A stretch of 64,000 bases of DNA from Alphaproteobacteria bacterium (GTDB taxonomy: Bacteria; Pseudomonadota; Alphaproteobacteria; RF32; CAG-239): NCBI GenBank assembly GCA_045221335.1, contig JBGUWS010000017.1:79737-143736 (forward strand), given 5' to 3'. Position 1 is the stretch's first letter, and every line of letters starts with the position of its first letter. Shown here one piece after another: positions 1-64,000 of the stretch. A program made the position numbers and the translations under genes. Below the pieces are notes generated by a model. That model did no database searches, had not been told where the DNA came from, and saw only the letters and a list, made by a program, of their open reading frames with translations.

Positions 1-422
1 AGCGGTGCTTTGGGTATGTGGATGATAACGATCATTGGGTGCCTGGGTTATACTATGATGTACTCGACAAGTACAAACTTGTCGTGCCCGACCCAGATTA
101 CGACCCGAGATGGATTGAGAAGAAGGGCAAAGAAGCCCAGGCCCGCATCGACGTCGAAATTGAGCAACAAAGAGCCCAAGCTCGACAGATTAAGGCTGAT
201 AGCATTGCCAAAGCCCAAGAAAAAGTCGGTCGAGCCGAGGCTGAGGTTAACAGGATGATGATGGAATCGTTGAACAACGATTCTCAGGCAGTGGCCCAGA
301 TCAGGGTTGCAAAGGAAATGAAAGATCTCCAAGGCACTCTTGTTCAGGGAGGAGCCGGTGTTATGGTCACTCCCAATCCCAACAGAAGCAACAACTCCGG
401 CAACGGAGGCTCCACCAACTGA
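1..422 (+). CDS. C-terminal part of an SPFH/band-7-like coiled-coil protein (5'-partial)
   Basis: Frame is open to the window edge. Ala/Glu/Gln-rich coiled coil (EQQRAQARQIKADSIAKAQEKVGRAEAE) and a GG-V-V tail resemble SPFH C-termini. Visibly GC-richer than neighbours (30/60 G+C in 61-120). Followed by a terminator. Confidence 0.55.
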   Translation, partial: RCFGYVDDNDHWVPGLYYDVLDKYKLVVPDPDYDPRWIEKKGKEAQARIDVEIEQQRAQARQIKADSIAKAQEKVGRAEAEVNRMMMESLNNDSQAVAQIRVAKEMKDLQGTLVQGGAGVMVTPNPNRSNNSGNGGSTN

Positions 423-448
423 TTTGATTACTCTAACTCTAACATTGG

Positions 449-487
449 GAGGGTCCCTGTGCGCTATGCACAGAGACCCTCTTTTTT
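449..487 (+). terminator. Intrinsic terminator
   Basis: GAGGGTCCCTGTGC-gctat-GCACAGAGACCCTC followed by T6. Confidence 0.85.
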
Positions 488-544
488 ATTGCGCAAACCT
501 TTTTTTTCTGCCAATATACCACCAAACAAAAAAAGGAGTATAAA

Positions 545-1051
545 ATGCAGCGTGTCGGAGAGTTTGAAAAAGTAAGCTTTGCCGAGTTCAAAAAAGCTTG
601 GCAAAAAAATTTTAATGATGATGAAGATTTATCAGCCCTTTATGATAAGATTACTCTGCCTTTAAGGGCAACAAACGGTTCTGCCGGTTATGATTTTTAT
701 ACCCCGATTGCTGTCACCCTAAAGCCGGGGCAAACCCTCCTTATCCCGACAGGTGTGCGTGTCAAGGTAGAAAATGGTTGGTTTTTAGCTATTGTCCCAA
801 AGTCCGGCTTGGGTTTCAAATACAGATTTCAGCTGGATAATACCATCGGTGTGATAGATAGTGATTATTACTATTCGGATAACGAAGGTCATATCTTTGT
901 TAAGATGACCAATGATAACAGAGAGCAAAAAACCTTAGAGCTTAAAGCCGGCGCATCAATTTGTCAGGGCATATTTTTGCCCTTTGGCATCACATATAGC
1001 GATAATGCAACCGGTATCCGTAACGGTGGTTTAGGCTCCACCTCAAAATAA
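545..1051 (+). CDS. dut: Trimeric dUTP diphosphatase
   Basis: Motifs SAGYDF, PKSG, GVIDSDY, QG and RNGGLGST; SD AAGGAG. Confidence 0.95.
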   Translation: MQRVGEFEKVSFAEFKKAWQKNFNDDEDLSALYDKITLPLRATNGSAGYDFYTPIAVTLKPGQTLLIPTGVRVKVENGWFLAIVPKSGLGFKYRFQLDNTIGVIDSDYYYSDNEGHIFVKMTNDNREQKTLELKAGASICQGIFLPFGITYSDNATGIRNGGLGSTSK

Positions 1052-1078
1052 AAAAAAAGGAGGGCTTGTGGCCACTCC
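1051..1078 (-). terminator. Intrinsic terminator between convergent genes
   Basis: Minus strand GGAGTGGC-caca-aGCCCTCC followed by T8. Confidence 0.7.
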
Positions 1079-1085
1079 CCAAATG

Positions 1086-1979
1086 TCAATTAAGACTAAA
1101 TTCAATGATTTCGGTCGGCTGTCCTTGAGTTTTGCCTGTTTTATCGGGTAAAATCTGTACCTTCACCCTTTCAGCAGGGAGCTCCGGTGGCATTTTCAAT
1201 TTCTCACCGGGAAGCAGCGCTTTTTCTTCCTCAAGCATTTGCTCCGTTACGGGTATATCAAGCTTTTCGAGAGAGCATAAACCGTTTTCATCAGTGTCTG
1301 CATAAAAGCAATGATACCCAGAATCAGGATCTCCAAGGATAATACGCTCATCTCTATGAACGTCGTAAGAAGAAAATGCCGCACAATTGATACGTTCAGT
1401 AAATCTTGAGTCTACCGGAATGAATTCTTGTTCATTGCCATTTAACTCAACACACCAAAAAACACCGATATACTTACCATCATAAAGGTTGTATCCTTTT
1501 ACCGGATAGCATTTAACAGAACTGCCTTCATCAGGTGGTGAGCATAGCTCCTTAATGAGAGAGGCCTGGAGCAAATAGCGAATCCTTATCACAGCAAGAG
1601 ACTCATCACTAACAGTGTTCATATAAGGTAACTTGTTTCTCCAAAAGATAGCGTTTATTGGAACTGGCATTATCTCTTTATCTTGAGACTCCCAAAAGCC
1701 TTCCAGATCATCCATCTTAAAAACCGGTATAAAGCGGTTACTGTAGTAAAAGTCCCCATCATCCGGATTTTTTATTAAAAAAGCCCAGAAATAATCGGGT
1801 TGAAAATCAGGTGAATTGGGTATAATACGAACCAAGCGTATACGTACCTCTTGAGTTTTATACTCTCGCATTATATCATCAAGGACTTCATTCTTGATTT
1901 GAGTAGTACTGTAACACATCAGCTTAGGATCTTCAAAATCAAGCAGCCACGAAATATCGTCACTAGAATTATCCGCCAT
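1086..1979 (-). CDS. Orphan protein, paralog A of a tandem triplet
   Basis: ORF, likely ATG at 1979 (MADNSS). Shares PDYFW, FIPVFK and CYPVKGY..DGKYIGVFWC with the two neighbours. Confidence 0.85.
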   Translation of the reverse strand: MADNSSDDISWLLDFEDPKLMCYSTTQIKNEVLDDIMREYKTQEVRIRLVRIIPNSPDFQPDYFWAFLIKNPDDGDFYYSNRFIPVFKMDDLEGFWESQDKEIMPVPINAIFWRNKLPYMNTVSDESLAVIRIRYLLQASLIKELCSPPDEGSSVKCYPVKGYNLYDGKYIGVFWCVELNGNEQEFIPVDSRFTERINCAAFSSYDVHRDERIILGDPDSGYHCFYADTDENGLCSLEKLDIPVTEQMLEEEKALLPGEKLKMPPELPAERVKVQILPDKTGKTQGQPTEIIEFSLN

Positions 1980-2028
1980 AATAATCAAGTTTTAAATGAT
2001 TAACATTATGCTTATTTACACGCCGAAA

Positions 2029-2056
2029 ATTATAGAAAAGTTATTAAAAATGTCAA
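2029..2056 (-). promoter_or_regulatory. sigma70-type promoter of paralog A
   Basis: TTGACA-16 nt-TATAAT on the minus strand. Confidence 0.7.
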
Positions 2057-2090
2057 GGGTTTAAAAGCTAAACTAAGGTATCCTTAAACG

Positions 2091-2128
2091 GGCCAAGGGG
2101 AGAAGCATGGCGCTTTCTCCCCTCGGTC
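2091..2128 (-). terminator. 3' hairpin of paralog B
   Basis: GACCGAGGGGAGAAAGC...GCTTCTCCCCTTGGCC stem directly after the stop codon; weak U-tract (CGTTTAA). Confidence 0.6.
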
Positions 2129-2998
2129 TCAACGATTAAATTCAATAATGTGAGTTGTTTGTTGACTTTTCGGCTGTACGTTAGGTGGCTGAAATTCAAT
2201 GATGTTTGCTTGTGTTTGTTTTGGGGAATCTCCTTCCAGGGGAATATCCTCTTGCGCACGCAACTTCTTTGTAACTCGAATCTGTTGCTTCTCAAAACCA
2301 AACATGCCTTCTTCATCAATCTCTGCTTTGTAGAGGGTATCATTGATAATAGCATGATCTCCGTTACTAATCGGATAAAAGTAAGCATGATATTCACCAC
2401 TTTTCGGAAGTTTGAGCCTCTCTACCAGTTTTAAGTCAACCGGCATATAGAACTCATCGTCATCCAACTGAATGCACCAGAAGACACTGATATATTTCCC
2501 GTTATAAACATCATAACCCTTTACCGGATAGCAATCTATAAGTCGTCGTCCTTCCGGAATAGCAATATATTTGCGAACAAGATCTTCGCTAAACACCAGA
2601 CGAACCTTCGAAATTATAGTATCACAATCTTCTGTATAAGTAACGACATAGAGCTTACCCTCTCTGGGAAAGGGAACAAACGGGGTGACAGGTACAACAT
2701 CCTTAATTGACGGTATTCTGAAGTTATCAAGGTTAACCTTCTTAAAAGCCGGTATAAATCCGCGATAGTGGGTTTTGTCTCTCTCTTCCACGGATAAGGC
2801 CCAGTAATAATCAGGTTCTAACCCAAGCAACTTTGGAACAACGTAAACCAGGTCAACATAAGCACCTTCAGCAATGAGTTCAGGAAACTTGCTTGAGAAC
2901 ATATCATAAGCATCAGCATCACTTCCAACGGGACAATCACTGCTATCGTCAAGTTCAAACAACTCTCGATCTTTAATTTTACTCAAATCATCGGTCAT
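2129..2998 (-). CDS. Orphan protein, paralog B
   Basis: PDYYW, FIPAFK, CYPVKGYDVYNGKYISVFWC; duplicated IIEF tail. Confidence 0.85.
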   Translation of the reverse strand: MTDDLSKIKDRELFELDDSSDCPVGSDADAYDMFSSKFPELIAEGAYVDLVYVVPKLLGLEPDYYWALSVEERDKTHYRGFIPAFKKVNLDNFRIPSIKDVVPVTPFVPFPREGKLYVVTYTEDCDTIISKVRLVFSEDLVRKYIAIPEGRRLIDCYPVKGYDVYNGKYISVFWCIQLDDDEFYMPVDLKLVERLKLPKSGEYHAYFYPISNGDHAIINDTLYKAEIDEEGMFGFEKQQIRVTKKLRAQEDIPLEGDSPKQTQANIIEFQPPNVQPKSQQTTHIIEFNR

Positions 2999-3044
2999 AA
3001 TAATCGTGCTTAATTATTAACATTTGGCTATTTACTCACCGCAC

Positions 3045-3072
3045 ATTGTAGGATCGTTTTTCTATTTGTCAA
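3045..3072 (-). promoter_or_regulatory. sigma70-type promoter of paralog B
   Basis: TTGACA-16 nt-TACAAT. Confidence 0.7.
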
Positions 3073-3108
3073 GGGCTTTACCGCTCTATAATATTTCTTT
3101 TAAACGAC

Positions 3109-3141
3109 ACTGAGGGAAAAGCCTATAGCCTTTCCCTCAGT
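3109..3141 (-). terminator. 3' hairpin of paralog C
   Basis: ACTGAGGGAAAGGC-tatag-GCTTTTCCCTCAGT followed by GTCGTTTAA. Confidence 0.6.
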
Positions 3142-3146
3142 CATCA

Positions 3147-3923
3147 TCAATGCGAAATACGTAGTGCTCGCGTTCTGCTGGCATCATTCATCAAATCAGT
3201 ATCGTCCGTAATTTTGATTCCCGTACTCACAAAAGAAAAACCATCCTCGTTATAATCTGCCCTAAAGTAATATTTACCGATAACAACATATTCACCGTTG
3301 TTAATCGGAAGGCAATAAATACGAGAGTTCTTTTTTGTTTGTTTCAAATGCGAATCCACAGACAAACGAATGCATTCGTCCAAGGTCGGTTTAATAACCC
3401 AAAAAACACCGACATACTTCCCATCAGAAACACTGTACCCTTTCACCGGATGACAATCATAACACTCTCTTTTATACAAAAGTCGCATCATGTTAGCTAC
3501 CGTCTGCGTTGACAATAACATGCGCGGCTTCAGGAAAATAAGGTCATGATCCTGGCTTGACGTAATAACATAGGGTATACCCTGTCTTAAAATCATGCCG
3601 TCAAAAACAAGACTAACCTGGCATTTATCATAGGGTAACCTATGAAACCTATCCAGATAATCATTCTTAAAGACGGGCAAGAGATCTAAAACATAATCAT
3701 CCCCCATAGATATACAGAGCCAAAAGAAATCAGGCGGAATCTCATTTGAGATTGTACTGACATGCACCAAGTTAATCCTCATATCTTGAGGGGCAACCTC
3801 AGGGTGCAATTGACGGAAACGAGCAGAAGCATCAGAAAAACGGCCACAAACACAGTCAGATCCCGGTGGATCATATAGCCAAGGTTCACCGACTTTTTTA
3901 AGTTTTCCTAGATTTTTCGCCAT
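3147..3923 (-). CDS. Orphan protein, paralog C
   Basis: PPDFFW, LLPVFK, CHPVKGYSVSDGKYVGVFW. Confidence 0.85.
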   Translation of the reverse strand: MAKNLGKLKKVGEPWLYDPPGSDCVCGRFSDASARFRQLHPEVAPQDMRINLVHVSTISNEIPPDFFWLCISMGDDYVLDLLPVFKNDYLDRFHRLPYDKCQVSLVFDGMILRQGIPYVITSSQDHDLIFLKPRMLLSTQTVANMMRLLYKRECYDCHPVKGYSVSDGKYVGVFWVIKPTLDECIRLSVDSHLKQTKKNSRIYCLPINNGEYVVIGKYYFRADYNEDGFSFVSTGIKITDDTDLMNDASRTRALRISH

Positions 3924-3975
3924 ATTATAATAGTTTAGTTCGTAATAGACATCATTATTTCAACATCCGATGCCC

Positions 3976-4003
3976 ATCTTAAAGGAGTTTTAGGTGAAGT
4001 CAA
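3976..4003 (-). promoter_or_regulatory. sigma70-type promoter of paralog C
   Basis: TTGACT-16 nt-TAAGAT. Confidence 0.6.
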
Positions 4004-4019
4004 GGCTTTTAGAAATAAT

Positions 4020-5462
4020 TCACCGCCAGCGTATTTTTCCCAATAAAACAATAACGGTAATAACCTCAAGCCTTCCTAAGACCATCACAAAAGAAAGAAT
4101 ATATTTTACAAAAGAAGAAAATTCAGAAAAATTACCCCTCGGGCCGATTTCAGTCGTAAATCCGCTACCGACACCGGTAATATTGCCGACAACAGCCCCC
4201 AAAGCGGTCATAAAATCAAGTCCCGAAAAAGATAATACCGCCGTGAAAAATAAAATAGCAAAAATAAATCCCAAAATTAAAGCAAAAACAGATGAAGCAA
4301 TGTTATTATCAATCACTTTGTCTCCCACCTTCATAACAGCCACCTGATGCGGAGATAATGATTTAATGATGTGCTGTTTTAAGAATGCACTTACCACCTG
4401 CCAACGAAACATCTTAATAGAGCCGGTTGTTGATCCTGTACAGCCACCATGCAGGAATAAAAATAAAAACAAAATAACACTCCAACTGCCCCAAGAAAGA
4501 AAGTCTGCGGAAAATATTCCGGCTGTACTTAGGGCTGCAATCAGGTTAAAACCAACCACCCTGAGAGCTTTAAGATATGAAACATCATGCTGATAGGCAT
4601 AATATCCTGATAACACAACAATATAAAAACAAACCAATTTCAGAAATGTATTAACCTGTGAATTTCCTTTTAATGCTTCTATATTCCGCCGCTTAAACAG
4701 CAAAATAAAATAGGTGATAGGTAAAGCACCCAAAAGCATAAAACAAGCAACAATAGTTTCAATCGTGGCACTGTTATAATAAGAAATAGAGTTGTTTTTA
4801 ATCGAAAAACCGCCGGTACTTATAGTCGAAAGCGCCCATGTAACGGCATCAAACCAGTTCATACCAAAAAACTTGAGCAAAGCGGCACAGCAAATATTGA
4901 GCACAATATACATAAGGATAATGTCATTGGCAATATAACTGATTTTGGGTAAAAATTTGTCTTCTGTATCAGAGTTTTCCTTGCTAAACAGGTGCATACC
5001 ACCGGTTCCTAAAAAGGGAGAAAGCGCAACTGCAAAAATAACAATACCGACACCGCCCAGACCGTTAAGCATTGAACGCCATAAAAGCAGGGATTTGGAT
5101 TGTGCCTCCACATCAGATAAAATAGTCGCTCCGGCAGTCGTAATACCGGCCGTTGCCTCAAAAACAGCATCATGAAAAGTATGTATGCTACCATTATTAA
5201 TAAGGGGCAGGGCACAGATAACAGGAGTTAAGAACCAAGAAAAAATGGTGATCAAATAACCTTGTAAAATGGAGATCTTTTTAATTTTACCATAGTTAGC
5301 CAGAAATAAGGCACCACCCAAAAAGATAGCGATGATACCGCTTTGAACAAACAACATATCATAAGAACCGGTGTAATAATACTGTGCTGTTGCCGGAACC
5401 ATCATCATGATTCCTAGCACCAACATAATAAATCCGTTAATCATTAAAACAGGTTGCCACAT
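4020..5462 (-). CDS. trkH: Trk potassium uptake permease
   Basis: Multi-TM protein with pore motifs FEATAGITTAG, STISTGGF, GGCTGSTTGSIK and MVLGRLE. Confidence 0.95.
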   Translation of the reverse strand: MWQPVLMINGFIMLVLGIMMMVPATAQYYYTGSYDMLFVQSGIIAIFLGGALFLANYGKIKKISILQGYLITIFSWFLTPVICALPLINNGSIHTFHDAVFEATAGITTAGATILSDVEAQSKSLLLWRSMLNGLGGVGIVIFAVALSPFLGTGGMHLFSKENSDTEDKFLPKISYIANDIILMYIVLNICCAALLKFFGMNWFDAVTWALSTISTGGFSIKNNSISYYNSATIETIVACFMLLGALPITYFILLFKRRNIEALKGNSQVNTFLKLVCFYIVVLSGYYAYQHDVSYLKALRVVGFNLIAALSTAGIFSADFLSWGSWSVILFLFLFLHGGCTGSTTGSIKMFRWQVVSAFLKQHIIKSLSPHQVAVMKVGDKVIDNNIASSVFALILGFIFAILFFTAVLSFSGLDFMTALGAVVGNITGVGSGFTTEIGPRGNFSEFSSFVKYILSFVMVLGRLEVITVIVLLGKIRWR

Positions 5463-5545
5463 CGTCTCTTATTATCCTTTAGTGTTTGTCAAAGACATCA
5501 TAGTAAAAAAATGTTGTTTTTCAATACATACCAGCTTTTTCCCAC

Positions 5546-5573
5546 AAAAAAAGCTCTCTTGCAAAGAGAGCTT
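5546..5573 (-). terminator. Intrinsic terminator
   Basis: AAGCTCTCTT-gca-AAGAGAGCTT with flanking A/T runs. Confidence 0.75.
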
Positions 5574-5605
5574 AAAAATAACTCATATTAAAAGAAGATG
5601 TTAGA

Positions 5606-8413
5606 TTACCTTTGTAATCCGGAACTTAAAAACATTGTACTGGTTAAATCATAAACAATGTTTGCCGCACTACTTCTGGCCTCAGTTTGTGCTCTGGCTT
5701 TAGCCTCAGCTTCTGCTTTGGCAACAGAATCGTTGTATTGCTGTAGCTGCTTTTTGTATTGACTGACTTCTTTTTTGACATGTTTTTCAGCTACCCTGTC
5801 AATACTAAGACCGATATCGGCAAAATAACCCCCATTTCCGTAACGGGAACGAGACCTCATATATCTTGCAAATGTATTCTCATTTCCCCAGTGCTGATTG
5901 TTAAAAGCACTATAGGTATAAGCATCTGAAGAGGCTACTTCTGCAGGTTGGAAAAATGTCTGGTGGTGATATCGTCCATTTCCGCGTGGAGCCCAGCCAA
6001 AAACAATGGCATGCTTATTTTTCTTCATATAAGCTGCAATATCTTTTTGTAAATTTTTTGATTTAACAACAGTTTGTGTTAATGATGCTAAGTCATCTCT
6101 CAAGCTGTTGCAGTAGTGCACGTTTCTGCATTTATAAAGAATTTCTTTAACAGCTTTGGTAACCGGACTTTCCGGATTTTCTTCACTGAATTTATCAGTT
6201 GCCTGACACAAACTGGCAATACTCATGCCGGCACAATGGAGTCCGACAGATAGATTGGATAATCCGTACCGATGTAAGGCCTGATTGGCCTCTCGGAAGG
6301 TTTGGCTCTTTTGTCCGTGTTCCAATTTAACGAAATTATCATAGCAACATTGCATATAAATCCTAGAGAAAGTCTCTAAATCGCGATCTTTTCGTTGCGT
6401 TAGGAGGCTGTCATATTCCGCTACACCTAACAACTGAATGTCTGGAGTGCTAAAGAAAATATTATCAGCAAAGGACTGAGTATCAATATTTGATTTATCA
6501 TTGCCAAAAGTAGGTTCAAAGGCATAGAAAACATTGTCTTGATAAGGCTGATTAACAATCTTTTCTCCTTCAGGAAGCGTTACCGATCCATTTTGCAATA
6601 AATTGGCTCTTAACAGTTCAAATAATTGTCCTTCTTCTTTGGCATTAACAGATGTTTCGTTAATAACGGCAATCATTTGACGCCAATCATTGAGGCGAAC
6701 GCTTTTGCCTTCCGCGAGTTTATCCAAGGCCTCTTGCTGTGCTAAAGAAAGTGCTTTTCCTTTCACTTCATAAAAATCTGAAACACCTTGTGCTAAAGCG
6801 GCAATATCACTATTTTCTTCGTGTGCCAGGATATTATAGAGATAAGCAGCAATGCTTCTGTTATGCATAAATCCAATGTCATACTTATCATAAATCTGAG
6901 CTTTAGCAATAACTCGCGCTTGATCAAATGAAAGATTTTGATAACTCTTAATGCGATACATATTAGCCAGCGGCTTGTTCTCTTTGATAAAAGCATTATA
7001 CATAGCCAGAGAAATACCATATTTGTTCTGTTTTCCCATGGATTCGTTACTCTTATTAAAGCAGTAATTGAAGAAATCAACATTTGGAACGTGTGCTAAA
7101 GCATCGTTTCTCACCAAAGGGCAGGGAAGATTGTAATCATGTTGATCTAAAGCCTCTCCTTCTGCAAGCGTCTGCCAAAAATCAGATGTACCACTGACAT
7201 CAAGTGCAGATTGATCCAATAAATCTGGATGGTAAGTGAAGTCAGTAAAATCTGGACAAAGAAGTCTTGATCGTGCCATACGATCATTTTTAAGAAGAGG
7301 ACTGTTGATTGAACAGGTAATATTCTCCGTTTTAATCACAGGTTTTAAGGGATATAACTTTTGAAAAATACTGTATCCGCCAATAACAAAGGAAAGAGAA
7401 GCTGCAGCATATATCAAAGGCTTTTTATTTTTCTGCCAAAATTCCTTTTCATGGGAAAAAACTTTTAGTTTTGCTGGCTCTAAATATTTTTGAGGATTAA
7501 ACGAAATCTTTAACGGATAAGCCTTCAGTTTTTGCCAATATTCCTTTTGCCAGTGCAACAAGAGCCGACGCTGTAATTGATATTTCCTCTTGTAATCAGA
7601 GATGCGACGTAGTGCTTTTCGTTTTAGTCTATTCTTTTTAGCATATTGAACATTTAAGTCAAAATGTATACGGATATGAGGAATTTTAACTTTTTTAAGC
7701 AATTTCCGAGCCGTTTTTACGCCATAATCCTGAGCTTTTTTAACGCTATAAGAACGCTTTTTAGCTAAATGCTGTTTTTCAGGAGCAGTTTCCTGTTGAG
7801 ATGGAGTATCATCATGATGGGTATAATCATATAAAAACTCTCTTAAGGAGCCGTTATATCTTGATAAAGCCGTTTTAAATTCGACTTGATGTTGCTTTGA
7901 AACATGAAGACCATCTACAACCATCTGAAGAGAAAGATAATTAGAGTGTTTCCCCATCTTTTTAGCCGGTTGATCAATTAAGGCAAGACCTTCGTTATCT
8001 TTCAAATTTGATAATTTCAAAACAAGATTGTCAACATCAACAACATCGTTTTTGATATCTTCTTTTTCCTCAACTACCGGATATTCAAATTCTTTAAGTG
8101 CCCGAATAGAAATTTTCTTTTGCGCAATTTTTTCCTTAACCTCTGCAATGAGCATTTGGTGGGCTTCACTATAGGCAACAACATCTGGGAGCGATTTTTT
8201 CTCTACCAGTTCTCTGGCCAGTCTATCTTCTTTTCCAATATTCTTATATAAATATGTTCGAACAGCCTCATCATATTCTTCAACAAGGCGAAGATATTTA
8301 TCTTTATTATTTCTATATTCACTCCATGTTGGAGAAAGCCCCATAACATTCAATTTTTCAAGCATTTCTCCAAATAGCTTTTCATCCTGAGTTTTATTTA
8401 GAACTTTGGTCAT
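5606..8413 (-). CDS. Large single-pass membrane protein with GH108-like and putative Cys/His peptidase regions
   Basis: Basic region, one TM (LIYAAASLSFVIGGYSIF), KYGIS...NLSFDQARVIAK..IYDKY...IAAYLYN (GH108-like), and C-terminal LHCAG...HHQTF. The ORF is certain; the function is inferred. Confidence 0.55.
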   Translation of the reverse strand: MTKVLNKTQDEKLFGEMLEKLNVMGLSPTWSEYRNNKDKYLRLVEEYDEAVRTYLYKNIGKEDRLARELVEKKSLPDVVAYSEAHQMLIAEVKEKIAQKKISIRALKEFEYPVVEEKEDIKNDVVDVDNLVLKLSNLKDNEGLALIDQPAKKMGKHSNYLSLQMVVDGLHVSKQHQVEFKTALSRYNGSLREFLYDYTHHDDTPSQQETAPEKQHLAKKRSYSVKKAQDYGVKTARKLLKKVKIPHIRIHFDLNVQYAKKNRLKRKALRRISDYKRKYQLQRRLLLHWQKEYWQKLKAYPLKISFNPQKYLEPAKLKVFSHEKEFWQKNKKPLIYAAASLSFVIGGYSIFQKLYPLKPVIKTENITCSINSPLLKNDRMARSRLLCPDFTDFTYHPDLLDQSALDVSGTSDFWQTLAEGEALDQHDYNLPCPLVRNDALAHVPNVDFFNYCFNKSNESMGKQNKYGISLAMYNAFIKENKPLANMYRIKSYQNLSFDQARVIAKAQIYDKYDIGFMHNRSIAAYLYNILAHEENSDIAALAQGVSDFYEVKGKALSLAQQEALDKLAEGKSVRLNDWRQMIAVINETSVNAKEEGQLFELLRANLLQNGSVTLPEGEKIVNQPYQDNVFYAFEPTFGNDKSNIDTQSFADNIFFSTPDIQLLGVAEYDSLLTQRKDRDLETFSRIYMQCCYDNFVKLEHGQKSQTFREANQALHRYGLSNLSVGLHCAGMSIASLCQATDKFSEENPESPVTKAVKEILYKCRNVHYCNSLRDDLASLTQTVVKSKNLQKDIAAYMKKNKHAIVFGWAPRGNGRYHHQTFFQPAEVASSDAYTYSAFNNQHWGNENTFARYMRSRSRYGNGGYFADIGLSIDRVAEKHVKKEVSQYKKQLQQYNDSVAKAEAEAKARAQTEARSSAANIVYDLTSTMFLSSGLQR

Positions 8414-8496
8414 GAGATGTTTCCGTAAAAAATTAGATTTGCATTTCTTATATCACAAAATAAACAAAAAATCAACAAATATTTTAACGTTTTGGC

Positions 8497-8532
8497 AAAA
8501 AAAATTCCCCGGGACCGAAGTCAACCAGGGAA
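8497..8532 (-). terminator. Intrinsic terminator of the lipoprotein gene
   Basis: Minus strand TTCCCTGG..GAC-TTCG-GTC-CCGGGGAA followed by T8. Confidence 0.75.
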
Positions 8533-8537
8533 AAATT

Positions 8538-10139
8538 TTAGAAAGTTTTAGTGCTACCATCGGGAGCTTTTAAAACAAGGCTGTAGTCAGTCTTGCTTAG
8601 AATGCTGTATCCGCTGACAGCAGAAGCATAATGTCCGTCAACGACATTTGCCCAACCGTAAATTTTACATGTGAGGGCATCGATGCCGGAGATCTGCCTG
8701 TTGTTTTCATCATACCAGATGATGTTGGCAGTTGTTTCAACCGCTCTTGCTAATTGGAAGGCCGAAGAAGCATTCTTTTTAGCGGCGGAATCAAAACTGC
8801 CAAAGTCTGACGTAGTAAAAGTAAATTCTGTTGGAAAAGCCTTATCGTAAGCACAAATTCCCCAATAGTAACCTTTTTCAAAGTGTACCAACACACATTT
8901 CTTAGTAATGGCACCTCCCTGGGTTAAGGCTGCTTGGTCAAAAACGGCTGATACGGCATATCCCAATACTTTACCATACCTGGAGTTTGGATCAGGATCA
9001 GGATCAGACTTCTTATTCATCGATGTTATCACCGATTTTCTAAAAGTCTTACCACCAAACACTACCGTTGCAACAGTGGTGTTTTTGGCTGATGATGAGT
9101 TAATGATAGCAATTTGCCAATTTTCCTTGAAGTCAATTGACAAATCGAATGAGAATCTCTCACCATCCCAATCCAAACTGGCCTCATAAAAAGGATAAGT
9201 AAACACGTCTTCAAAATATTCTTTTTGATTTGAGAACATAATGGTTTGCGTCGTCATACTCTTTTTTATGCGCCATTCTGAATTGCCAACATCTTGTTTA
9301 GCTCCAACGTTTGAGGACAAGCTTCCGTTGAAATCAAAGTTGGAGACTTCAATAGATCGCTGATTAGATGAAGTAAAGGGAAAATCAAGCACAGGAGAAG
9401 TTTTCTTGTAAACTTTCGTTCCCGAACTCCAAACTTCAGTTTTCTTGACATACAGGTAAAATTGCTCTGCACCTACCCATTCAAGTCCGCTTTTAGTTTC
9501 AGAATCGAGCAGCTTATCTTTTTGCTTAACTTCGGTTTTTTCGTAGCTAACACTAAGCCTTTGTGTGCCACTTTGATCCTTGTTACTGGTTTCCCAGACT
9601 AAGTCAAAGTCTATGTTAGCATAAGTTTTAGAACCGGCGGTTCTGATTGAGGATTCCATAAACAAAAGGTATTGTAACTCGACATGAGGGTAATACAATG
9701 ACCTTCCATTGTAATTATAGGAATAGAGCGGATAGCGAATCTCCGCGATGTAAATCTGATCGTCGTTAAAATAAAATTTCTGGTAGATCACCTGATACCT
9801 GGGATTTGTTCCTTCATACCCCGAGGACTTAGATGTGTTTATATGAATAGGTTTCGGATTATTCCCTGATTCATATTCAACCAGTTTTAACGTTGGATAG
9901 AGTTTTACCTCGCCGACAGGATGGATTTCTTTCCATCCTGAGTTTTCTTTGTAGCGGAGAGTTTGATTGCAATAGAGAATAAGCGTATCTCCGGATTGCT
10001 TCTGCGACCAAGAAAACTCGAGTTCACCACTTGTTCCGTTATTGCCCTGAAGACCGATAGAACCTTCGCCTTCACATGAGCACAACGAAACAACCATAAA
10101 CACTAAGGCGATAAAGCCTAAAAAAATGTTTCTGTTCAT
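8538..10139 (-). CDS. Putative lipoprotein, beta-rich, Bacteroidota-like
   Basis: Signal peptide with lipobox LCSC followed by acidic EGEG; Ser/Thr/Lys-rich beta-strand pattern; DPDPDP linker. Confidence 0.75.
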   Translation of the reverse strand: MNRNIFLGFIALVFMVVSLCSCEGEGSIGLQGNNGTSGELEFSWSQKQSGDTLILYCNQTLRYKENSGWKEIHPVGEVKLYPTLKLVEYESGNNPKPIHINTSKSSGYEGTNPRYQVIYQKFYFNDDQIYIAEIRYPLYSYNYNGRSLYYPHVELQYLLFMESSIRTAGSKTYANIDFDLVWETSNKDQSGTQRLSVSYEKTEVKQKDKLLDSETKSGLEWVGAEQFYLYVKKTEVWSSGTKVYKKTSPVLDFPFTSSNQRSIEVSNFDFNGSLSSNVGAKQDVGNSEWRIKKSMTTQTIMFSNQKEYFEDVFTYPFYEASLDWDGERFSFDLSIDFKENWQIAIINSSSAKNTTVATVVFGGKTFRKSVITSMNKKSDPDPDPNSRYGKVLGYAVSAVFDQAALTQGGAITKKCVLVHFEKGYYWGICAYDKAFPTEFTFTTSDFGSFDSAAKKNASSAFQLARAVETTANIIWYDENNRQISGIDALTCKIYGWANVVDGHYASAVSGYSILSKTDYSLVLKAPDGSTKTF

Positions 10140-10236
10140 ATTGGTATTTTTTTAATGTTGATAATCTGGCAAATCAGACCTTTATAAAAATATAACATAA
10201 ATTATAACGGCCATAATAAGAATTTATCTAGCGTGT

Positions 10237-10264
10237 ATCATATCAAATAAAAATAAAAAGTCAA
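10237..10264 (-). promoter_or_regulatory. sigma70-type promoter of the lipoprotein gene
   Basis: TTGACT-16 nt-TATGAT with extended -10 TG. Confidence 0.6.
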
Positions 10265-10400
10265 TATTTTTGTCTAATCAGGTTGACAAATTTTTATGAT
10301 ATCAAAGAATCCTAAAATAATTGGTCTTTAAGCATATAAAAAACAAAGTAAAATCGTTGACAAAGCAAAATGCTTGCCTATAGTAATGAAAGGAGGCAAA

Positions 10401-11273
10401 ATGTCAGCAATCATTGATAAAATAAAAGTTAAGGGCCAATATCTTCTACCTCAAGCTTTGTTATCACGAGTTATCGGTAAAATGGCCGCTTCAAATATGG
10501 GTAAACTGACAACTTTTTTCATTAAGAGTTTTATCAAACATTACCATATTGATCTGAAGCCATTTGAGATAGAGGATGCACGGTTATATAGTTCCTTTAA
10601 TGACTTTTTCACGCGCGCTTACAAAAAAGGGGAACGTCCGATTGTCTCTGATAAGAATGCTTTAGCGCATCCCGTGGATGGAACAATCAGTGAATATAAT
10701 GAAATATACAAAGATGCCGTCCTTCAAGCCAAGGGACATTACTATAGTTTGCAAGCATTATTGGGTGGGGACATAAATGATGCCAAGCCCTTTTTATCCG
10801 GTGATTTCATGACCGTTTATTTATCACCCAAAGATTACCATCGTGTACACATGCCTCTGGATGGCAAATTAGAAAAAATGATTTTTGTTCCCGGAAGTTT
10901 GTTCTCAGTTAATCCCTTGACAGCAGAAAATGTTGATAATCTGTTTGCGCGCAACGAACGTGTCATATGCTTTTTTAAAAATGAGCAAATAGGGGAATTT
11001 GCCGTTGTTATGGTTGGAGCGATGATTGTTGCCAGCATAGCGACGGTTTTCGCAGGAATAGTCGCCCCTTCTGCCGGCCGTCAAAAAAATATATATGACT
11101 ATAGCAAAAAAGAAATCTTTCTAAAGAAAGGATCTGAGCTCGGACGTTTTTTGTTAGGGAGTACGGTTATTTGCATTTTTCCGAAAAATAAAATAGAATT
11201 TTCAAAAGAACTCAAAAAAGGTTTCTCGGTAAAGATGGGAACAAAGTTTGCCAGTATTAAAGAGGGTGGCTAA
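10401..11273 (+). CDS. psd: Phosphatidylserine decarboxylase proenzyme (E. coli-type)
   Basis: FNDFFTR, PVDG, YLSPKDYHRVHMP, NER and LGST cleavage motif; SD AGGAGG before ATG 10401. Confidence 0.95.
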   Translation: MSAIIDKIKVKGQYLLPQALLSRVIGKMAASNMGKLTTFFIKSFIKHYHIDLKPFEIEDARLYSSFNDFFTRAYKKGERPIVSDKNALAHPVDGTISEYNEIYKDAVLQAKGHYYSLQALLGGDINDAKPFLSGDFMTVYLSPKDYHRVHMPLDGKLEKMIFVPGSLFSVNPLTAENVDNLFARNERVICFFKNEQIGEFAVVMVGAMIVASIATVFAGIVAPSAGRQKNIYDYSKKEIFLKKGSELGRFLLGSTVICIFPKNKIEFSKELKKGFSVKMGTKFASIKEGG

Positions 11274-11920
11274 GATTTTTTTGTTAAAATGAAATGCCTT
11301 AAAAAACGAAAATTTGCCGGTGCAGCCCAAAAGGAAATGTAAACTTCGTTAATACCAAGTTCCTTACATATACCGATTCGATGGTGCCCTTGCAGTAATT
11401 GATCCTTCACCCCGAATTTACGATTGAGCATAACATACATCGGGTGCTTAGGATCATATCCATTAGCCTTAAAAGATTGGCGCAATTCTTGATAACACTT
11501 TTGTGCATCTTCAAGGCTTAGACGGTAGCGTTTGTTGGCTAATTGATAAGCATTTGCAGCGTTTCTTTCTCCTCTTGGTAAATGTGCGGACAATAAATCA
11601 TCAAGTCTCACACCAAATCCGACCGAACTTCTAATATAAAATTTTCTTTTAATAGGTTTAATGAGATTAAGCAACAAACCAATGAATGCTGGATAACTAT
11701 AATAAGCAACAAGAGTTTGCACATAATCATCATCTTGATGTTGCGCCAAAATCTTTTCTCCGCTTAAAAGCTCAACATTGCCATCATTTTTAAGTAGAAT
11801 AACCACACATGTCTGCTCTTTTGATTGGTAGTTTACATCATGACAAGGGGGCAGTTTTTTTATATCTCTTGCCCTAATATAATAAAACTCTGAAGAAAAA
11901 AACAATCTTTTCATAGACAT
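11270..11920 (-). CDS. ParB/Srx N-terminal domain-containing protein
   Basis: GYDPKHPMYV...LLQGHHRIGICKELG matches the ParB-like GHHR motif; start uncertain. Confidence 0.6.
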   Translation of the reverse strand: MSMKRLFFSSEFYYIRARDIKKLPPCHDVNYQSKEQTCVVILLKNDGNVELLSGEKILAQHQDDDYVQTLVAYYSYPAFIGLLLNLIKPIKRKFYIRSSVGFGVRLDDLLSAHLPRGERNAANAYQLANKRYRLSLEDAQKCYQELRQSFKANGYDPKHPMYVMLNRKFGVKDQLLQGHHRIGICKELGINEVYISFWAAPANFRFLRHFILTKKS

Positions 11921-12093
11921 ATTTCCATATTCAAATTTGAGCACAAACTAGCACAAAACCCTGATATCTACAATAGATATCATATTCTATCCACATTAAT
12001 TTGAGTATCGGTAATTTATGTGAATAGCTGTTAAATAAGATTGCAAGAATAGTGCATGATTGCTAGAATAAAGCACTGTTTAAGGAGAGAAAA

Positions 12094-13155
12094 ATGAAAC
12101 CTCTAAGGATTGTTCATTGTGCCAATTTTAATACCATACGTCTAAAAGGCTGTTACATGGCTTCGATGGGCTACAAGCTGACCAATGGCTTAGTTCGTTT
12201 GGGCCATCAGGTTTTGCTTTATTCAGACAGGGATATGACGCGCACATTTGGTATTTTTGGCAAAAAGTGTCCCGGAGCTATTACAAAAAATAACAAAAAT
12301 TTTATAGAGTTTTGCTTAAATCTCAGACCGGATGTCATTTTTTTAGGACATGCAGATACCATAAGTCTCAAAACTCTTTTTTCCATTAAAGAGGCGATAC
12401 CTGATGTCAAGATAGTGCAATGGAATGTGGATTCAATTAATCCCTCATTACCGGAAGGACAACATAATATTGAAAACATCAAACAAAAGTTGCCAGCTGT
12501 TGATCTGACATTAATAACAACGGCTAAAAAAGATTTATTAAAAATCTTTGAACCTTCAAAACATAAGGTTTATTTTATTCCTAATCCGGTAGATCGCTCA
12601 ATTGAAACGGCACAAGTTTTCTCAAATCCAGATACAAAATATGATCTCTTTTTTGCGGCATCACCTAAAGTTAAAAGAGATGTCGGTGGAACTTTAATGG
12701 ATGGTGAGGAACTTTATAACTATATCAGCAGTAATTGTCCTAAAGCAAAGTTAATGTTTCCTAGGATAAATCATCCTTCAGCCGATGGTATTGCCTATTT
12801 AGAATTATTAAAAAATTCTGCCATGGTGTTAAATTTATCACGTACTGCTGATGACTATCTCTATTCATCAGACAGAATGGCTCATGCAATGGGTAACGGC
12901 TGTTTGATTTTTCAGGATTTAAGAACCGGTTTTCAGAATATTTTTAAAGAAGACGAAATAGCTTTTTATAGTACGCCAGAAGAATTGGTCAGCAAAATCA
13001 ATTTCTATCTTGAACATAAAGATCAAAGAATGTCTGTGGCCCAAAAAGGATGGCAACATTATTACGAACTGTTTAATGAAACAAGAGTAGCCTCTTATGT
13101 CTTATCTTTGTTAGACAACACTTTTAATCCTAAAGATTATCCTTTTTTTAGCTAA
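12094..13155 (+). CDS. Glycosyltransferase (GT-B, CgeB/YkvP-like)
   Basis: LNLSR...YSSDRMAHAMGNG...EELVSKINFYL...R..VAQKG C-terminal pattern. Confidence 0.8.
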   Translation: MKPLRIVHCANFNTIRLKGCYMASMGYKLTNGLVRLGHQVLLYSDRDMTRTFGIFGKKCPGAITKNNKNFIEFCLNLRPDVIFLGHADTISLKTLFSIKEAIPDVKIVQWNVDSINPSLPEGQHNIENIKQKLPAVDLTLITTAKKDLLKIFEPSKHKVYFIPNPVDRSIETAQVFSNPDTKYDLFFAASPKVKRDVGGTLMDGEELYNYISSNCPKAKLMFPRINHPSADGIAYLELLKNSAMVLNLSRTADDYLYSSDRMAHAMGNGCLIFQDLRTGFQNIFKEDEIAFYSTPEELVSKINFYLEHKDQRMSVAQKGWQHYYELFNETRVASYVLSLLDNTFNPKDYPFFS

Positions 13156-14096
13156 GCCTTTGAACGAAGCACGTTATCAAGTTTCTTAAAGCGCTGAGCA
13201 ATCTTTGCAAGATATAAAAAATCAGGTTTCAGATTAAGAAATTTAGCTCCGATATAGCGTAGAAAATCAATCGTCAAATAGGGATGCTTCATGTTCTTTT
13301 TAACATACTTCCAATTGGCAGATAAGGCTTTAGTATAAAGCTGTGATACGATATCTTTCTCTAACAGATGACCATAATCCAACAAAAAATTATAATTTGC
13401 AAAAAATCGATCATGATCAAGCTGAACGGTATTTTTACTTAAATTGTTTGTTTCTTTAGGCACCAAAACCACTTCGGCATAAATTTTAATAATTCCTTTT
13501 GCTAAACGAGAAGCGCGCAACGGAATAGTTTCATCTTGGATAAATACGCGTTCATCAGCACCATCAGCCTCTTGCAAAACCTTGCGTCGTATTAATTGTC
13601 CCATACGTGTAAAACGTCCTTTAAGTACGGTTCTTAAAGCATCCTCATGGTAAATAAAATCAAAATCTTTAGGCATCTTTTCATGACAAATAGCCATCGG
13701 CTCAAGGCCTGTCTTCTTAAAAGTCCCATAAACCATATCCGCTTTATGCTTTTTAGCTAATCTTATCATATTAATGGTTGAGTTTAGTGGCAAAATATCA
13801 TCAGAATCAAGCATTCTGACCCATTCTCCACGTGCTAACCGGATTCCTTGATTGATAGTAATGGAAATTCCTTCATTTTTATCTTTGGCAACGATTGTTA
13901 CATTTTTAATGTTTTTAGTTTTCTTTCTGATAATTTCAACCGAATTATCCTTAGATTTATCATCAATAAAAATGAATTCAGGGTTTTTAATCCCCGTTTG
14001 ATAAAGAAGTGCCTCCAGTACTGCCGGCAAATAATAGGCTTTATTATAAACCGTCATCACAAAAGAAACATCAATTTTTTCAGCCTTATCAATCAT
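13152..14096 (-). CDS. Glycosyltransferase family 2
   Basis: VSFVMTVYN, IDDKSKD, LDSDD. Confidence 0.9.
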   Translation of the reverse strand: MIDKAEKIDVSFVMTVYNKAYYLPAVLEALLYQTGIKNPEFIFIDDKSKDNSVEIIRKKTKNIKNVTIVAKDKNEGISITINQGIRLARGEWVRMLDSDDILPLNSTINMIRLAKKHKADMVYGTFKKTGLEPMAICHEKMPKDFDFIYHEDALRTVLKGRFTRMGQLIRRKVLQEADGADERVFIQDETIPLRASRLAKGIIKIYAEVVLVPKETNNLSKNTVQLDHDRFFANYNFLLDYGHLLEKDIVSQLYTKALSANWKYVKKNMKHPYLTIDFLRYIGAKFLNLKPDFLYLAKIAQRFKKLDNVLRSKA

Positions 14097-14165
14097 GAAA
14101 CTTACACTAAAAAATTACTTTCACAGGGTAAATATACCTAACATAAAAAAACAGGCAACAAAAAA

Positions 14166-14900
14166 TTAAAATTTTACACTTTCAATTTCAACACCATTTT
14201 TATATGTTGCTAAACGTGACAATCTACCTTCCTTATCAAACTCTTTGACTTTACCATGAAGTTTATCTTTTTTACGATAAGCCAAAACCTTTGGTTTATC
14301 ATTAGGATAATAAGAGTAAGAAGGACCATCGCGCAAACCTTTTACGTATTCGGTATAGCTGATAAGGTGATTATCCTTATCATAAATACGGGCCGGACCA
14401 TTTGGTTTATCATTTCTGTAAGTAATGGAGCTCTTAACACCACCATGAGGATAATATTCCTCAAACACGCCGTTTTTCTTTCCATGGATGTAACTGCCTT
14501 TTTGCATCAACATTCCGCTCTTATAATAAGAAGTTTGTCCGCCGTCTAATTTTCCATGTAAATAATTTTGCACGTCTTTTTCTTGTCCTTTGTCATAATA
14601 ACTGATACTTTTGCCTTCTAATCTTCCTTTTTTATATTGTGCAACAAGGATAGGCACTCCTTTGTTATTATAGGCCTTATAAATGCCGTCAATTTTACCG
14701 TCTACATAATGTATTTCTTCAAGCAGACGCATCTTTTTGGTATATTTTTGATAAACCCCCGTAATCGGTCGATGGTTTGCATCAAGCCTTAAACCATCCT
14801 CCTCAATTGATGTTTGATCATTATATAGCGTTGTTAACTGCGCAACGTGACAACCGCACAGCCCGAAAACCAGTACACTAATGTAAAATATTTTTGCCAT
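14166..14900 (-). CDS. MORN-variant (YwqK-like) repeat lipoprotein
   Basis: Lipobox LCGC; repeated Y..G..dG....YY..G units. Confidence 0.85.
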   Translation of the reverse strand: MAKIFYISVLVFGLCGCHVAQLTTLYNDQTSIEEDGLRLDANHRPITGVYQKYTKKMRLLEEIHYVDGKIDGIYKAYNNKGVPILVAQYKKGRLEGKSISYYDKGQEKDVQNYLHGKLDGGQTSYYKSGMLMQKGSYIHGKKNGVFEEYYPHGGVKSSITYRNDKPNGPARIYDKDNHLISYTEYVKGLRDGPSYSYYPNDKPKVLAYRKKDKLHGKVKEFDKEGRLSRLATYKNGVEIESVKF

Positions 14901-15113
14901 TTGATTAACCTTTCAACGACTTTCTATCTTTTAATAATTAAAAAAGTATAAAAAAATCAAAAATTATCAAAAAAAACATTGGATTTAGTAAAAAAAATTC
15001 TAAAACCTACCACCAAAATAATAGCCGCACCCCTTGTGACCAAAACAAGATTATAGTTGCTAAATCAATTAAAGTATGTCACAATGATGCCAAAAGATAC
15101 CAAGGAGAATGAT

Positions 15114-15863
15114 ATGTCAAAAACAAAAGTGTGTGTCGTAACAGGTGCAACCGGTAAAGTCGGTCAGCATTTATTATTACACCTGGTAGGCAAGGGCTAT
15201 AAAGTTTTAGCAGTCGGGGATACCGAAGATATGTTTTCTCCTGATGTCTTAAATAATCGCAAGATAAAGACAACAACGGTTCTGCCGATATCAGCTAAAC
15301 AGTTTAAGAAGTACGATGTCCAGTTTTGTTTTGGAGATATGAGTGATATTTCCTTTATGACCTCTGTGTTTCAGGCTGCAGATTTAGGTGATGTAGAAAT
15401 AGAGTCCTTGTTTCATTTATCAGCAAATCGGTTTATTTTACAACACAATCCATCAGCTTATCATCCGGAGTTTAGCGATACAGTTAATTTGCTTGAGCTG
15501 TCTCGAGCTTATTGGCAATCACATAAAGGAATTTTTAAGGGCTTTTTCTATATCACCGACAATCAATCAAAAGCCTCTGCAAAGATAGAAAAACTGATCG
15601 CTAAAATAAAAGAAAAGGATGATTTTCCGGTGATGAGCTATCGGGCAATACCACTTAAAAACATCGGTGTGAATTATCGTGGCAAAACCTCGCTTGCTTC
15701 ACTTTATCGGATAATAACTCCTTATAAAAATCTGACCACATCTCTGGCCTGGAAAAAACAAGCCGATGACGAGTTGACATATATCGCCGCGCTAAAATCA
15801 GTGGCAGATAAAATCTTAACGGCAATCAAAGAAGGACAGTCACTCCAATTAAGAGATGAATAG
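15114..15863 (+). CDS. NAD(P)-binding Rossmann protein, epimerase/dehydratase-like (divergent)
   Basis: VVTGATGKVG, GDMSD, FHLSA; SD AAGGAG; canonical YxxxK not obvious. Confidence 0.65.
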   Translation: MSKTKVCVVTGATGKVGQHLLLHLVGKGYKVLAVGDTEDMFSPDVLNNRKIKTTTVLPISAKQFKKYDVQFCFGDMSDISFMTSVFQAADLGDVEIESLFHLSANRFILQHNPSAYHPEFSDTVNLLELSRAYWQSHKGIFKGFFYITDNQSKASAKIEKLIAKIKEKDDFPVMSYRAIPLKNIGVNYRGKTSLASLYRIITPYKNLTTSLAWKKQADDELTYIAALKSVADKILTAIKEGQSLQLRDE

Positions 15864-15882
15864 TTCTTACTCAACGTATCAG

Positions 15883-16980
15883 TTATAGCTCCAGTCCGGA
15901 TGCCTTTTTGTTTACCAAATCACACGAAAGATCTCCATTAACGGAGCCTAAAGACTTGTCATCATATTCTCTGATAAACAATGATAAATTATGAAGAGCG
16001 GTTTTGGTTGCTTCAATTTCACTCTTATAAGGCGGATAAATGCTGTTTTCATAACGGTATTGCATATTATGATATATTTTATAAAGTTGCATATTTAGTG
16101 TTACGAATTCTGCTAAAGACAATGCTCGGTGTTCCTCTTTTTGAATAACATCATAAACGTTTTCCTTATTGGCAATACGAGAGTCGTAGAGTAAAGTGTT
16201 ACTTCTGTTTAAAACCACCAGGTCAACATCTTCAGCATGAGCTTTTTGAAAATTATCAATTTTTCCAATCATCTGAGGCAACATACTAACCACGCCGTTG
16301 AAATATTTACTTGAAACCAGTCGTGGATACAATTGCCGATGATTAAAAATAATTTCATCATAAAGCTTAGCACTGCGATAAATAGTACTCAAATAAGATA
16401 TTTCTTGAGGAACAGCCATATACACAGCCACAGGTCTGTAACCATATTGAAGAGCTTTTTTAGCATTATCTTCAAATTCTATACCAGCCCCCATGGAGCC
16501 GATAGAAAGTACTGAACATCTGCCGCTTTGAAGAGATAAATCAAGAATTGTTCGAACATAATCAATTGTGACTCCGGCAAATCTTTCACATTCATCAATG
16601 TGGCCATCTTTAAGGTGATTAAACAGGTTAGGAAAAATATCCCTATGATTATCTTTATCAATAACGTTAAAAGGAAGACAACTTTCCTCTTTGGCAAAAC
16701 GATCAATGAGCTTTTGCATCATTACGGATTTACCTGCACCGGGATACCCCCAATAAACAATAAACCGCCTAAATTCAGACGGTTTATTTTGTGCATTTGT
16801 TTCCTTAAATCTTTGTATGGCCTCTTTATAATTTGCTTGAGCTGTACATTCTTCTTTAGCTAATATATCTTGAACTTCTTTAGGTGTAAAGACAATATTC
16901 TCTGTACATTTAACATTTTCTAAGAAGTTTAATATATCATCAATTTGGTATAATGTCTGTGTTGCTGCATCTTTAATCAT
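15883..16980 (-). CDS. Zeta toxin (PezT-like) P-loop kinase
   Basis: Walker A GYPGAGKS, IDKDNHRDIFP and YLSTIYR...PRLV match the zeta/PezT pattern. Confidence 0.75.
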   Translation of the reverse strand: MIKDAATQTLYQIDDILNFLENVKCTENIVFTPKEVQDILAKEECTAQANYKEAIQRFKETNAQNKPSEFRRFIVYWGYPGAGKSVMMQKLIDRFAKEESCLPFNVIDKDNHRDIFPNLFNHLKDGHIDECERFAGVTIDYVRTILDLSLQSGRCSVLSIGSMGAGIEFEDNAKKALQYGYRPVAVYMAVPQEISYLSTIYRSAKLYDEIIFNHRQLYPRLVSSKYFNGVVSMLPQMIGKIDNFQKAHAEDVDLVVLNRSNTLLYDSRIANKENVYDVIQKEEHRALSLAEFVTLNMQLYKIYHNMQYRYENSIYPPYKSEIEATKTALHNLSLFIREYDDKSLGSVNGDLSCDLVNKKASGLEL

Positions 16981-17438
16981 TTGTCATACCCCATTTTTTT
17001 AAGTTGTTGAATAGTTTTATCAGCAGAGGTATGTAAAATACCAACCCCTCCCATTTCAATCCATTTGAGGATGTTATTTTCTCTATCGTCAATAAGAATA
17101 TCTCCCGGACGACCGAACTTTTGCTTATCTTTGGATAAACAGCAGATAACTCCATTAACAATACCATATTGTTCCTTAAGCCACTGTGTTTTCTCTTTTT
17201 GAGCTTTACTGTAACCATAGACGGGTAATCCGGTCAAAATTCGAAAATCGAAATTTTTAAGATAGCCGATCAGTTTATCCGCATCACGCATCTTGGGAAG
17301 ATTAACCCAATAATTATGGGTATTAATGACAATTTCCCATAATTCCTCTCTGGGGATTTTATAAGGCAAAACGCCGTGCTTTTTTTCAAAAGCACCGTCA
17401 AAATCAACCAAAACACCATCCATATCGCAAAATATCAT
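16977..17438 (-). CDS. HAD-family 5'(3')-deoxyribonucleotidase (NT5C-like)
   Basis: IFCDMDGVLVDF, ILTG, K..WL, DILIDDR...W...GG.GILH; SD GGAGG before ATG 17438. Confidence 0.85.
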   Translation of the reverse strand: MIFCDMDGVLVDFDGAFEKKHGVLPYKIPREELWEIVINTHNYWVNLPKMRDADKLIGYLKNFDFRILTGLPVYGYSKAQKEKTQWLKEQYGIVNGVICCLSKDKQKFGRPGDILIDDRENNILKWIEMGGVGILHTSADKTIQQLKKMGYDK

Positions 17439-17712
17439 CTCGTCCTCCCAATCTGATAAAATCATAGGAGGTAAATAAAAACATTTAAATGAAAAAAATA
17501 TTACAAAATATTATCTTTTAGTGAGTTCAAAAAAATTAAAAAAATAGTGTTGACATTTTATTTTTTTTACCTTACAAGCATCCGAAGTTTATCATTACTA
17601 AGATATAGATCGGGAAGACAATTTTTATGAAAATATAGTAAGGACCGTTACTAAGACTTGAGCTTAAAAATTTTTTTTACTTTTACTCATAATTTTTTAA
17701 ACGTAAACCTTA

Positions 17713-17752
17713 AAACAAGCCCCTGTCTTCCCAAAAGGAAGAACAGGGGTTA
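17713..17752 (-). terminator. Hairpin terminator downstream of htpX (possibly bidirectional)
   Basis: CCCCTGTCTTCC-caaaa-GGAAGAACAGGGG. Confidence 0.7.
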
Positions 17753-17777
17753 ACTTTATCTGTTAAATAATTAATTT

Positions 17778-18629
17778 TTAGCCGCCAATCTGTTGTCTGA
17801 TTTGTTCCAATCTGGCTAAACGATCCTCAGTGGTAGGGTGTGTCGAAAACAGATTACTCAAGGTCTTTGGCAAACTGCTGAAAGGATTAACAATAAACAT
17901 ATGAGCCGTTTGTATAGAAGCTCTTTTCATCTGGTAGCTTTTAGCATAACCATCAAGTTTGCTTAATGCATTCATAAGCCATTCCGGATGACCTGTCAAT
18001 TTCGCAGCTCCTTCATCTGCAGCATATTCTCTGGTTCTCGAGATTGTCATCTGAATGATGCTTGCCGCAATTGGTGTCAAAATAGCGCTGATAAGATAAA
18101 GTCCGGCGCGTTTGCGATTATTAGCTCCTTGCCCGATTCTTGCAAGCATTGTAATTGCCCCGGCAAAAACAGAAGCAATAGTGCTGATAAGAATATCCCG
18201 ATGTTTAACATGGCTCATTTCATGGGCAAGAACACCTTCAATTTCTTCGGCACTCATCAATTTTAATAGCCCGCTTGTTGCTGCAACTGCTGCATGCTTA
18301 GGATTTCTTCCTGTTGCAAAGGCGTTGGGCACTTCCTCATCAATAATATACACTTTAGGCATGGGGAGTTCTGCATTTTTAGCCAGTCTTGCTACAATTT
18401 CATATAATTCCGGTTCTGTTTTTTCATTAACAGCCTTGGCCTTGTAATGCTTCAAGACCAGCTTATCACTGAAAAAGTAATAATAAAAGTTCATGGCTGC
18501 TGCTATCCAAAAAGCATTTTTCATTCCTTCCGCACCGGCAATCAAATCACCAATATACATAAAAATCAGCATCAAACCGGTCATCAACAACGCTGTTTTA
18601 GTTCCACCCATGTCAAAAGTCCTTTCCAA
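17778..18629 (-). CDS. htpX: Zinc metalloprotease HtpX (M48)
   Basis: PNAFATG, AHEMSH, SRTREYAAD, FSTHP. Confidence 0.95.
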   Translation of the reverse strand: MERTFDMGGTKTALLMTGLMLIFMYIGDLIAGAEGMKNAFWIAAAMNFYYYFFSDKLVLKHYKAKAVNEKTEPELYEIVARLAKNAELPMPKVYIIDEEVPNAFATGRNPKHAAVAATSGLLKLMSAEEIEGVLAHEMSHVKHRDILISTIASVFAGAITMLARIGQGANNRKRAGLYLISAILTPIAASIIQMTISRTREYAADEGAAKLTGHPEWLMNALSKLDGYAKSYQMKRASIQTAHMFIVNPFSSLPKTLSNLFSTHPTTEDRLARLEQIRQQIGG

Positions 18630-18885
18630 AAATTAATTATCTTGGCATATATTAAGGCAGACGATTTTATTTAGCAAGCCTTAAGTAAGAAAAAATAACT
18701 GATTTTGACGATAATCAATATATTGTGGGTACAAAATAGCTTTACATTAAATTATGGCTTGACTTTATAAGTTTAAGAAGAGTATAACTACAGGATAAAG
18801 GCAGAATTTAAGAAACATTCTTTGATAAAGAGGTCAATAAAGGATGATAGATGTATTTAAGCGGGTTTTAAAGAGGTAACTTGGT

Positions 18886-19896
18886 ATGTCAGAAATATCC
18901 GTTATAATGCCCGTATACAACACAAAAGAAGCATATCTACGCGAAGCAATTGAAAGTGTGTTGACGCAAACATTTAAGGATTTTGAATTTATCATCCTAA
19001 ATGACAGCCCTCAAGATCAAAATCTGCGTCGCATCATTGCGGGCTACAGTGATTGCCGGATTAAGTATAAAGAAAATTCGGCCAATTTGGGTATTCCACA
19101 GAGTTATAATCGTTTATTGGATATGGCAGAAGGCAAATATATTGCTGTGATGAACCATGATGATATCGCTCAAAAAAATCGTTTAGCCACCCAATACAAA
19201 TACATGGAAGCACATCCTGAAGTCGGTATTTTGGGTTCGGCTTACAAGAAATTTGGAGAAATTAATCGTTTTAAGGTTATCAAAAATCCGGAAAAACATG
19301 AAGATATCTGTGCGTTGTTGCTGTTTAAATCCTCCGTACATCATCCGACCATGATGTTTCGCCGCTCTCTTATTGAGGAGCACAAGATTCGCTATAATGA
19401 AAACTTTATTTCCTTAAATGATCGACAATTGTGCTATGAATTCAGCAAATACAGCAAGCTTGCCAATCTTCCAGATATGCTGTATAGATACCGCTTTCAT
19501 CAGGATATGACAAGTAAAACTAAAAAGAAACTGATCAGAAAAGAACGAGCCATGTTTCACAAGCTGTGGTTTGCCTACAATAATATCGAGCTAACGCAAG
19601 AAGAGGTTGATATATTTGATAACTATACCACGTACGGTCGGCAAAAGATAAAAGACAGACATACTTTAGAAGTTATTTGTCATACTTTAGAAAAAATATC
19701 GGACATAAATTACCAACGCAATTTCTTAGATCAGAGAGCTTTCACCAAAATTTGCGGTACATATTTTACCAAAAGATGCTTAAATGCCTTATGTAACGGG
19801 CAACTAAATATTTCATCGCTGGTTAATCAAACACCGTTACCCGTAAATAAACCATTGTTGAGGTCGCTAAATTTGCTGTTTGGATGGAGAAAATAA
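18886..19896 (+). CDS. Glycosyltransferase family 2
   Basis: ISVIMPVYN, ILND, MNHDD, HPTMMFR. Confidence 0.9.
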   Translation: MSEISVIMPVYNTKEAYLREAIESVLTQTFKDFEFIILNDSPQDQNLRRIIAGYSDCRIKYKENSANLGIPQSYNRLLDMAEGKYIAVMNHDDIAQKNRLATQYKYMEAHPEVGILGSAYKKFGEINRFKVIKNPEKHEDICALLLFKSSVHHPTMMFRRSLIEEHKIRYNENFISLNDRQLCYEFSKYSKLANLPDMLYRYRFHQDMTSKTKKKLIRKERAMFHKLWFAYNNIELTQEEVDIFDNYTTYGRQKIKDRHTLEVICHTLEKISDINYQRNFLDQRAFTKICGTYFTKRCLNALCNGQLNISSLVNQTPLPVNKPLLRSLNLLFGWRK

Positions 19897-19897
19897 G

Positions 19898-20731
19898 ATG
19901 AAAAAACTGGCGGTTCATCTTCATTTATACTACACCGAACAATTACCGCAGATACTAAAATATCTGCGAAATTTAACTAAAATAGAGCATGATTTGTTTG
20001 TAACAATCGTTAATGATGATCAAAATGTTATCACACAACTAAAGGCTTTCAATCCTCAAGCAAAAATCTGGGTGGTAGAAAATCGTGGTTATGACATCGG
20101 TCCTTTTATAGATTTTTTACACCATATCAATTTAGCCGATTATGAGTATATCTTAAAACTGCATACCAAAGGCAAAAAGAGCAAAAATCACACCTGGCTT
20201 AACGGTCATCGGATGGATAATGCCCTTTGGGGAAAGATTCTTTGGCAAAGCATGTTAGCAACGCCGGAGGAAATTGAACAGAATTTTCAGATTTTAGATA
20301 CAAATAACAAAGTAAACATGTTAGGTTCCAGATATTGTATCACCAAGGCTCATAAAGATTATGATAAGCTTTTACCGCAGATTAACGAAGAACTGTCAAA
20401 AATGGGGCTTTCCAAGGTAAGCGAACTTTCTTTTATTGCAGGATCAACCTTTTTAACAAGAGCCAAGTGCCTATCACCGCTTCTAAATTACACATTATCA
20501 GATTTTGCATTAACGGATGGTAATATTAAAGAAGGGACATTAGCCCATGTTTTAGAAAGGGTTTTCGGCGTACTTGGAAAAGATATTTATCCCATAGCGC
20601 ATGGAGATTATACGCTGAGTTTTATCTGGGTGGCGCTTAAGCGCTTTCTTTATCAGAAGAAGGTAACCAATAATGGTAAATGCATTATAAAAATCTGCAA
20701 ACTACCGCTTTACGCAAAAGAGGGGCGCTAA
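19898..20731 (+). CDS. Rhamnan synthesis F (RgpF)-like protein
   Basis: AVHLHLYY, NRGYDIGPF, KLHTK, LAHVLER. Confidence 0.85.
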   Translation: MKKLAVHLHLYYTEQLPQILKYLRNLTKIEHDLFVTIVNDDQNVITQLKAFNPQAKIWVVENRGYDIGPFIDFLHHINLADYEYILKLHTKGKKSKNHTWLNGHRMDNALWGKILWQSMLATPEEIEQNFQILDTNNKVNMLGSRYCITKAHKDYDKLLPQINEELSKMGLSKVSELSFIAGSTFLTRAKCLSPLLNYTLSDFALTDGNIKEGTLAHVLERVFGVLGKDIYPIAHGDYTLSFIWVALKRFLYQKKVTNNGKCIIKICKLPLYAKEGR

Positions 20732-22560
20732 TGAATTTAAGATTGTTAAAATTTATCAGGCTTTTTCATTTGATTGATAAAGAAACATATAACAAAAAAA
20801 GGCATATCCTGCTTATAACACAATCAAGCTATTTTGATGAAAAATATTATATCAAGCAAAACCAAGGTGTTGATTTTAAAAAGATATCTCCTGCCGAGCA
20901 TTATTTAATCAAAGGTTGGAAAGAAAAAAAGGATCCTTCACCATATTTTTCCACCAAAGGTTATTTAGAGGAAAATCCGGATGTGAAAGCAATAAGAATG
21001 AATCCTTTGCTCCATTATGAAATCAGTGGCAAAAATGAAGGTCGTTACAGGCGCAAAGCACAAGAAAAATTATTCTGCTCGTACGGAATTTTTTATCATT
21101 GTTTAAGGAAGTTAGGACAATTTTTTTACCAGAAAGATATTCTATCTCATCAAAAAGCGAAAATATTTGTTCACCTACATTTGTTTTATATCAATGCATG
21201 GTGTGAGATCAAAGAATATTTGAAGAATTTATCTTGTTATCCGTATGATCTTGTAGTAACATATCCAGAAGATGTTGTAGACACAGATTTTATTTCTTTA
21301 ATAAAGCAGTTTAAATCAGATGCTAAGGTTATTCCTTGTGCCAATAAAGGGTTTGATATCGGTCCTTTTATAGCTATATTAAAAGATATCAAGTTACAAA
21401 ATTATGATATAATCTATCATATCCATTCCAAGAGTATTGCCGGTCAAAAAGGAAGAGTAGCCTACAACAAATTGTTTAAGAAAAAAAGTTGGTTTAAACA
21501 ATTATACAGTGGCTGTTTGGGCGTGTTTAATGTCCATAAAGGAATTAACATATTATTGCAAAAAAATCACTTTGGATTGATAGGGGCTGGTAACCTAGTT
21601 GTTAAGGACGATCCCAAAAGAATTGATGCAGTAAAAAAATATGCCGCACGATATGGGCTGATGATACCCAATGATTATGAATTTTTAATTGGTAGTTGCT
21701 TTGGTATCCGTTCTCATTTGCTTTCAACTATAAAAAATTTGAATTTAAGGTTAGAAGATTTTCATGATAGCCAGAGGAGTATATTCACTTTAGCACATGC
21801 GCTAGAACGTCTGTTTGCAACAGAAGTCATTAATGCCGGATATCACTTTTATAAACTTCCTGTATTGCATAACAATCACCCGCTTGCAATTTTTATCAAA
21901 AATCAAAAAGAGAAACTTTATGCTAAAAAAATCATTCACAAACTCTGTCAATACGGATTATCGGATTTAGAAATGCTTAATTTAGATATTAAATCCGGTC
22001 TTAATTGTGTGTTTTTAAAAGGAAAATACCAAAATAAGTCCGTGTTCATCAAATATGGCGGCATCGAAGAAATTGCCCAAAATGAGGCTAAGATGCAACA
22101 AAAAATGCATCAACTCATGCCTTCTCACACGCCGATATTATATCTCTGTAACCTAGATCCCGTTTTTGTTGTTATGGAGATGATAAACGGTACCAATTTA
22201 GAAGAGCTCATCAATCTAGGTATAACAGAAGAAGAGAAAAAAAATATTTTATCCGAACTTGATGATATAAAAACCAATATAGAAAAACATAATTTTGTGC
22301 ATAGGGATATACAGCCGGCAAATCTTATTTATAAGAATGACAAGCTTTATTTAATTGACTATCAGTTTATGGTTGAAAGAAATGCAAATGGTTCGTTAAA
22401 AGAACTTAATTATGTTACAAACAATCCTCGCGTGAGCAGTGCTCTTGGCGGAGCTTATCGGTTTAGTGAAACTGATTGGAATGACACGTATTCCATCAAT
22501 TTAGTTAAAGAAAAAATTGTCTCTGTTGCAATCTCAGGTCAGGAGAAAAAAGTTGCCTAG
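20731..22560 (+). CDS. RgpF-like glycosyltransferase with an N-terminal FD..Y..NPDV repeat module and a C-terminal kinase domain
   Basis: VHLHLFY, NKGFDIGPF, LAHALER; kinase motifs HRDIQPANL and LIDY; TAATG coupling to the upstream gene. Confidence 0.85.
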   Translation: MNLRLLKFIRLFHLIDKETYNKKRHILLITQSSYFDEKYYIKQNQGVDFKKISPAEHYLIKGWKEKKDPSPYFSTKGYLEENPDVKAIRMNPLLHYEISGKNEGRYRRKAQEKLFCSYGIFYHCLRKLGQFFYQKDILSHQKAKIFVHLHLFYINAWCEIKEYLKNLSCYPYDLVVTYPEDVVDTDFISLIKQFKSDAKVIPCANKGFDIGPFIAILKDIKLQNYDIIYHIHSKSIAGQKGRVAYNKLFKKKSWFKQLYSGCLGVFNVHKGINILLQKNHFGLIGAGNLVVKDDPKRIDAVKKYAARYGLMIPNDYEFLIGSCFGIRSHLLSTIKNLNLRLEDFHDSQRSIFTLAHALERLFATEVINAGYHFYKLPVLHNNHPLAIFIKNQKEKLYAKKIIHKLCQYGLSDLEMLNLDIKSGLNCVFLKGKYQNKSVFIKYGGIEEIAQNEAKMQQKMHQLMPSHTPILYLCNLDPVFVVMEMINGTNLEELINLGITEEEKKNILSELDDIKTNIEKHNFVHRDIQPANLIYKNDKLYLIDYQFMVERNANGSLKELNYVTNNPRVSSALGGAYRFSETDWNDTYSINLVKEKIVSVAISGQEKKVA

Positions 22561-23758
22561 ACCATTTTTTAGCATCATCATGCCGACATATAATCGTGCG
22601 TTTTGCATAAAAAATGCGATAGATTCGCTGTTAGCCCAAAGCTATCAGGATTTTGAACTGATAATTGTTGATGATGGCTCAACGGATGATACCAAAGATC
22701 TTATTAATAAGAGTTACGCTAAAGAGATCGCATCCAATAAAATCGTCTATCAAACAGCTGAGCATAAAGGCGCCGCCGTAGCGCGTAATATCGGCTTGGC
22801 CAAGGCTAAGGGTAAATGGATTGGTTATCTAGATACAGATAATACCATCGTCAAAGATTTTCTTAAGACCTATAAACAAGCGATAAAATTCCATCCGAGG
22901 ACCAAGATTTTCTATGCTCAAATGCACCGCATCTACCGAAATGAGGTTATCGGTCACGATTGGGATGAAAAAGAAATTTTTACAAAACCATATATTGACA
23001 TGGGAACATTTGTTCATTATAAAGGTTGTACTGAAAAGTACGGCGGCTTTGATGAAAAGCTGTCGCGCCTGATTGATTATGAACTTATTTTGCGTTTAAC
23101 TCGCTTTTATAAACCGAGGTTTATAAAAAAAGTTGTTCTTGAATATGATGATGCAGATGCTAAGTCCCGCATTACAACCACAGAAGATCGAAAACAAGCA
23201 CTGGAGTACATAAGAGCAAAGTATAGAGATTATATAATGCAAATCAAACAAAACAATCTGAAAACAGGGTCGATTAAGGAAAACAAGATGAAAAACATTG
23301 GATTAAAATTAGCACGTTTAATACATTTAATAAGCAAAGGGAAGTATAATGAAAAGCGCCAAATTGCTTTGGTGGAAGCATCCTCATTATTTGATAAAAA
23401 GTGGTATTTGGCGCAAAATCCCGATGTTAAGAAGAGAAAGATCGGGGCAGCCAAACACTATGTCAAATACGGCTATAAAGAGGGGCGCAATCCCAGTCCT
23501 TATTTTAATACCAAAGACTACCTCAAACGCTATAAAGACGTTGCCAAAGCGGGATTGAACCCACTTGTACATTATCTTATTCATGGCGCTAAAGAGGGCA
23601 GGAGCTATAAGCCGGCGGTTAAAGGTCAAGTCTTAAAAACAGCTATAAAAACCAGTTTATGGAATAAATTTTGTTACGTGTTGACCTACCCAATCCGCGT
23701 CAAAGAAGAATATGACCGCCTGAAATTAGAAATTGAAGCATTAAAGAGTTCAAAATAA
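22553..23758 (+). CDS. Glycosyltransferase family 2 fused to an FD..WY..NPDV repeat module
   Basis: TTG start after AGGAG; IIMPTYNR, VDDGSTD, LDTDN; C-terminal NPDV/HY..G..EGR repeats. Confidence 0.85.
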   Translation: MPRPFFSIIMPTYNRAFCIKNAIDSLLAQSYQDFELIIVDDGSTDDTKDLINKSYAKEIASNKIVYQTAEHKGAAVARNIGLAKAKGKWIGYLDTDNTIVKDFLKTYKQAIKFHPRTKIFYAQMHRIYRNEVIGHDWDEKEIFTKPYIDMGTFVHYKGCTEKYGGFDEKLSRLIDYELILRLTRFYKPRFIKKVVLEYDDADAKSRITTTEDRKQALEYIRAKYRDYIMQIKQNNLKTGSIKENKMKNIGLKLARLIHLISKGKYNEKRQIALVEASSLFDKKWYLAQNPDVKKRKIGAAKHYVKYGYKEGRNPSPYFNTKDYLKRYKDVAKAGLNPLVHYLIHGAKEGRSYKPAVKGQVLKTAIKTSLWNKFCYVLTYPIRVKEEYDRLKLEIEALKSSK

Positions 23759-23773
23759 AAGAGGAAGTTGATT

Positions 23774-26700
23774 ATGAAAAAACAGGTTAATAAACAAGCA
23801 AAAAAAGCATCTAAATTGGCAAAAGCCGAGAATTTAAAGAAAAAACAAACTCAATCCCCCTTTGACAGGGGGATCGACAACTCGTTGTCGAGGGGGATGA
23901 AATCTACCACCATCACGGTTAAAAATGCCGAAGGTGATCCGGATACCACTGCCGAAATCATTATTCAAAATCAAATTAATTATACCCCAAAAGTTTCCGT
24001 AATTATCCCTGTTTATAATGTAGAAGAATACTTGCGTGAATGTTTGGATAGCGTTGTCAATCAAACCTTAAAAGAAATAGAAATCATATGCGTTGATGAT
24101 GGTTCAACAGATAGCTCATTAAAAATCCTTAAAGAATATGCAGCAAGAGACAATCGCATCACTATTCTTGCACAACAAAATCTTCATGCCGGTGTCGCCC
24201 GCAATGCCGGCCTATCCCAAGCAAAAGGCGAATACCTAAGCTTCCTTGATTCAGATGATGTCTTTAATGTCCATATGTTAGAGAGAATGCATAAGAAAGC
24301 CCAAAATGATAATGCAGAAGTGGTTATTTGTAATGCTTTAAAAAATGTTAATGGAGAATTGCAAGAAGGAATTTTTATAAAAGAGAAACATCTTAAAAGA
24401 AATATTTTTTCATGTTCTGAAAAAGATGCTGCTTTATCTGTTTTTCAAGCAATATATGGATTTCCGTGGAATAAATTAATTGCTCATTCTATTGTCAATA
24501 GGCATAATTTACGTTTTTCCTCAATAGATCATCATAATGATACTTCTTTTGTAATGACAACTATTGTTGCCGCATATAAAATTTCTTACACCACTGAAAA
24601 GTATATCTATTATAGATACAGAGAAAATTCTATCTGTCATGCATCTAAAGATGTTTCTTGTATGTATAAGTCTCTTAAAGAAACATATCAGAATATTTCT
24701 AAACTAGATAATTTCAAATATGTAAAGCGCAGCTTTTTAAATTATGCTTTAGAATTTGTTATTTATTATTACCGAAAAAAATCTAATGTAGAAAAGATAG
24801 AATTACTTCCTTATATTGCCAAATTATATGAGCAGTTTGAATTCAAAAACTATCCTATCAGTTTCTTTGATAATATTCCGCAGTATAGAGAATTGAAGCA
24901 CATTGTTGATTATAAAAATAAACGTGATTTGTCAATAAAAGATATCTATATTCAAAATAGTATAAATTTTGAGCCTAAAGTCAGTGTTGTTATCCCCGTA
25001 TATAATGTTGAAGATTATTTGCGTGAATGTTTAGACAGTGTCGTTAATCAAACGTTAAAAGATATTGAAATTATTTGTATCAATGACGGCTCACCTGATA
25101 ATTCTTTGCAAATTTTAGAACAATATGCTGCAAGTGATTCCAGAATTACCATTGTCAGTCAAAAAAATAAAGGATTAGGGGCTTCACGAAATGTAGGTAG
25201 CAGTTTGGCTAACGCCCCATATGTTTTCTTTTTAGATTCAGATGATTTTATTGCGCTCGAGGCTCTTGAGAATTTGTATAATAAGATAGAACAAACGCAA
25301 GCTGAATTATGCCAGTATTTAGCCTATAGATATGATAATATTACAAAAGAAATAAATTTATTGCCCAATGCCGTTTTTGATGCTGTTCGTCAAAAGAAAG
25401 AAGTTTATAATTATAAAGCTAATCCAAAACTTATGTTTGAACAAGTTGAAGCATGGAGAAAATTATATAAAAAAGATTTTTTAATCAGAAACGGTATTAG
25501 TTTTTTTGAAAATTCTTACTTTGAAGATACACTTACGCACATTAAGTGTTTTGCGTTAGCCAAAAAAGTTTGTTTAGTTGATCAGGGATATATATATTAT
25601 CGTTACAACAGAGAGGGACAAATTACAGGCAAGAGTGAGAATACAGATAAATTTTTAGATATTTTTAATTATATCAATGGTGCTGAAGAGTTCTTAAAAA
25701 ACAAACATTGTTGGGGAGATGTAAAGAAATATTATTATACTTTTGCTGTCAGACGAATCTGTTCATATTTCGGTAGATGTAATGATGATACAAAAGTTAA
25801 ATTTGCCAAGAAAGTAATAGAATGGTGCAAAGATAAAGATTTAGCAGAATTGATAAACAGTGCTCCAGAAAAATTTGAACCATTTTATTTAATTGTAAAA
25901 AAAGATAGTTTAAAAGATAAGATTTATTCATATTTTCTTTTTCCTTATTATCTTATTTCTAACCACTTCCTGAAAAAAGAAAAAGGGAGACTTCAAGGAT
26001 ATACTGTAAAAGTTTTAAGGAGTTTACCAAATATAAAAGCTGATTACTTTATTCCAATTGGAGAAAGATGTCGAGTATCGCATCAATTAAAAGAACATAA
26101 TTTACGTAATGTTTCTTTACCTTTTGATTATTTAGCCGGTTTTTCTTTAGATCTTATTTTAGATACCATTAAAAGTGGCATAAATTTGTGGTTTGAAGAA
26201 GGCTTTGAAGATAAAATAAAGTCAACCAAAAAAGAAAGATGCATTTATGATATAAAAAATAAATTCAGATCAAAACATATATTCCCTGCTGATAGAACAG
26301 TTGAAGAATATATGCCAGAATTTAAAGAAACATTTGCCAGACGTACAAGAAGATTACGTAATATTCTAAAAACGTCAAATCACATTTGTTTTGTATGTAA
26401 TAATCGTCATAAGCCAATTGCGGACTTTGCTGTTCCGGGAAAAATTCAAGCTAACAAGAGGAATACAATTACTGATTTTATTGATTTCTTGAAGAAATTA
26501 AAAACAATGTATCCTAACAAAAAATGGACATTATTACATGTTGAACATAGTGATAGTGAGCGCGAAATACGACAATACAAAGCCGGTGAAGACATAACAG
26601 TTTATAATATCAAAACTTTTGATATAAATGAAAAAGGTGATGGTAAATCAAACGATGATGCTTGGAAAGGTAACACAAAAACATGGAATGAGATCTGCTC

Positions 26701-27259
26701 GCACCTATCATTAAATAATAACAATCCGAAATCTACAAAAAAGACTTCAGGATTCAAGCATTTTCTTTATCATAAAGTCAAGACAGATAGTTATACCAAA
26801 ACTTATATCTGCGGTATCAGAGTAAAGAAAAAGCCGGCCAATATCTATGAGTTTATTGATAAACGCTTGGCAACTCTATCTAAAAAATGGGAAGATAAAT
26901 TTGCCACTGTTGTTAAAACAGGTTCTAAAAATAAAAAAGATCTGCTTGCCAGAATAAGTACGTTAGAAAAGGAGATTGACTTAATAAAATCTAACAGTCT
27001 TTATATGATTAAATCTCTTAATAACAAAACAGCAGAAGTTCTGGGTGCGCAAAGTGTTTTAGCTGAAATGTTGCAAAACACCCAAGCAGAAGGCATAGCG
27101 GAAATATTGGATTATATGACACATCTTCCGGAACGCATGGCAGAAAATAGCACCAAGAATAAAGAGGAAATAACAGAAAAAATAATCAATATTGAAGACA
27201 GGCTTCGTTCATGCCGTACAGAGATTATCGAACGAGTAGACAACATTAAAGCAAAATGA
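23774..27259 (+). CDS. Tandem GT2-GT2 glycosyltransferase with a DUF1796 papain-like domain and C-terminal coiled coil
   Basis: Two VSV(I/V)IPVYN...FLDSDD modules; IPIGERC...SLPFDY (DUF1796-like). Confidence 0.85.
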   Translation: MKKQVNKQAKKASKLAKAENLKKKQTQSPFDRGIDNSLSRGMKSTTITVKNAEGDPDTTAEIIIQNQINYTPKVSVIIPVYNVEEYLRECLDSVVNQTLKEIEIICVDDGSTDSSLKILKEYAARDNRITILAQQNLHAGVARNAGLSQAKGEYLSFLDSDDVFNVHMLERMHKKAQNDNAEVVICNALKNVNGELQEGIFIKEKHLKRNIFSCSEKDAALSVFQAIYGFPWNKLIAHSIVNRHNLRFSSIDHHNDTSFVMTTIVAAYKISYTTEKYIYYRYRENSICHASKDVSCMYKSLKETYQNISKLDNFKYVKRSFLNYALEFVIYYYRKKSNVEKIELLPYIAKLYEQFEFKNYPISFFDNIPQYRELKHIVDYKNKRDLSIKDIYIQNSINFEPKVSVVIPVYNVEDYLRECLDSVVNQTLKDIEIICINDGSPDNSLQILEQYAASDSRITIVSQKNKGLGASRNVGSSLANAPYVFFLDSDDFIALEALENLYNKIEQTQAELCQYLAYRYDNITKEINLLPNAVFDAVRQKKEVYNYKANPKLMFEQVEAWRKLYKKDFLIRNGISFFENSYFEDTLTHIKCFALAKKVCLVDQGYIYYRYNREGQITGKSENTDKFLDIFNYINGAEEFLKNKHCWGDVKKYYYTFAVRRICSYFGRCNDDTKVKFAKKVIEWCKDKDLAELINSAPEKFEPFYLIVKKDSLKDKIYSYFLFPYYLISNHFLKKEKGRLQGYTVKVLRSLPNIKADYFIPIGERCRVSHQLKEHNLRNVSLPFDYLAGFSLDLILDTIKSGINLWFEEGFEDKIKSTKKERCIYDIKNKFRSKHIFPADRTVEEYMPEFKETFARRTRRLRNILKTSNHICFVCNNRHKPIADFAVPGKIQANKRNTITDFIDFLKKLKTMYPNKKWTLLHVEHSDSEREIRQYKAGEDITVYNIKTFDINEKGDGKSNDDAWKGNTKTWNEICSHLSLNNNNPKSTKKTSGFKHFLYHKVKTDSYTKTYICGIRVKKKPANIYEFIDKRLATLSKKWEDKFATVVKTGSKNKKDLLARISTLEKEIDLIKSNSLYMIKSLNNKTAEVLGAQSVLAEMLQNTQAEGIAEILDYMTHLPERMAENSTKNKEEITEKIINIEDRLRSCRTEIIERVDNIKAK

Positions 27260-27275
27260 TCTGGAGGGACTATCT

Positions 27276-28433
27276 ATGGTAAAAAAAGAAAACACTTCTC
27301 CGAGCCCAAAAATTTCGGTCATAATACCTGTCTATAATACCGAAAGTTACCTTAGAGAGTGTTTGGATAGTGCGCTTAATCAAACCTTAAAAGAAATCGA
27401 AGTAATTTGCACCAATGACGGATCAACGGATAATTCCCTAAAAATCCTTCAAGAATATGCCAAGAAAGATTCCCGTATTACCGTGATTGATCAAGAAAAT
27501 CAAGGTGTGAGTATCGCTCGAAATAATGCCTTAAAAATAGCCAAAGGAAAATACATTCATTTTCTTGATTCTGATGATTATCTTGATCTTAATGCTTATG
27601 AGAAGCTTTACCAAAGAGCAGAAGAATTATCTTTAGATATGCTTTCTTTTAAAGGGCAAAATTTTCAAAATGGAACCGGGGAATTTTTACCTTCACCATA
27701 CTATTCCTTTACCTATCTGCCCGAAAATTGGGATAAAGAAGTTTTTGATTATAAAGATTGCAAAGATTTTGTTCATCGCATGGCCGTGACCACACATCTG
27801 ACCTTTTATCGCCATGACTTTATTACAGAACACAACATAACATTTCCGGAGCATCTTTGTTTTGAGGATAATCTATTTTTTACCAAAGCAATCTTAAATG
27901 CTAAAAGATGTTCCATCTTGCAAGAAGTTTTGTTATATAGACGCATTCATTCGGCATCAATTACCCAAAATTGGGATGTTCATCTCGGAGATTATATTAA
28001 TATTAGTGAATTGGTCATTGATTATGTCAAAAGTTTTGATAAAACCTTAGTACCACAATATCAAACGCCTTATATCAGGAATTGCCTTAATTTCTATAAA
28101 AAATATTCCTATGAATGCCAAATCAGGTGTGCAAATGATTTGATAAAAATACTGACCAAATATAAAGAAACGAATAAGTGTATGGAGTTCTTGGATACCT
28201 GCCAAACAACATATACTCAACTACGCCAGTCTGAAGATCTTATGAAATATAAGGGAAGCGTGACAGATACATATATCAAAAATGCAGAGAAAATTTTCAA
28301 GATCATTTCCAAAGATCACTATAGAGACTTTTTGAAAAAAATAAAAGATTATGCCTTAAATTACAACGCATCGGATACCATGTTTGACTTTTATCAGGAA
28401 ATGAAACATAAAACAGGAGCAAATAAATGGTAG
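27276..28433 (+). CDS. Glycosyltransferase family 2
   Basis: ISVIIPVYN, NDGSTD, FLDSDD, FED. Confidence 0.9.
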   Translation: MVKKENTSPSPKISVIIPVYNTESYLRECLDSALNQTLKEIEVICTNDGSTDNSLKILQEYAKKDSRITVIDQENQGVSIARNNALKIAKGKYIHFLDSDDYLDLNAYEKLYQRAEELSLDMLSFKGQNFQNGTGEFLPSPYYSFTYLPENWDKEVFDYKDCKDFVHRMAVTTHLTFYRHDFITEHNITFPEHLCFEDNLFFTKAILNAKRCSILQEVLLYRRIHSASITQNWDVHLGDYINISELVIDYVKSFDKTLVPQYQTPYIRNCLNFYKKYSYECQIRCANDLIKILTKYKETNKCMEFLDTCQTTYTQLRQSEDLMKYKGSVTDTYIKNAEKIFKIISKDHYRDFLKKIKDYALNYNASDTMFDFYQEMKHKTGANKW

Positions 28434-29650
28434 ATAAAAAGACGATAAAAATTAAGTTTTGTGGTTTCTATTCAAAATTTAATTACAGTGACAATATGTT
28501 TACAAAAACCTTACAAAAAAAATATAACATAGAAATTTCAGATAAACCTGATTTTTTATTTTATTCTTGTTTTTCTGCTGAACATTTAAGTTATAAAGAC
28601 TGTGTTAAGATCTTTTTTACCGGAGAAAATATTATCCCTAATTTTAATGAATGTGATTATGCTTCAGGTTTTGATTATATAGATTTTCATGATAGATATT
28701 TCAGACGAATATACAAATTTCCTTCTCCTTCTATTAATGATAGAACTCAATGTACGGATAATCTTCTTAATCGTCGTTTTTGTAACTTTATTTATTCTAA
28801 TGCAACTTCCGGTGAAGGGGCAATATTAAGGCAGGAGTTTTGCAAAAAATTGATGGTTTATAAACATGTGGACTGCCCGGGAAAAGTGTTAAATAATATG
28901 ACAGCCGAAGATTTAGAACCTCGTAATGGTGATTGGATAAAAAGCAAAATAGAATTTTTGAAAAAATATAAATTTACCATTGCTTTTGAAAATTCTTCTT
29001 CCAATGGCTACACAACAGAAAAACTTTTTCAGCCTTTAGAAAGCTTTTCCATCCCGATTTATTGGGGTAACCCTTTAGTTACAAGGGATTTTAATCCTAA
29101 GGCATTTATTAATTGCAATGATTATGATAATGATTTTGATGCCGTAATAGAACGCGTTAAAGAGTTGGATAATGATCCGGATAAATATCTTGCCATGTTG
29201 CGTGAAAATCCGATGCAACCGGATTTTGATTTTGATCAACAAAAGAAATATGAGAAATGGTTGATAAGCATTATAGAAAAAGGAAATAAGCCGTTTAATA
29301 AAGATCCGCGTAATTGGCAAGGAATTCCTTTGCGAGCTACCATTAACACCTTAAAGCAAGAAATATCGGATTTATCAAAAGAAAATCACGAGCTTCAGGA
29401 AGATCTTTTCAGTTTGAATAATAAGTTAAAAGAAATATCTTCCCTAAAGCCATTTCCCAAGCTTCCTAAAAGAACGACCGGCAATTTTTTATATCGCCGC
29501 GTAGAAAAAGATGGTTATGTTAAAACGTATATTCTTGGAATTCGTGTACGTAAACGTCCGATGAATTTATGTAAATTTATAGATAGTCGCTTGCACGAAT
29601 TAGAAAAAAGATTAAAAGCAGCTCAAAATATTGATCAAAATCATCAATAA
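28427..29650 (+). CDS. Alpha-1,3-fucosyltransferase (GT10)
   Basis: FFTGEN, FCNFIYSN, YKFTIAFENS..GYTTEK, IPIYWG; C-terminal coiled coil. Confidence 0.9.
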   Translation: MVDKKTIKIKFCGFYSKFNYSDNMFTKTLQKKYNIEISDKPDFLFYSCFSAEHLSYKDCVKIFFTGENIIPNFNECDYASGFDYIDFHDRYFRRIYKFPSPSINDRTQCTDNLLNRRFCNFIYSNATSGEGAILRQEFCKKLMVYKHVDCPGKVLNNMTAEDLEPRNGDWIKSKIEFLKKYKFTIAFENSSSNGYTTEKLFQPLESFSIPIYWGNPLVTRDFNPKAFINCNDYDNDFDAVIERVKELDNDPDKYLAMLRENPMQPDFDFDQQKKYEKWLISIIEKGNKPFNKDPRNWQGIPLRATINTLKQEISDLSKENHELQEDLFSLNNKLKEISSLKPFPKLPKRTTGNFLYRRVEKDGYVKTYILGIRVRKRPMNLCKFIDSRLHELEKRLKAAQNIDQNHQ

Positions 29651-29775
29651 AAGCTGTGGGTATTTATTCTTATTAGTGTAATCTTTAGAAAAATAAACTA
29701 TAGTATGATCATTACCATTCAGATACAGATCTGAGTGTAATGTTTTTTGTCTTAACAATATATAAGGAAAACAAC

Positions 29776-32202
29776 ATGTTAGCATTCAAAAAAATTAGTA
29801 AGACAGCTTTAGCTGCTTTACTGATCATGATTGCGAGCCTTCAAGGCGCGTTTGCTTCAGAGATTGATTTGAACGTTCCAATGTTAGACGTTGATTACAA
29901 TATCTGGGGATTTGCAACCGACGGCGCAAAGATTTTAAGCTATGGTTTGATTATTTGCGTTTTAGGCTTAATTTTCGGTCTTTATGAATTTGTAAAGATC
30001 AAAAAAATGCCGGCTCATGAATCAATGTTGAAAATTTCTAATTTGATTTATGAAACCTGCAAAACCTATATGAAACAACAAGCAAAATTATTGCTTGTAT
30101 TAGAAGCTTTCATTGCAGTCTGCATTTTTTATTATTTCTTTTATTTGAATAATACACCGCTAAGTAAGGTTCTAACCGTATTAGGTTGGTCCGTACTCGG
30201 TATTTTGGGATCATATTTGGTCGCATGGTTCGGTATGAGAATTAACACATATGCAAACTCACGTACAGCATTCCTATCCTTAAAAGCCAATCCGTACAAT
30301 GTGCAAAATTTGCCATTGCGTTCTGGTATGTCAATAGGTGTTTTGCTCATCTGCGTTGAATTGATTATGATGATCATCATTCTTTTATATGTAGATAGAG
30401 CCAGTGCAGGTGCATGTTTCATTGGTTTTGCTATAGGTGAATCTTTAGGTGCTTCCGCACTTCGTATTTGCGGCGGTATTTTTACCAAGATTGCTGATAT
30501 TGGTGCCGACTTAATGAAAATCATTTTCCGTATTGATGAAGATGATGCCAGAAATCCAGGCGTGATTGCAGACTGTACCGGTGATAATGCCGGCGATTCT
30601 GTTGGCCCGACAGCCGATGGTTTTGAAACATATGGTGTGACCGGTGTTGCTTTAATATCCTTCATTGTTTTGGCAGCTGGTATGCAGTATGCCTCTAACG
30701 GTGATTTATTTATGATGAGCAATGGCGTTGATATTCAAGCACGTTTGATCGTTTGGATCTTTACCATGCGTGTTTTGATGATTGTAACCTCTCTTGTTGC
30801 ATATTTCATCAATAACATGGGCTGCAAAGCTATTTTCGGCAAGGCCAAATCATTCAACTTTGAAACACCATTAACCTCTCTGGTATGGATTTCTTCAATC
30901 ATTTCCATTTTGATGACTTTCGGTGTATCATACATCATGATTGGTGATATGAGCCCGAATTTGTGGTGGAAATTATCTGTTATCATCAGTTGCGGAACAT
31001 TTGCCGCGGCGATTATACCGGAATTCACAAAGATATTTACTTCATCAAAATCACAGCATGTTCAAGAAATTGTGAATGCCAGCCGTGAAGCAGGCGCTTC
31101 ATTAAACATCATTTCCGGTATCATTGCCGGTAACTTCTCCGGTTTCTGGAAAGGTTTGGTAATGGTTGGTTTGATGACCATAGCCTACTTCACTTCAAAA
31201 GAAGGTTTGGATGCCTTTATGGTTTATCCGACAGTATTTGCTTTCGGTTTGGTTGCATTTGGTATGCTTGGCATGGGGCCGGTAACAATCGCTGTTGACA
31301 GCTATGGTCCTGTAACAGATAACGCACAATCCGTATTTGAGCTTTCTCAGATTGAGCAAATCAAAGGCATCAAGAAAGAGATTGAAGATGATTATGGATT
31401 TAAGCCGGACTTTGAAACAGGAAAGCAATTATTGGAAGAAAATGATTCTGCCGGTAATACTTTCAAAGCAACAGCAAAACCTGTACTTATAGGTACAGCG
31501 GTTATCGGTGCGACAACAATGATTTTCTCGATTATCTTATTGTTGCACTTACACTTGAACTTACTGGATCCGAATGTTCTGTTCGGTTTGATGCTCGGTG
31601 GTGCCGTGATTTACTGGTTCTCCGGTGCTTCAATGCAGGCTGTATCAACCGGTGCTTATCGTGCTGTTAACTACATCAAAAAGCACATTAAGTTGGACGG
31701 CAAAACCGCAGCTTCAATTGAAGATTCTAAAAATGTTGTTCGTATCTGCACCATATATGCACAAAAAGGTATGTTCAATATCTTTATCGTTATCTTCTCA
31801 TTTACGATAGCTTTTGCGTGCTTTGATGCAAACTTGTTTGCAAGTTATTTGATCTCAATTGCCGTCTTTGGTTTGTACCAAGCGTTATATATGGCAAATG
31901 CCGGTGGCGCATGGGATAATGCCAAAAAGGTCGTAGAGGTTGACTTGCACGAAAAAGGATCAGATTTACACGCTGCCGCCGTTGTTGGCGATACAGTGGG
32001 TGATCCTTATAAAGATACATCATCTGTTGCGCTTAACCCGATTATTAAGTTTACAACGTTATTCGGTTTACTTGCTGTAGAAATGGCAGAAAGTGCACCG
32101 CGTTGCATTTCTTTATCATTGGGTGTAGCATTCTTTGTATTAGGTTTATATTTCGTATGGCGGTCATTCTACCGTATGAGAATAGAATCCACAAAGGACT
32201 AA
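29776..32202 (+). CDS. hppA: Membrane-bound ion-translocating pyrophosphatase (K+-independent signature)
   Basis: GGIFTKIADIGADL, EDDARNPGVIADCTGDNAGD, GGAWDNAKK, GDTVGDPYKD; GNTFKA. Confidence 0.95.
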   Translation: MLAFKKISKTALAALLIMIASLQGAFASEIDLNVPMLDVDYNIWGFATDGAKILSYGLIICVLGLIFGLYEFVKIKKMPAHESMLKISNLIYETCKTYMKQQAKLLLVLEAFIAVCIFYYFFYLNNTPLSKVLTVLGWSVLGILGSYLVAWFGMRINTYANSRTAFLSLKANPYNVQNLPLRSGMSIGVLLICVELIMMIIILLYVDRASAGACFIGFAIGESLGASALRICGGIFTKIADIGADLMKIIFRIDEDDARNPGVIADCTGDNAGDSVGPTADGFETYGVTGVALISFIVLAAGMQYASNGDLFMMSNGVDIQARLIVWIFTMRVLMIVTSLVAYFINNMGCKAIFGKAKSFNFETPLTSLVWISSIISILMTFGVSYIMIGDMSPNLWWKLSVIISCGTFAAAIIPEFTKIFTSSKSQHVQEIVNASREAGASLNIISGIIAGNFSGFWKGLVMVGLMTIAYFTSKEGLDAFMVYPTVFAFGLVAFGMLGMGPVTIAVDSYGPVTDNAQSVFELSQIEQIKGIKKEIEDDYGFKPDFETGKQLLEENDSAGNTFKATAKPVLIGTAVIGATTMIFSIILLLHLHLNLLDPNVLFGLMLGGAVIYWFSGASMQAVSTGAYRAVNYIKKHIKLDGKTAASIEDSKNVVRICTIYAQKGMFNIFIVIFSFTIAFACFDANLFASYLISIAVFGLYQALYMANAGGAWDNAKKVVEVDLHEKGSDLHAAAVVGDTVGDPYKDTSSVALNPIIKFTTLFGLLAVEMAESAPRCISLSLGVAFFVLGLYFVWRSFYRMRIESTKD

Positions 32203-32205
32203 CTT

Positions 32206-32239
32206 AAAAAACGGTCGGATTTATTCCGGCCGTTTTTTT
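32206..32239 (+). terminator. Intrinsic terminator
   Basis: AAAAAACGGTCGGA-tttat-TCCGGCCGTTTTTTT. Confidence 0.85.
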
Positions 32240-32285
32240 CTTGCAATCAATAAAAGAATACGCTAGAAAATAACTAAGGTGAACA

Positions 32286-32996
32286 ATGCAAGATCAATTT
32301 AAAAGAACAGAGATTATTTTAGGACTTGATTCCACCCGAAAATTAGCTCAAAAAAGAGTAGCAGTTTTCGGTATTGGGGGCGTCGGTTCTTGCGTTGTCG
32401 AAGCACTCGCTCGTTCCGGTATCGGTGCGCTTGACTTGATAGATAATGATACTTATACCATTACTAATCTTAATCGCCAGTTATATGCCACCCATCAAAC
32501 ACTCGGTCAATATAAGGTAGACGTTGCAGAAAAGCGAATAAAAGAAATAAATCCCAACTGTCAGGTACGTGTTTATAAAACGTTTTTTTTACCCCAAGAA
32601 GAAAGCTCGTTTGATTTTAGTCAGTATGATTATGTTGTTGATGCTATTGATACTGTCGCCGGAAAAATAGGGCTTGTAATGGCATCTCATCAGGCAAAAG
32701 TGCCTATCATATCTGCCATGGGGGCAGGCAATAAAATTGACCCCACAGCATTTGAGGTAGCTGATATATATCAGACCACAGTTTGTCCGTTGGCTAAAGT
32801 TATGCGTAAAGAGCTAAAAGAACGCGGTATCAAACACCTGAAAGTCGTTTATTCAAAAGAAAAACCGCTCAAGCCTGAAGGCTTAGATGATGAGCAGACA
32901 TCTCGTCGTGCCACTCCGGGATCAACGCCGTTTGTGCCGCCGGTCGTTGGCTTTATCATGGCTGGCGAAGTCATCAAAGACTTGATTAACAAGTAA
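32286..32996 (+). CDS. tcdA: tRNA threonylcarbamoyladenosine dehydratase (ThiF family)
   Basis: GIGGVG, TNLNRQ, VVDAID, SAMGAGNK.DP, CPLAK.MRKEL, VVYSKE. Confidence 0.9.
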   Translation: MQDQFKRTEIILGLDSTRKLAQKRVAVFGIGGVGSCVVEALARSGIGALDLIDNDTYTITNLNRQLYATHQTLGQYKVDVAEKRIKEINPNCQVRVYKTFFLPQEESSFDFSQYDYVVDAIDTVAGKIGLVMASHQAKVPIISAMGAGNKIDPTAFEVADIYQTTVCPLAKVMRKELKERGIKHLKVVYSKEKPLKPEGLDDEQTSRRATPGSTPFVPPVVGFIMAGEVIKDLINK

Positions 32997-33018
32997 CCAA
33001 AAAGGAAACAGGATAATT

Positions 33019-33678
33019 ATGAAGCTCATAACATTCCAGACAACAGAGGCTTTTAATGTTCTTCAAAAAAATGGCATATTAATAGCAGACACCAGCAATA
33101 TAGATTTGCAAAAATACGGCATACCTTATGATTGGATGATCAGTGAAATGAAGGAAAGGGGGATATCACCTCAAAACAATGAACGATATCCGCTTTGGGC
33201 CTGGGCAAAATGCGGCGCCTCTATCGGTCCTAAAAGAAGAAAAAATACCAACCACATCATTCAAGATACAGTAAAAATCACTTTTGAAAAGCCGGACCAT
33301 GAGGTCTTATTATCAGATTATATGGCATATGCGTTTATTTTAAGCGGTCACATTGTTCCAAAAGATAAAAAGGAATACACGCATTTTTTAACACGTATGC
33401 AACAGTTGGATGTCGCGCCAGAGGATTTGAAAAATTTTGTGCGTCATCAAGCAATAAATCCACGTATTCCCGTTGCGGAAATCAAAAAATCATGGTCACG
33501 TATTTTTGATTTAAGGTCATATGTACATCAAGCATGTGTCTGGAATATCAAAACCAAAGAGATAAAACAAGTGGAAGTATTAAAGGATCCGAATTATTCG
33601 TATGGCGTGATGAACGCTAAGCGTTCGGATGGCTCCAGACCGGATTGGAAACAAAAATATTTGAAGTTCTTGAAGTAG
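33019..33678 (+). CDS. DUF3841-like protein
   Basis: Y.WM..EM, YPLWAW, VLLSDY, QACVW.I motifs. Confidence 0.7.
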   Translation: MKLITFQTTEAFNVLQKNGILIADTSNIDLQKYGIPYDWMISEMKERGISPQNNERYPLWAWAKCGASIGPKRRKNTNHIIQDTVKITFEKPDHEVLLSDYMAYAFILSGHIVPKDKKEYTHFLTRMQQLDVAPEDLKNFVRHQAINPRIPVAEIKKSWSRIFDLRSYVHQACVWNIKTKEIKQVEVLKDPNYSYGVMNAKRSDGSRPDWKQKYLKFLK

Positions 33679-33699
33679 TTTGATTGTTCTCCTCTTGGA

Positions 33700-33903
33700 G
33701 TGGCAACAAATTTTATGAAAATACGTCATGATGCAGCGGTAGGTAAACCAATTTCAACAGGTAATGTTGCGGGTGATTTTGTATTAACTAAAATACCTTA
33801 TATTGGTAAAGCAGTAAAAGGTATTAATATACCGCCACAAATAGGTGCACACATAGCACATGGTATCAACGCCTACAAAGAAAGCTGTGGTAAGAAAAAA
33901 TAA
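33700..33903 (+). pseudogene. Small ORF or C-terminal fragment of a larger protein
   Basis: GTG start without a clear SD; frame is open back to the previous gene's stop. Confidence 0.35.
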
Positions 33904-33953
33904 ATAAATTATTATTACAATACAAAAAAATTTAGTAGAAAGGAACAAAACTT

Positions 33954-34343
33954 ATGAAATTGTTGTCAAAAGAAGCCTTAGTATTAGGAGGAGTTTATGG
34001 AGTTGTTGATGCTCCTTTCACTATTATAGGATTAGATATCATAACGGATATTTTGTTTGTTGCGTTTATTATTTGCATCATCATGTTATGTTTTAATAAA
34101 AAACCTCTTTTTTTAGCAAAGATAATGGCTAATTATCCTAAAACATCATATTATCTATCTTCGATAGGCTGGATACCATATTTAACTTGGATTGTTATTT
34201 TAGGATTGACAATAAGTTTTTATTATTTCGGGTTACTAGCTATTCAATTAAAACAACAACTGTGGTATCTAGGTATTTTTGATATTAGTGCAGTCATTTT
34301 ATCATTAAGTATTGCTATGATTAGAACACAGACAAATAAATGA
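33954..34343 (+). CDS. Small multi-pass membrane protein
   Basis: SD AAGGA; about four hydrophobic segments; very AT-rich. Confidence 0.75.
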   Translation: MKLLSKEALVLGGVYGVVDAPFTIIGLDIITDILFVAFIICIIMLCFNKKPLFLAKIMANYPKTSYYLSSIGWIPYLTWIVILGLTISFYYFGLLAIQLKQQLWYLGIFDISAVILSLSIAMIRTQTNK

Positions 34344-34405
34344 TAAATATTAACTTCCAATCACAGAAGAAAATATTGAAAAGAAAGAAAAGGGCAAGTT
34401 GTAAA

Positions 34406-34596
34406 TTGATGCGGGAGAAATTTTGACGGAGCTCATGCTCCGCCGCACAGGCGTGCATAGATTGCTTTCGTCATGCTGAACTTGTTTCATCATCTCAAGT
34501 TATGGAGGTGCGCCGCGCACTGAACCAACTTCTTCGTTGTTTCAAGCCCATCTTTATAACCAACAAAAAAACCACCCGCAAGGGGTGGCTTTTTAC
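34406..34596 (-). repeat. tRNA-linked repeat element downstream of tRNA-fMet
   Basis: Terminator, inverted T-arm copy (34534-34549, 13/16), direct T-arm copy (34521-34529) and degenerate 19-nt tRNA 3'-end copy (34406-34424, 14/19). Confidence 0.7.
34565..34594 (-). terminator. Terminator of tRNA-fMet
   Basis: Minus strand GCCACCC-cttgc-GGGTGGT followed by a T-run. Confidence 0.85.
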
Positions 34597-34673
<77 letters not shown>

Positions 34674-34798
34674 ATAACAAACAACAGAGGATATATAAAC
34701 AACAAAAAAATAATTGTCAATAATATTTTTTAATCTTTTGCATAAAATATTTTGCATGCTAATCTCAAGCTAAGGTAAATGTCCGTAAGAGAAAACTG

Positions 34799-35680
34799 AT
34801 GCAAGATAAAAATATTCACCCCCTTTATGAAACACCAAATATTTCAGAACGTAAGCTGGGCATAATTGCCGGTGGGGGAGAACTTCCCGCTCAATTGATA
34901 GAATGGTGTCGTACACACAATCATCCGTATTTCGTACTAGCTATTCGCACCAATGCTAAAGAGGAGTATTTTACTCCTGAAATTCCGCATGAATGGATAA
35001 GAATAGGGCAGGCCGGAACAGGTTTTAAGCGTTTTAAGGAAGAGGGCGTCAAAGACGTTGTCTTAATCGGTACCATCAAACGCCCGACACTAACAGAGTT
35101 GGTGCCGGATATGCGTACTACGGCATTTTTTGCAAAAATTGGAGCAAGAGCCTTAGGTGATGATGGTATATTGCGCGCCGTGGTCAAGGAAATAGAAAAC
35201 GAAGGGATGAAAGTTGTTGGCATTCAAGAGGTTGTTCCTGAATTATTAGCTAAAGAGGGGATTCTCACCAAGAAAAAACCGGACAAAGAAGATGAAGAAG
35301 ATATCAGACGTGGTGTTGAAGTAGCTACAACCATAGGAAAGCTTGATGTTGGTCAGTCTGTCGTTGTGCAACAGGGATTGGTTTTAGGAATGGAAGGTAT
35401 AGAAGGCACGGATAAACTTATATTACGCTGTAAGGATTATGTCCGTAAAGGTAAGGCTCCTGTATTGGTTAAATTAAGAAAGCCCCAACAAGATTTGCGT
35501 ATAGATTTACCGACAATCGGCCTCCAAACAGTGGAAAATGCGCATAACAGCGGCTTTAAAGGAATAGCGATACATGCTGGCAACACACTGATTGTCAATG
35601 AACCGGAAGTGATAAAATTAGCCAATAAATACAATTTGTTTATCAAAGGTATCATTCCTTCGGAGTACGAAAAATGTTAG
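34799..35680 (+). CDS. lpxI: UDP-2,3-diacylglucosamine diphosphatase LpxI
   Basis: LGIIAGGG.LP, GDDGIL, DVGQ, EGIEGTD, KPQQDLRIDLPTIG; directly upstream of lpxB. Confidence 0.93.
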   Translation: MQDKNIHPLYETPNISERKLGIIAGGGELPAQLIEWCRTHNHPYFVLAIRTNAKEEYFTPEIPHEWIRIGQAGTGFKRFKEEGVKDVVLIGTIKRPTLTELVPDMRTTAFFAKIGARALGDDGILRAVVKEIENEGMKVVGIQEVVPELLAKEGILTKKKPDKEDEEDIRRGVEVATTIGKLDVGQSVVVQQGLVLGMEGIEGTDKLILRCKDYVRKGKAPVLVKLRKPQQDLRIDLPTIGLQTVENAHNSGFKGIAIHAGNTLIVNEPEVIKLANKYNLFIKGIIPSEYEKC

Positions 35681-36825
35681 TCTATCTGATAGCAGGCGAA
35701 CCCTCTGGAGATATGTTAGGTGCCCGCTTAATGCGCGCATTAAGGGACAAAAATCCTGATATAAGCTTTGCCGGTGTTGGTGGCGATAATATGGAAAAAG
35801 AGGGAATAACCTCTCTGTTTAATATCACTGACCTAGCTATTATGGGGTTAATAGAGGTTATTCCGAGCATTCCGAAAGTTTTGCGCCATATCAAAGAAAC
35901 CGTAAATGATATCAAACTCAAAAAGCCTGATGTTGTTATAACTATTGATAGTTGGAGCTTTTCCGCCCGTGTTCATAAAGCTATCCGTAAGCAAAAAATA
36001 AAAGTTTTACAAATGCATTATGTTGCTCCGCAAGTTTGGGCTTGGAAAAAGGGCAGGGCAAAGACAATGTATAAATATATTGATCATTTATTGACGTTGT
36101 TTCCAAACGAACCGGCTTATTTTACACCTTATCACCTAAGGGCAGATTTTGTCGGACATCCGGTGATTGAGAGTTCAATGGTCAATGCCGAGGCTACGTC
36201 TTTTTTAGAAAAATATCAAATTCCCCAAGATAAAAGGGTGGTCTTGCTCTTACCCGGTTCCAGGCATAATGAAGTGGCTAACCTCTTGCCGGTATTTCTA
36301 CAAACCGTTGATATACTAAAAAAACATTATCAGGATCTGGTATTTGTACTGCCGACAGTTAAAACCGTAGAGGATAGAGTAAAAAGAATGATCTCAGAAA
36401 ATCATTCGGATATAATTGTTATTAATACACAACAAGAAAGATATGCCGCAATTAAAGCCGCCAGCGCAGCAATAGCAGCCTCCGGAACCGTGGCTTTAGA
36501 ATTAGCCATAATGGATGTACCGCATTTAATAGCCTATAAAGTACCGAGGTTAACGGCTTGGTTGCTTCATCATATAACTAAGATAAAATACGTAAACTTA
36601 ACAAATATCTTGCTTGATAAAGCCATTATACCTGAGATGTTGCAAGAAGATTGCCAATTCCCAAAAATTGCCGCCGTCACGCATGATTTATTAGATAAAA
36701 ACAGTGCATTATATCAAACAGAAGTAGGAAGCTTCAAGGAACTAAGAGCAGCATTAGGTTTTGGTAAGGTTTCGCCCAGTCACAAGGCGGCAGAAATTAT
36801 CATTAAATCTGTAAAAAAGGCATAA
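35674..36825 (+). CDS. lpxB: Lipid-A-disaccharide synthase
   Basis: AGEPSGD, HYVAPQVWAW, FVGHP, LPGSR, ASGT. Confidence 0.95.
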   Translation: MLVYLIAGEPSGDMLGARLMRALRDKNPDISFAGVGGDNMEKEGITSLFNITDLAIMGLIEVIPSIPKVLRHIKETVNDIKLKKPDVVITIDSWSFSARVHKAIRKQKIKVLQMHYVAPQVWAWKKGRAKTMYKYIDHLLTLFPNEPAYFTPYHLRADFVGHPVIESSMVNAEATSFLEKYQIPQDKRVVLLLPGSRHNEVANLLPVFLQTVDILKKHYQDLVFVLPTVKTVEDRVKRMISENHSDIIVINTQQERYAAIKAASAAIAASGTVALELAIMDVPHLIAYKVPRLTAWLLHHITKIKYVNLTNILLDKAIIPEMLQEDCQFPKIAAVTHDLLDKNSALYQTEVGSFKELRAALGFGKVSPSHKAAEIIIKSVKKA

Positions 36826-36828
36826 ACA

Positions 36829-38778
36829 GTGGTTTGGTGGTTAAGAAAACAATTTTTACGTCTTAAACTTTATTTAAGTTCAAATTATGAAGGGGAAAGA
36901 GAAAGCCTGATAATCTGGTATGCTGTATGCTACGCCCTGGGGGCTGCCATTTATTTAACAATGCCGATAGAAATATCGGTCTGGGCAGTATTAGGCTTGC
37001 TGGAATTAGTGTTAATATTACTCTACCTTACAAGAAACAAGAGCGGATTATTTCAATTCTTAACTTATGTAACAATATTGATATTAGGAATTTGTATTGC
37101 TAAGGCCGATGCCCTCTATCAAAAGACAAAAATAGAAAATAATATAAACGAAATCAGTTATTTATATGGAAAAATTGATAAAATAGATGAAAATTATAAA
37201 GGATATAAAAGATTAATAATAAGTCATGCCGATGATGACGAACACCAACTTAAAGGAAAGTATAAAATTACCTTAAGACAAAATCCGGATTGGCTAAAAG
37301 TAGGTACATGTGTCGAGATGATAGCAAAATTTCCTTCAGAGTATCCAAAAAATCCTTTAAGTAATTATGATAAAGAACGTGCAGACTTTTATCAAAATAT
37401 CAGTGCCAGCGGTTACGTAATCAGTCCTGTCTTTCAGGCAGATTGTGTTATGGATGAACATTATTTAAATAATAAAATCAATGAAATAAAATCTAAAATT
37501 AATAATTTAGTTGAACAATATGCAACACCCACCACAAAGGGTGTCATCAAAGCCCTAACCATAGGTCAGAGGACAGATATACCAAATCAGTTGGTCGCAA
37601 ATTATCGCCTTTCCGGTCTGGCGCACCTGTTGGCCATTTCCGGGATGCATATGGGAATGATTGCCTTAGTGGCATTTTTTCTCATCAGATTGTTATTTTC
37701 ACCTTTAGGGCAAGGAAGGTATGATTTACGCAAACTGGCAGCAGTTATCTCGTTAATATTAACCCTGGGCTATTTCCTAATATCCGGACAAAGTATATCG
37801 TGCATTCGTGCTTTTATCATGACATCATTGGTCTTGTGTGCCATATTATTAAATCGTCGTGCAATTTCTTTAAGACTATGGGCATTTGCCTTATTTATTG
37901 TTGTTACTATAGATCCGTCCGCTGTCATCTCTCCGGGATTTCTGATGTCTTTTGCTGCAGTCTTGGGCATAGTTGCCTTTTATGAAGCTTATGCCTTAAG
38001 CATAAGACAATGGTACGCCACCCAAACAATGTATGCTAAACTTAAAGTTTATTTATTAGGTATAGTATTAACGGATTTGGTAGCAAGCCTAATCACATTA
38101 CCATTTAGTCTTTATTATTTCCACCAAATTTCGGTATATACAACACTGGCTAATATTCTTGCCGGACCGATTGTTGCTTTTTGGGTTATGCCGGCAATAC
38201 TGTTTTTCTTAATATCCATTCCGATAGGACTGGCTCCATATAGTCTAAAGATACTCTCTTCTGGTGTAAGTGTAGTCAATAACATAGCTTCATGGGTAGC
38301 AACTCTAAAAGGGGCAGATATGGCCCAAGATATAGAGTTATTCCCGAATACCGGTTTGTTTTTGATAACCATTGGTTTGTTATGGCTATGTATATGGCAG
38401 CAAAGATGGCGCTATTTAGGACTGATTGCTATTATATTAGGGTTAATGAACTTTCTCTTCTATCCGCGTGCAGACTTTGTCTTTGATGCCAAGGGAGAAA
38501 CATTTGCTTGTCGCAATAATGAAAATAAATTAGTTAAAACCAAATGGCACAAAAATAAATTTTTAACCGCAATGTGGACAAACGGTGCTGAAGATACATC
38601 ATCTCAGATTGAGTGCAACAAACAAGAATGTACATGTCAGGGTAAAATTAACTTCAGTGCTCATAAAGTCATATATAATAAAAAAGCCATTAAATTAGAT
38701 AAGAGCGGCTACATAGATATTAAACGCGGTGTATTCTACACCCCAAAGAAAGAAGGGCGTCTATGGCATAAAAAATAA
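36829..38778 (+). CDS. comEC: ComEC/Rec2 competence protein (no metallo-beta-lactamase domain seen)
   Basis: GLAHLLAISGMH, RAFIM, GFLMSFAAV. Confidence 0.9.
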   Translation: MVWWLRKQFLRLKLYLSSNYEGERESLIIWYAVCYALGAAIYLTMPIEISVWAVLGLLELVLILLYLTRNKSGLFQFLTYVTILILGICIAKADALYQKTKIENNINEISYLYGKIDKIDENYKGYKRLIISHADDDEHQLKGKYKITLRQNPDWLKVGTCVEMIAKFPSEYPKNPLSNYDKERADFYQNISASGYVISPVFQADCVMDEHYLNNKINEIKSKINNLVEQYATPTTKGVIKALTIGQRTDIPNQLVANYRLSGLAHLLAISGMHMGMIALVAFFLIRLLFSPLGQGRYDLRKLAAVISLILTLGYFLISGQSISCIRAFIMTSLVLCAILLNRRAISLRLWAFALFIVVTIDPSAVISPGFLMSFAAVLGIVAFYEAYALSIRQWYATQTMYAKLKVYLLGIVLTDLVASLITLPFSLYYFHQISVYTTLANILAGPIVAFWVMPAILFFLISIPIGLAPYSLKILSSGVSVVNNIASWVATLKGADMAQDIELFPNTGLFLITIGLLWLCIWQQRWRYLGLIAIILGLMNFLFYPRADFVFDAKGETFACRNNENKLVKTKWHKNKFLTAMWTNGAEDTSSQIECNKQECTCQGKINFSAHKVIYNKKAIKLDKSGYIDIKRGVFYTPKKEGRLWHKK

Positions 38779-38797
38779 AATTCCGCCCAAAAGATTG

Positions 38798-39619
38798 TTA
38801 TTTCTTTGATTTAGTCTTAGCAAGGATATCTTGAACTGTTTTTTCAATATTGATGGTTTGTCCAGAGGAATCCTTAAATACCTGAGCCATCAGATTTTGA
38901 GCTTCTTTGATTTGTGCAGGAGTTAATCCGGCCTGACGCCCTCCTGTTTCAATAGCCTCCATAGCATTATCTCTTGCAACAATGTATGATTCTTGTCTTT
39001 GCCAATCATCAAATTTAGTATAAGTTAACCCGCACCAGAAAACAAGCCACAATAAAGCAATAAAACGAAACTTCTTTAATATAGCAAGGTTATCATCACC
39101 ATATATCTCATCTTCTTCATTTGCCGATCCATAAGCATTATCTACCATATCAGACTTTACAAAAAACAGCTTTACTAAATACACACACCATGCAAGCACC
39201 GGAATAATAGCCCAATAACCAACATGAGGAATAAAGCCCGTCAGCGCTAAAATAACACCGGAAATAAGATACCAAAAGGCATTCTTATTAATATCATGCA
39301 AACGCCGTGCCGCAACGGCAACAGTCGGAATTAATGTTGCTAAAAGATAACAATAGCAAAGAAGCGGCATTTCAACATAGTCACTTAAAAGGTATAAAGG
39401 AAAAAACACAAGCCCTGAAACAACCATAAATCCCCAAAATTCCAGTCGGGTTGCGCGTCCGTGAAATTGCAAATATTTTTCAGTAATACCGCGAATATAA
39501 TAATCAAAAGCATCACCCCAAGCAGAACGCATATTTTCCTTTTGAATATGCGGCTTCTTTATCTTGACATTAACATTAGTCGTTTTATCAGCTAAAATAT
39601 CTTTATCCTTGACGAGCAT
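38798..39619 (-). CDS. DUF805 membrane protein
   Basis: F.GRATRLEFW, AVAARRLHD, N.YG. Confidence 0.85.
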   Translation of the reverse strand: MLVKDKDILADKTTNVNVKIKKPHIQKENMRSAWGDAFDYYIRGITEKYLQFHGRATRLEFWGFMVVSGLVFFPLYLLSDYVEMPLLCYCYLLATLIPTVAVAARRLHDINKNAFWYLISGVILALTGFIPHVGYWAIIPVLAWCVYLVKLFFVKSDMVDNAYGSANEEDEIYGDDNLAILKKFRFIALLWLVFWCGLTYTKFDDWQRQESYIVARDNAMEAIETGGRQAGLTPAQIKEAQNLMAQVFKDSSGQTINIEKTVQDILAKTKSKK

Positions 39620-40415
39620 GCTTTTCTCCTTTGATCCTGTTTTCGGCAATTTCGATGACTAATCCATGACCATCAGAAGGATCTTTTTTATCATTGGTAT
39701 CAACCTTAAAGGTCTTTCTGTTGTTGGGAGTATTATAAAAGAAATCATATACATTAAAATATACAATAGAAACAAATGCCAGAAACATTGCATAGGGAAC
39801 TGCCGCAAAATAGACATTAATAACTTTAACAAAGTATAGTAATACCGTTAAAGCAATCAATAACAAATAAGCGAGCAAAGCAACCAATGTGATCATTAAA
39901 AAGTTACCCTTAGTTTTAGCATAAGTTGCCAAAATAGAACGACTTTTCCCCGTGATTTCTGAAACAAAGGCAAATGATGGAATAATAAAAAAGGCAACAA
40001 ATAAAATCAAAAGATATAAGTATTCTAAAGTTTTATTATATGTTACCCATGTAACAATAGCACGTCCGCCGATAAAGGTTTGCTTAATCATATTCAAAAC
40101 GAGATTAATGGCAGAAGTCGATACCTGACAAGAGGCAATAAATAAAACAACAACCATACAAAAACGGATAAAGGACGCATAAAATACAGATTTATCCCAA
40201 ACGATACTCTGCTTATAATAAAGACCGGTAGCAAAATAAATAAGTAAGTAGTAATAAGGGATTGAAATGATCTTAAAAAGAGTTGTTCCGATAAATGCCG
40301 GCAACAATGAACCTAAGAAATAAAAGACACACAAGAAGATATAAGCCTTTAAATGCGTTGACACCGATCTTAAAGCATCTCGATAAACCTTAATTACCAA
40401 CAATTTATTATGCAT
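39603..40415 (-). CDS. Hypothetical multi-pass membrane protein
   Basis: About six TM segments; in an operon with accC. Confidence 0.75.
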   Translation of the reverse strand: MHNKLLVIKVYRDALRSVSTHLKAYIFLCVFYFLGSLLPAFIGTTLFKIISIPYYYLLIYFATGLYYKQSIVWDKSVFYASFIRFCMVVVLFIASCQVSTSAINLVLNMIKQTFIGGRAIVTWVTYNKTLEYLYLLILFVAFFIIPSFAFVSEITGKSRSILATYAKTKGNFLMITLVALLAYLLLIALTVLLYFVKVINVYFAAVPYAMFLAFVSIVYFNVYDFFYNTPNNRKTFKVDTNDKKDPSDGHGLVIEIAENRIKGEKHARQG

Positions 40416-40422
40416 AATCAAC

Positions 40423-41766
40423 CTATTTGTTCCGTTTATTCATGTATTCCGTTAACCAATGGATGTTATACTGTCCATCAATAAATTCATTTTGGGAGAT
40501 AATATCCTGATGCAAAGGAATAGTTGTCTTAACTCCCATAATGATGAATTCCTCTAAGGCACGCCTTAAGCGCATCAACGCTGCATTACGTGTTTTAGCA
40601 TGAACAATAAGTTTAGCAATCATGCTATCATAGTATGGAGGAATGCTATATCCGGAATAAATTTCAGAATCAACACGAATGCCCAATCCACCGGGAGCGT
40701 GCCATTCCGTAATTTTCCCCGGACAAGGGGCAAAAGTTTCCGGATCTTCTGCATTTATACGGCACTCTATAGCATGCCCTCTGAATTGAATATCATCTTG
40801 CGTATATCCAAGCGCCGCACCAGAAGCAATACGTATCTGTTCTTTAACAATATCAATCCCGGAAACAGCCTCGGTAATCGGGTGTTCTACCTGCAAACGT
40901 GTATTCATCTCCAAGAAATAAAATTTGCCATCCTCATACATAAACTCAAGTGTTCCGGCATTTTGGTAACCTATCTTTTTAATAGCATTACAAACAATCT
41001 CGCCGATTTCCTTTCTTTGGCACTGATTAAGCGCAGGCGAGGGGCATTCCTCAATAACTTTCTGATGATTACGCTGAATAGAGCAATCACGTTCACCTAA
41101 ATGAATAACATTACCGAACTTATCGGCCAATATTTGTATTTCAATGTGTCGTGGGCGCTGAAGATACTTTTCCATATAAACTACATCAGAAGGAAAAGCC
41201 GCCTTAGCTTCAGCCTTAGCCATACTAAAAGCCTCTTCAATTTCCTCATCAGAAAAGGCCACCTTCATGCCTTTGCCACCACCACCATCTTTGGCCTTAA
41301 TAATTACCGGATATCCGATCTTATTAGCCCATTCCTTAGCATCTTCAACGCTTTCAAGGGCTGTTGATCCAGGAGTAATAGGCAAACCGGCATCAATAGC
41401 GGCTTTTCTTGCGGTAATCTTATCACCCAAAAGACGCATCTGCTCAGCAGTCGGCCCGATAAAAGTAATGCCGTGCAATTCCACCATCTCGGCAAAATCA
41501 GCATTTTCAGACAAGAAACCAAATCCCGGATGAATAGCATCAGCGCCGGTAATCAAAGCTGCCGAAATAATCGCTTGTTTGTTCAAATAAGAATCAGAAG
41601 ACCGGGCAGGGCCAATACAAACCGCCTCATCAGCCAAACGTACATGCATGGCATTTGCGTCTGCTTCAGAGTGAACGGCAACAGTACGAATCCCCATCTC
41701 ACGACAGGCTCTGTGAATTCTTAGAGCAACTTCACCACGGTTAGCAATTAAAACTTTTTCAAACAT
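40423..41766 (-). CDS. accC: Acetyl-CoA carboxylase, biotin carboxylase subunit
   Basis: ANRGE, HPGFGFLSEN, GGGGKGM, ERDCS.QR, EMNTRLQVEHP, YDSMIAK. Confidence 0.97.
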   Translation of the reverse strand: MFEKVLIANRGEVALRIHRACREMGIRTVAVHSEADANAMHVRLADEAVCIGPARSSDSYLNKQAIISAALITGADAIHPGFGFLSENADFAEMVELHGITFIGPTAEQMRLLGDKITARKAAIDAGLPITPGSTALESVEDAKEWANKIGYPVIIKAKDGGGGKGMKVAFSDEEIEEAFSMAKAEAKAAFPSDVVYMEKYLQRPRHIEIQILADKFGNVIHLGERDCSIQRNHQKVIEECPSPALNQCQRKEIGEIVCNAIKKIGYQNAGTLEFMYEDGKFYFLEMNTRLQVEHPITEAVSGIDIVKEQIRIASGAALGYTQDDIQFRGHAIECRINAEDPETFAPCPGKITEWHAPGGLGIRVDSEIYSGYSIPPYYDSMIAKLIVHAKTRNAALMRLRRALEEFIIMGVKTTIPLHQDIISQNEFIDGQYNIHWLTEYMNKRNK

Positions 41767-41784
41767 TAAATGCTCCTAAAGAGT

Positions 41785-42276
41785 TTACTCAATCACAACC
41801 AAGGGCTCGCCATATTCGACAGGGTCGCCTGATTCAACCAAAATTTTAACAACTTTACCGCTCTTGTGTGCTTTTACCGGATTAAAAGTCTTCATAGCCT
41901 CAACCAAACAAACAGTATCACCTTCAGTTACAACATCTCCGGGCTTAACGTAATTAGCTGTTTTAGGATCTGCAGAAAGATAAACTACACCGACCATTGG
42001 GGACTTAACGGCATCAGGGCTGTTGGTGTAGTCTGTTTGTTGAGTTTCAGGAGTAGCCGTCGGTGCTTTTTCAACATCGTTTTTTACCGTATTTAGAGCC
42101 AAAGCGGTAGGATGTGCCACAACAGGCGTGCAACCGCTTACAGCGTTACCGCTGACAGGATTTCTTGCAAGAGAGATTCGGCAGCTTTCATCTTCGTATT
42201 CTAGTTCGGTTAAATTTGTTTTATCTAAGATTTCGGCAAGCCGGCTTATAATTTTTGTATCCAATGGATTAGACAT
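41785..42276 (-). CDS. accB: Biotin carboxyl carrier protein
   Basis: SPMVG and EAMK biotinylation motif. Confidence 0.95.
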   Translation of the reverse strand: MSNPLDTKIISRLAEILDKTNLTELEYEDESCRISLARNPVSGNAVSGCTPVVAHPTALALNTVKNDVEKAPTATPETQQTDYTNSPDAVKSPMVGVVYLSADPKTANYVKPGDVVTEGDTVCLVEAMKTFNPVKAHKSGKVVKILVESGDPVEYGEPLVVIE

Positions 42277-42470
42277 AGTTATCCTCTCATTAAAAATTAA
42301 ATCTTTCACCTAAGTTTAACGCAAATTATAAAAAATACAAGCATTTTCTCATGCTTTTCCCATAATAATACACAGAAAAAAGCATTAAAGTATAAGAATA
42401 TATTGCATTTATAAACCATTTAATTATATAATCGCGAATGAAAAAATTTACATAGCTAAAAGGAACTGTC

Positions 42471-43730
42471 ATGTCAAATCTAGAGGATGTTTTAAAGAAT
42501 TATGCTATTTCAGGAGAAATCACCGGCGAAACCAGAGGTCCGTTGCTTAATATCATAGAATTTGAGCCGGCCCCGGGAACAAAATTGAAAAATATAACCT
42601 CATCACTTGAAGATATTCGTCGTGAATTGGGCGTGTCATCTTTGCGGGTTGAACCGGCAGAAGTTGGTAATGCCCTATTATTTGAAATACCGGCTGAAAC
42701 ATTTGAAACGGTTGACTTTAATAAGATTATAAATTCTCCGGAATTTGAAAAGGCAGCAGAAAAATATACTTTGCCTATCTGTATGGGGGCAGACATTAAG
42801 GGAACGCCTGTTTTTGCAGATTTAGCCAAAATGCCGCATATGTTAATCGGTGGTACCACCGGTTCCGGTAAATCGGTCGGGTTAAACACATTTATGCTCT
42901 CTCTTATTGCCGCTAAAAAACCGGCTGATGTCAAGTTTGTATTAATTGATCCTAAAAAGATAGAATTCAGCATCTATAATAATCAAAAATATATGATGGG
43001 TCCGGTTATAACGGAAAGCAGAGATGCCGTTGCCGTATTATCAATGCTGGCTAAAGAGATGGATAAACGTTATGAATTGTTTTCCGATAATATGGTCAAA
43101 AATTTAGCTGAATATAATGAGAGGGGAGACGGTCATTTACCATACATTGTCTGCGTCATTGATGAGTTTTCGGATTTGATGTCAACAGACAAGTCGGTTG
43201 AAAAAGACGTTATGCGCTTAGCACAAAAAGCACGTGCCGCCGGAATTCATCTGCTATTAGCTACACAGCGTCCGTCAGTGGATGTGGTAACAGGTGTGCT
43301 AAAAGCAAATTTCCCCACAAGATTGGCCTATAAGGTCGCATCCCGTGTTGATTCACAAACAATTTTAGACACACCGGGAGCAGAAACATTAATCGGCCGC
43401 GGAGACTGTCTGTTTTTAGCCTCCGATGGCACATTAAAGCGTTTACACGGAGCATATCTGCCCGATGATGGGATTATAGAAATGTTAAAGCCTTACGCCT
43501 GCAGGGTAAAACCTTGGGAGTTACCAGAAGAAGCTTTACCCGAAACAGGAAATAAAGGGAGCAATAGCCAAGTTGTTGTCAAAAAGCAGAGTTTCATCAA
43601 ACGTTGCTGGAAAGCATGGTGTGATTTAGGAACCAGAAAACAACAGCAGATTATTAATATTTTCAAAAAGTATGTTCTGCCGACCATAATAGCTTGGTTT
43701 GCCACTCATAAGGCAAAAAAGAAAAAATAG
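42471..43730 (+). CDS. FtsK/SpoIIIE motor-domain protein (short form)
   Basis: GTTGSGKS, IDPK, IDEFSDLM, AQKARAAGIH, ATQRPS, GRGD; no N-terminal TM or gamma domain. Confidence 0.9.
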   Translation: MSNLEDVLKNYAISGEITGETRGPLLNIIEFEPAPGTKLKNITSSLEDIRRELGVSSLRVEPAEVGNALLFEIPAETFETVDFNKIINSPEFEKAAEKYTLPICMGADIKGTPVFADLAKMPHMLIGGTTGSGKSVGLNTFMLSLIAAKKPADVKFVLIDPKKIEFSIYNNQKYMMGPVITESRDAVAVLSMLAKEMDKRYELFSDNMVKNLAEYNERGDGHLPYIVCVIDEFSDLMSTDKSVEKDVMRLAQKARAAGIHLLLATQRPSVDVVTGVLKANFPTRLAYKVASRVDSQTILDTPGAETLIGRGDCLFLASDGTLKRLHGAYLPDDGIIEMLKPYACRVKPWELPEEALPETGNKGSNSQVVVKKQSFIKRCWKAWCDLGTRKQQQIINIFKKYVLPTIIAWFATHKAKKKK

Positions 43731-43751
43731 GATAAATCCCTAAACCAACTA

Positions 43752-44942
43752 TCACCCGATTTTATGATCCAACTTGAAATAGTCTATCATTTGGTATATA
43801 GAGTCGATCTCATGATAAAACTCATTAATAGAAGATGGATCATATAAAGACTTATCTATACTGCATATTTCAAATAAATTCTTACTTGTTTTTATGGCAA
43901 TAGTCAACGTATCACCAACAAATGAACATTTAGCATTTTTAGCCCCAAAGGCGGTTTTTAAGTTATAAAAGCGTTCCATAAAAGCAGGCGTAACCAAATA
44001 ACGCGCTTCCACCTGATCTGAAGAATAAACATTAAATTTTTTGCCAAATCGCGGGTCTTCTAATAACACCTCATCCAAAGATTCTTCAGATTTGGCAGCG
44101 AGTATACTTATCCAAAGAATAAAAGCAAGAAGTACCAGACAGAAAATTAACCACCCACGAGAAAAATCGTGTTTGATCAGGTAGAAAAGACAAGGTTGTA
44201 AGAAAATAATCACTGTTGCCAAAATCTGATTTTTCTTCGTAAAATCACCTTTAGTAGCAACAATAGTTCTATTTTTAATTTTTTTATTAAACTTAAAAGA
44301 TAAAATAATTCCTTTGAATGCAGGAAAAGCACTTTTACTGGATGCATACCATAGTTCTGTTTCAGATATCTTAAATGGCACACCTCTATATGTTCCCTCA
44401 AATTCATCATCAGTATAACGTGTGTTATAGTTGACAAATAAACCGCTTTTTTTGAGTTGCTCATCTGTTAATAATACATTGTTAAGATTTTCTTTACCGA
44501 CATCATGTCCAATCCATTTTACATTCCCAAAAACTTTTAATAAATTTTGTAAACACTTCCTTTTCACCATATTGGTATACTTTCTACTTTCATCTTTTAT
44601 TTTTATTGCAGGAGAAAAAAAGAAGATTAAACAACATAAAGCTAACAAATACACCACCGCAGCTACTTCAAAAAAAATGATAGCTGTATCAATTGCAAGA
44701 AAACAGCATAATATAAATACAATACATAAAATGAAAAGGGAATAACTCACTACCGACATTATAAATGATAATATACGAAATTTACGTAAAATATGAATTC
44801 TCAAAGGTTCATAAGCTTCAAGTATAGGTAAAACATCTTTCTTATATATTTCATCATATTTCTGATATTTTTCTTTCTCAAAAAAAGTCTTTTGCTTTTT
44901 TTCTTTACCTAAGTCCTGCATAATTTTCCCCTTTATAACCAT
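43752..44942 (-). CDS. DUF3137-like membrane protein
   Basis: LEDP.F.K.FNVYSSDQVEARYLVTPAFMER. Confidence 0.75.
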   Translation of the reverse strand: MVIKGKIMQDLGKEKKQKTFFEKEKYQKYDEIYKKDVLPILEAYEPLRIHILRKFRILSFIMSVVSYSLFILCIVFILCCFLAIDTAIIFFEVAAVVYLLALCCLIFFFSPAIKIKDESRKYTNMVKRKCLQNLLKVFGNVKWIGHDVGKENLNNVLLTDEQLKKSGLFVNYNTRYTDDEFEGTYRGVPFKISETELWYASSKSAFPAFKGIILSFKFNKKIKNRTIVATKGDFTKKNQILATVIIFLQPCLFYLIKHDFSRGWLIFCLVLLAFILWISILAAKSEESLDEVLLEDPRFGKKFNVYSSDQVEARYLVTPAFMERFYNLKTAFGAKNAKCSFVGDTLTIAIKTSKNLFEICSIDKSLYDPSSINEFYHEIDSIYQMIDYFKLDHKIG

Positions 44943-44948
44943 ACGAAA

Positions 44949-45371
44949 TTAATCTTCAGATTTATGCAGATATTCTTTAATTTCTTGCTTCAACTTTTGG
45001 ATATCTGTTGTAATTCCATCTTCAAAAACTAATTCATCAACGTCACATTTTTCTATAGATTGGTACGTGGAGCCCATTTTATAAAAAGCGATTTTTTTAT
45101 GTAACTTCATAGCGTATTCGATTTCAAAAACGCAACCGTCAGCAATCTCTCCAAAAAACCACACTTCATCACAACGAGTAATTATATTATTGTTTCCATT
45201 ACGTACTAAATCCCTGTCAACCAGCTCATACAAAAAATATCCATACACATTAAAAGGATTAAGCGGAATGCCTCCATGTTCAAAAACATATTTGCAAACA
45301 AGCATTCTCATAAAAAAATTCTTTTTTGATTGTGCAGTAAAAACAAGCGGCTTTCTTTCGGTCAAATCCAT
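44949..45371 (-). CDS. Nucleoside 2-deoxyribosyltransferase-like (DUF4406-type) protein
   Basis: PLNP, RCDEVWFFG.I..G...EIEYA pattern. Confidence 0.6.
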   Translation of the reverse strand: MDLTERKPLVFTAQSKKNFFMRMLVCKYVFEHGGIPLNPFNVYGYFLYELVDRDLVRNGNNNIITRCDEVWFFGEIADGCVFEIEYAMKLHKKIAFYKMGSTYQSIEKCDVDELVFEDGITTDIQKLKQEIKEYLHKSED

Positions 45372-45505
45372 ATTCCATCCTCACTAAAAAATGTTATAAA
45401 CATTCATACATATTATGAGGTCTATTTATTAAAATATATTAAAATTAAAATAAAAAAAGTACTTATAGTGATGGGTGTCGAGCCTCCTCGACAGATCCCC
45501 GAAAT

Positions 45506-45532
45506 AAAAAAAACACCCTAACAAGGGTGTTT
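45506..45532 (-). terminator. Terminator of tRNA-Phe
   Basis: Minus strand AAACACCCT-tgtt-AGGGTGTTT followed by a T-run. Confidence 0.85.
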
Positions 45533-45536
45533 AAAG

Positions 45537-45614
<78 letters not shown>

Positions 45615-45743
45615 CACGAATAAGCTTTATATATAAGTTTTTTTAACTTGGCAAGTCTTTTTTTTAAGATTTTTGCACATTTTTCCCTAAATATGATTAA
45701 CATATTGAATTAAATGAAAAAGAAGGCGGAAGAAAATGCTATA

Positions 45744-48461
45744 TTATACTTTGCCTGAATTTCTGTTTCTAAGCCGAAGCGAAAGCAAAGAGGATACTTT
45801 TTTTCTGCCGGACATCTTAAGATGAGCAAATTTTTTATCGCGACGAATGGTCTTTTTTGGCTTTTTATCTTCAAGGACAGGACTTACAGCAACCTTATCT
45901 GTCATTAAAGGTTTTACCTGACGATTAAGAGAGGTAGTGCTTGCTAAACGAGAAATATTGTTTCTTTTTGGGGTGGCATTTTCTGCTGCTGCCAAAACGG
46001 GAGTTGTGACAACATCTTCTTTTGTTGACATTAAAGAGCGATAGATTTTATTCTTAAATCTCACAAAAGGTCGTTTAAGAGCAGTCATCACAGTAGAGGT
46101 TGTCTTTTTAGAAACATCTTTTATAGGAGGATTTCTTAAAGGCATTTTTGCAACATCATCAGCAGGTCTTATATCAGGAGAAATACCTTTTGCCACAGCA
46201 GGAGCGGAAGTTTTTACTCCGTCCACAGTTCGAATGGAGGTCCTTTTTTTATCTACGCCTCGAACAGAAGGCTTGGCTATCTCATTTTTCCTTGTACCAG
46301 GAACCATCTGAATACCAGATTTGGTTGCAACATTCGTCTCTTTAGCTGAAGCAGTCAGAACAGGGGACAGGGTTGTTTCTTCTTTAGGAGCAAAAGAGAT
46401 CTGTTCTTGATTAATCGGCAAAGCTTTTTTCTTTAAAGGCCTTCTTATAGCAATCGGTTTTGTCTCTTGACGAACAGGTGCTTGAGAGGGAACAACTCTG
46501 GCAGGCGTTTGCGATAAAGTTGGAGTAATCTGATTTGTTTTAAGACGCGGAGCTTTATCAATAACCGAAGTTCCTGCTTTGAAAGCTAAATTCTCTTGAG
46601 GTACTTCTCTTCTTAAAGGTAAAGATTGGTTTGCCACACTTGGACGGTACATCGAGCGTAAGATACGCTGTTTAGCTTGAGAGGGCATAGGGGCTCGGAT
46701 TACAATATTTTGCAGGTTTTCAGTTTTAATCTTTATCTTCTTTCGTTGATTGGTTTGCCACGATACAGCTGCTTTTCGCCCACTTGGGGTATAAAGCTCT
46801 TCATTAACATCTTTTTTACCAAGAACTGCCTGATAAAGAGGTTCACCTGTAGGATAAAATCTCTCAATTTTAAGTACATCGCCATGATGTTCCATTTTTT
46901 CGGAAACTTGAGCCGATTTATCCAATTCCAATTCAGCAATAACGCGCCCTTTTTGATAAACATCAAATTTAAGATCACAGCATACATCAGTGCGTGCAAG
47001 TAAGCCATCAGAGGGTTTCCCTTTATCAAAGCGACAACTGGCAACGGTTGTATTATTCGCGTTTTTAACATTGACCTCTGTTGATTTCCCTTGTTTGTAA
47101 TGATAGAAAATGTAGTTATCGTTAATAACAACAACCATCTTTCCATCAACGGCGCGTCCATTCTTAAATACGCATCTGGCTATTTCATGTTTGTTTTTAT
47201 CATAGTAGATAAATGTTCCGTCCTTTTTGCCTCTGACAAGTTTCCCCTTTTCCATACTGCCGTCAAAATTATAGCTAACAATATTGGCAACATCTTTATC
47301 CTCAGTCGGTGTTATTTTATCCATTGATCCTGTCGGATAAAACTTTAACGTAGCTTTATTGCTTTTTAATTCTGCAGCAGCATAAATAATGGTTTGCACA
47401 TTTGGAATAACTTTATATCCACTGGCTTTAGGCAATATTTCATAAGGTTGTACACGACTTTGCTTAGGACGTTTTTGCCTTTCTTCGGCCAGTTTATTAC
47501 CCGTAAAATTAGGCACCTCAATAACTTGTCTTGAATAACGCTTTAATCGGCTCTTTTTATTAACCCATGTTTCATAATCAGGAGTAGATAAAGAACGATC
47601 CAAAACCTTTGTTTCAACTCTATTACCTTTAGCAAATTCCTTACGATAGTGAATATCTGTGTAGTCATAATATTGAGAAAAATCTATCCCGCCGATGACA
47701 TTCATCGTTTTAATATCTTTTATGAAATTCTTCTGATAGACGGGGGCTTCAAACTCTTTTCTTCCGGATTGCTCCGTAATTTCATTATGTTTTGGAGCAT
47801 AACTTTCAGACATATTGTTATTCCAAAATTGTGAAACGGTTGAAGCAATAAACTTCATCTCAAAATCAAAATCTTTTTTATCATCGGATAACGGATTGAT
47901 AACACCATGCCTAATTGCTTGGACATACATACGGATTTTGGGATCATTAATTTTCTCTAAAACTTCGCGCTCTTGAGGTGTGGCTTTAATGTAATCATCT
48001 CTGAAGGTCAAAACAGAAACAATGCTGGCTGTAATTTCAAAATTATCTAATTCTGTACGAAGTTGAGTAGCCGAAACGGGATTTTCCATAACACCCTTCA
48101 TCATACAGATGCGATGCCACATCTCGTGCGCCACAACGTGCCTGTTAGCCAGATAATTTTGATATTCTTCTCCATCAGGATCCAAATAAGCTAAAAGCTC
48201 AATGACATTAATATCTGTCAGCAAATCCCCATTTGCTGTTATATTTTCAATCGAATCCACCATGAAAGTAACTTTAAGCGTTTCTTGCTCCGGGGTAACA
48301 TTACTAAAGAAATGCTGTTTATACTGTTTTTTATCATTCATCTGAACAACATGCCCTTGAGGTGTTTGAGCAAACATCTCAAAAGAACTGCCCCCAAAGA
48401 AGGTTGAGGCAGTTATCAAAAGGCCGTATTTTAAGTTACTCAGTTTCAAATCAGCATCCAA
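45744..48461 (-). CDS. Large protein with an HExxH motif, MORN-variant repeats and a basic low-complexity tail
   Basis: VAHEMWH; GKKDGTFIYYD and ERFYPTG repeats; Pro/Thr/Lys/Arg-rich C-terminus; TTG start uncertain. Confidence 0.65.
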   Translation of the reverse strand: MDADLKLSNLKYGLLITASTFFGGSSFEMFAQTPQGHVVQMNDKKQYKQHFFSNVTPEQETLKVTFMVDSIENITANGDLLTDINVIELLAYLDPDGEEYQNYLANRHVVAHEMWHRICMMKGVMENPVSATQLRTELDNFEITASIVSVLTFRDDYIKATPQEREVLEKINDPKIRMYVQAIRHGVINPLSDDKKDFDFEMKFIASTVSQFWNNNMSESYAPKHNEITEQSGRKEFEAPVYQKNFIKDIKTMNVIGGIDFSQYYDYTDIHYRKEFAKGNRVETKVLDRSLSTPDYETWVNKKSRLKRYSRQVIEVPNFTGNKLAEERQKRPKQSRVQPYEILPKASGYKVIPNVQTIIYAAAELKSNKATLKFYPTGSMDKITPTEDKDVANIVSYNFDGSMEKGKLVRGKKDGTFIYYDKNKHEIARCVFKNGRAVDGKMVVVINDNYIFYHYKQGKSTEVNVKNANNTTVASCRFDKGKPSDGLLARTDVCCDLKFDVYQKGRVIAELELDKSAQVSEKMEHHGDVLKIERFYPTGEPLYQAVLGKKDVNEELYTPSGRKAAVSWQTNQRKKIKIKTENLQNIVIRAPMPSQAKQRILRSMYRPSVANQSLPLRREVPQENLAFKAGTSVIDKAPRLKTNQITPTLSQTPARVVPSQAPVRQETKPIAIRRPLKKKALPINQEQISFAPKEETTLSPVLTASAKETNVATKSGIQMVPGTRKNEIAKPSVRGVDKKRTSIRTVDGVKTSAPAVAKGISPDIRPADDVAKMPLRNPPIKDVSKKTTSTVMTALKRPFVRFKNKIYRSLMSTKEDVVTTPVLAAAENATPKRNNISRLASTTSLNRQVKPLMTDKVAVSPVLEDKKPKKTIRRDKKFAHLKMSGRKKVSSLLSLRLRNRNSGKV

Positions 48462-48463
48462 TT

Positions 48464-48489
48464 AAAAAAGGAGGGTGTTTATACCCTCC
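48464..48489 (-). terminator. Terminator of htpG
   Basis: Minus strand GGAGGGT-ataaac-ACCCTCC followed by T6. Confidence 0.8.
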
Positions 48490-48527
48490 GAGAATATCAC
48501 AAAATTATCTATCCGTCAATGATTAAA

Positions 48528-50387
48528 TTAAGCTGCCGGTTTCTGCTTATCTAAAGACCGCAAAATAAACTCGCTTAGCTTTTCATTAAACAAACTCGGA
48601 TTAGAAACAGCTTCTCCTTCGGCAATTTTTGCCTGCTCCAAAATCAATAAAGAAGCATCTTTCACCTCATCAAGATTATTTTTATCGACAACCAGTTGAG
48701 CCAACTTAATAATCAAAGGATGATAAGGATTAATTTGTAAGATTCTTGTACTGTCAAAATTTGTTTTTTGCTGATGATTACGCATCAAGCGCTCTAAGTG
48801 AATGCTCATCTGTCCGGCCTCAACAGTCAATGTCGCCGGACTGTTTGTCAGTTTTTCGGTTACTTCAACCTTGCCGGCTTCTTCCTTAAACCATTCACCC
48901 ATATTTTTCAGCAATGCCTTCAAGCCTTTTTCGTCAGCCTTGGGTTCTTGGCGTTCAAAAGATAAATCCATATCCGCCTGAGCAATATGCTTTAATTCAT
49001 GTCCCTTATAAGAGAGCAGGGTTTGTGTCCAAAATTCATCAATAGGATCAGTTAATAACAATACCTCAATATCTTTTTTCTTAAAAGCTTCCAATTGCGG
49101 GTTACAATAAAGCGTTTTAGCATCATCTCCGGTAATGTAATAAATAGATTTCTGATCTTTATTCATACGCTCAACATATTGATCAAGAGAGGTGAGCTTA
49201 TTATCAGACTTTGTAGTGTAAAAACGTGATAAGCTGGCCACTTCTTCACGATTGGCAAAATCTTCGTAAATACCTTCCTTAAAAGCAATTCCGAAAGCAT
49301 TCCAAAAGATTTCATAATCTTCCTGATTTTCTGCTTTTTTCTTAAGTTCCTTAAATAATCTGGAAACAACACCTTGTCTGATTTTAGCGATCAAGGCATT
49401 TTGCTGCAACATCTCGCGCGAGATATTAAGTGGCAAATCAGCACTATCTATCACACCTTTAACAAAGCGTAAATACATCGGCATCAAGCCTTCAACTTTA
49501 TCTGAAATAAAGACCTTATTAACATAAAGCTTAATACCCGTTAATCTGTCCGGTTGAAATAAGTCATAAGGGGCCTTTGTCGGAATGAACAGCAATCCGG
49601 TATATTCTAAGCTACCTTCTGCCTTAAAGTGCAAGGTCATCCACGGATCATCAAAATTTTTACTGACATGCCGATAGAATTCCTGATATTGCTTTTCGGT
49701 AATATCGGTCTTATTACGGCTCCAAAGCGCAAAACCGGTATTGATGGTTTCCTCTCCGGCATCCCCCAAATTCAACACAATCGGATAATCAATGTGCTCG
49801 GAATAAGTATGGATGATATTTCTTAAATATACCGTATCAGTAAAATCTTTCGCATCGTCTTTTAGGAATAACTTGATATCTGTACCATTTGTCTCTTTTG
49901 TTGTTTCAGATATCTCAAAACCATTTAAGCCGTCAGAAGACCATAGATAAGCCTGATCACTATCCGCGCGTTTAGTTGTTATCTCAACTCTAGAAGCAAC
50001 CATAAAGGCCGAATAAAAACCGACACCAAACTGTCCAATCAGATCTATAGCAGAAGCATTATCCTGCGCATTTTTTAAGAACTCTGCCGTTCCTGACTTA
50101 GCAATAGTTCCGATATGTTCAATCAAATCTTCTCTGTTCATACCGATACCGTTATCAGAAATAACAAGCGTATTAAGATCCTTATTAGGTGTGATAACAA
50201 TACGGTAAGGAGCCTGAGATTTCTTTAAATCCGTATTTGTCAGAGACCAATAGCGCAATTTATCTAGGGCATCGGATGCATTGGAAATCAGTTCTCTTAA
50301 AAAGATATATTTTTCTGAATAAAGGGAGTTAATCACAATATCCAAAAGTTTATTAACTTCGGTTTTAAATTCAATTTTTTCAGCCAT
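48528..50387 (-). CDS. htpG: Molecular chaperone HtpG (Hsp90)
   Basis: FLRELISNASDA, DNGIGM, IGQFGVGFYSAF, DLPLNISRE. Confidence 0.97.
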   Translation of the reverse strand: MAEKIEFKTEVNKLLDIVINSLYSEKYIFLRELISNASDALDKLRYWSLTNTDLKKSQAPYRIVITPNKDLNTLVISDNGIGMNREDLIEHIGTIAKSGTAEFLKNAQDNASAIDLIGQFGVGFYSAFMVASRVEITTKRADSDQAYLWSSDGLNGFEISETTKETNGTDIKLFLKDDAKDFTDTVYLRNIIHTYSEHIDYPIVLNLGDAGEETINTGFALWSRNKTDITEKQYQEFYRHVSKNFDDPWMTLHFKAEGSLEYTGLLFIPTKAPYDLFQPDRLTGIKLYVNKVFISDKVEGLMPMYLRFVKGVIDSADLPLNISREMLQQNALIAKIRQGVVSRLFKELKKKAENQEDYEIFWNAFGIAFKEGIYEDFANREEVASLSRFYTTKSDNKLTSLDQYVERMNKDQKSIYYITGDDAKTLYCNPQLEAFKKKDIEVLLLTDPIDEFWTQTLLSYKGHELKHIAQADMDLSFERQEPKADEKGLKALLKNMGEWFKEEAGKVEVTEKLTNSPATLTVEAGQMSIHLERLMRNHQQKTNFDSTRILQINPYHPLIIKLAQLVVDKNNLDEVKDASLLILEQAKIAEGEAVSNPSLFNEKLSEFILRSLDKQKPAA

Positions 50388-50503
50388 TATAAAAGCTCCT
50401 CAAAAGCAATATTAAAAAACATTACTCATAATATAGGGAAAAAAAAAGCCACGCGCAACCCAAATCAAAAGTTTTTTTTTAACAAATCAGAAAAGAATAA
50501 AAA

Positions 50504-51052
50504 TTATCTTGCCCCTTTGCTGCGAAGAAAGTTAACAATCTTAAAAAATCTCTTTTTCTCTGCAATTCTCAGAGCTGTCTCTCCATTAGCATTGCGATAA
50601 CCTAGATTTGCTCCGGCAGCAATTAATCTTTCCACCGTAAAAAGATGGTTAGACATAACCGCATACATCAAAGGTGTATTTCCGGCAAAATCAGGGATGT
50701 TTACGTATGCTCCCGCATCAATCAACATATTAACCAGCTCATCATATCCTCCTTGAGCCGCCCGATGAAGCGCTGTCTGTCCCGTATGGCTTCTTTTATT
50801 AACATTAGCATCATTATAAATTAAAAAACGCGCAAAGTTGGCTTTACCTAAAGATGCGGCAATCATCAAAGGCGTGTAGCCGTCGCGATCAATATCATCA
50901 ATATCATATCCTAAAACAACCATATCCGAAAAAGCATCCGTATCTTCACGATTAACAACATCATAGATACTATCTTCCTTCGCCATGGCACAAAAAGATG
51001 CAAGGCCAAAGCATAACAAAGCCAAAAAAGCAACATATTTTCTTGTATTCAT
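50504..51052 (-). CDS. Secreted ankyrin-repeat protein
   Basis: Signal peptide; GYTPLM, GQTALH, GNTPLM and GETAL repeats. Confidence 0.9.
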   Translation of the reverse strand: MNTRKYVAFLALLCFGLASFCAMAKEDSIYDVVNREDTDAFSDMVVLGYDIDDIDRDGYTPLMIAASLGKANFARFLIYNDANVNKRSHTGQTALHRAAQGGYDELVNMLIDAGAYVNIPDFAGNTPLMYAVMSNHLFTVERLIAAGANLGYRNANGETALRIAEKKRFFKIVNFLRSKGAR

Positions 51053-51177
51053 CGGTTTACTCTAGCAAGGTTATAAAAATTTAGCTACAATGTATCAGCA
51101 ATCCCTTAAAAAAAAGTTTAAATTCATATTAAGGTTAAACGTAGCAGATTATTTTTTTGCTTGTGTATTCAAAACTA

Positions 51178-51276
51178 TTGACATCTGTGTCAGAGTGATT
51201 TATAAAAATACCCAGAATGGCTTAGAGCCGTTCTTTTTTTTTAACCAAAAGTCGCAATATTTTGCGGCTTTTTTTT
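51178..51276 (+). promoter_or_regulatory. Promoter and leader with two terminator-like hairpins
   Basis: TTGACA-17 nt-TATAAA; hairpins 51214-51234 and 51247-51272, each followed by a T-run. Confidence 0.6.
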
Positions 51277-51292
51277 ATTTTAGGAGAAAAAA

Positions 51293-52108
51293 ATGACAAT
51301 TCAATCACAAACAGGTAAAGCGGCCTATGTTGCAGATGGCAACACCACAACATTTAACGTTCCGTTTTACTTTTTTGATAATCAGGTGTCGGTTTATATT
51401 AATGATAGTCTTACTCCGTTAGTATTAGGAACCGATTACACCTTAACCAATAACCAAGGGCATAATGGCGGGGAGGTGGTGTTATCGACAGCCCCTCAAT
51501 CCGGCACCAGGGTAACAATTGTTCGCAATGTGGAATTAACCCAATTAATTACCTTCTTAGAAGGGGAAAATTTCCCGGCATCGGATTTTGAATATGCCTT
51601 AGATAAGATAGTTATGGCCTTGCAACAGATACGCGATCGTTTAGAGTTATGTTTAAGTTTGCCAAACGGTTCAACTTGGCCGACAAGTGAAATATACCAG
51701 ATGCTAGACAATGTTCGCCAATATCAGGAAGCCATTGCATCAATACCGACCTTGCTTAATGAAATAAGCACGCTCGAGAGCCAATTTCCGATAGATTTAA
51801 GTAATTATTACACAAAATCAGAGGTAAACACGGCTATAAACAATGCCAAACCAAACAAGTTTACCAACGTAACGGCATTAGCCGCAAATGCAACTTCAGA
51901 TAATACCTATGCTTCTTATCCATATCGGTTGAGCATCAGTTTAGCAAATGTTACCTCAAATCAAATTCCCACGGTCAATCTCGGGTTAACAGAAGCCATG
52001 TCAGGCAACATTGCCCCGATAGCTCAAAGTTATAACGGAGGAGTGTATCTTTATCTCAAATCAGCACCACAAGAAAATTTCACCATTCCGAGCATTGTTA
52101 TACACTAG
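51293..52108 (+). CDS. Phage tail-fibre-like protein (podovirus-type N-terminal anchor)
   Basis: ADG.TT.F.VPF.F, L.LGTDYT, GG.V.L..AP..G..VTI.R, E.ALDK..M..QQ; YYTKSE motif. Confidence 0.7.
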   Translation: MTIQSQTGKAAYVADGNTTTFNVPFYFFDNQVSVYINDSLTPLVLGTDYTLTNNQGHNGGEVVLSTAPQSGTRVTIVRNVELTQLITFLEGENFPASDFEYALDKIVMALQQIRDRLELCLSLPNGSTWPTSEIYQMLDNVRQYQEAIASIPTLLNEISTLESQFPIDLSNYYTKSEVNTAINNAKPNKFTNVTALAANATSDNTYASYPYRLSISLANVTSNQIPTVNLGLTEAMSGNIAPIAQSYNGGVYLYLKSAPQENFTIPSIVIH

Positions 52109-52120
52109 GAGGCAGAAAGT

Positions 52121-52435
52121 ATGGAAAAACTGAAGGAAATTATCACCAGTTACAGCTTGTGGGGTTTATTTTTAGGTTTGATAACCATTATTATCAAACC
52201 TTTTATTTCGCTGCGACAGACATTACGAGATACGGTGATTACTTTTATAGTCAGTATGCTTTCAGGCTTAATGGCGGAATACATTGATATTCCGACACCG
52301 GTCAAATATGGACTTTCCGGTGTTTGCGGCCTGTTTGGTGTCAGACTATACATGATAATGGATGCCTTATTAAAATCGGCAGAAAAAAATCCCCTTCGTT
52401 TTTTCGAATTAATCAAGAAGAAGAAATCTCAATAA
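52121..52435 (+). CDS. Putative phage holin
   Basis: 104 aa, about three TM segments, basic KKKK tail, next to spanin-like genes. Confidence 0.65.
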   Translation: MEKLKEIITSYSLWGLFLGLITIIIKPFISLRQTLRDTVITFIVSMLSGLMAEYIDIPTPVKYGLSGVCGLFGVRLYMIMDALLKSAEKNPLRFFELIKKKKSQ

Positions 52436-52474
52436 AGAGGTTTCTTCCTCTCCCCATTTTTGGAAAGTAAAGAC

Positions 52475-52765
52475 ATGAAACAAGTAATATTGATGATTTG
52501 TTTATTAGCGATAATGATACTAACAATTGGTTATTATCGCGAAAAAGCCATAAAGAGCCAAAAACAAAATGAAATATATCAGCAAAACAATACAACATTA
52601 TTAAACAAATTAAGGAGGGTATATGATGAAAAAATTCAATTGGAAGAACAAAATCTGGAATTGGAAAAAAGAGCCAAAGAAGATAAAACATTTTTTGACT
52701 GGAATGCTGATATTTCTAACAGTGCTGTTATTAGGCAGTTGCGCCAAAACGCCATGCATCAATGA
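52475..52765 (+). CDS. Putative i-spanin (Rz-like)
   Basis: N-terminal TM plus coiled coil; a lipoprotein ORF overlaps its 3' end. Confidence 0.65.
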   Translation: MKQVILMICLLAIMILTIGYYREKAIKSQKQNEIYQQNNTTLLNKLRRVYDEKIQLEEQNLELEKRAKEDKTFFDWNADISNSAVIRQLRQNAMHQ

Positions 52766-52859
52766 GGAACCGCCCAAAGAACCGATAACCTGCATTGATA
52801 ACATCAAAACCCCATTAGACATGGCCAAATGTTTGAATGAATATAAGATAAAATATTAA
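52704..52859 (+). CDS. Putative o-spanin (Rz1-like lipoprotein)
   Basis: MLIFLTVLLLGSC lipobox; Pro/Cys-containing short mature part; +1 frame overlap with the Rz-like gene. Confidence 0.65.
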   Translation: MLIFLTVLLLGSCAKTPCINEEPPKEPITCIDNIKTPLDMAKCLNEYKIKY

Positions 52860-52933
52860 ATTTTGCACACTTTTTTTATTTTTCATATTGACATTAAAAA
52901 AAAATCTATGTAAATAACATCTCATCGTTAAAT

Positions 52934-53009
52934 GGCGGGATAGCTCAGTCGGTAGAGCAGAGGAATCATAATCCTTGTGTCGTGGGTTCGAATCCCTCTC
53001 TCGCTACCA
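52934..53009 (+). tRNA. tRNA-Met (CAT), elongator type
   Basis: GGCGGGATAGCTCAGTCGGTAGAGCAGAGGAATCATAATCCTTGTGTCGTGGGTTCGAATCCCTCTCTCGCTACCA; upstream TTGACA promoter. Confidence 0.95.
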
Positions 53010-53252
53010 ACAAAAAGGGGTGCCTTATAGGCGCCTTTTTTTTGTTGTAAATAAAAACCGGGGATTTGAACCCACGGGGTGGGTTCGACTACAAGCGAAA
53101 GCGAGACGGTAGTATCGCGGTCAGCTTTAAGCTGATGAGCGCCCGTGCGGCCGAGGAACGAAGGTCAATCCCTCTCTCGCTACCAACAAAAAGGGGTGCC
53201 TTATAGGCGCCTTTTTTTGTTGTAAATAAAAACTGGGGATTTGAACCCACGG
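52991..53252 (+). repeat. tRNA-linked direct repeat (87/86 bp copies, 176 bp period)
   Basis: 52991-53077 and 53167-53252 differ by one T and one C/T. Each holds the last 19 nt of the tRNA, a terminator and an inverted T-arm copy. Confidence 0.9.
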
Positions 53253-53333
53253 AAAAATATTGACTTTTCTGTTTGGCCGACTTATACTCACTCCATCAAA
53301 TCAAATAATTACGTAAATAAAATCTATATTTTT

Positions 53334-53738
53334 ATGGAAAATCCAACATTCTACATCACTGCGACGATTGACAACATCGCTTACAATGTCAAGAGTGGTT
53401 TTATTCGCTTTGAGCTGACAAATGTTGTCCTCACAAATCCCAAAAGGGAGAAGTATGACGGCTTGGTAAATTTTAGTGTTCATCTGAAAGACAAAAGAGA
53501 TGTTGATGGAGATATTTGTTTCTCAGATAATTGTGTATCTGACACTCTGAATGTCGGTGATAATGTTCAATTCAAGATCACCAAGTGCCGTGACATGTTT
53601 AAATATCACTATGAGATCACAAAGGTGGTACACAATTCGAAAAACTGTGGACAATACCAACAACAGGGGAGTGATGACACAAATATCCATATCCTGTCTT
53701 TCATTTTGGACAACGTTTCTAAAGCTTCCTCGTCTTAA
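53334..53738 (+). CDS. Orphan protein, possible OB-fold
   Basis: ATG 53334 after a TTGACT-17-TATACT promoter; beta-rich with LNVGDNVQFKI. Confidence 0.7.
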   Translation: MENPTFYITATIDNIAYNVKSGFIRFELTNVVLTNPKREKYDGLVNFSVHLKDKRDVDGDICFSDNCVSDTLNVGDNVQFKITKCRDMFKYHYEITKVVHNSKNCGQYQQQGSDDTNIHILSFILDNVSKASSS

Positions 53739-53757
53739 AATCTTCACAAATCTGTAA

Positions 53758-53793
53758 ACAAAGGGGCGTCACCTGACGGTGACGCCCCTTTGT
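53758..53793. terminator. Bidirectional terminator
   Basis: Perfect 16-bp stem ACAAAGGGGCGTCACC-tgac-GGTGACGCCCCTTTGT between convergent genes. Confidence 0.85.
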
Positions 53794-53815
53794 CTTTGTG
53801 AAAAAAACGGAACCA

Positions 53816-54292
53816 TTAATTTGCCCCCAATAAGGCCTTAAAAAAGTCATCAGGAGCAAGATTATCTCTGATATACTCCAGATCGCGCAGATGTACTTCA
53901 TCTCGAATGAGGGGAACACCTGCTTGGGATGATGCTTCGGTGGCGGTGTTGTAGGCCGTCATAATGTTCATTGCCGCATCGTTATAAGAGGATTCCTCAT
54001 CTGCATAGATATTGTACAAGCGTCGGATATAACCTTCGTCACTTTCCTTCGGTGATGACGAAAATGGCTTAAAATCTCTGTACGACGATACCTCCTCCAG
54101 AATAGTAAGCAAATTTCTACTTGGATTACTAAGCCACTTGCTGATTTGTTCATCCGAAGGAAAATAACCTCTTTTTGCAAGACAATAGGTAGCCGAACGT
54201 ACTATGCAACCTTTCGAGCAGCTAGCCAAAATGGAATAAACAGATGCTATAAAAGCTCTTACAGCATCATCAAAATCTTTTTTTTCAGTCAT
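53816..54292 (-). CDS. Orphan helical protein
   Basis: 158-aa ORF with its own promoter (TTGACC-17-TAGCAT) and terminator. Confidence 0.7.
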   Translation of the reverse strand: MTEKKDFDDAVRAFIASVYSILASCSKGCIVRSATYCLAKRGYFPSDEQISKWLSNPSRNLLTILEEVSSYRDFKPFSSSPKESDEGYIRRLYNIYADEESSYNDAAMNIMTAYNTATEASSQAGVPLIRDEVHLRDLEYIRDNLAPDDFFKALLGAN

Positions 54293-54567
54293 AATTAAAC
54301 ATAAATCTTAGTTAGTTTATAAAAATACGAATTATAGCGATATGCTATCACAAAGTAACCAGTTGGTCAAGCCTTTTTTATCTACCGGTAAAATATAAGA
54401 AAATTACATTGGTTTCATCAAGCATACTAACATCCCGCAAGGTCTCATTTAGCCAGAAATAACGTCTAAAACCGTTTAACCTGTGGATTTTTTATTTTAC
54501 TTTCTTGCTGTTTAGATAAAAAAAGATTACTGTAGCAAAATCTTGTAAACAAACGATGGAGTGAACT

Positions 54568-57500
54568 ATGTTTGAAGATAATGGTCGCCTGTTGACATCA
54601 AAGCGTTTTTTACCGCTACTTATAACACAATTTTTAGGTGCCTTTAATGATAATCTTTTTAAAAATGCCTTGTTAACGATGGTAACTATCCGCTTAACGG
54701 CGCAAGCGGACGTCTTATCAAACATAATTGCCGGTTTGTTCATTCTCCCGTTTTTTATTTTTTCTGCCACAGCCGGAGAGGTTGCTGATAAATATGATCG
54801 GGATAAAATTGCCCGTACCTTAAAAGCAACAGAATTAGCATTAATGTGTGGGGTAGCTGTCGTTTATTTAACCGGCAGTTTAACCCTATTGGTTGTTCTA
54901 TTAGCATTAATGGGGACACAATCTGCCTTTTTTGGCCCGATAAAGTATGCCTTGTTACCGCAATTATTGGATAATAAAGAGTTGGTAGAGGCCAACGCTT
55001 ATGTTGAAGCCTCAACGTATATGGCCATTTTATTTGGTTTAATTATGGGAACATTATTGCCGATAAGCCTGGTCATCGGCGTACTGATTGTGTGTGCAAT
55101 ATTGGGATTACTGGCCTCTAAAAATATTCCTTCAGCGCCGGCACCACGACCGACATTGGAAATATCGCATAATCTCATTAAAGCCACAAAATCGATTTTA
55201 GTTCTCATTCATAAAAACCCTGTCATTTTCACCAGTATCTTAGGAACAAGCTGGTTCTGGACAATTGGGGCGTTGGTTGCCGTACAAATATATCCGTTAT
55301 CGGGTAAAATCTTAAATGTATCAGAGGGGGTTATCACATTCTTCTTAATTATTTTCTCGGTTGGTGTGGCCGCGGGATCCATCTTTTGCGGTAAATTATT
55401 GCGTGGCCTGATACATGCCACTTACGTTCCGATCAGTGTTTTAGGTATGGGCATTGGCTTATATTTATTATATCTTTTAACCGAAAATTATGCCGCACCG
55501 ACAGAAACAGCATCCTTTCTTGAATTTATGACCAGAAAGAGCGCTTGGGGAATAAGCTTCAGTCTGTTCTTATTAGCCTTCTTTGGCGGAACATATATCG
55601 TACCGCTTAATGCGTTAATGCAAAGCCATGCTCCTAAGAGCCATACAGCCTCCATTATTGCCGGTAATAATATCATGAATGCCTTAGGTATGGTCGTTGC
55701 CGCCGTTTCAGCTATTATCGTATTTAAATTGGGCTATGACGTATCAAAGCTGTTCTTCTTTGCATCCATTGCTTGTTTGTTTGCTTTCTTTTATACCTCT
55801 TTATTATTACCTGATGCTTTGTTGCGTTCCATATTACAAGCAATTTTAAGTGTTTTATTCCGCGTAAAGATAACCGGTCTTGAAAATTTCAAAAATGCCG
55901 GTCGCCGTTGTTTATTAATTGCTAACCATACCTCTTTATTAGATGGTATATTGATAGCTGCTTTCATGCCGGAGAAAGTTGTCTTTGCTCTTAATACGGA
56001 ATGGTATAATAAATGGTACATCAAATTATGCGGTATTTTAGTTAAATTCTATCCGATTGATCCGTCATCGCCGATATCTTTGCGTCAAATGATCGAGCAG
56101 ATGAAGAAAAACCACAAGGTTATGATTTTCCCGGAGGGACGTATTACCACTACTGGCGGTTTGATGAAAGTTTATGAAGGAGCCGGTGTTATTGCCGAGA
56201 AAGCAGATGCCGTTATCGTGCCGATCAGAATAAACGGTGCGCAATATAGTAAGTTCTCGTACTTAAATAAGACCTTGAAAACTCGTTTCTTCCCCAAAAT
56301 CACCATGCAGGTATTACCGCCACGCAGTATTAACGGAGAAAACGATCTTAAGGGTAGGGAACATCGTCACGCGATTTCAATGCAACTATATGATATCATG
56401 ACAGATATGATGTACAAGACATCAAATCTTGATGAAAACGTGTTTGTTTCTTTGATTAAGGCTGCAGAGGATAATGGTTGGAATCATAAAATTGTTGAAG
56501 ATGTTTCAAGACAAGCGTTAACTTACAATACGTTAGTTAAGAAAAGTTATGTTTTAGGTCTGGCTTATGAAGGAGCTTTCCCTGAAGAAAAATACATCGG
56601 TTTGTTGTTACCAAATACATTAGTTGATGTCGTCAGTTTTTGGGGATTGATTTCTGCAGATAAAGTACCGGTCATGATTAACTATTCTTTAGGTTTGCAG
56701 CAATTGATGTCTTCCGTACATACTATTCAGCTCAAAACTGTTGTTACAGCACATAAATTCATAGAGCAGGGACACTTTGAGCATATTGAGGAGGCCTTGA
56801 TAAAGGATGGCATTAAAGTTGTTTATCTGGAAGACTTTGCTAAAACCATATCGCTCAAATGCAAATTACATGGCTTTATGCGTCACTTAAGAAACCGCGT
56901 ACCGGTAACACCTGCAGATGAAACAGCTGTTGTTCTGTTTACCTCAGGTTCGGAAGGTATGCCGAAGGCCGTTTTACTATCACACAAAAATTTACAGGCA
57001 AACCGTTATCAATTGACCAGTGTTTTGGCCTTCAATCGTGCGGATATTCTCTTTAATGCCTTGCCGATGTTCCATTCTTTTGGCTTATCTGTGGGTGTTT
57101 TATTGACCAACTTATCGGGTATTAAGACATTCTATTACCCGTCACCATTGCACTATCGTATCGTACCGGAGTTGGTATACGATACCAATTCAACCATTAT
57201 ATGCGGTACGGATACCTTCTTCTATGGTTATGGACGTATGGGTAACCCGTATGACTTCTTTAACTTAAAATATGCTGTTGTCGGTGGCGAAAAATTAAAG
57301 GCCACAACAGCTAATCTCTGGATGGAAAAGTTTGGTGTTCGCATTATGGAAGGTTATGGTGCAACAGAAACATCTCCGGTATTGTGTTTGAATACCCCGA
57401 TGTATATTAAAAAAGGTACAGTGGGCAGATTGTTACCGGGAATTGATTACCGCTTAGAAAAAGTAGAAGGTGTTGATGACGGCGGTAGATTGTTTGTAAA

Positions 57501-57945
57501 GGGCGATAACATTATGCAAGGTTACATTAAAGCTGATAAGCCCGGTAAGTTGCAACCACCACATGAAAACTGGTATGATACCGGTGATATTGTTAATGTT
57601 GATGAAGAGGGCTTTGTTACCATCTTAGGTCGTGCTAAGCGTTTTGCAAAAATCGCCGGTGAAATGATCTCTCTAACAGCCGTAGAAACAGCTATAGAAA
57701 AATTGTATACCGGTGCCCTGCAGGGTGTAGTAACCATACCTGACGAGATGAAAGGCGAACAGCTGGTATTAATAACTGATAGAGAGGATGCAAAAGCCTC
57801 TGATATTCAAGCTTTCTTCCGTAAAGAAGGTTTCAGTGATCTTTGGGTTCCTAAAAAAGTTATTTACACACCGACCCCACCGGTTATGGGTACCGGTAAG
57901 TTTGACTACCAAAAAGCAGCCCAGATGCTCAAAGAAAGCAAATGA
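54568..57945 (+). CDS. aas: Acyl-ACP:lysophospholipid acyltransferase (MFS-PlsC-acyl-ACP synthetase fusion)
   Basis: MFS N-terminus (TQFLGAFNDN), NHTSLLD/FPEG, FTSGSEG.PK, EGYGATE, YDTGD. Confidence 0.95.
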   Translation: MFEDNGRLLTSKRFLPLLITQFLGAFNDNLFKNALLTMVTIRLTAQADVLSNIIAGLFILPFFIFSATAGEVADKYDRDKIARTLKATELALMCGVAVVYLTGSLTLLVVLLALMGTQSAFFGPIKYALLPQLLDNKELVEANAYVEASTYMAILFGLIMGTLLPISLVIGVLIVCAILGLLASKNIPSAPAPRPTLEISHNLIKATKSILVLIHKNPVIFTSILGTSWFWTIGALVAVQIYPLSGKILNVSEGVITFFLIIFSVGVAAGSIFCGKLLRGLIHATYVPISVLGMGIGLYLLYLLTENYAAPTETASFLEFMTRKSAWGISFSLFLLAFFGGTYIVPLNALMQSHAPKSHTASIIAGNNIMNALGMVVAAVSAIIVFKLGYDVSKLFFFASIACLFAFFYTSLLLPDALLRSILQAILSVLFRVKITGLENFKNAGRRCLLIANHTSLLDGILIAAFMPEKVVFALNTEWYNKWYIKLCGILVKFYPIDPSSPISLRQMIEQMKKNHKVMIFPEGRITTTGGLMKVYEGAGVIAEKADAVIVPIRINGAQYSKFSYLNKTLKTRFFPKITMQVLPPRSINGENDLKGREHRHAISMQLYDIMTDMMYKTSNLDENVFVSLIKAAEDNGWNHKIVEDVSRQALTYNTLVKKSYVLGLAYEGAFPEEKYIGLLLPNTLVDVVSFWGLISADKVPVMINYSLGLQQLMSSVHTIQLKTVVTAHKFIEQGHFEHIEEALIKDGIKVVYLEDFAKTISLKCKLHGFMRHLRNRVPVTPADETAVVLFTSGSEGMPKAVLLSHKNLQANRYQLTSVLAFNRADILFNALPMFHSFGLSVGVLLTNLSGIKTFYYPSPLHYRIVPELVYDTNSTIICGTDTFFYGYGRMGNPYDFFNLKYAVVGGEKLKATTANLWMEKFGVRIMEGYGATETSPVLCLNTPMYIKKGTVGRLLPGIDYRLEKVEGVDDGGRLFVKGDNIMQGYIKADKPGKLQPPHENWYDTGDIVNVDEEGFVTILGRAKRFAKIAGEMISLTAVETAIEKLYTGALQGVVTIPDEMKGEQLVLITDREDAKASDIQAFFRKEGFSDLWVPKKVIYTPTPPVMGTGKFDYQKAAQMLKESK

Positions 57946-57952
57946 GGATGAT

Positions 57953-59155
57953 ATGAAAAAAATTCTCTCAGTGCTTGTAATAGGGTTATGTCTAACCTGT
58001 TTGCAATCTTATGCCGAAGATTCTATTGAGATGACTTTTGATGAGTTTTCAAAGAAATTTAAAGAACGCGAGGACCTAAGTCAACAGACCGAAGAGCTTG
58101 TTTCCATGCTTGATGTAAACAGCGATAAAAAAGTTTCTCAAAATGAAATCAACATGATAACGGCAGAAATAAATAATTCGCCTAAAATGCTGATAAACGG
58201 ATTAAATGAAAAAGAGTTTAGTGAATACATATTAAATGCGTTCAAGCAATGTGATAAGGATTTAAATAATGAATTAACCGGCAAAGAGATAGATGAACTG
58301 GCAGAAAAATTATGTGATTATTCTATAAAAGCAGCATTTAATGACCTGGATAAAAATCACGATGGTGTAATTAATGATGCGGATATGCCGACACCGGAGG
58401 AAAAAAAGCAACAATTAGAAGAAGCGAAGCAACAATTTAAAGAGAAAATAAGAGAAGCAAAAAATGCATTGGATGAATTCGAAAATATGGATATTGATAA
58501 AATTATGCAAAACTGGGTAGAAAGTATGATGACCTATGCTGCGGATGAAGATTTTTATCAAATGGATAAAGATAAAAATAAATGTGTCAATCAAGAAGAA
58601 TATGTAAACTACAAATTGATGATTGACGCTAATAATGAAGAAGATGATGGGTCAAAAGGAACAGCAGAGGATTATTCCAAGGAATATAAAGAAATCGAAA
58701 AATTACAAAACGAATGCCTGAGAAAAGAAGAATATATTGCCTTCCAAACTTCAAATATAGATGAGTTATTCAAAGGTATGGCTGATAGAGCGAAAAATGT
58801 ATCTGAAAATATACCAGATGCACCAGAGGAGAAAGCTTTTTTAAAAACAGATGAGGACAAGAATAAGTCGGAATACGTTGAAAAAGCACTCCTCACACCA
58901 AAAGAAGAAGATTTCTTAAAAATGGATGAAGACGAAAATAATTGTGTCAGCATGCCGGAATATGTCAGTTATAGAATAATGACTTATGACAAAGACAAAG
59001 AGGGTGATGAGTTAAAGAAGAGTATATCATATTATTCCAGAGAATATGAAGAAATAATAAAATTAGAAAAGAACTGTTTGACTAAAGATGAATATGTAAC
59101 TTACTTAAACAACAAAGAAAATACCAAAAGGAACGCAGATGAAGGCTTAAATTAA
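57953..59155 (+). CDS. Secreted multi-EF-hand protein
   Basis: Signal peptide from ATG 57953; [48 protein letters not shown] and [12 protein letters not shown] loops. Confidence 0.85.
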
Positions 59156-59598
59156 GCTTTAGTGACATACTTTTTAGCTTCAAGTCGTGCCAATTCATCA
59201 CATCTTTCATTTTCTTTGTGTCCGGCATGACCTTTTACCCATACAAAGCGGATTTCATGTTTAGTCCGCAGTTCATCGAGCCTTTGCCATAGTTCAATAT
59301 TTTTAACGGCTGATTTTTTATTAGCTGTCCGCCAACCGTTTACTTTCCACTGTTCAATCCACTCTTCGATTCCGTTCATGACATAACGACTATCAGTATA
59401 AAGCGTAATATTGCAAGGTTCTTTTAAGGCTTCTAAAGCGGCAATAACAGCCGTCAATTCCATGCGATTATTGGTTGTATTCTCTTCTCCGCCGGAAAGT
59501 TCTTTTTCTACCGTATTATAACGTAGTATCACACCCCAACCGCCGGCTCCGGGATTACCCGAACAAGCACCATCAGTAAAAATTTCCACTCTTTTCAT
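59152..59598 (-). CDS. rnhA: Ribonuclease HI
   Basis: [31 protein letters not shown]. Confidence 0.97.
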
Positions 59599-59606
59599 AT
59601 CAACCT

Positions 59607-60671
59607 CTATTCTGTTCTCAAATAACATGAGAAAAATTCATTGGTCAAAATATGTAGGTCGGCATTTTTACGTAGAGCCTGCGCAACAAAAGACCGTAAA
59701 TCATTTTTAGCAACATAAAAACGAAAACTCTTAGGAATAGCCCCATCAGCACCGACAACGCCATCCATCAACAAATCCTGTGTAATATTCTCACTTAATA
59801 GTATCTCAGCTTTAGCACAAGAGAGTAAAGATCTCGGTGGTACACGCATCCCTAAAGGGGTAATCAAATTAATTGAATTATGTTCGCCCGCTAAATTTTC
59901 TAATTGATTATCATAATAGAAAGTAACTTTGTTTTCATCTCCTCCAACGCATTGTGTGTTACAAGAAAGATAAACCTCTTTAGCAATTGCATTTGAGTTA
60001 TTTTCAGCTGATAATGAAAACACAACGCGCACTCTTTTTTCTTTTCGCTTTTTTTTGGTTTGTGAAGCAAAGATATCATCATCACCTTCATTAATAACAT
60101 CTAAGCTTTTATCATTAATAACCAGATCAATATTTGGTTGCGGCCGCTTACCAAACATTCCCGCAACCACGGCATATGGTGCCGGTACGTTATTAGAACC
60201 GGAACGAATATAAATTTGGCTGCCTGTTGTGGTCATCAACGGCGCAATATCTGATTTCGGAATATATGTGGCCAAATAACCGTTCCCGTCTTTATCAGCA
60301 CTGATAATATGATTTCTAACCTTATTGTGTGAGGGAATAGTACAACCGGAAATCGCATTTTCAAGCCAACTTAAAAAACGGTGTACATTACTAACCTTAA
60401 CTTTAGCCTTAGCAACATCACCAATCTCTAAATCTCTGGAGCACTCAACACCCCAAACTAAAACACCGCCTTCCGAATTACCAAAGGCAGAAATTGCCTT
60501 ACCAAGATTACGCCGATCGTTAGGGTGAAGCGTACGCATGGACTTACCATCAGAGGCCGCTTGCTTAAAGTCCAAGAACAGCTCTTCAGTTTGTCTGTTC
60601 TGTAGAAATTCATCAATAGCATCTTCCCCAAAATAAATCAATTTTTCAAATATATCTTCCGCACGTGACAT
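59607..60671 (-). CDS. Schlafen/AlbA_2 domain protein
   Basis: E...[23 protein letters not shown]. Confidence 0.8.
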
Positions 60672-60686
60672 AATATTCTCCTTGTT

Positions 60687-61358
60687 TTATCGATGGTATG
60701 TCTCTCTTGCTTTATTAAAAAAGGTAATGTCTGCTTCATCAAACAACATGGGTGGAATAAGAGATTCAAATCTTTTAGCTTTAATATTTTTATCATATCT
60801 CTTGCAAAAATCCAATGCTGATTCCACATATAAAGTTAAATTCGTATCACATTCATTTTGAATGGATTTTAAGGCTAGCTTTTCTTTCATCTTAAGATGA
60901 TTAATATTATCATTAATCCATAATTTAATAACTTCTTCAATTTCAAAGTCTTTAGATCTGAGTACTGGTTGTTGGGTATTCTGTTCATCTAAATCGAGAA
61001 ATTCAGTTATTTTTGCTTCATCAAGATTGTTTTTTTCAATAATGTCTTTAATAAGAGCAGTCCTTTTTTGAGCCAAATCTTTATGCTTTTGTGTGCAAGA
61101 AATAACTTGGTAAAACATACTGTATGCCATCATCTTCAATATTAAAGGTAACATACACCAAGCAAAGATTATATAGCCGCACACACAATACAAAGTATAT
61201 TGATTTTGCAAAGATTCGTTTTCAAGAGATAATATCCGATGCAGCGCAATCATTAAAATCAAAAGCGCACCCCCCTGACATGCAACAACAAAAAACAGAA
61301 GGTTATTCTTTTTCTTTCTAAATTCCTCAAAATCTTTCACAGTATTAACATCAACCAT
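60687..61358 (-). CDS. Hypothetical membrane protein
   Basis: Two N-terminal TM segments and a soluble tail. Confidence 0.65.
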   Translation of the reverse strand: MVDVNTVKDFEEFRKKKNNLLFFVVACQGGALLILMIALHRILSLENESLQNQYTLYCVCGYIIFAWCMLPLILKMMAYSMFYQVISCTQKHKDLAQKRTALIKDIIEKNNLDEAKITEFLDLDEQNTQQPVLRSKDFEIEEVIKLWINDNINHLKMKEKLALKSIQNECDTNLTLYVESALDFCKRYDKNIKAKRFESLIPPMLFDEADITFFNKARETYHR

Positions 61359-61414
61359 CAAATCAATTCCACATCATGAACAATAAATAAAATTCCCAAT
61401 CAAACTATAGCATC

Positions 61415-61439
61415 AAAAAAAAACAGCCCGTAGGCTGTT
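61415..61439 (-). terminator. Terminator of lemA
   Basis: Minus strand AACAGCC-tacg-GGCTGTT followed by a T-run. Confidence 0.8.
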
Positions 61440-61446
61440 ATAGAGA

Positions 61447-62001
61447 TTACTTAAAATAATCGTTTACATCAACGGATTCTTTAGCCCCTTCTTCTGCTTC
61501 AAAAAACGGATATTCGTCTTTAAGTCCGATAATAAGAGCAACCAAAGATGAAGGAAAAATCTGAATGGCATTTTTATAATCTTTAACTGCTGCATTGTAA
61601 AAACGTCTTGCTGCAGCAATGTGTTCTTCTGTTTCAGCCATAGATTGCTGGGCATTAACCATAGTAGCATCAGATTTAAGTTGCGGATAACTTTCAGCCC
61701 TGATATTAAAAGTACGCAATGCGGTCGAAAGTTCACCTTCAGCCTTAAATTTATCGTTATAATTTGTGGCATTCATAGCCTTTTCTCTCAAGGTTGTTAC
61801 CGCTTTAAAAAGCTCCTTTTCATGTTCCATAAATTTAGCTGCAGCTTTAAGCATATTAGGAATTAAATCATAGCGTTTTTTTAACTGCACATCAATTCCC
61901 GAAGCGGCTTCGGCAACATTATTTTTCTTCTTAATAAGTGAAACATATAGGCCGTAAAATAAAACCAATATAAAAAGCAAAATCCAGAGCAAAATAGACA
62001 T
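61447..62001 (-). CDS. lemA: LemA family protein
   Basis: IDVQLKKRYDLIPN, E.YP.LK, ARRFYN, FPS. Confidence 0.93.
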   Translation of the reverse strand: MSILLWILLFILVLFYGLYVSLIKKKNNVAEAASGIDVQLKKRYDLIPNMLKAAAKFMEHEKELFKAVTTLREKAMNATNYNDKFKAEGELSTALRTFNIRAESYPQLKSDATMVNAQQSMAETEEHIAAARRFYNAAVKDYKNAIQIFPSSLVALIIGLKDEYPFFEAEEGAKESVDVNDYFK

Positions 62002-62153
62002 TCGAAAACTCCTAAAAAATTCAACTACGATAAAGCTATCAAATATTTGTTAAAATAAAGTAAAATCAAAAAATGTAACTTATTACAGTAAAATATTATA
62101 TAAAAAAATAAGCTAAAAAATTAACATGATAAAATAACATACTAAAATAAAAC

Positions 62154-62388
62154 AAAAAAAATTGCGCTTTACAGCTACGGCAGGGAACACATAACCATAA
62201 AGCGCTCTATCTTAAATTGCGCAATTTCTCCGGAGAATTTATTTCTAATAATAACTATAAGACATCGGGCAATTCGTGATTGTCATTTATTGGTGAACTA
62301 TGCTTCTTTGGCCTAAAAAGCACATTCATACATCATAAAAACGCTCTCACGTTATTTATGCTAACAAAAGACACAAAGCATAAATATC
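62154..62388 (-). ncRNA. Candidate structured small RNA
   Basis: 5' hairpin 62354-62385; 16-bp G-U-containing terminal hairpin 62164-62205 with U-tract; no ORF. Confidence 0.4.
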
Positions 62389-62550
62389 CGCGAAATATGT
62401 GATCAAATTAAAAAAAAGCAATAATCAAATCCGACACAAATATATAATAAACCTTAACAAACCATTTAAAACCTAAAACCCTTCAATCATTCATACAATA
62501 AATTTTTGCATTTGTTCACAGAATTGTTTTATTACTCGAGTCTATATTTT

Positions 62551-64000
62551 TTAGAGGCAATTTAACCAAACTAATCCGCCAGAAACATCAACATTAGCTT
62601 CTTTTCTCAAAACTAAATCATCGACTTCAAAGTCATTAAAATGAAGCCTTTTTAATAAATCCAAAATATACGATTTTTTATGCTTATAGCGACCATTCGG
62701 TGCCAGATAATAATCTTGATTCCTATCTTCATCATCAAATTCAACAGAAAAACAAACTTTTACCTTCTTAAAATGCTCTAATACCGGTTTTAAGTCACCA
62801 AAGTAACAAAGTACATCAAATGCAATAACCCAATCATATTCTTTAAGCGAATGTTTTTCTAAAAATGAAATAATATCACTACAATAAAGCTCCTGGTAAA
62901 TCTCCTTTTTTTGTGCTACCTCAATCATCTGAGCGGATATATCTACACCGTAAAAAGCGTTATTCTTATTTTTTAACTTTTCTGCACTAAATCCCGTTGC
63001 ACAACCTAAATCTAAAATTTTTCCCTCAATGACAGGAACTCTGCGTTGGAAAGTTTCAATAATACGGGGTTGTAGTTTTGTCATTGTTTCATCATAGCTT
63101 AAAGCAAAATTGTCAAACAATTTTTCAACATACTTAAGATTTGTTTTTTCGTTACTTCCGCTAAAAGAGCTCAATAGGTGTTTTGAAAAAATATTATCTG
63201 GTTCTTGTTTTTGCCAGTTTTCAGCAATTTTAAGTGCTATCTCCGGGTTTTCTTTAAATAAATCACTTAATGTCTCAAATATATTAATAACATAAACCTC
63301 ATTCTTAGGATCCTTGATATGAGCATTAAACATTAGTCCTAATGCCTCATCAAAATCTCCTAATTCTTTTAAAATCAAAGCCAAATTATAGCTGATTTCG
63401 GGACTTTCAGGGTTTAATGTGGCCGCAATTCGATATTCTTCTAAAGCTTCCGTTAAACATTTACTCTTATACAAAGCGATTCCATAATTTACATGTGCAC
63501 CGGCTATATCCCGATTGATATCAAAACTTTTAAGATAATATTCTTTTGCTTTATCAAGCTTGTTTTTAGTAAGATAAATATCGGCAGTCTCCAAAATAGC
63601 TTGCAAATTTTTATCATCAAGATTCAGTACTTTAAGATAGAAAGTTAACGCTTTATCAACATTATTTTGCTCTTTAGCAATATCAGCAGCCAAAAGTAAT
63701 GCATCTGTGCGTTCCGGAGCTATTTCAATAGCTCTTTTAATATATTTTTCTCTATGATTTGTTTCAATAGGCAACTGGGCTGCCAAAAATTGTGCGTAGA
63801 AATTGTTAATATCATTGTCAGCTAAGTTTTGCAAAGTCTCATAATCGTTAGTATAAAAACACAAATAAGCTCGCGCCTCATCGTATTGATTGTCAATTTC
63901 TAACGCGCGGCAAAAATTTTTTATTCCGGCCTCTCTATCACCATTTTCTGCCAATAAAACACCCAGAGCATTAAAACCTTCCTTAAAATCTGTTTTTAAT
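62551..64000 (-). CDS. TPR-repeat protein with a C-terminal SAM-dependent methyltransferase (5'-partial)
   Basis: TPR units; YVEKLFD.FA.SYD, LDLGCATG, GVDIS..M, DVLCYFGDL, GRYKH; frame open to the window edge. Confidence 0.9.
   Translation of the reverse strand, partial: LKTDFKEGFNALGVLLAENGDREAGIKNFCRALEIDNQYDEARAYLCFYTNDYETLQNLADNDINNFYAQFLAAQLPIETNHREKYIKRAIEIAPERTDALLLAADIAKEQNNVDKALTFYLKVLNLDDKNLQAILETADIYLTKNKLDKAKEYYLKSFDINRDIAGAHVNYGIALYKSKCLTEALEEYRIAATLNPESPEISYNLALILKELGDFDEALGLMFNAHIKDPKNEVYVINIFETLSDLFKENPEIALKIAENWQKQEPDNIFSKHLLSSFSGSNEKTNLKYVEKLFDNFALSYDETMTKLQPRIIETFQRRVPVIEGKILDLGCATGFSAEKLKNKNNAFYGVDISAQMIEVAQKKEIYQELYCSDIISFLEKHSLKEYDWVIAFDVLCYFGDLKPVLEHFKKVKVCFSVEFDDEDRNQDYYLAPNGRYKHKKSYILDLLKRLHFNDFEVDDLVLRKEANVDVSGGLVWLNCL

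Follow-up and report, generated by a model that had tools for sequence, protein, structure and literature searches.

An uncultured alphaproteobacterium of the gut carries six unannotated genes, starting at positions 1979, 2998, 3923, 10139, 53334 and 54292 of a 64,000-nucleotide window (the whole stretch of DNA analysed), that are probably lineage-specific accessory genes expressed through a native, family-wide promoter-leader module with SD-independent initiation. Judging from sequence comparisons, the module is native to this alphaproteobacterial family and, unlike the lack of an SD, it marks the six genes. It looks like a native route for the expression of accessory genes and bears no sign of a link with Bacteroidota, to whose ribosomes an initial annotation of this DNA had supposed the genes to be tuned.

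Three of the genes are tandem paralogs on the reverse strand (1086..1979, 297 aa; 2129..2998, 289 aa; 3147..3923, 258 aa), with about 30% amino acid identity and with homologous promoters and leaders, so that the six genes represent about four independent cases. The fourth, on the same strand (8538..10139, 533 aa), encodes a predicted lipoprotein whose signal peptide ends in ..SLCSC, and the other two are convergent genes of 134 aa (53334..53738, forward strand) and 158 aa (53816..54292, reverse strand). Pfam, PHROGs and PADLOC gave no family for any of the six, and an AF2 model of the second paralog (pLDDT 78) found no fold match in the PDB. The families of the paralogs and of the lipoprotein are genus-restricted, the former being present in 25 of 35 congeners and 0 of 25 other genera, the latter in 30 of 35 congeners, with the same neighbourhood, and 0 of 25 other genera; none of these four genes was found outside the genus among the genomes searched. 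Four of the six genes are vertically shared in the genus at stable syntenic positions, and the term orphan, used in the initial annotation, is appropriate for the lack of a known family but not for these four, which have homologs in congeners. The remaining two are singletons: gene 53334 has one partial homolog among 5.8 billion proteins and none in 60 relatives, while a homolog search with gene 54292 found none. Both adjoin a scar at tRNA-Met (52934-53009, forward strand), where an 87-nt direct repeat of the tRNA 3' end and terminator (52991-53077 and 53167-53252, forward strand) gives the region 52934..53252, immediately 5' of gene 53334, the look of an att scar. Codon use is atypical in all six genes (3rd-19th percentile; GC3 0.36-0.44 vs 0.32), which allows a foreign or mobile origin. 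A seventh gene without Pfam family and without SD, missing from the earlier list, is located at 5606-8413.

A TTGAC-type sigma70 promoter precedes each of the six genes, with a 16-nt spacer in four, as previously described. On the reverse strand, gene 1979 is preceded by TTGACA-16-TATAAT (2056-2029; 12/12) and by a leader of some 43 nt without SD (1980..2056 with the promoter), in which a motif variant, ATGTTAATC (2006-1998), and a TTTAAAA box (1996-1990) are followed by ATT-ATG. Its two paralogs, on the same strand, carry TTGACA-16-TACAAT (3072-3045; 11/12; 2999..3072 with the leader) followed by ATGTTAATA, TTAAG and ATT-ATG in gene 2998, and TTGACT-16-TAAGAT (4003-3976; 9/12; 3924..4003) followed by ATGTCTATT, CTAAA and AAT-ATG in gene 3923. 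The lipoprotein gene has TTGACT-16-TATGAT (10264-10237; 10/12) and an A-rich leader (10140..10264, reverse strand), with TAGATA-18-TATAAT (10230-10201, reverse strand) as an alternative promoter; its motif is degenerate (ATTATCAAC-ATTAAAAAAA), the full motif being present in the leaders of its orthologs. Gene 53334 follows TTGACT-17-TATACT (53260-53288; 10/12; 53260..53333, forward strand) and gene 54292 follows TTGACC-17-TAGCAT (54370-54342; 9/12; 54293..54370, reverse strand), which has TG before the -10 and a leader with ATGTTTAAT directly against the start codon and CTAAC-TAAGA at about -26. All six leaders read as first quoted and are SD-less, without GGAG, GAGG or AGGA 3-12 nt before the ATG, and clear SD sites are indeed present at dut (AAGGAG), psd (AGGAGG), htpG (GAGGAG) and the gene at 62001 (AGGAG), previously named lemA. 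Compared with shuffles, the six leaders are no more stable (z -1.0 to +1.1). The 3' hairpins reported for each gene can be seen by reading, GC-rich after paralog 2 (2095..2125, reverse strand) and alike at ~1040-1085, 3110-3140 and 8497-8520, but a strict terminator rule flagged only 8520-8507; between the convergent genes, a perfect 16-bp inverted repeat with a 4-nt loop (53758..53793) is likely a terminator shared by 53334 and 54292.

From these promoters, the six genes would be transcribed by the cell's own polymerase, and four of them are covered by contigs of two bovine-gut runs labelled metatranscriptomic, X1 and X2. X1 contigs are found at 1114-2007 (gene 1979), 2155-3019 (gene 2998, with an X2 contig at 2306-2493), 3178-3908 (gene 3923, with X2 contigs inside 3166-3816) and 8695-10145 (lipoprotein gene). 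The contigs extend 28, 21 and 6 nt 5' of the ATG, although contigs of either run cannot show RNA ends; since they reach upstream of the start codon, the genes are not leaderless, with the proviso that X1 is flagged as 'probably DNA'.

With genes and starts taken from a crude in-house caller, an SD 4-mer was found at 68% of 241 unambiguous starts in the genome (32% without) and at 6.5% of internal ATGs. Conserved genes, defined by a match in one distant genome of the same class (510 of 1327), have an SD in 74%, 60% or 70% of cases and the remaining genes in 67%, 49% or 64%, the values varying with the start rule; in the unambiguous-start subset the two groups do not differ significantly either in SD (70% vs 64%, p=0.34) or in G-poor leaders (7% vs 9%). 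SD-lessness by itself delimits no class: an SD is likewise missing from 26-40% of conserved genes, and SD-less starts are ordinary in this genome. The gene rpsA, full-length in the host, is without SD in 30 of 30 congeners. The 16S 3' end of three congeners (the host's own assembly being without 16S) reads ..GGATCACCTCCTTTC, a canonical anti-SD, and no stretch of congener 16S is complementary to the leader motif at more than 7-8 of 9 positions. SD-less starts are common in Alphaproteobacteria, reaching 75.4% in Caulobacter, where mRNAs with and without an SD are translated equally well (Schrader et al. 2014, PMC4117421, in excerpt). The host's SD frequencies are in keeping with the view that no class exists, the six genes being draws from the ~30% of SD-less genes of an AT-rich genome and their A pattern a product of composition and paralogy; three of the six are in fact paralogs, and A already makes up 33-51% at every upstream position. 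Even so, we consider this view improbable in the light of the leaders themselves.

Adenine occupies -3, -6, -12 and -13 in 5/6, 4/6, 5/6 and 5/6 of the leaders, respectively, in agreement with the initial counts. The resulting 19 of 24 cells compare with a mean of 11.2 in random sets of six SD-less genes from the same genome (P=0.0033); with the three paralogs counted once, A is found in 12 of 16 (P=0.033), and of the 4845 combinations of four positions in -20..-1, only 13 score as well. The excess over background, clear at -12/-13 and less so at -6 and -3, is borne out in leaders selected independently of sequence: while 46-47% of SD-less genes genome-wide carry A at -12/-13, 13 orthologs from a protein search have it in 12/13 (-13) and 13/13 (-12), and the ten same-strand cassettes of an array at C9:146.5-158.5 kb, all of which have a terminator, a promoter and a leader lacking an SD, in 8/10 and 7/10. 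The signal at -12/-13 arises because a TTAAA box sits there.

This box is part of a module that can be written as TTGACA-16/17-TAnnnT, about 20 nt, the conserved single-stranded box ATGTYTMAC, a TTAAA(W) box whose end lies 8-10 nt from the start codon, and (A)TT-ATG, the leader being nearly free of G and lacking an SD. A strict pattern matched 128 times in 36 genomes of the genus vs 17 in reversed controls (7.5-fold) and 261 times in 151 genomes of the order vs 53 in controls, a total counted by hand (~5-fold), with matches in 115 of the 151 genomes and 15 of 20 genera; in 120 other alphaproteobacterial families the figures are 28 vs 17. Of 30 sampled matches, 27 are followed by an ORF of 60 aa or more, the distance from motif to ATG is 25-28 nt in 24 of the 30, and the -10 ends 19-22 nt before the motif in 9 of 10 cases with a strict promoter match. 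In the host, the strict motif stands upstream of 0 of 510 conserved and 10 of 817 other genes (p=0.009), all ten being SD-less and nine without Pfam family, and the motif is kept in the leaders of orthologs though the proteins are only 16-32% identical. Together with the A counts, this excess over controls, fixed position, restriction to non-conserved genes and conservation of leaders beyond that of proteins argue against random draws. What stands of the proposed second gene class is a monocistronic, unannotated set with strong sigma70-type promoters and G-poor leaders.

The host's own ribosomes, which rely on an SD for roughly two thirds of genes, would most likely initiate on these A/U-rich, unstructured leaders without SD pairing, and the upstream box may serve, like that of T7 gene 10, as an A/U-rich enhancer or a standby site, perhaps acting via bS1. 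This ribosome-recruiting role of the motif is inferred from sequence, and the link with S1 is without comparative support, as the exact 9-mer of the host rpsA leader is present in 1 of 30 congeners. Since the distances to promoter and to ATG are both fixed, a regulatory site acting in the DNA or in the transcript would fit too, and it is possible, though rather unlikely, that the box is the target of an RNA-binding protein, an sRNA or a DNA-binding repressor in an accessory-gene regulon, SD-lessness being incidental. The regulator would then bind ATGTYTMAC...TTAAA, roughly between +14 and +35 of the mRNA. A strand-specific primary-sequence motif without secondary structure, matching no Rfam family, would suit it, as would the restriction to non-conserved genes and the occurrence of the motif alongside an SD in other lineages (e.g., G245, G200 and G273), which indicates that the motif is not simply an SD substitute. 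However, no candidate regulator was found, the motif is non-palindromic, and the TTAAA box at the usual SD position, with a start context (T-1, A-rich) conserved as well, points to the initiation step; regulation is moreover compatible with SD-independent initiation rather than exclusive of it.

In an alignment of 26 leaders (23 of different genomes and genes, three from the window), an SD is absent in 24, RNAalifold predicted 0 pairs, and an upstream ATG, some 26 nt from the start codon, is invariant (26/26). This ATG could open a mini-ORF, the main ORF being reached by termination-reinitiation or 70S scanning, and 10 of the 26 encode an ORF of four codons whose stop lies in the TTAAA box; yet another 10 have no in-frame stop (in a stretch that extends to 9 nt beyond the first base of the main ATG), the upstream ATG frame is no richer in stops (15/26) than the other frames (14 and 17 of 26), the box tolerates one-base shifts and the upstream ATG itself has no SD, all of which makes the mini-ORF very improbable.

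SD-independent initiation from the module resembles known systems only in part. The non-SD mRNAs of Caulobacter crescentus, as described in the excerpted PMC4117421, similarly have a 5'-UTR without SD, an unstructured start region and canonical anti-SD ribosomes in an alphaproteobacterial host, but no abundant motif is said there to explain initiation, whereas here a module of ~30 nt recurs, limited to accessory genes of an organism that uses an SD for most genes. The likeness to Bacteroidia is genuine in the lack of SD, the low structure and the adenines favoured at -3, -6, -12 and -13, which act as positive determinants in F. johnsoniae (Baez et al. 2019, PMC6847099, in excerpt). This likeness, the atypical codon use and the abundance of Bacteroidota in guts (from relatives' records; background rather than evidence) are what can be said for leaders tuned to SD-blind Bacteroidota-type ribosomes, in genes captured from Bacteroidota or in mRNAs translated in a host or prey. 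In Bacteroidia, however, SD-lessness is genome-wide, with the anti-SD sequestered, as against SD use by ~68% of genes here; AUG is avoided near Bacteroidetes starts, while here an upstream ATG is conserved; and adenines at -3 and -6 are effective in E. coli as well (PMC6847099, same excerpt). The promoters are sigma70-type, unlike those of Bacteroidia, and T-1 also differs, being near-invariant in the pattern-selected leaders (96%) but present in 2/10 of the C9 cassettes. Furthermore, the module is family-wide in these Alphaproteobacteria, to which SD-independent initiation is native (PMC4117421, in excerpt), the genes are either unique or confined to the genus, the searches having recovered no homolog that is named or from Bacteroidota, and mRNA transfer has no known mechanism. 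The initial interpretation is thus upheld for a distinct gene set and its A pattern, whereas tuning, capture and export to Bacteroidota find no support and are exceedingly improbable; the likeness would rather be a convergence on adenine-rich, SD-free initiation.

The T7 gene-10 leader ('epsilon' or Enh, NC_001604) also has an A/U-rich box, with GTTTAACTTTAA, ~25-28 nt upstream of the ATG, and has 13 nt, TGTTTAACTTTAA, in common with the congener leader L185, where they lie about as far from the ATG; S1, not 16S pairing, has been proposed as its route (Benedict et al. 2021, PMC8748333, in excerpt). In T7 the SD directly follows the box, unlike the 24 of 26 SD-less leaders described above, and the box here starts with a conserved ATG and is chromosomal and lineage-wide. 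Against an enhancer role, expression in A. fabrum, itself an alphaproteobacterium, did not require the T7 enhancer, and no Enh effect was seen (PMC8748333, same excerpt).

The C9 array recalls integron cassette arrays in its string of small unannotated genes with conserved junctions, and a further likeness is the location of two of the six genes beside the duplication of the tRNA-Met 3' end. Integron cassettes are usually promoterless, whereas every C9 cassette has its own promoter and terminator. No integrase adjoins the array or tRNA-Met, the only three tyrosine recombinases of the genome all lying elsewhere. Also unlike cassette arrays, four of the six genes are stable and syntenic across the genus.

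The real hallmark of the six SD-less genes, named here by their starts (1979, 2998, 3923, 10139, 53334 and 54292), is a conserved promoter-leader module in which a TTGACA promoter is followed, after about 20 nt, by an ATGTYTMAC box, a TTAAA box and (A)TT-ATG, with no Shine-Dalgarno (SD) site. The leaders quoted in the initial annotation proved exact when the upstream regions were read: no GGAG, GAGG or AGGA lies 3-12 nt from the ATG in any of the six, the four genes given there as SD-bearing examples are correct, and a promoter scan places a sigma70-type promoter before each gene (with a 16-nt spacer for four genes, a 17-nt one for the other two, and scores of 9/12 to 12/12). As for the 3' hairpins, one can be read after each gene, but one alone satisfied the hairpin-plus-T-run rule of the scan. 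Adenine fills 19 of the 24 cells formed by positions -3, -6, -12 and -13, as in leaders of the Bacteroidota type; when SD-less genes of the genome are drawn at random in sixes, they hold 11.2 such cells on average and reach at least 19 at P = 0.0033, the count with the three paralogs taken once is 12/16 (P = 0.033), and just 13 of the 4845 other combinations of four positions match this. On these figures the pattern is real, and its excess over chance is modest. The first three genes (1979, 2998 and 3923) stand in tandem and are paralogs of about 30% identity, whose promoters and leaders are homologous too. The six genes have the features of leadered mRNAs that are not SD-led (no SD, an unstructured start and, for two of them, contigs reaching into a 5' UTR), and their leaders fold no better than shuffled sequences (z from -1.0 to +1.1). 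A 935-aa ORF at 5606-8413 (minus strand), between trkH and the lipoprotein gene 10139, is likewise SD-less and was outside the initial list; it belongs to no family of Pfam, PHROGs or PADLOC, and the genome encodes no paralog of it.

Upstream regions of relatives found by protein search share the TTGACA promoter, the ATGTYTMAC box and then TTTAAAT about 25 nt before an SD-less ATG, yet the homologous proteins are only 16-32% identical. The box is also found upstream of unrelated genes of this genome. A strict pattern (ATGTYTHAC, 0-9 nt, TTAAA, 6-14 nt, ATG) was searched with the same pattern read backwards as control. In 36 genomes of the genus it gave 128 matches versus 17, with 35 of the 36 matched, and a sample of 151 genomes representing the order gave 261 (150 listed and 111 unlisted matches) versus 53 (counted by hand), with 115 genomes and 15 of 20 genera matched. 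In 120 genomes from the other families of this class the figures were 28 and 17; the box is fused to an SD in the matches of one such genome (G245) and in some of those of two others (G200 and G273). When 30 loci were sampled, one per genome, 27 had an ORF of 60 aa or more downstream of the pattern, 24 had the box starting 25-28 nt ahead of the ATG, and the end of the -10 element stood 19-22 nt upstream of the box in nine of the ten loci with a strict promoter match. Within the window, the leaders of the paralogs 1979, 2998 and 3923 can be aligned with the module; the copy upstream of 10139 is degenerate, those of its orthologs are complete, and the versions upstream of 53334 and 54292 are weaker. 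Among 26 leaders suitable for a sequence logo, 13 have no G from -20 to -1, A reaches 81% at -13 and 92% at -12, and T 96% at -1 and 69% at -2, the genome-wide frequency of T at -1 being 35-37%. Because the search pattern partly forces an A near -12, the count was redone on leaders picked regardless of sequence. In 13 protein-found orthologs, A is present at -13 in 12, at -12 in 13, at -6 in 11 and at -3 in 4, with T at -1 in all 13 and SD in none; in the ten cassettes of an array on contig C9 the corresponding values are 8, 7, 6, 7, 2 and 0. Within this genome the strict box precedes none of 510 conserved versus 10 of 817 other genes (p = 0.009), and all ten are SD-less; of ten module genes searched against Pfam, nine matched no family. 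No description of the module was found in Rfam, nor among the matches listed from the literature on its 9-mer or on SD use in gut or RF32 Alphaproteobacteria. De novo motif discovery by EM in 399 SD-less leaders ended in unspecific A/T-rich patterns.

The absence of SD is, by itself, not the marker of a gene class. The window spans C17:79737-143736 of a genome of 1.61 Mb, 23 contigs and about 37% GC, from an organism whose HtpG is 65-85% identical to proteins of metagenome-assembled genomes, mostly of uncultured Alphaproteobacteria, recovered from the guts of ruminants, other animals and humans. Among the 1327 genes of this genome, called by codon log-odds score, an SD 4-mer precedes 53% of first ATGs versus 6.5% of internal ones, 68% of the 241 genes with an unambiguous start, and 70% of all genes if any early start with SD is accepted. 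Taking as conserved the 510 of 1327 genes with a tblastn match in G051, a complete and distant genome of the same class, SD was found under the three start rules in 74%, 60% and 70% of conserved genes versus 67%, 49% and 64% of the rest (p = 0.006, 3e-5 and 0.34). Compared with conserved genes, the non-conserved ones have about double the share of very G-poor SD-less leaders resembling those of the six (7% versus 3%, p = 0.002), a difference that is not significant in the unambiguous-start subset (9% versus 7%). Pfam-bearing SD-less genes of the window encode a GT2 glycosyltransferase (14096), a Zeta_toxin-domain protein (16980) and an ankyrin-repeat protein (51052), and no SD precedes rpsA in any of the 30 congeners examined. 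Such genes being common here, SD-lessness does not define a class, in agreement with Caulobacter, where 75.4% of genes are reported to lack SD and to be translated equally well (PMC4117421).

The element itself is a primary-sequence motif: RNAalifold returned no consensus pairs on an alignment of 26 leaders, three of them from the window. Loci with the module, 27 kb in all, gave no match when scanned by e-value against Rfam. Pairing with 16S rRNA was rejected, the best complement in three congener 16S genes leaving 1-3 mismatches in 9 with the motif variants. The motif does not behave as the -10 box of leaderless transcripts either, as the leaders have a promoter of their own (TTGACA-17-TAnnnT) some 20 nt further upstream and assembled contigs extend 21-28 nt upstream of two starts. 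By inspection, spacing is unfit for a CtrA box or a palindrome. An upstream ATG is located 25-32 nt before the start in 26/26 aligned leaders, and one lies at -13 in gene 54292. Coupling to an upstream ORF is unlikely: an in-frame stop occurs in 15/26, versus 14/26 and 17/26 in the other frames, the frame of the upstream ATG has no stop within the stretch examined in 10/26, and no mini-ORF is conserved. A link with S1 autoregulation was considered on account of ATGTTTAAC lying 61 nt upstream of rpsA in this genome, yet the motif is there in just 1 of 30 congeners. The rpsA leader (L269:1330-1461, on contig C2 of this genome; congener loci L271-L299) is about 100 nt long and strongly conserved in 30/30 congeners, with the blocks ..GCACAAGTCCGCC..GAGGGTCTGGCATTTTTTGAAAATAAA..ATG; by analogy with E. 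coli rpsA, it may be an autoregulatory structure.

The element resembles the T7 gene-10 leader, which, in the T7 record, has TGTTTAACTTTAA in common with a congener leader (L185), placed almost equally far from the ATG in both. Both systems have an A/U-rich box about 15-30 nt upstream of the start, with the consensus ATGTYTMAC..TTAAA here, and differ in that an SD follows the box in T7, whereas 24 of the 26 module leaders have no SD 4-mer; a few other-family matches have one. For the T7 gene-10 enhancer, 16S pairing is reported as discounted and S1 binding as proposed, and the enhancer was dispensable in A. fabrum (PMC8748333). In G245 (six pattern matches and no control match; e.g. C4:9964-9995 and C30:210-242), the TTAAA box passes straight into an SD (ATTAAAGGAG and ATTAAAGGAA), which is the T7 gene-10 layout.

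The initial annotation had proposed that the six leaders are tuned for Bacteroidota ribosomes, as captured genes or as mRNAs meant for a host or prey. In Bacteroidota, the anti-SD is sequestered by bS21, bS18 and bS6, SD is rare and promoters are of the TAnnTTTG type. Here, SD 4-mers precede 53-70% of the 1327 called genes and the promoters of the six are of the TTGACA/TAnnnT type. No 16S gene is present in this genome's assembly; the 16S 3' ends of three congeners all finish in ..GGATCACCTCCTTTC, the canonical anti-SD. A full-length rpsA and a bS21 gene were both found in this genome, bS21 occurring in E. coli too. Depletion of AUG near the start, a further Bacteroidota trait (Baez 2019, PMC6847099), is not observed, as module leaders conserve an upstream ATG. 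The likeness to Bacteroidia leaders at -12 and -13 is real and is best read as convergence: according to Baez 2019, A-3 and A-6 also act in E. coli and Bacteroidetes avoid the nearby AUGs that are conserved here. Tuning for, or export to, Bacteroidota found no support, given the conserved nearby AUG, the use of SD by most genes and the sigma70-type promoters.

Nothing recovered on the genes themselves points to capture from Bacteroidota. In protein searches, the paralog family was found in 25 of 35 congeners and the lipoprotein 10139 in 30 of 35, often a few kb from the former on the same contig, and neither in 25 genomes of other genera; four of the six are, by this distribution, long-standing genes of the genus. 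Gene 53334 has one partial homolog among 5.8 billion proteins and none in 60 relatives, and no link to other ORFs of the genome by phmmer; gene 54292 has no homolog in either set. Codon use is atypical in all six (3rd to 19th percentile; GC3 of 0.36-0.44 versus 0.32), and none of the six proteins has a family in Pfam, PHROGs or PADLOC. No homolog recovered indicates a Bacteroidota origin, which is weak evidence because most metagenomic homologs have no taxon label. The paralog family (2129-2998 and relatives, alignment A3) has two predicted beta-rich domains (AF2 model, pLDDT 78) with no fold match in the PDB (best TM 0.17, E 0.008) and the invariant residues W66, P83, F85, R133, P158, V159 and W174. 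In two bovine-gut runs labelled metatranscriptomic, contigs of at least 99% identity cover 1114-2007, 2155-3019, 3178-3908 and 8695-10145 (X1, doubtful as RNA) and pieces of 2306-3816 (X2). Each contig covers no more than a single gene and 6-28 nt of the leader preceding it, and does not show true ends; as two starts are exceeded by 21-28 nt, the transcribed or assembled units contain the leader box for two genes. The lack of X1 or X2 contigs over trkH and the 935-aa gene carries no evidential weight.

SD-independent initiation is widespread, and a recognisable sequence signal is usually absent. On the module leaders, the cell's own ribosomes most likely initiate without SD pairing, assisted by the A/U-rich upstream box and by an adenine tract at the SD position. 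A serious rival, which does not exclude ribosome recruitment, is that a common regulator binds the box. We tentatively suggest, as a possibility rather than an expectation, that this family runs two initiation signals: SD for most genes and, on mobile or fast-evolving accessory genes, an SD-free module read by the ribosome (perhaps via bS1) or by a lineage-specific factor. If so, it would serve the accessory genome as a natural plug-and-play expression cassette or as a switch acting across a whole regulon. In any case, accessory genes of this SD-using bacterium are marked by a sharply defined, lineage-wide SD-free leader, which makes ribosome recruitment without SD testable with few reporter constructs. 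In practice, the module can also be used to locate accessory and cassette genes of uncultured gut Alphaproteobacteria, and A-rich SD-less leaders should not be taken as a Bacteroidota signature.

The C9 array (locus L051, C9:146500-158500, 12 kb) comprises ten same-strand monocistronic cassettes of 125-605 aa with near-identical junctions, each made of a GC hairpin, a T-run, a TTGACAAAA -35 box, gaTACACT and an AT-rich SD-less leader; some include the ATGTYTMAC box. Seven of the ten cassettes were scanned and gave no Pfam, PHROGs or PADLOC match. Integron cassettes are usually promoterless and adjoined by IntI, whereas each C9 cassette has its own TTGACA promoter; an integron-like nature was rejected, as no integrase adjoins the array or the tRNA-Met, the three tyrosine recombinases of the genome being on contigs C6 and C18, and the 12 kb of the array contain neither a tRNA nor an integrase. 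In the window, a tRNA-Met region (52934-53252) contains an 87-nt direct repeat of the tRNA 3' end plus terminator (52991-53077 and 53167-53252), with segments complementary to the T-arm at 53061-53076 and 53236-53251 and, between the repeats, a minus-strand tRNA-like remnant not called by ARAGORN. This region looks like an integration scar, and the position of genes 53334 and 54292 just past the repeat, with no integrase nearby, suggests insertion at that tRNA. Directly upstream of the tRNA-Met, three small genes (51293-52765), one with a phage T7 tail-fibre N-terminal domain (E 1.6e-6) and one with a weak holin-like match, suggest a prophage remnant. Elsewhere in the window, 12094-29650 is a large glycosyltransferase cluster (GT2, GT10 fucosyltransferase-like and RgpF-like), in which one glycosyltransferase is fused to a kinase-like domain and GC drops to 0.30-0.33.
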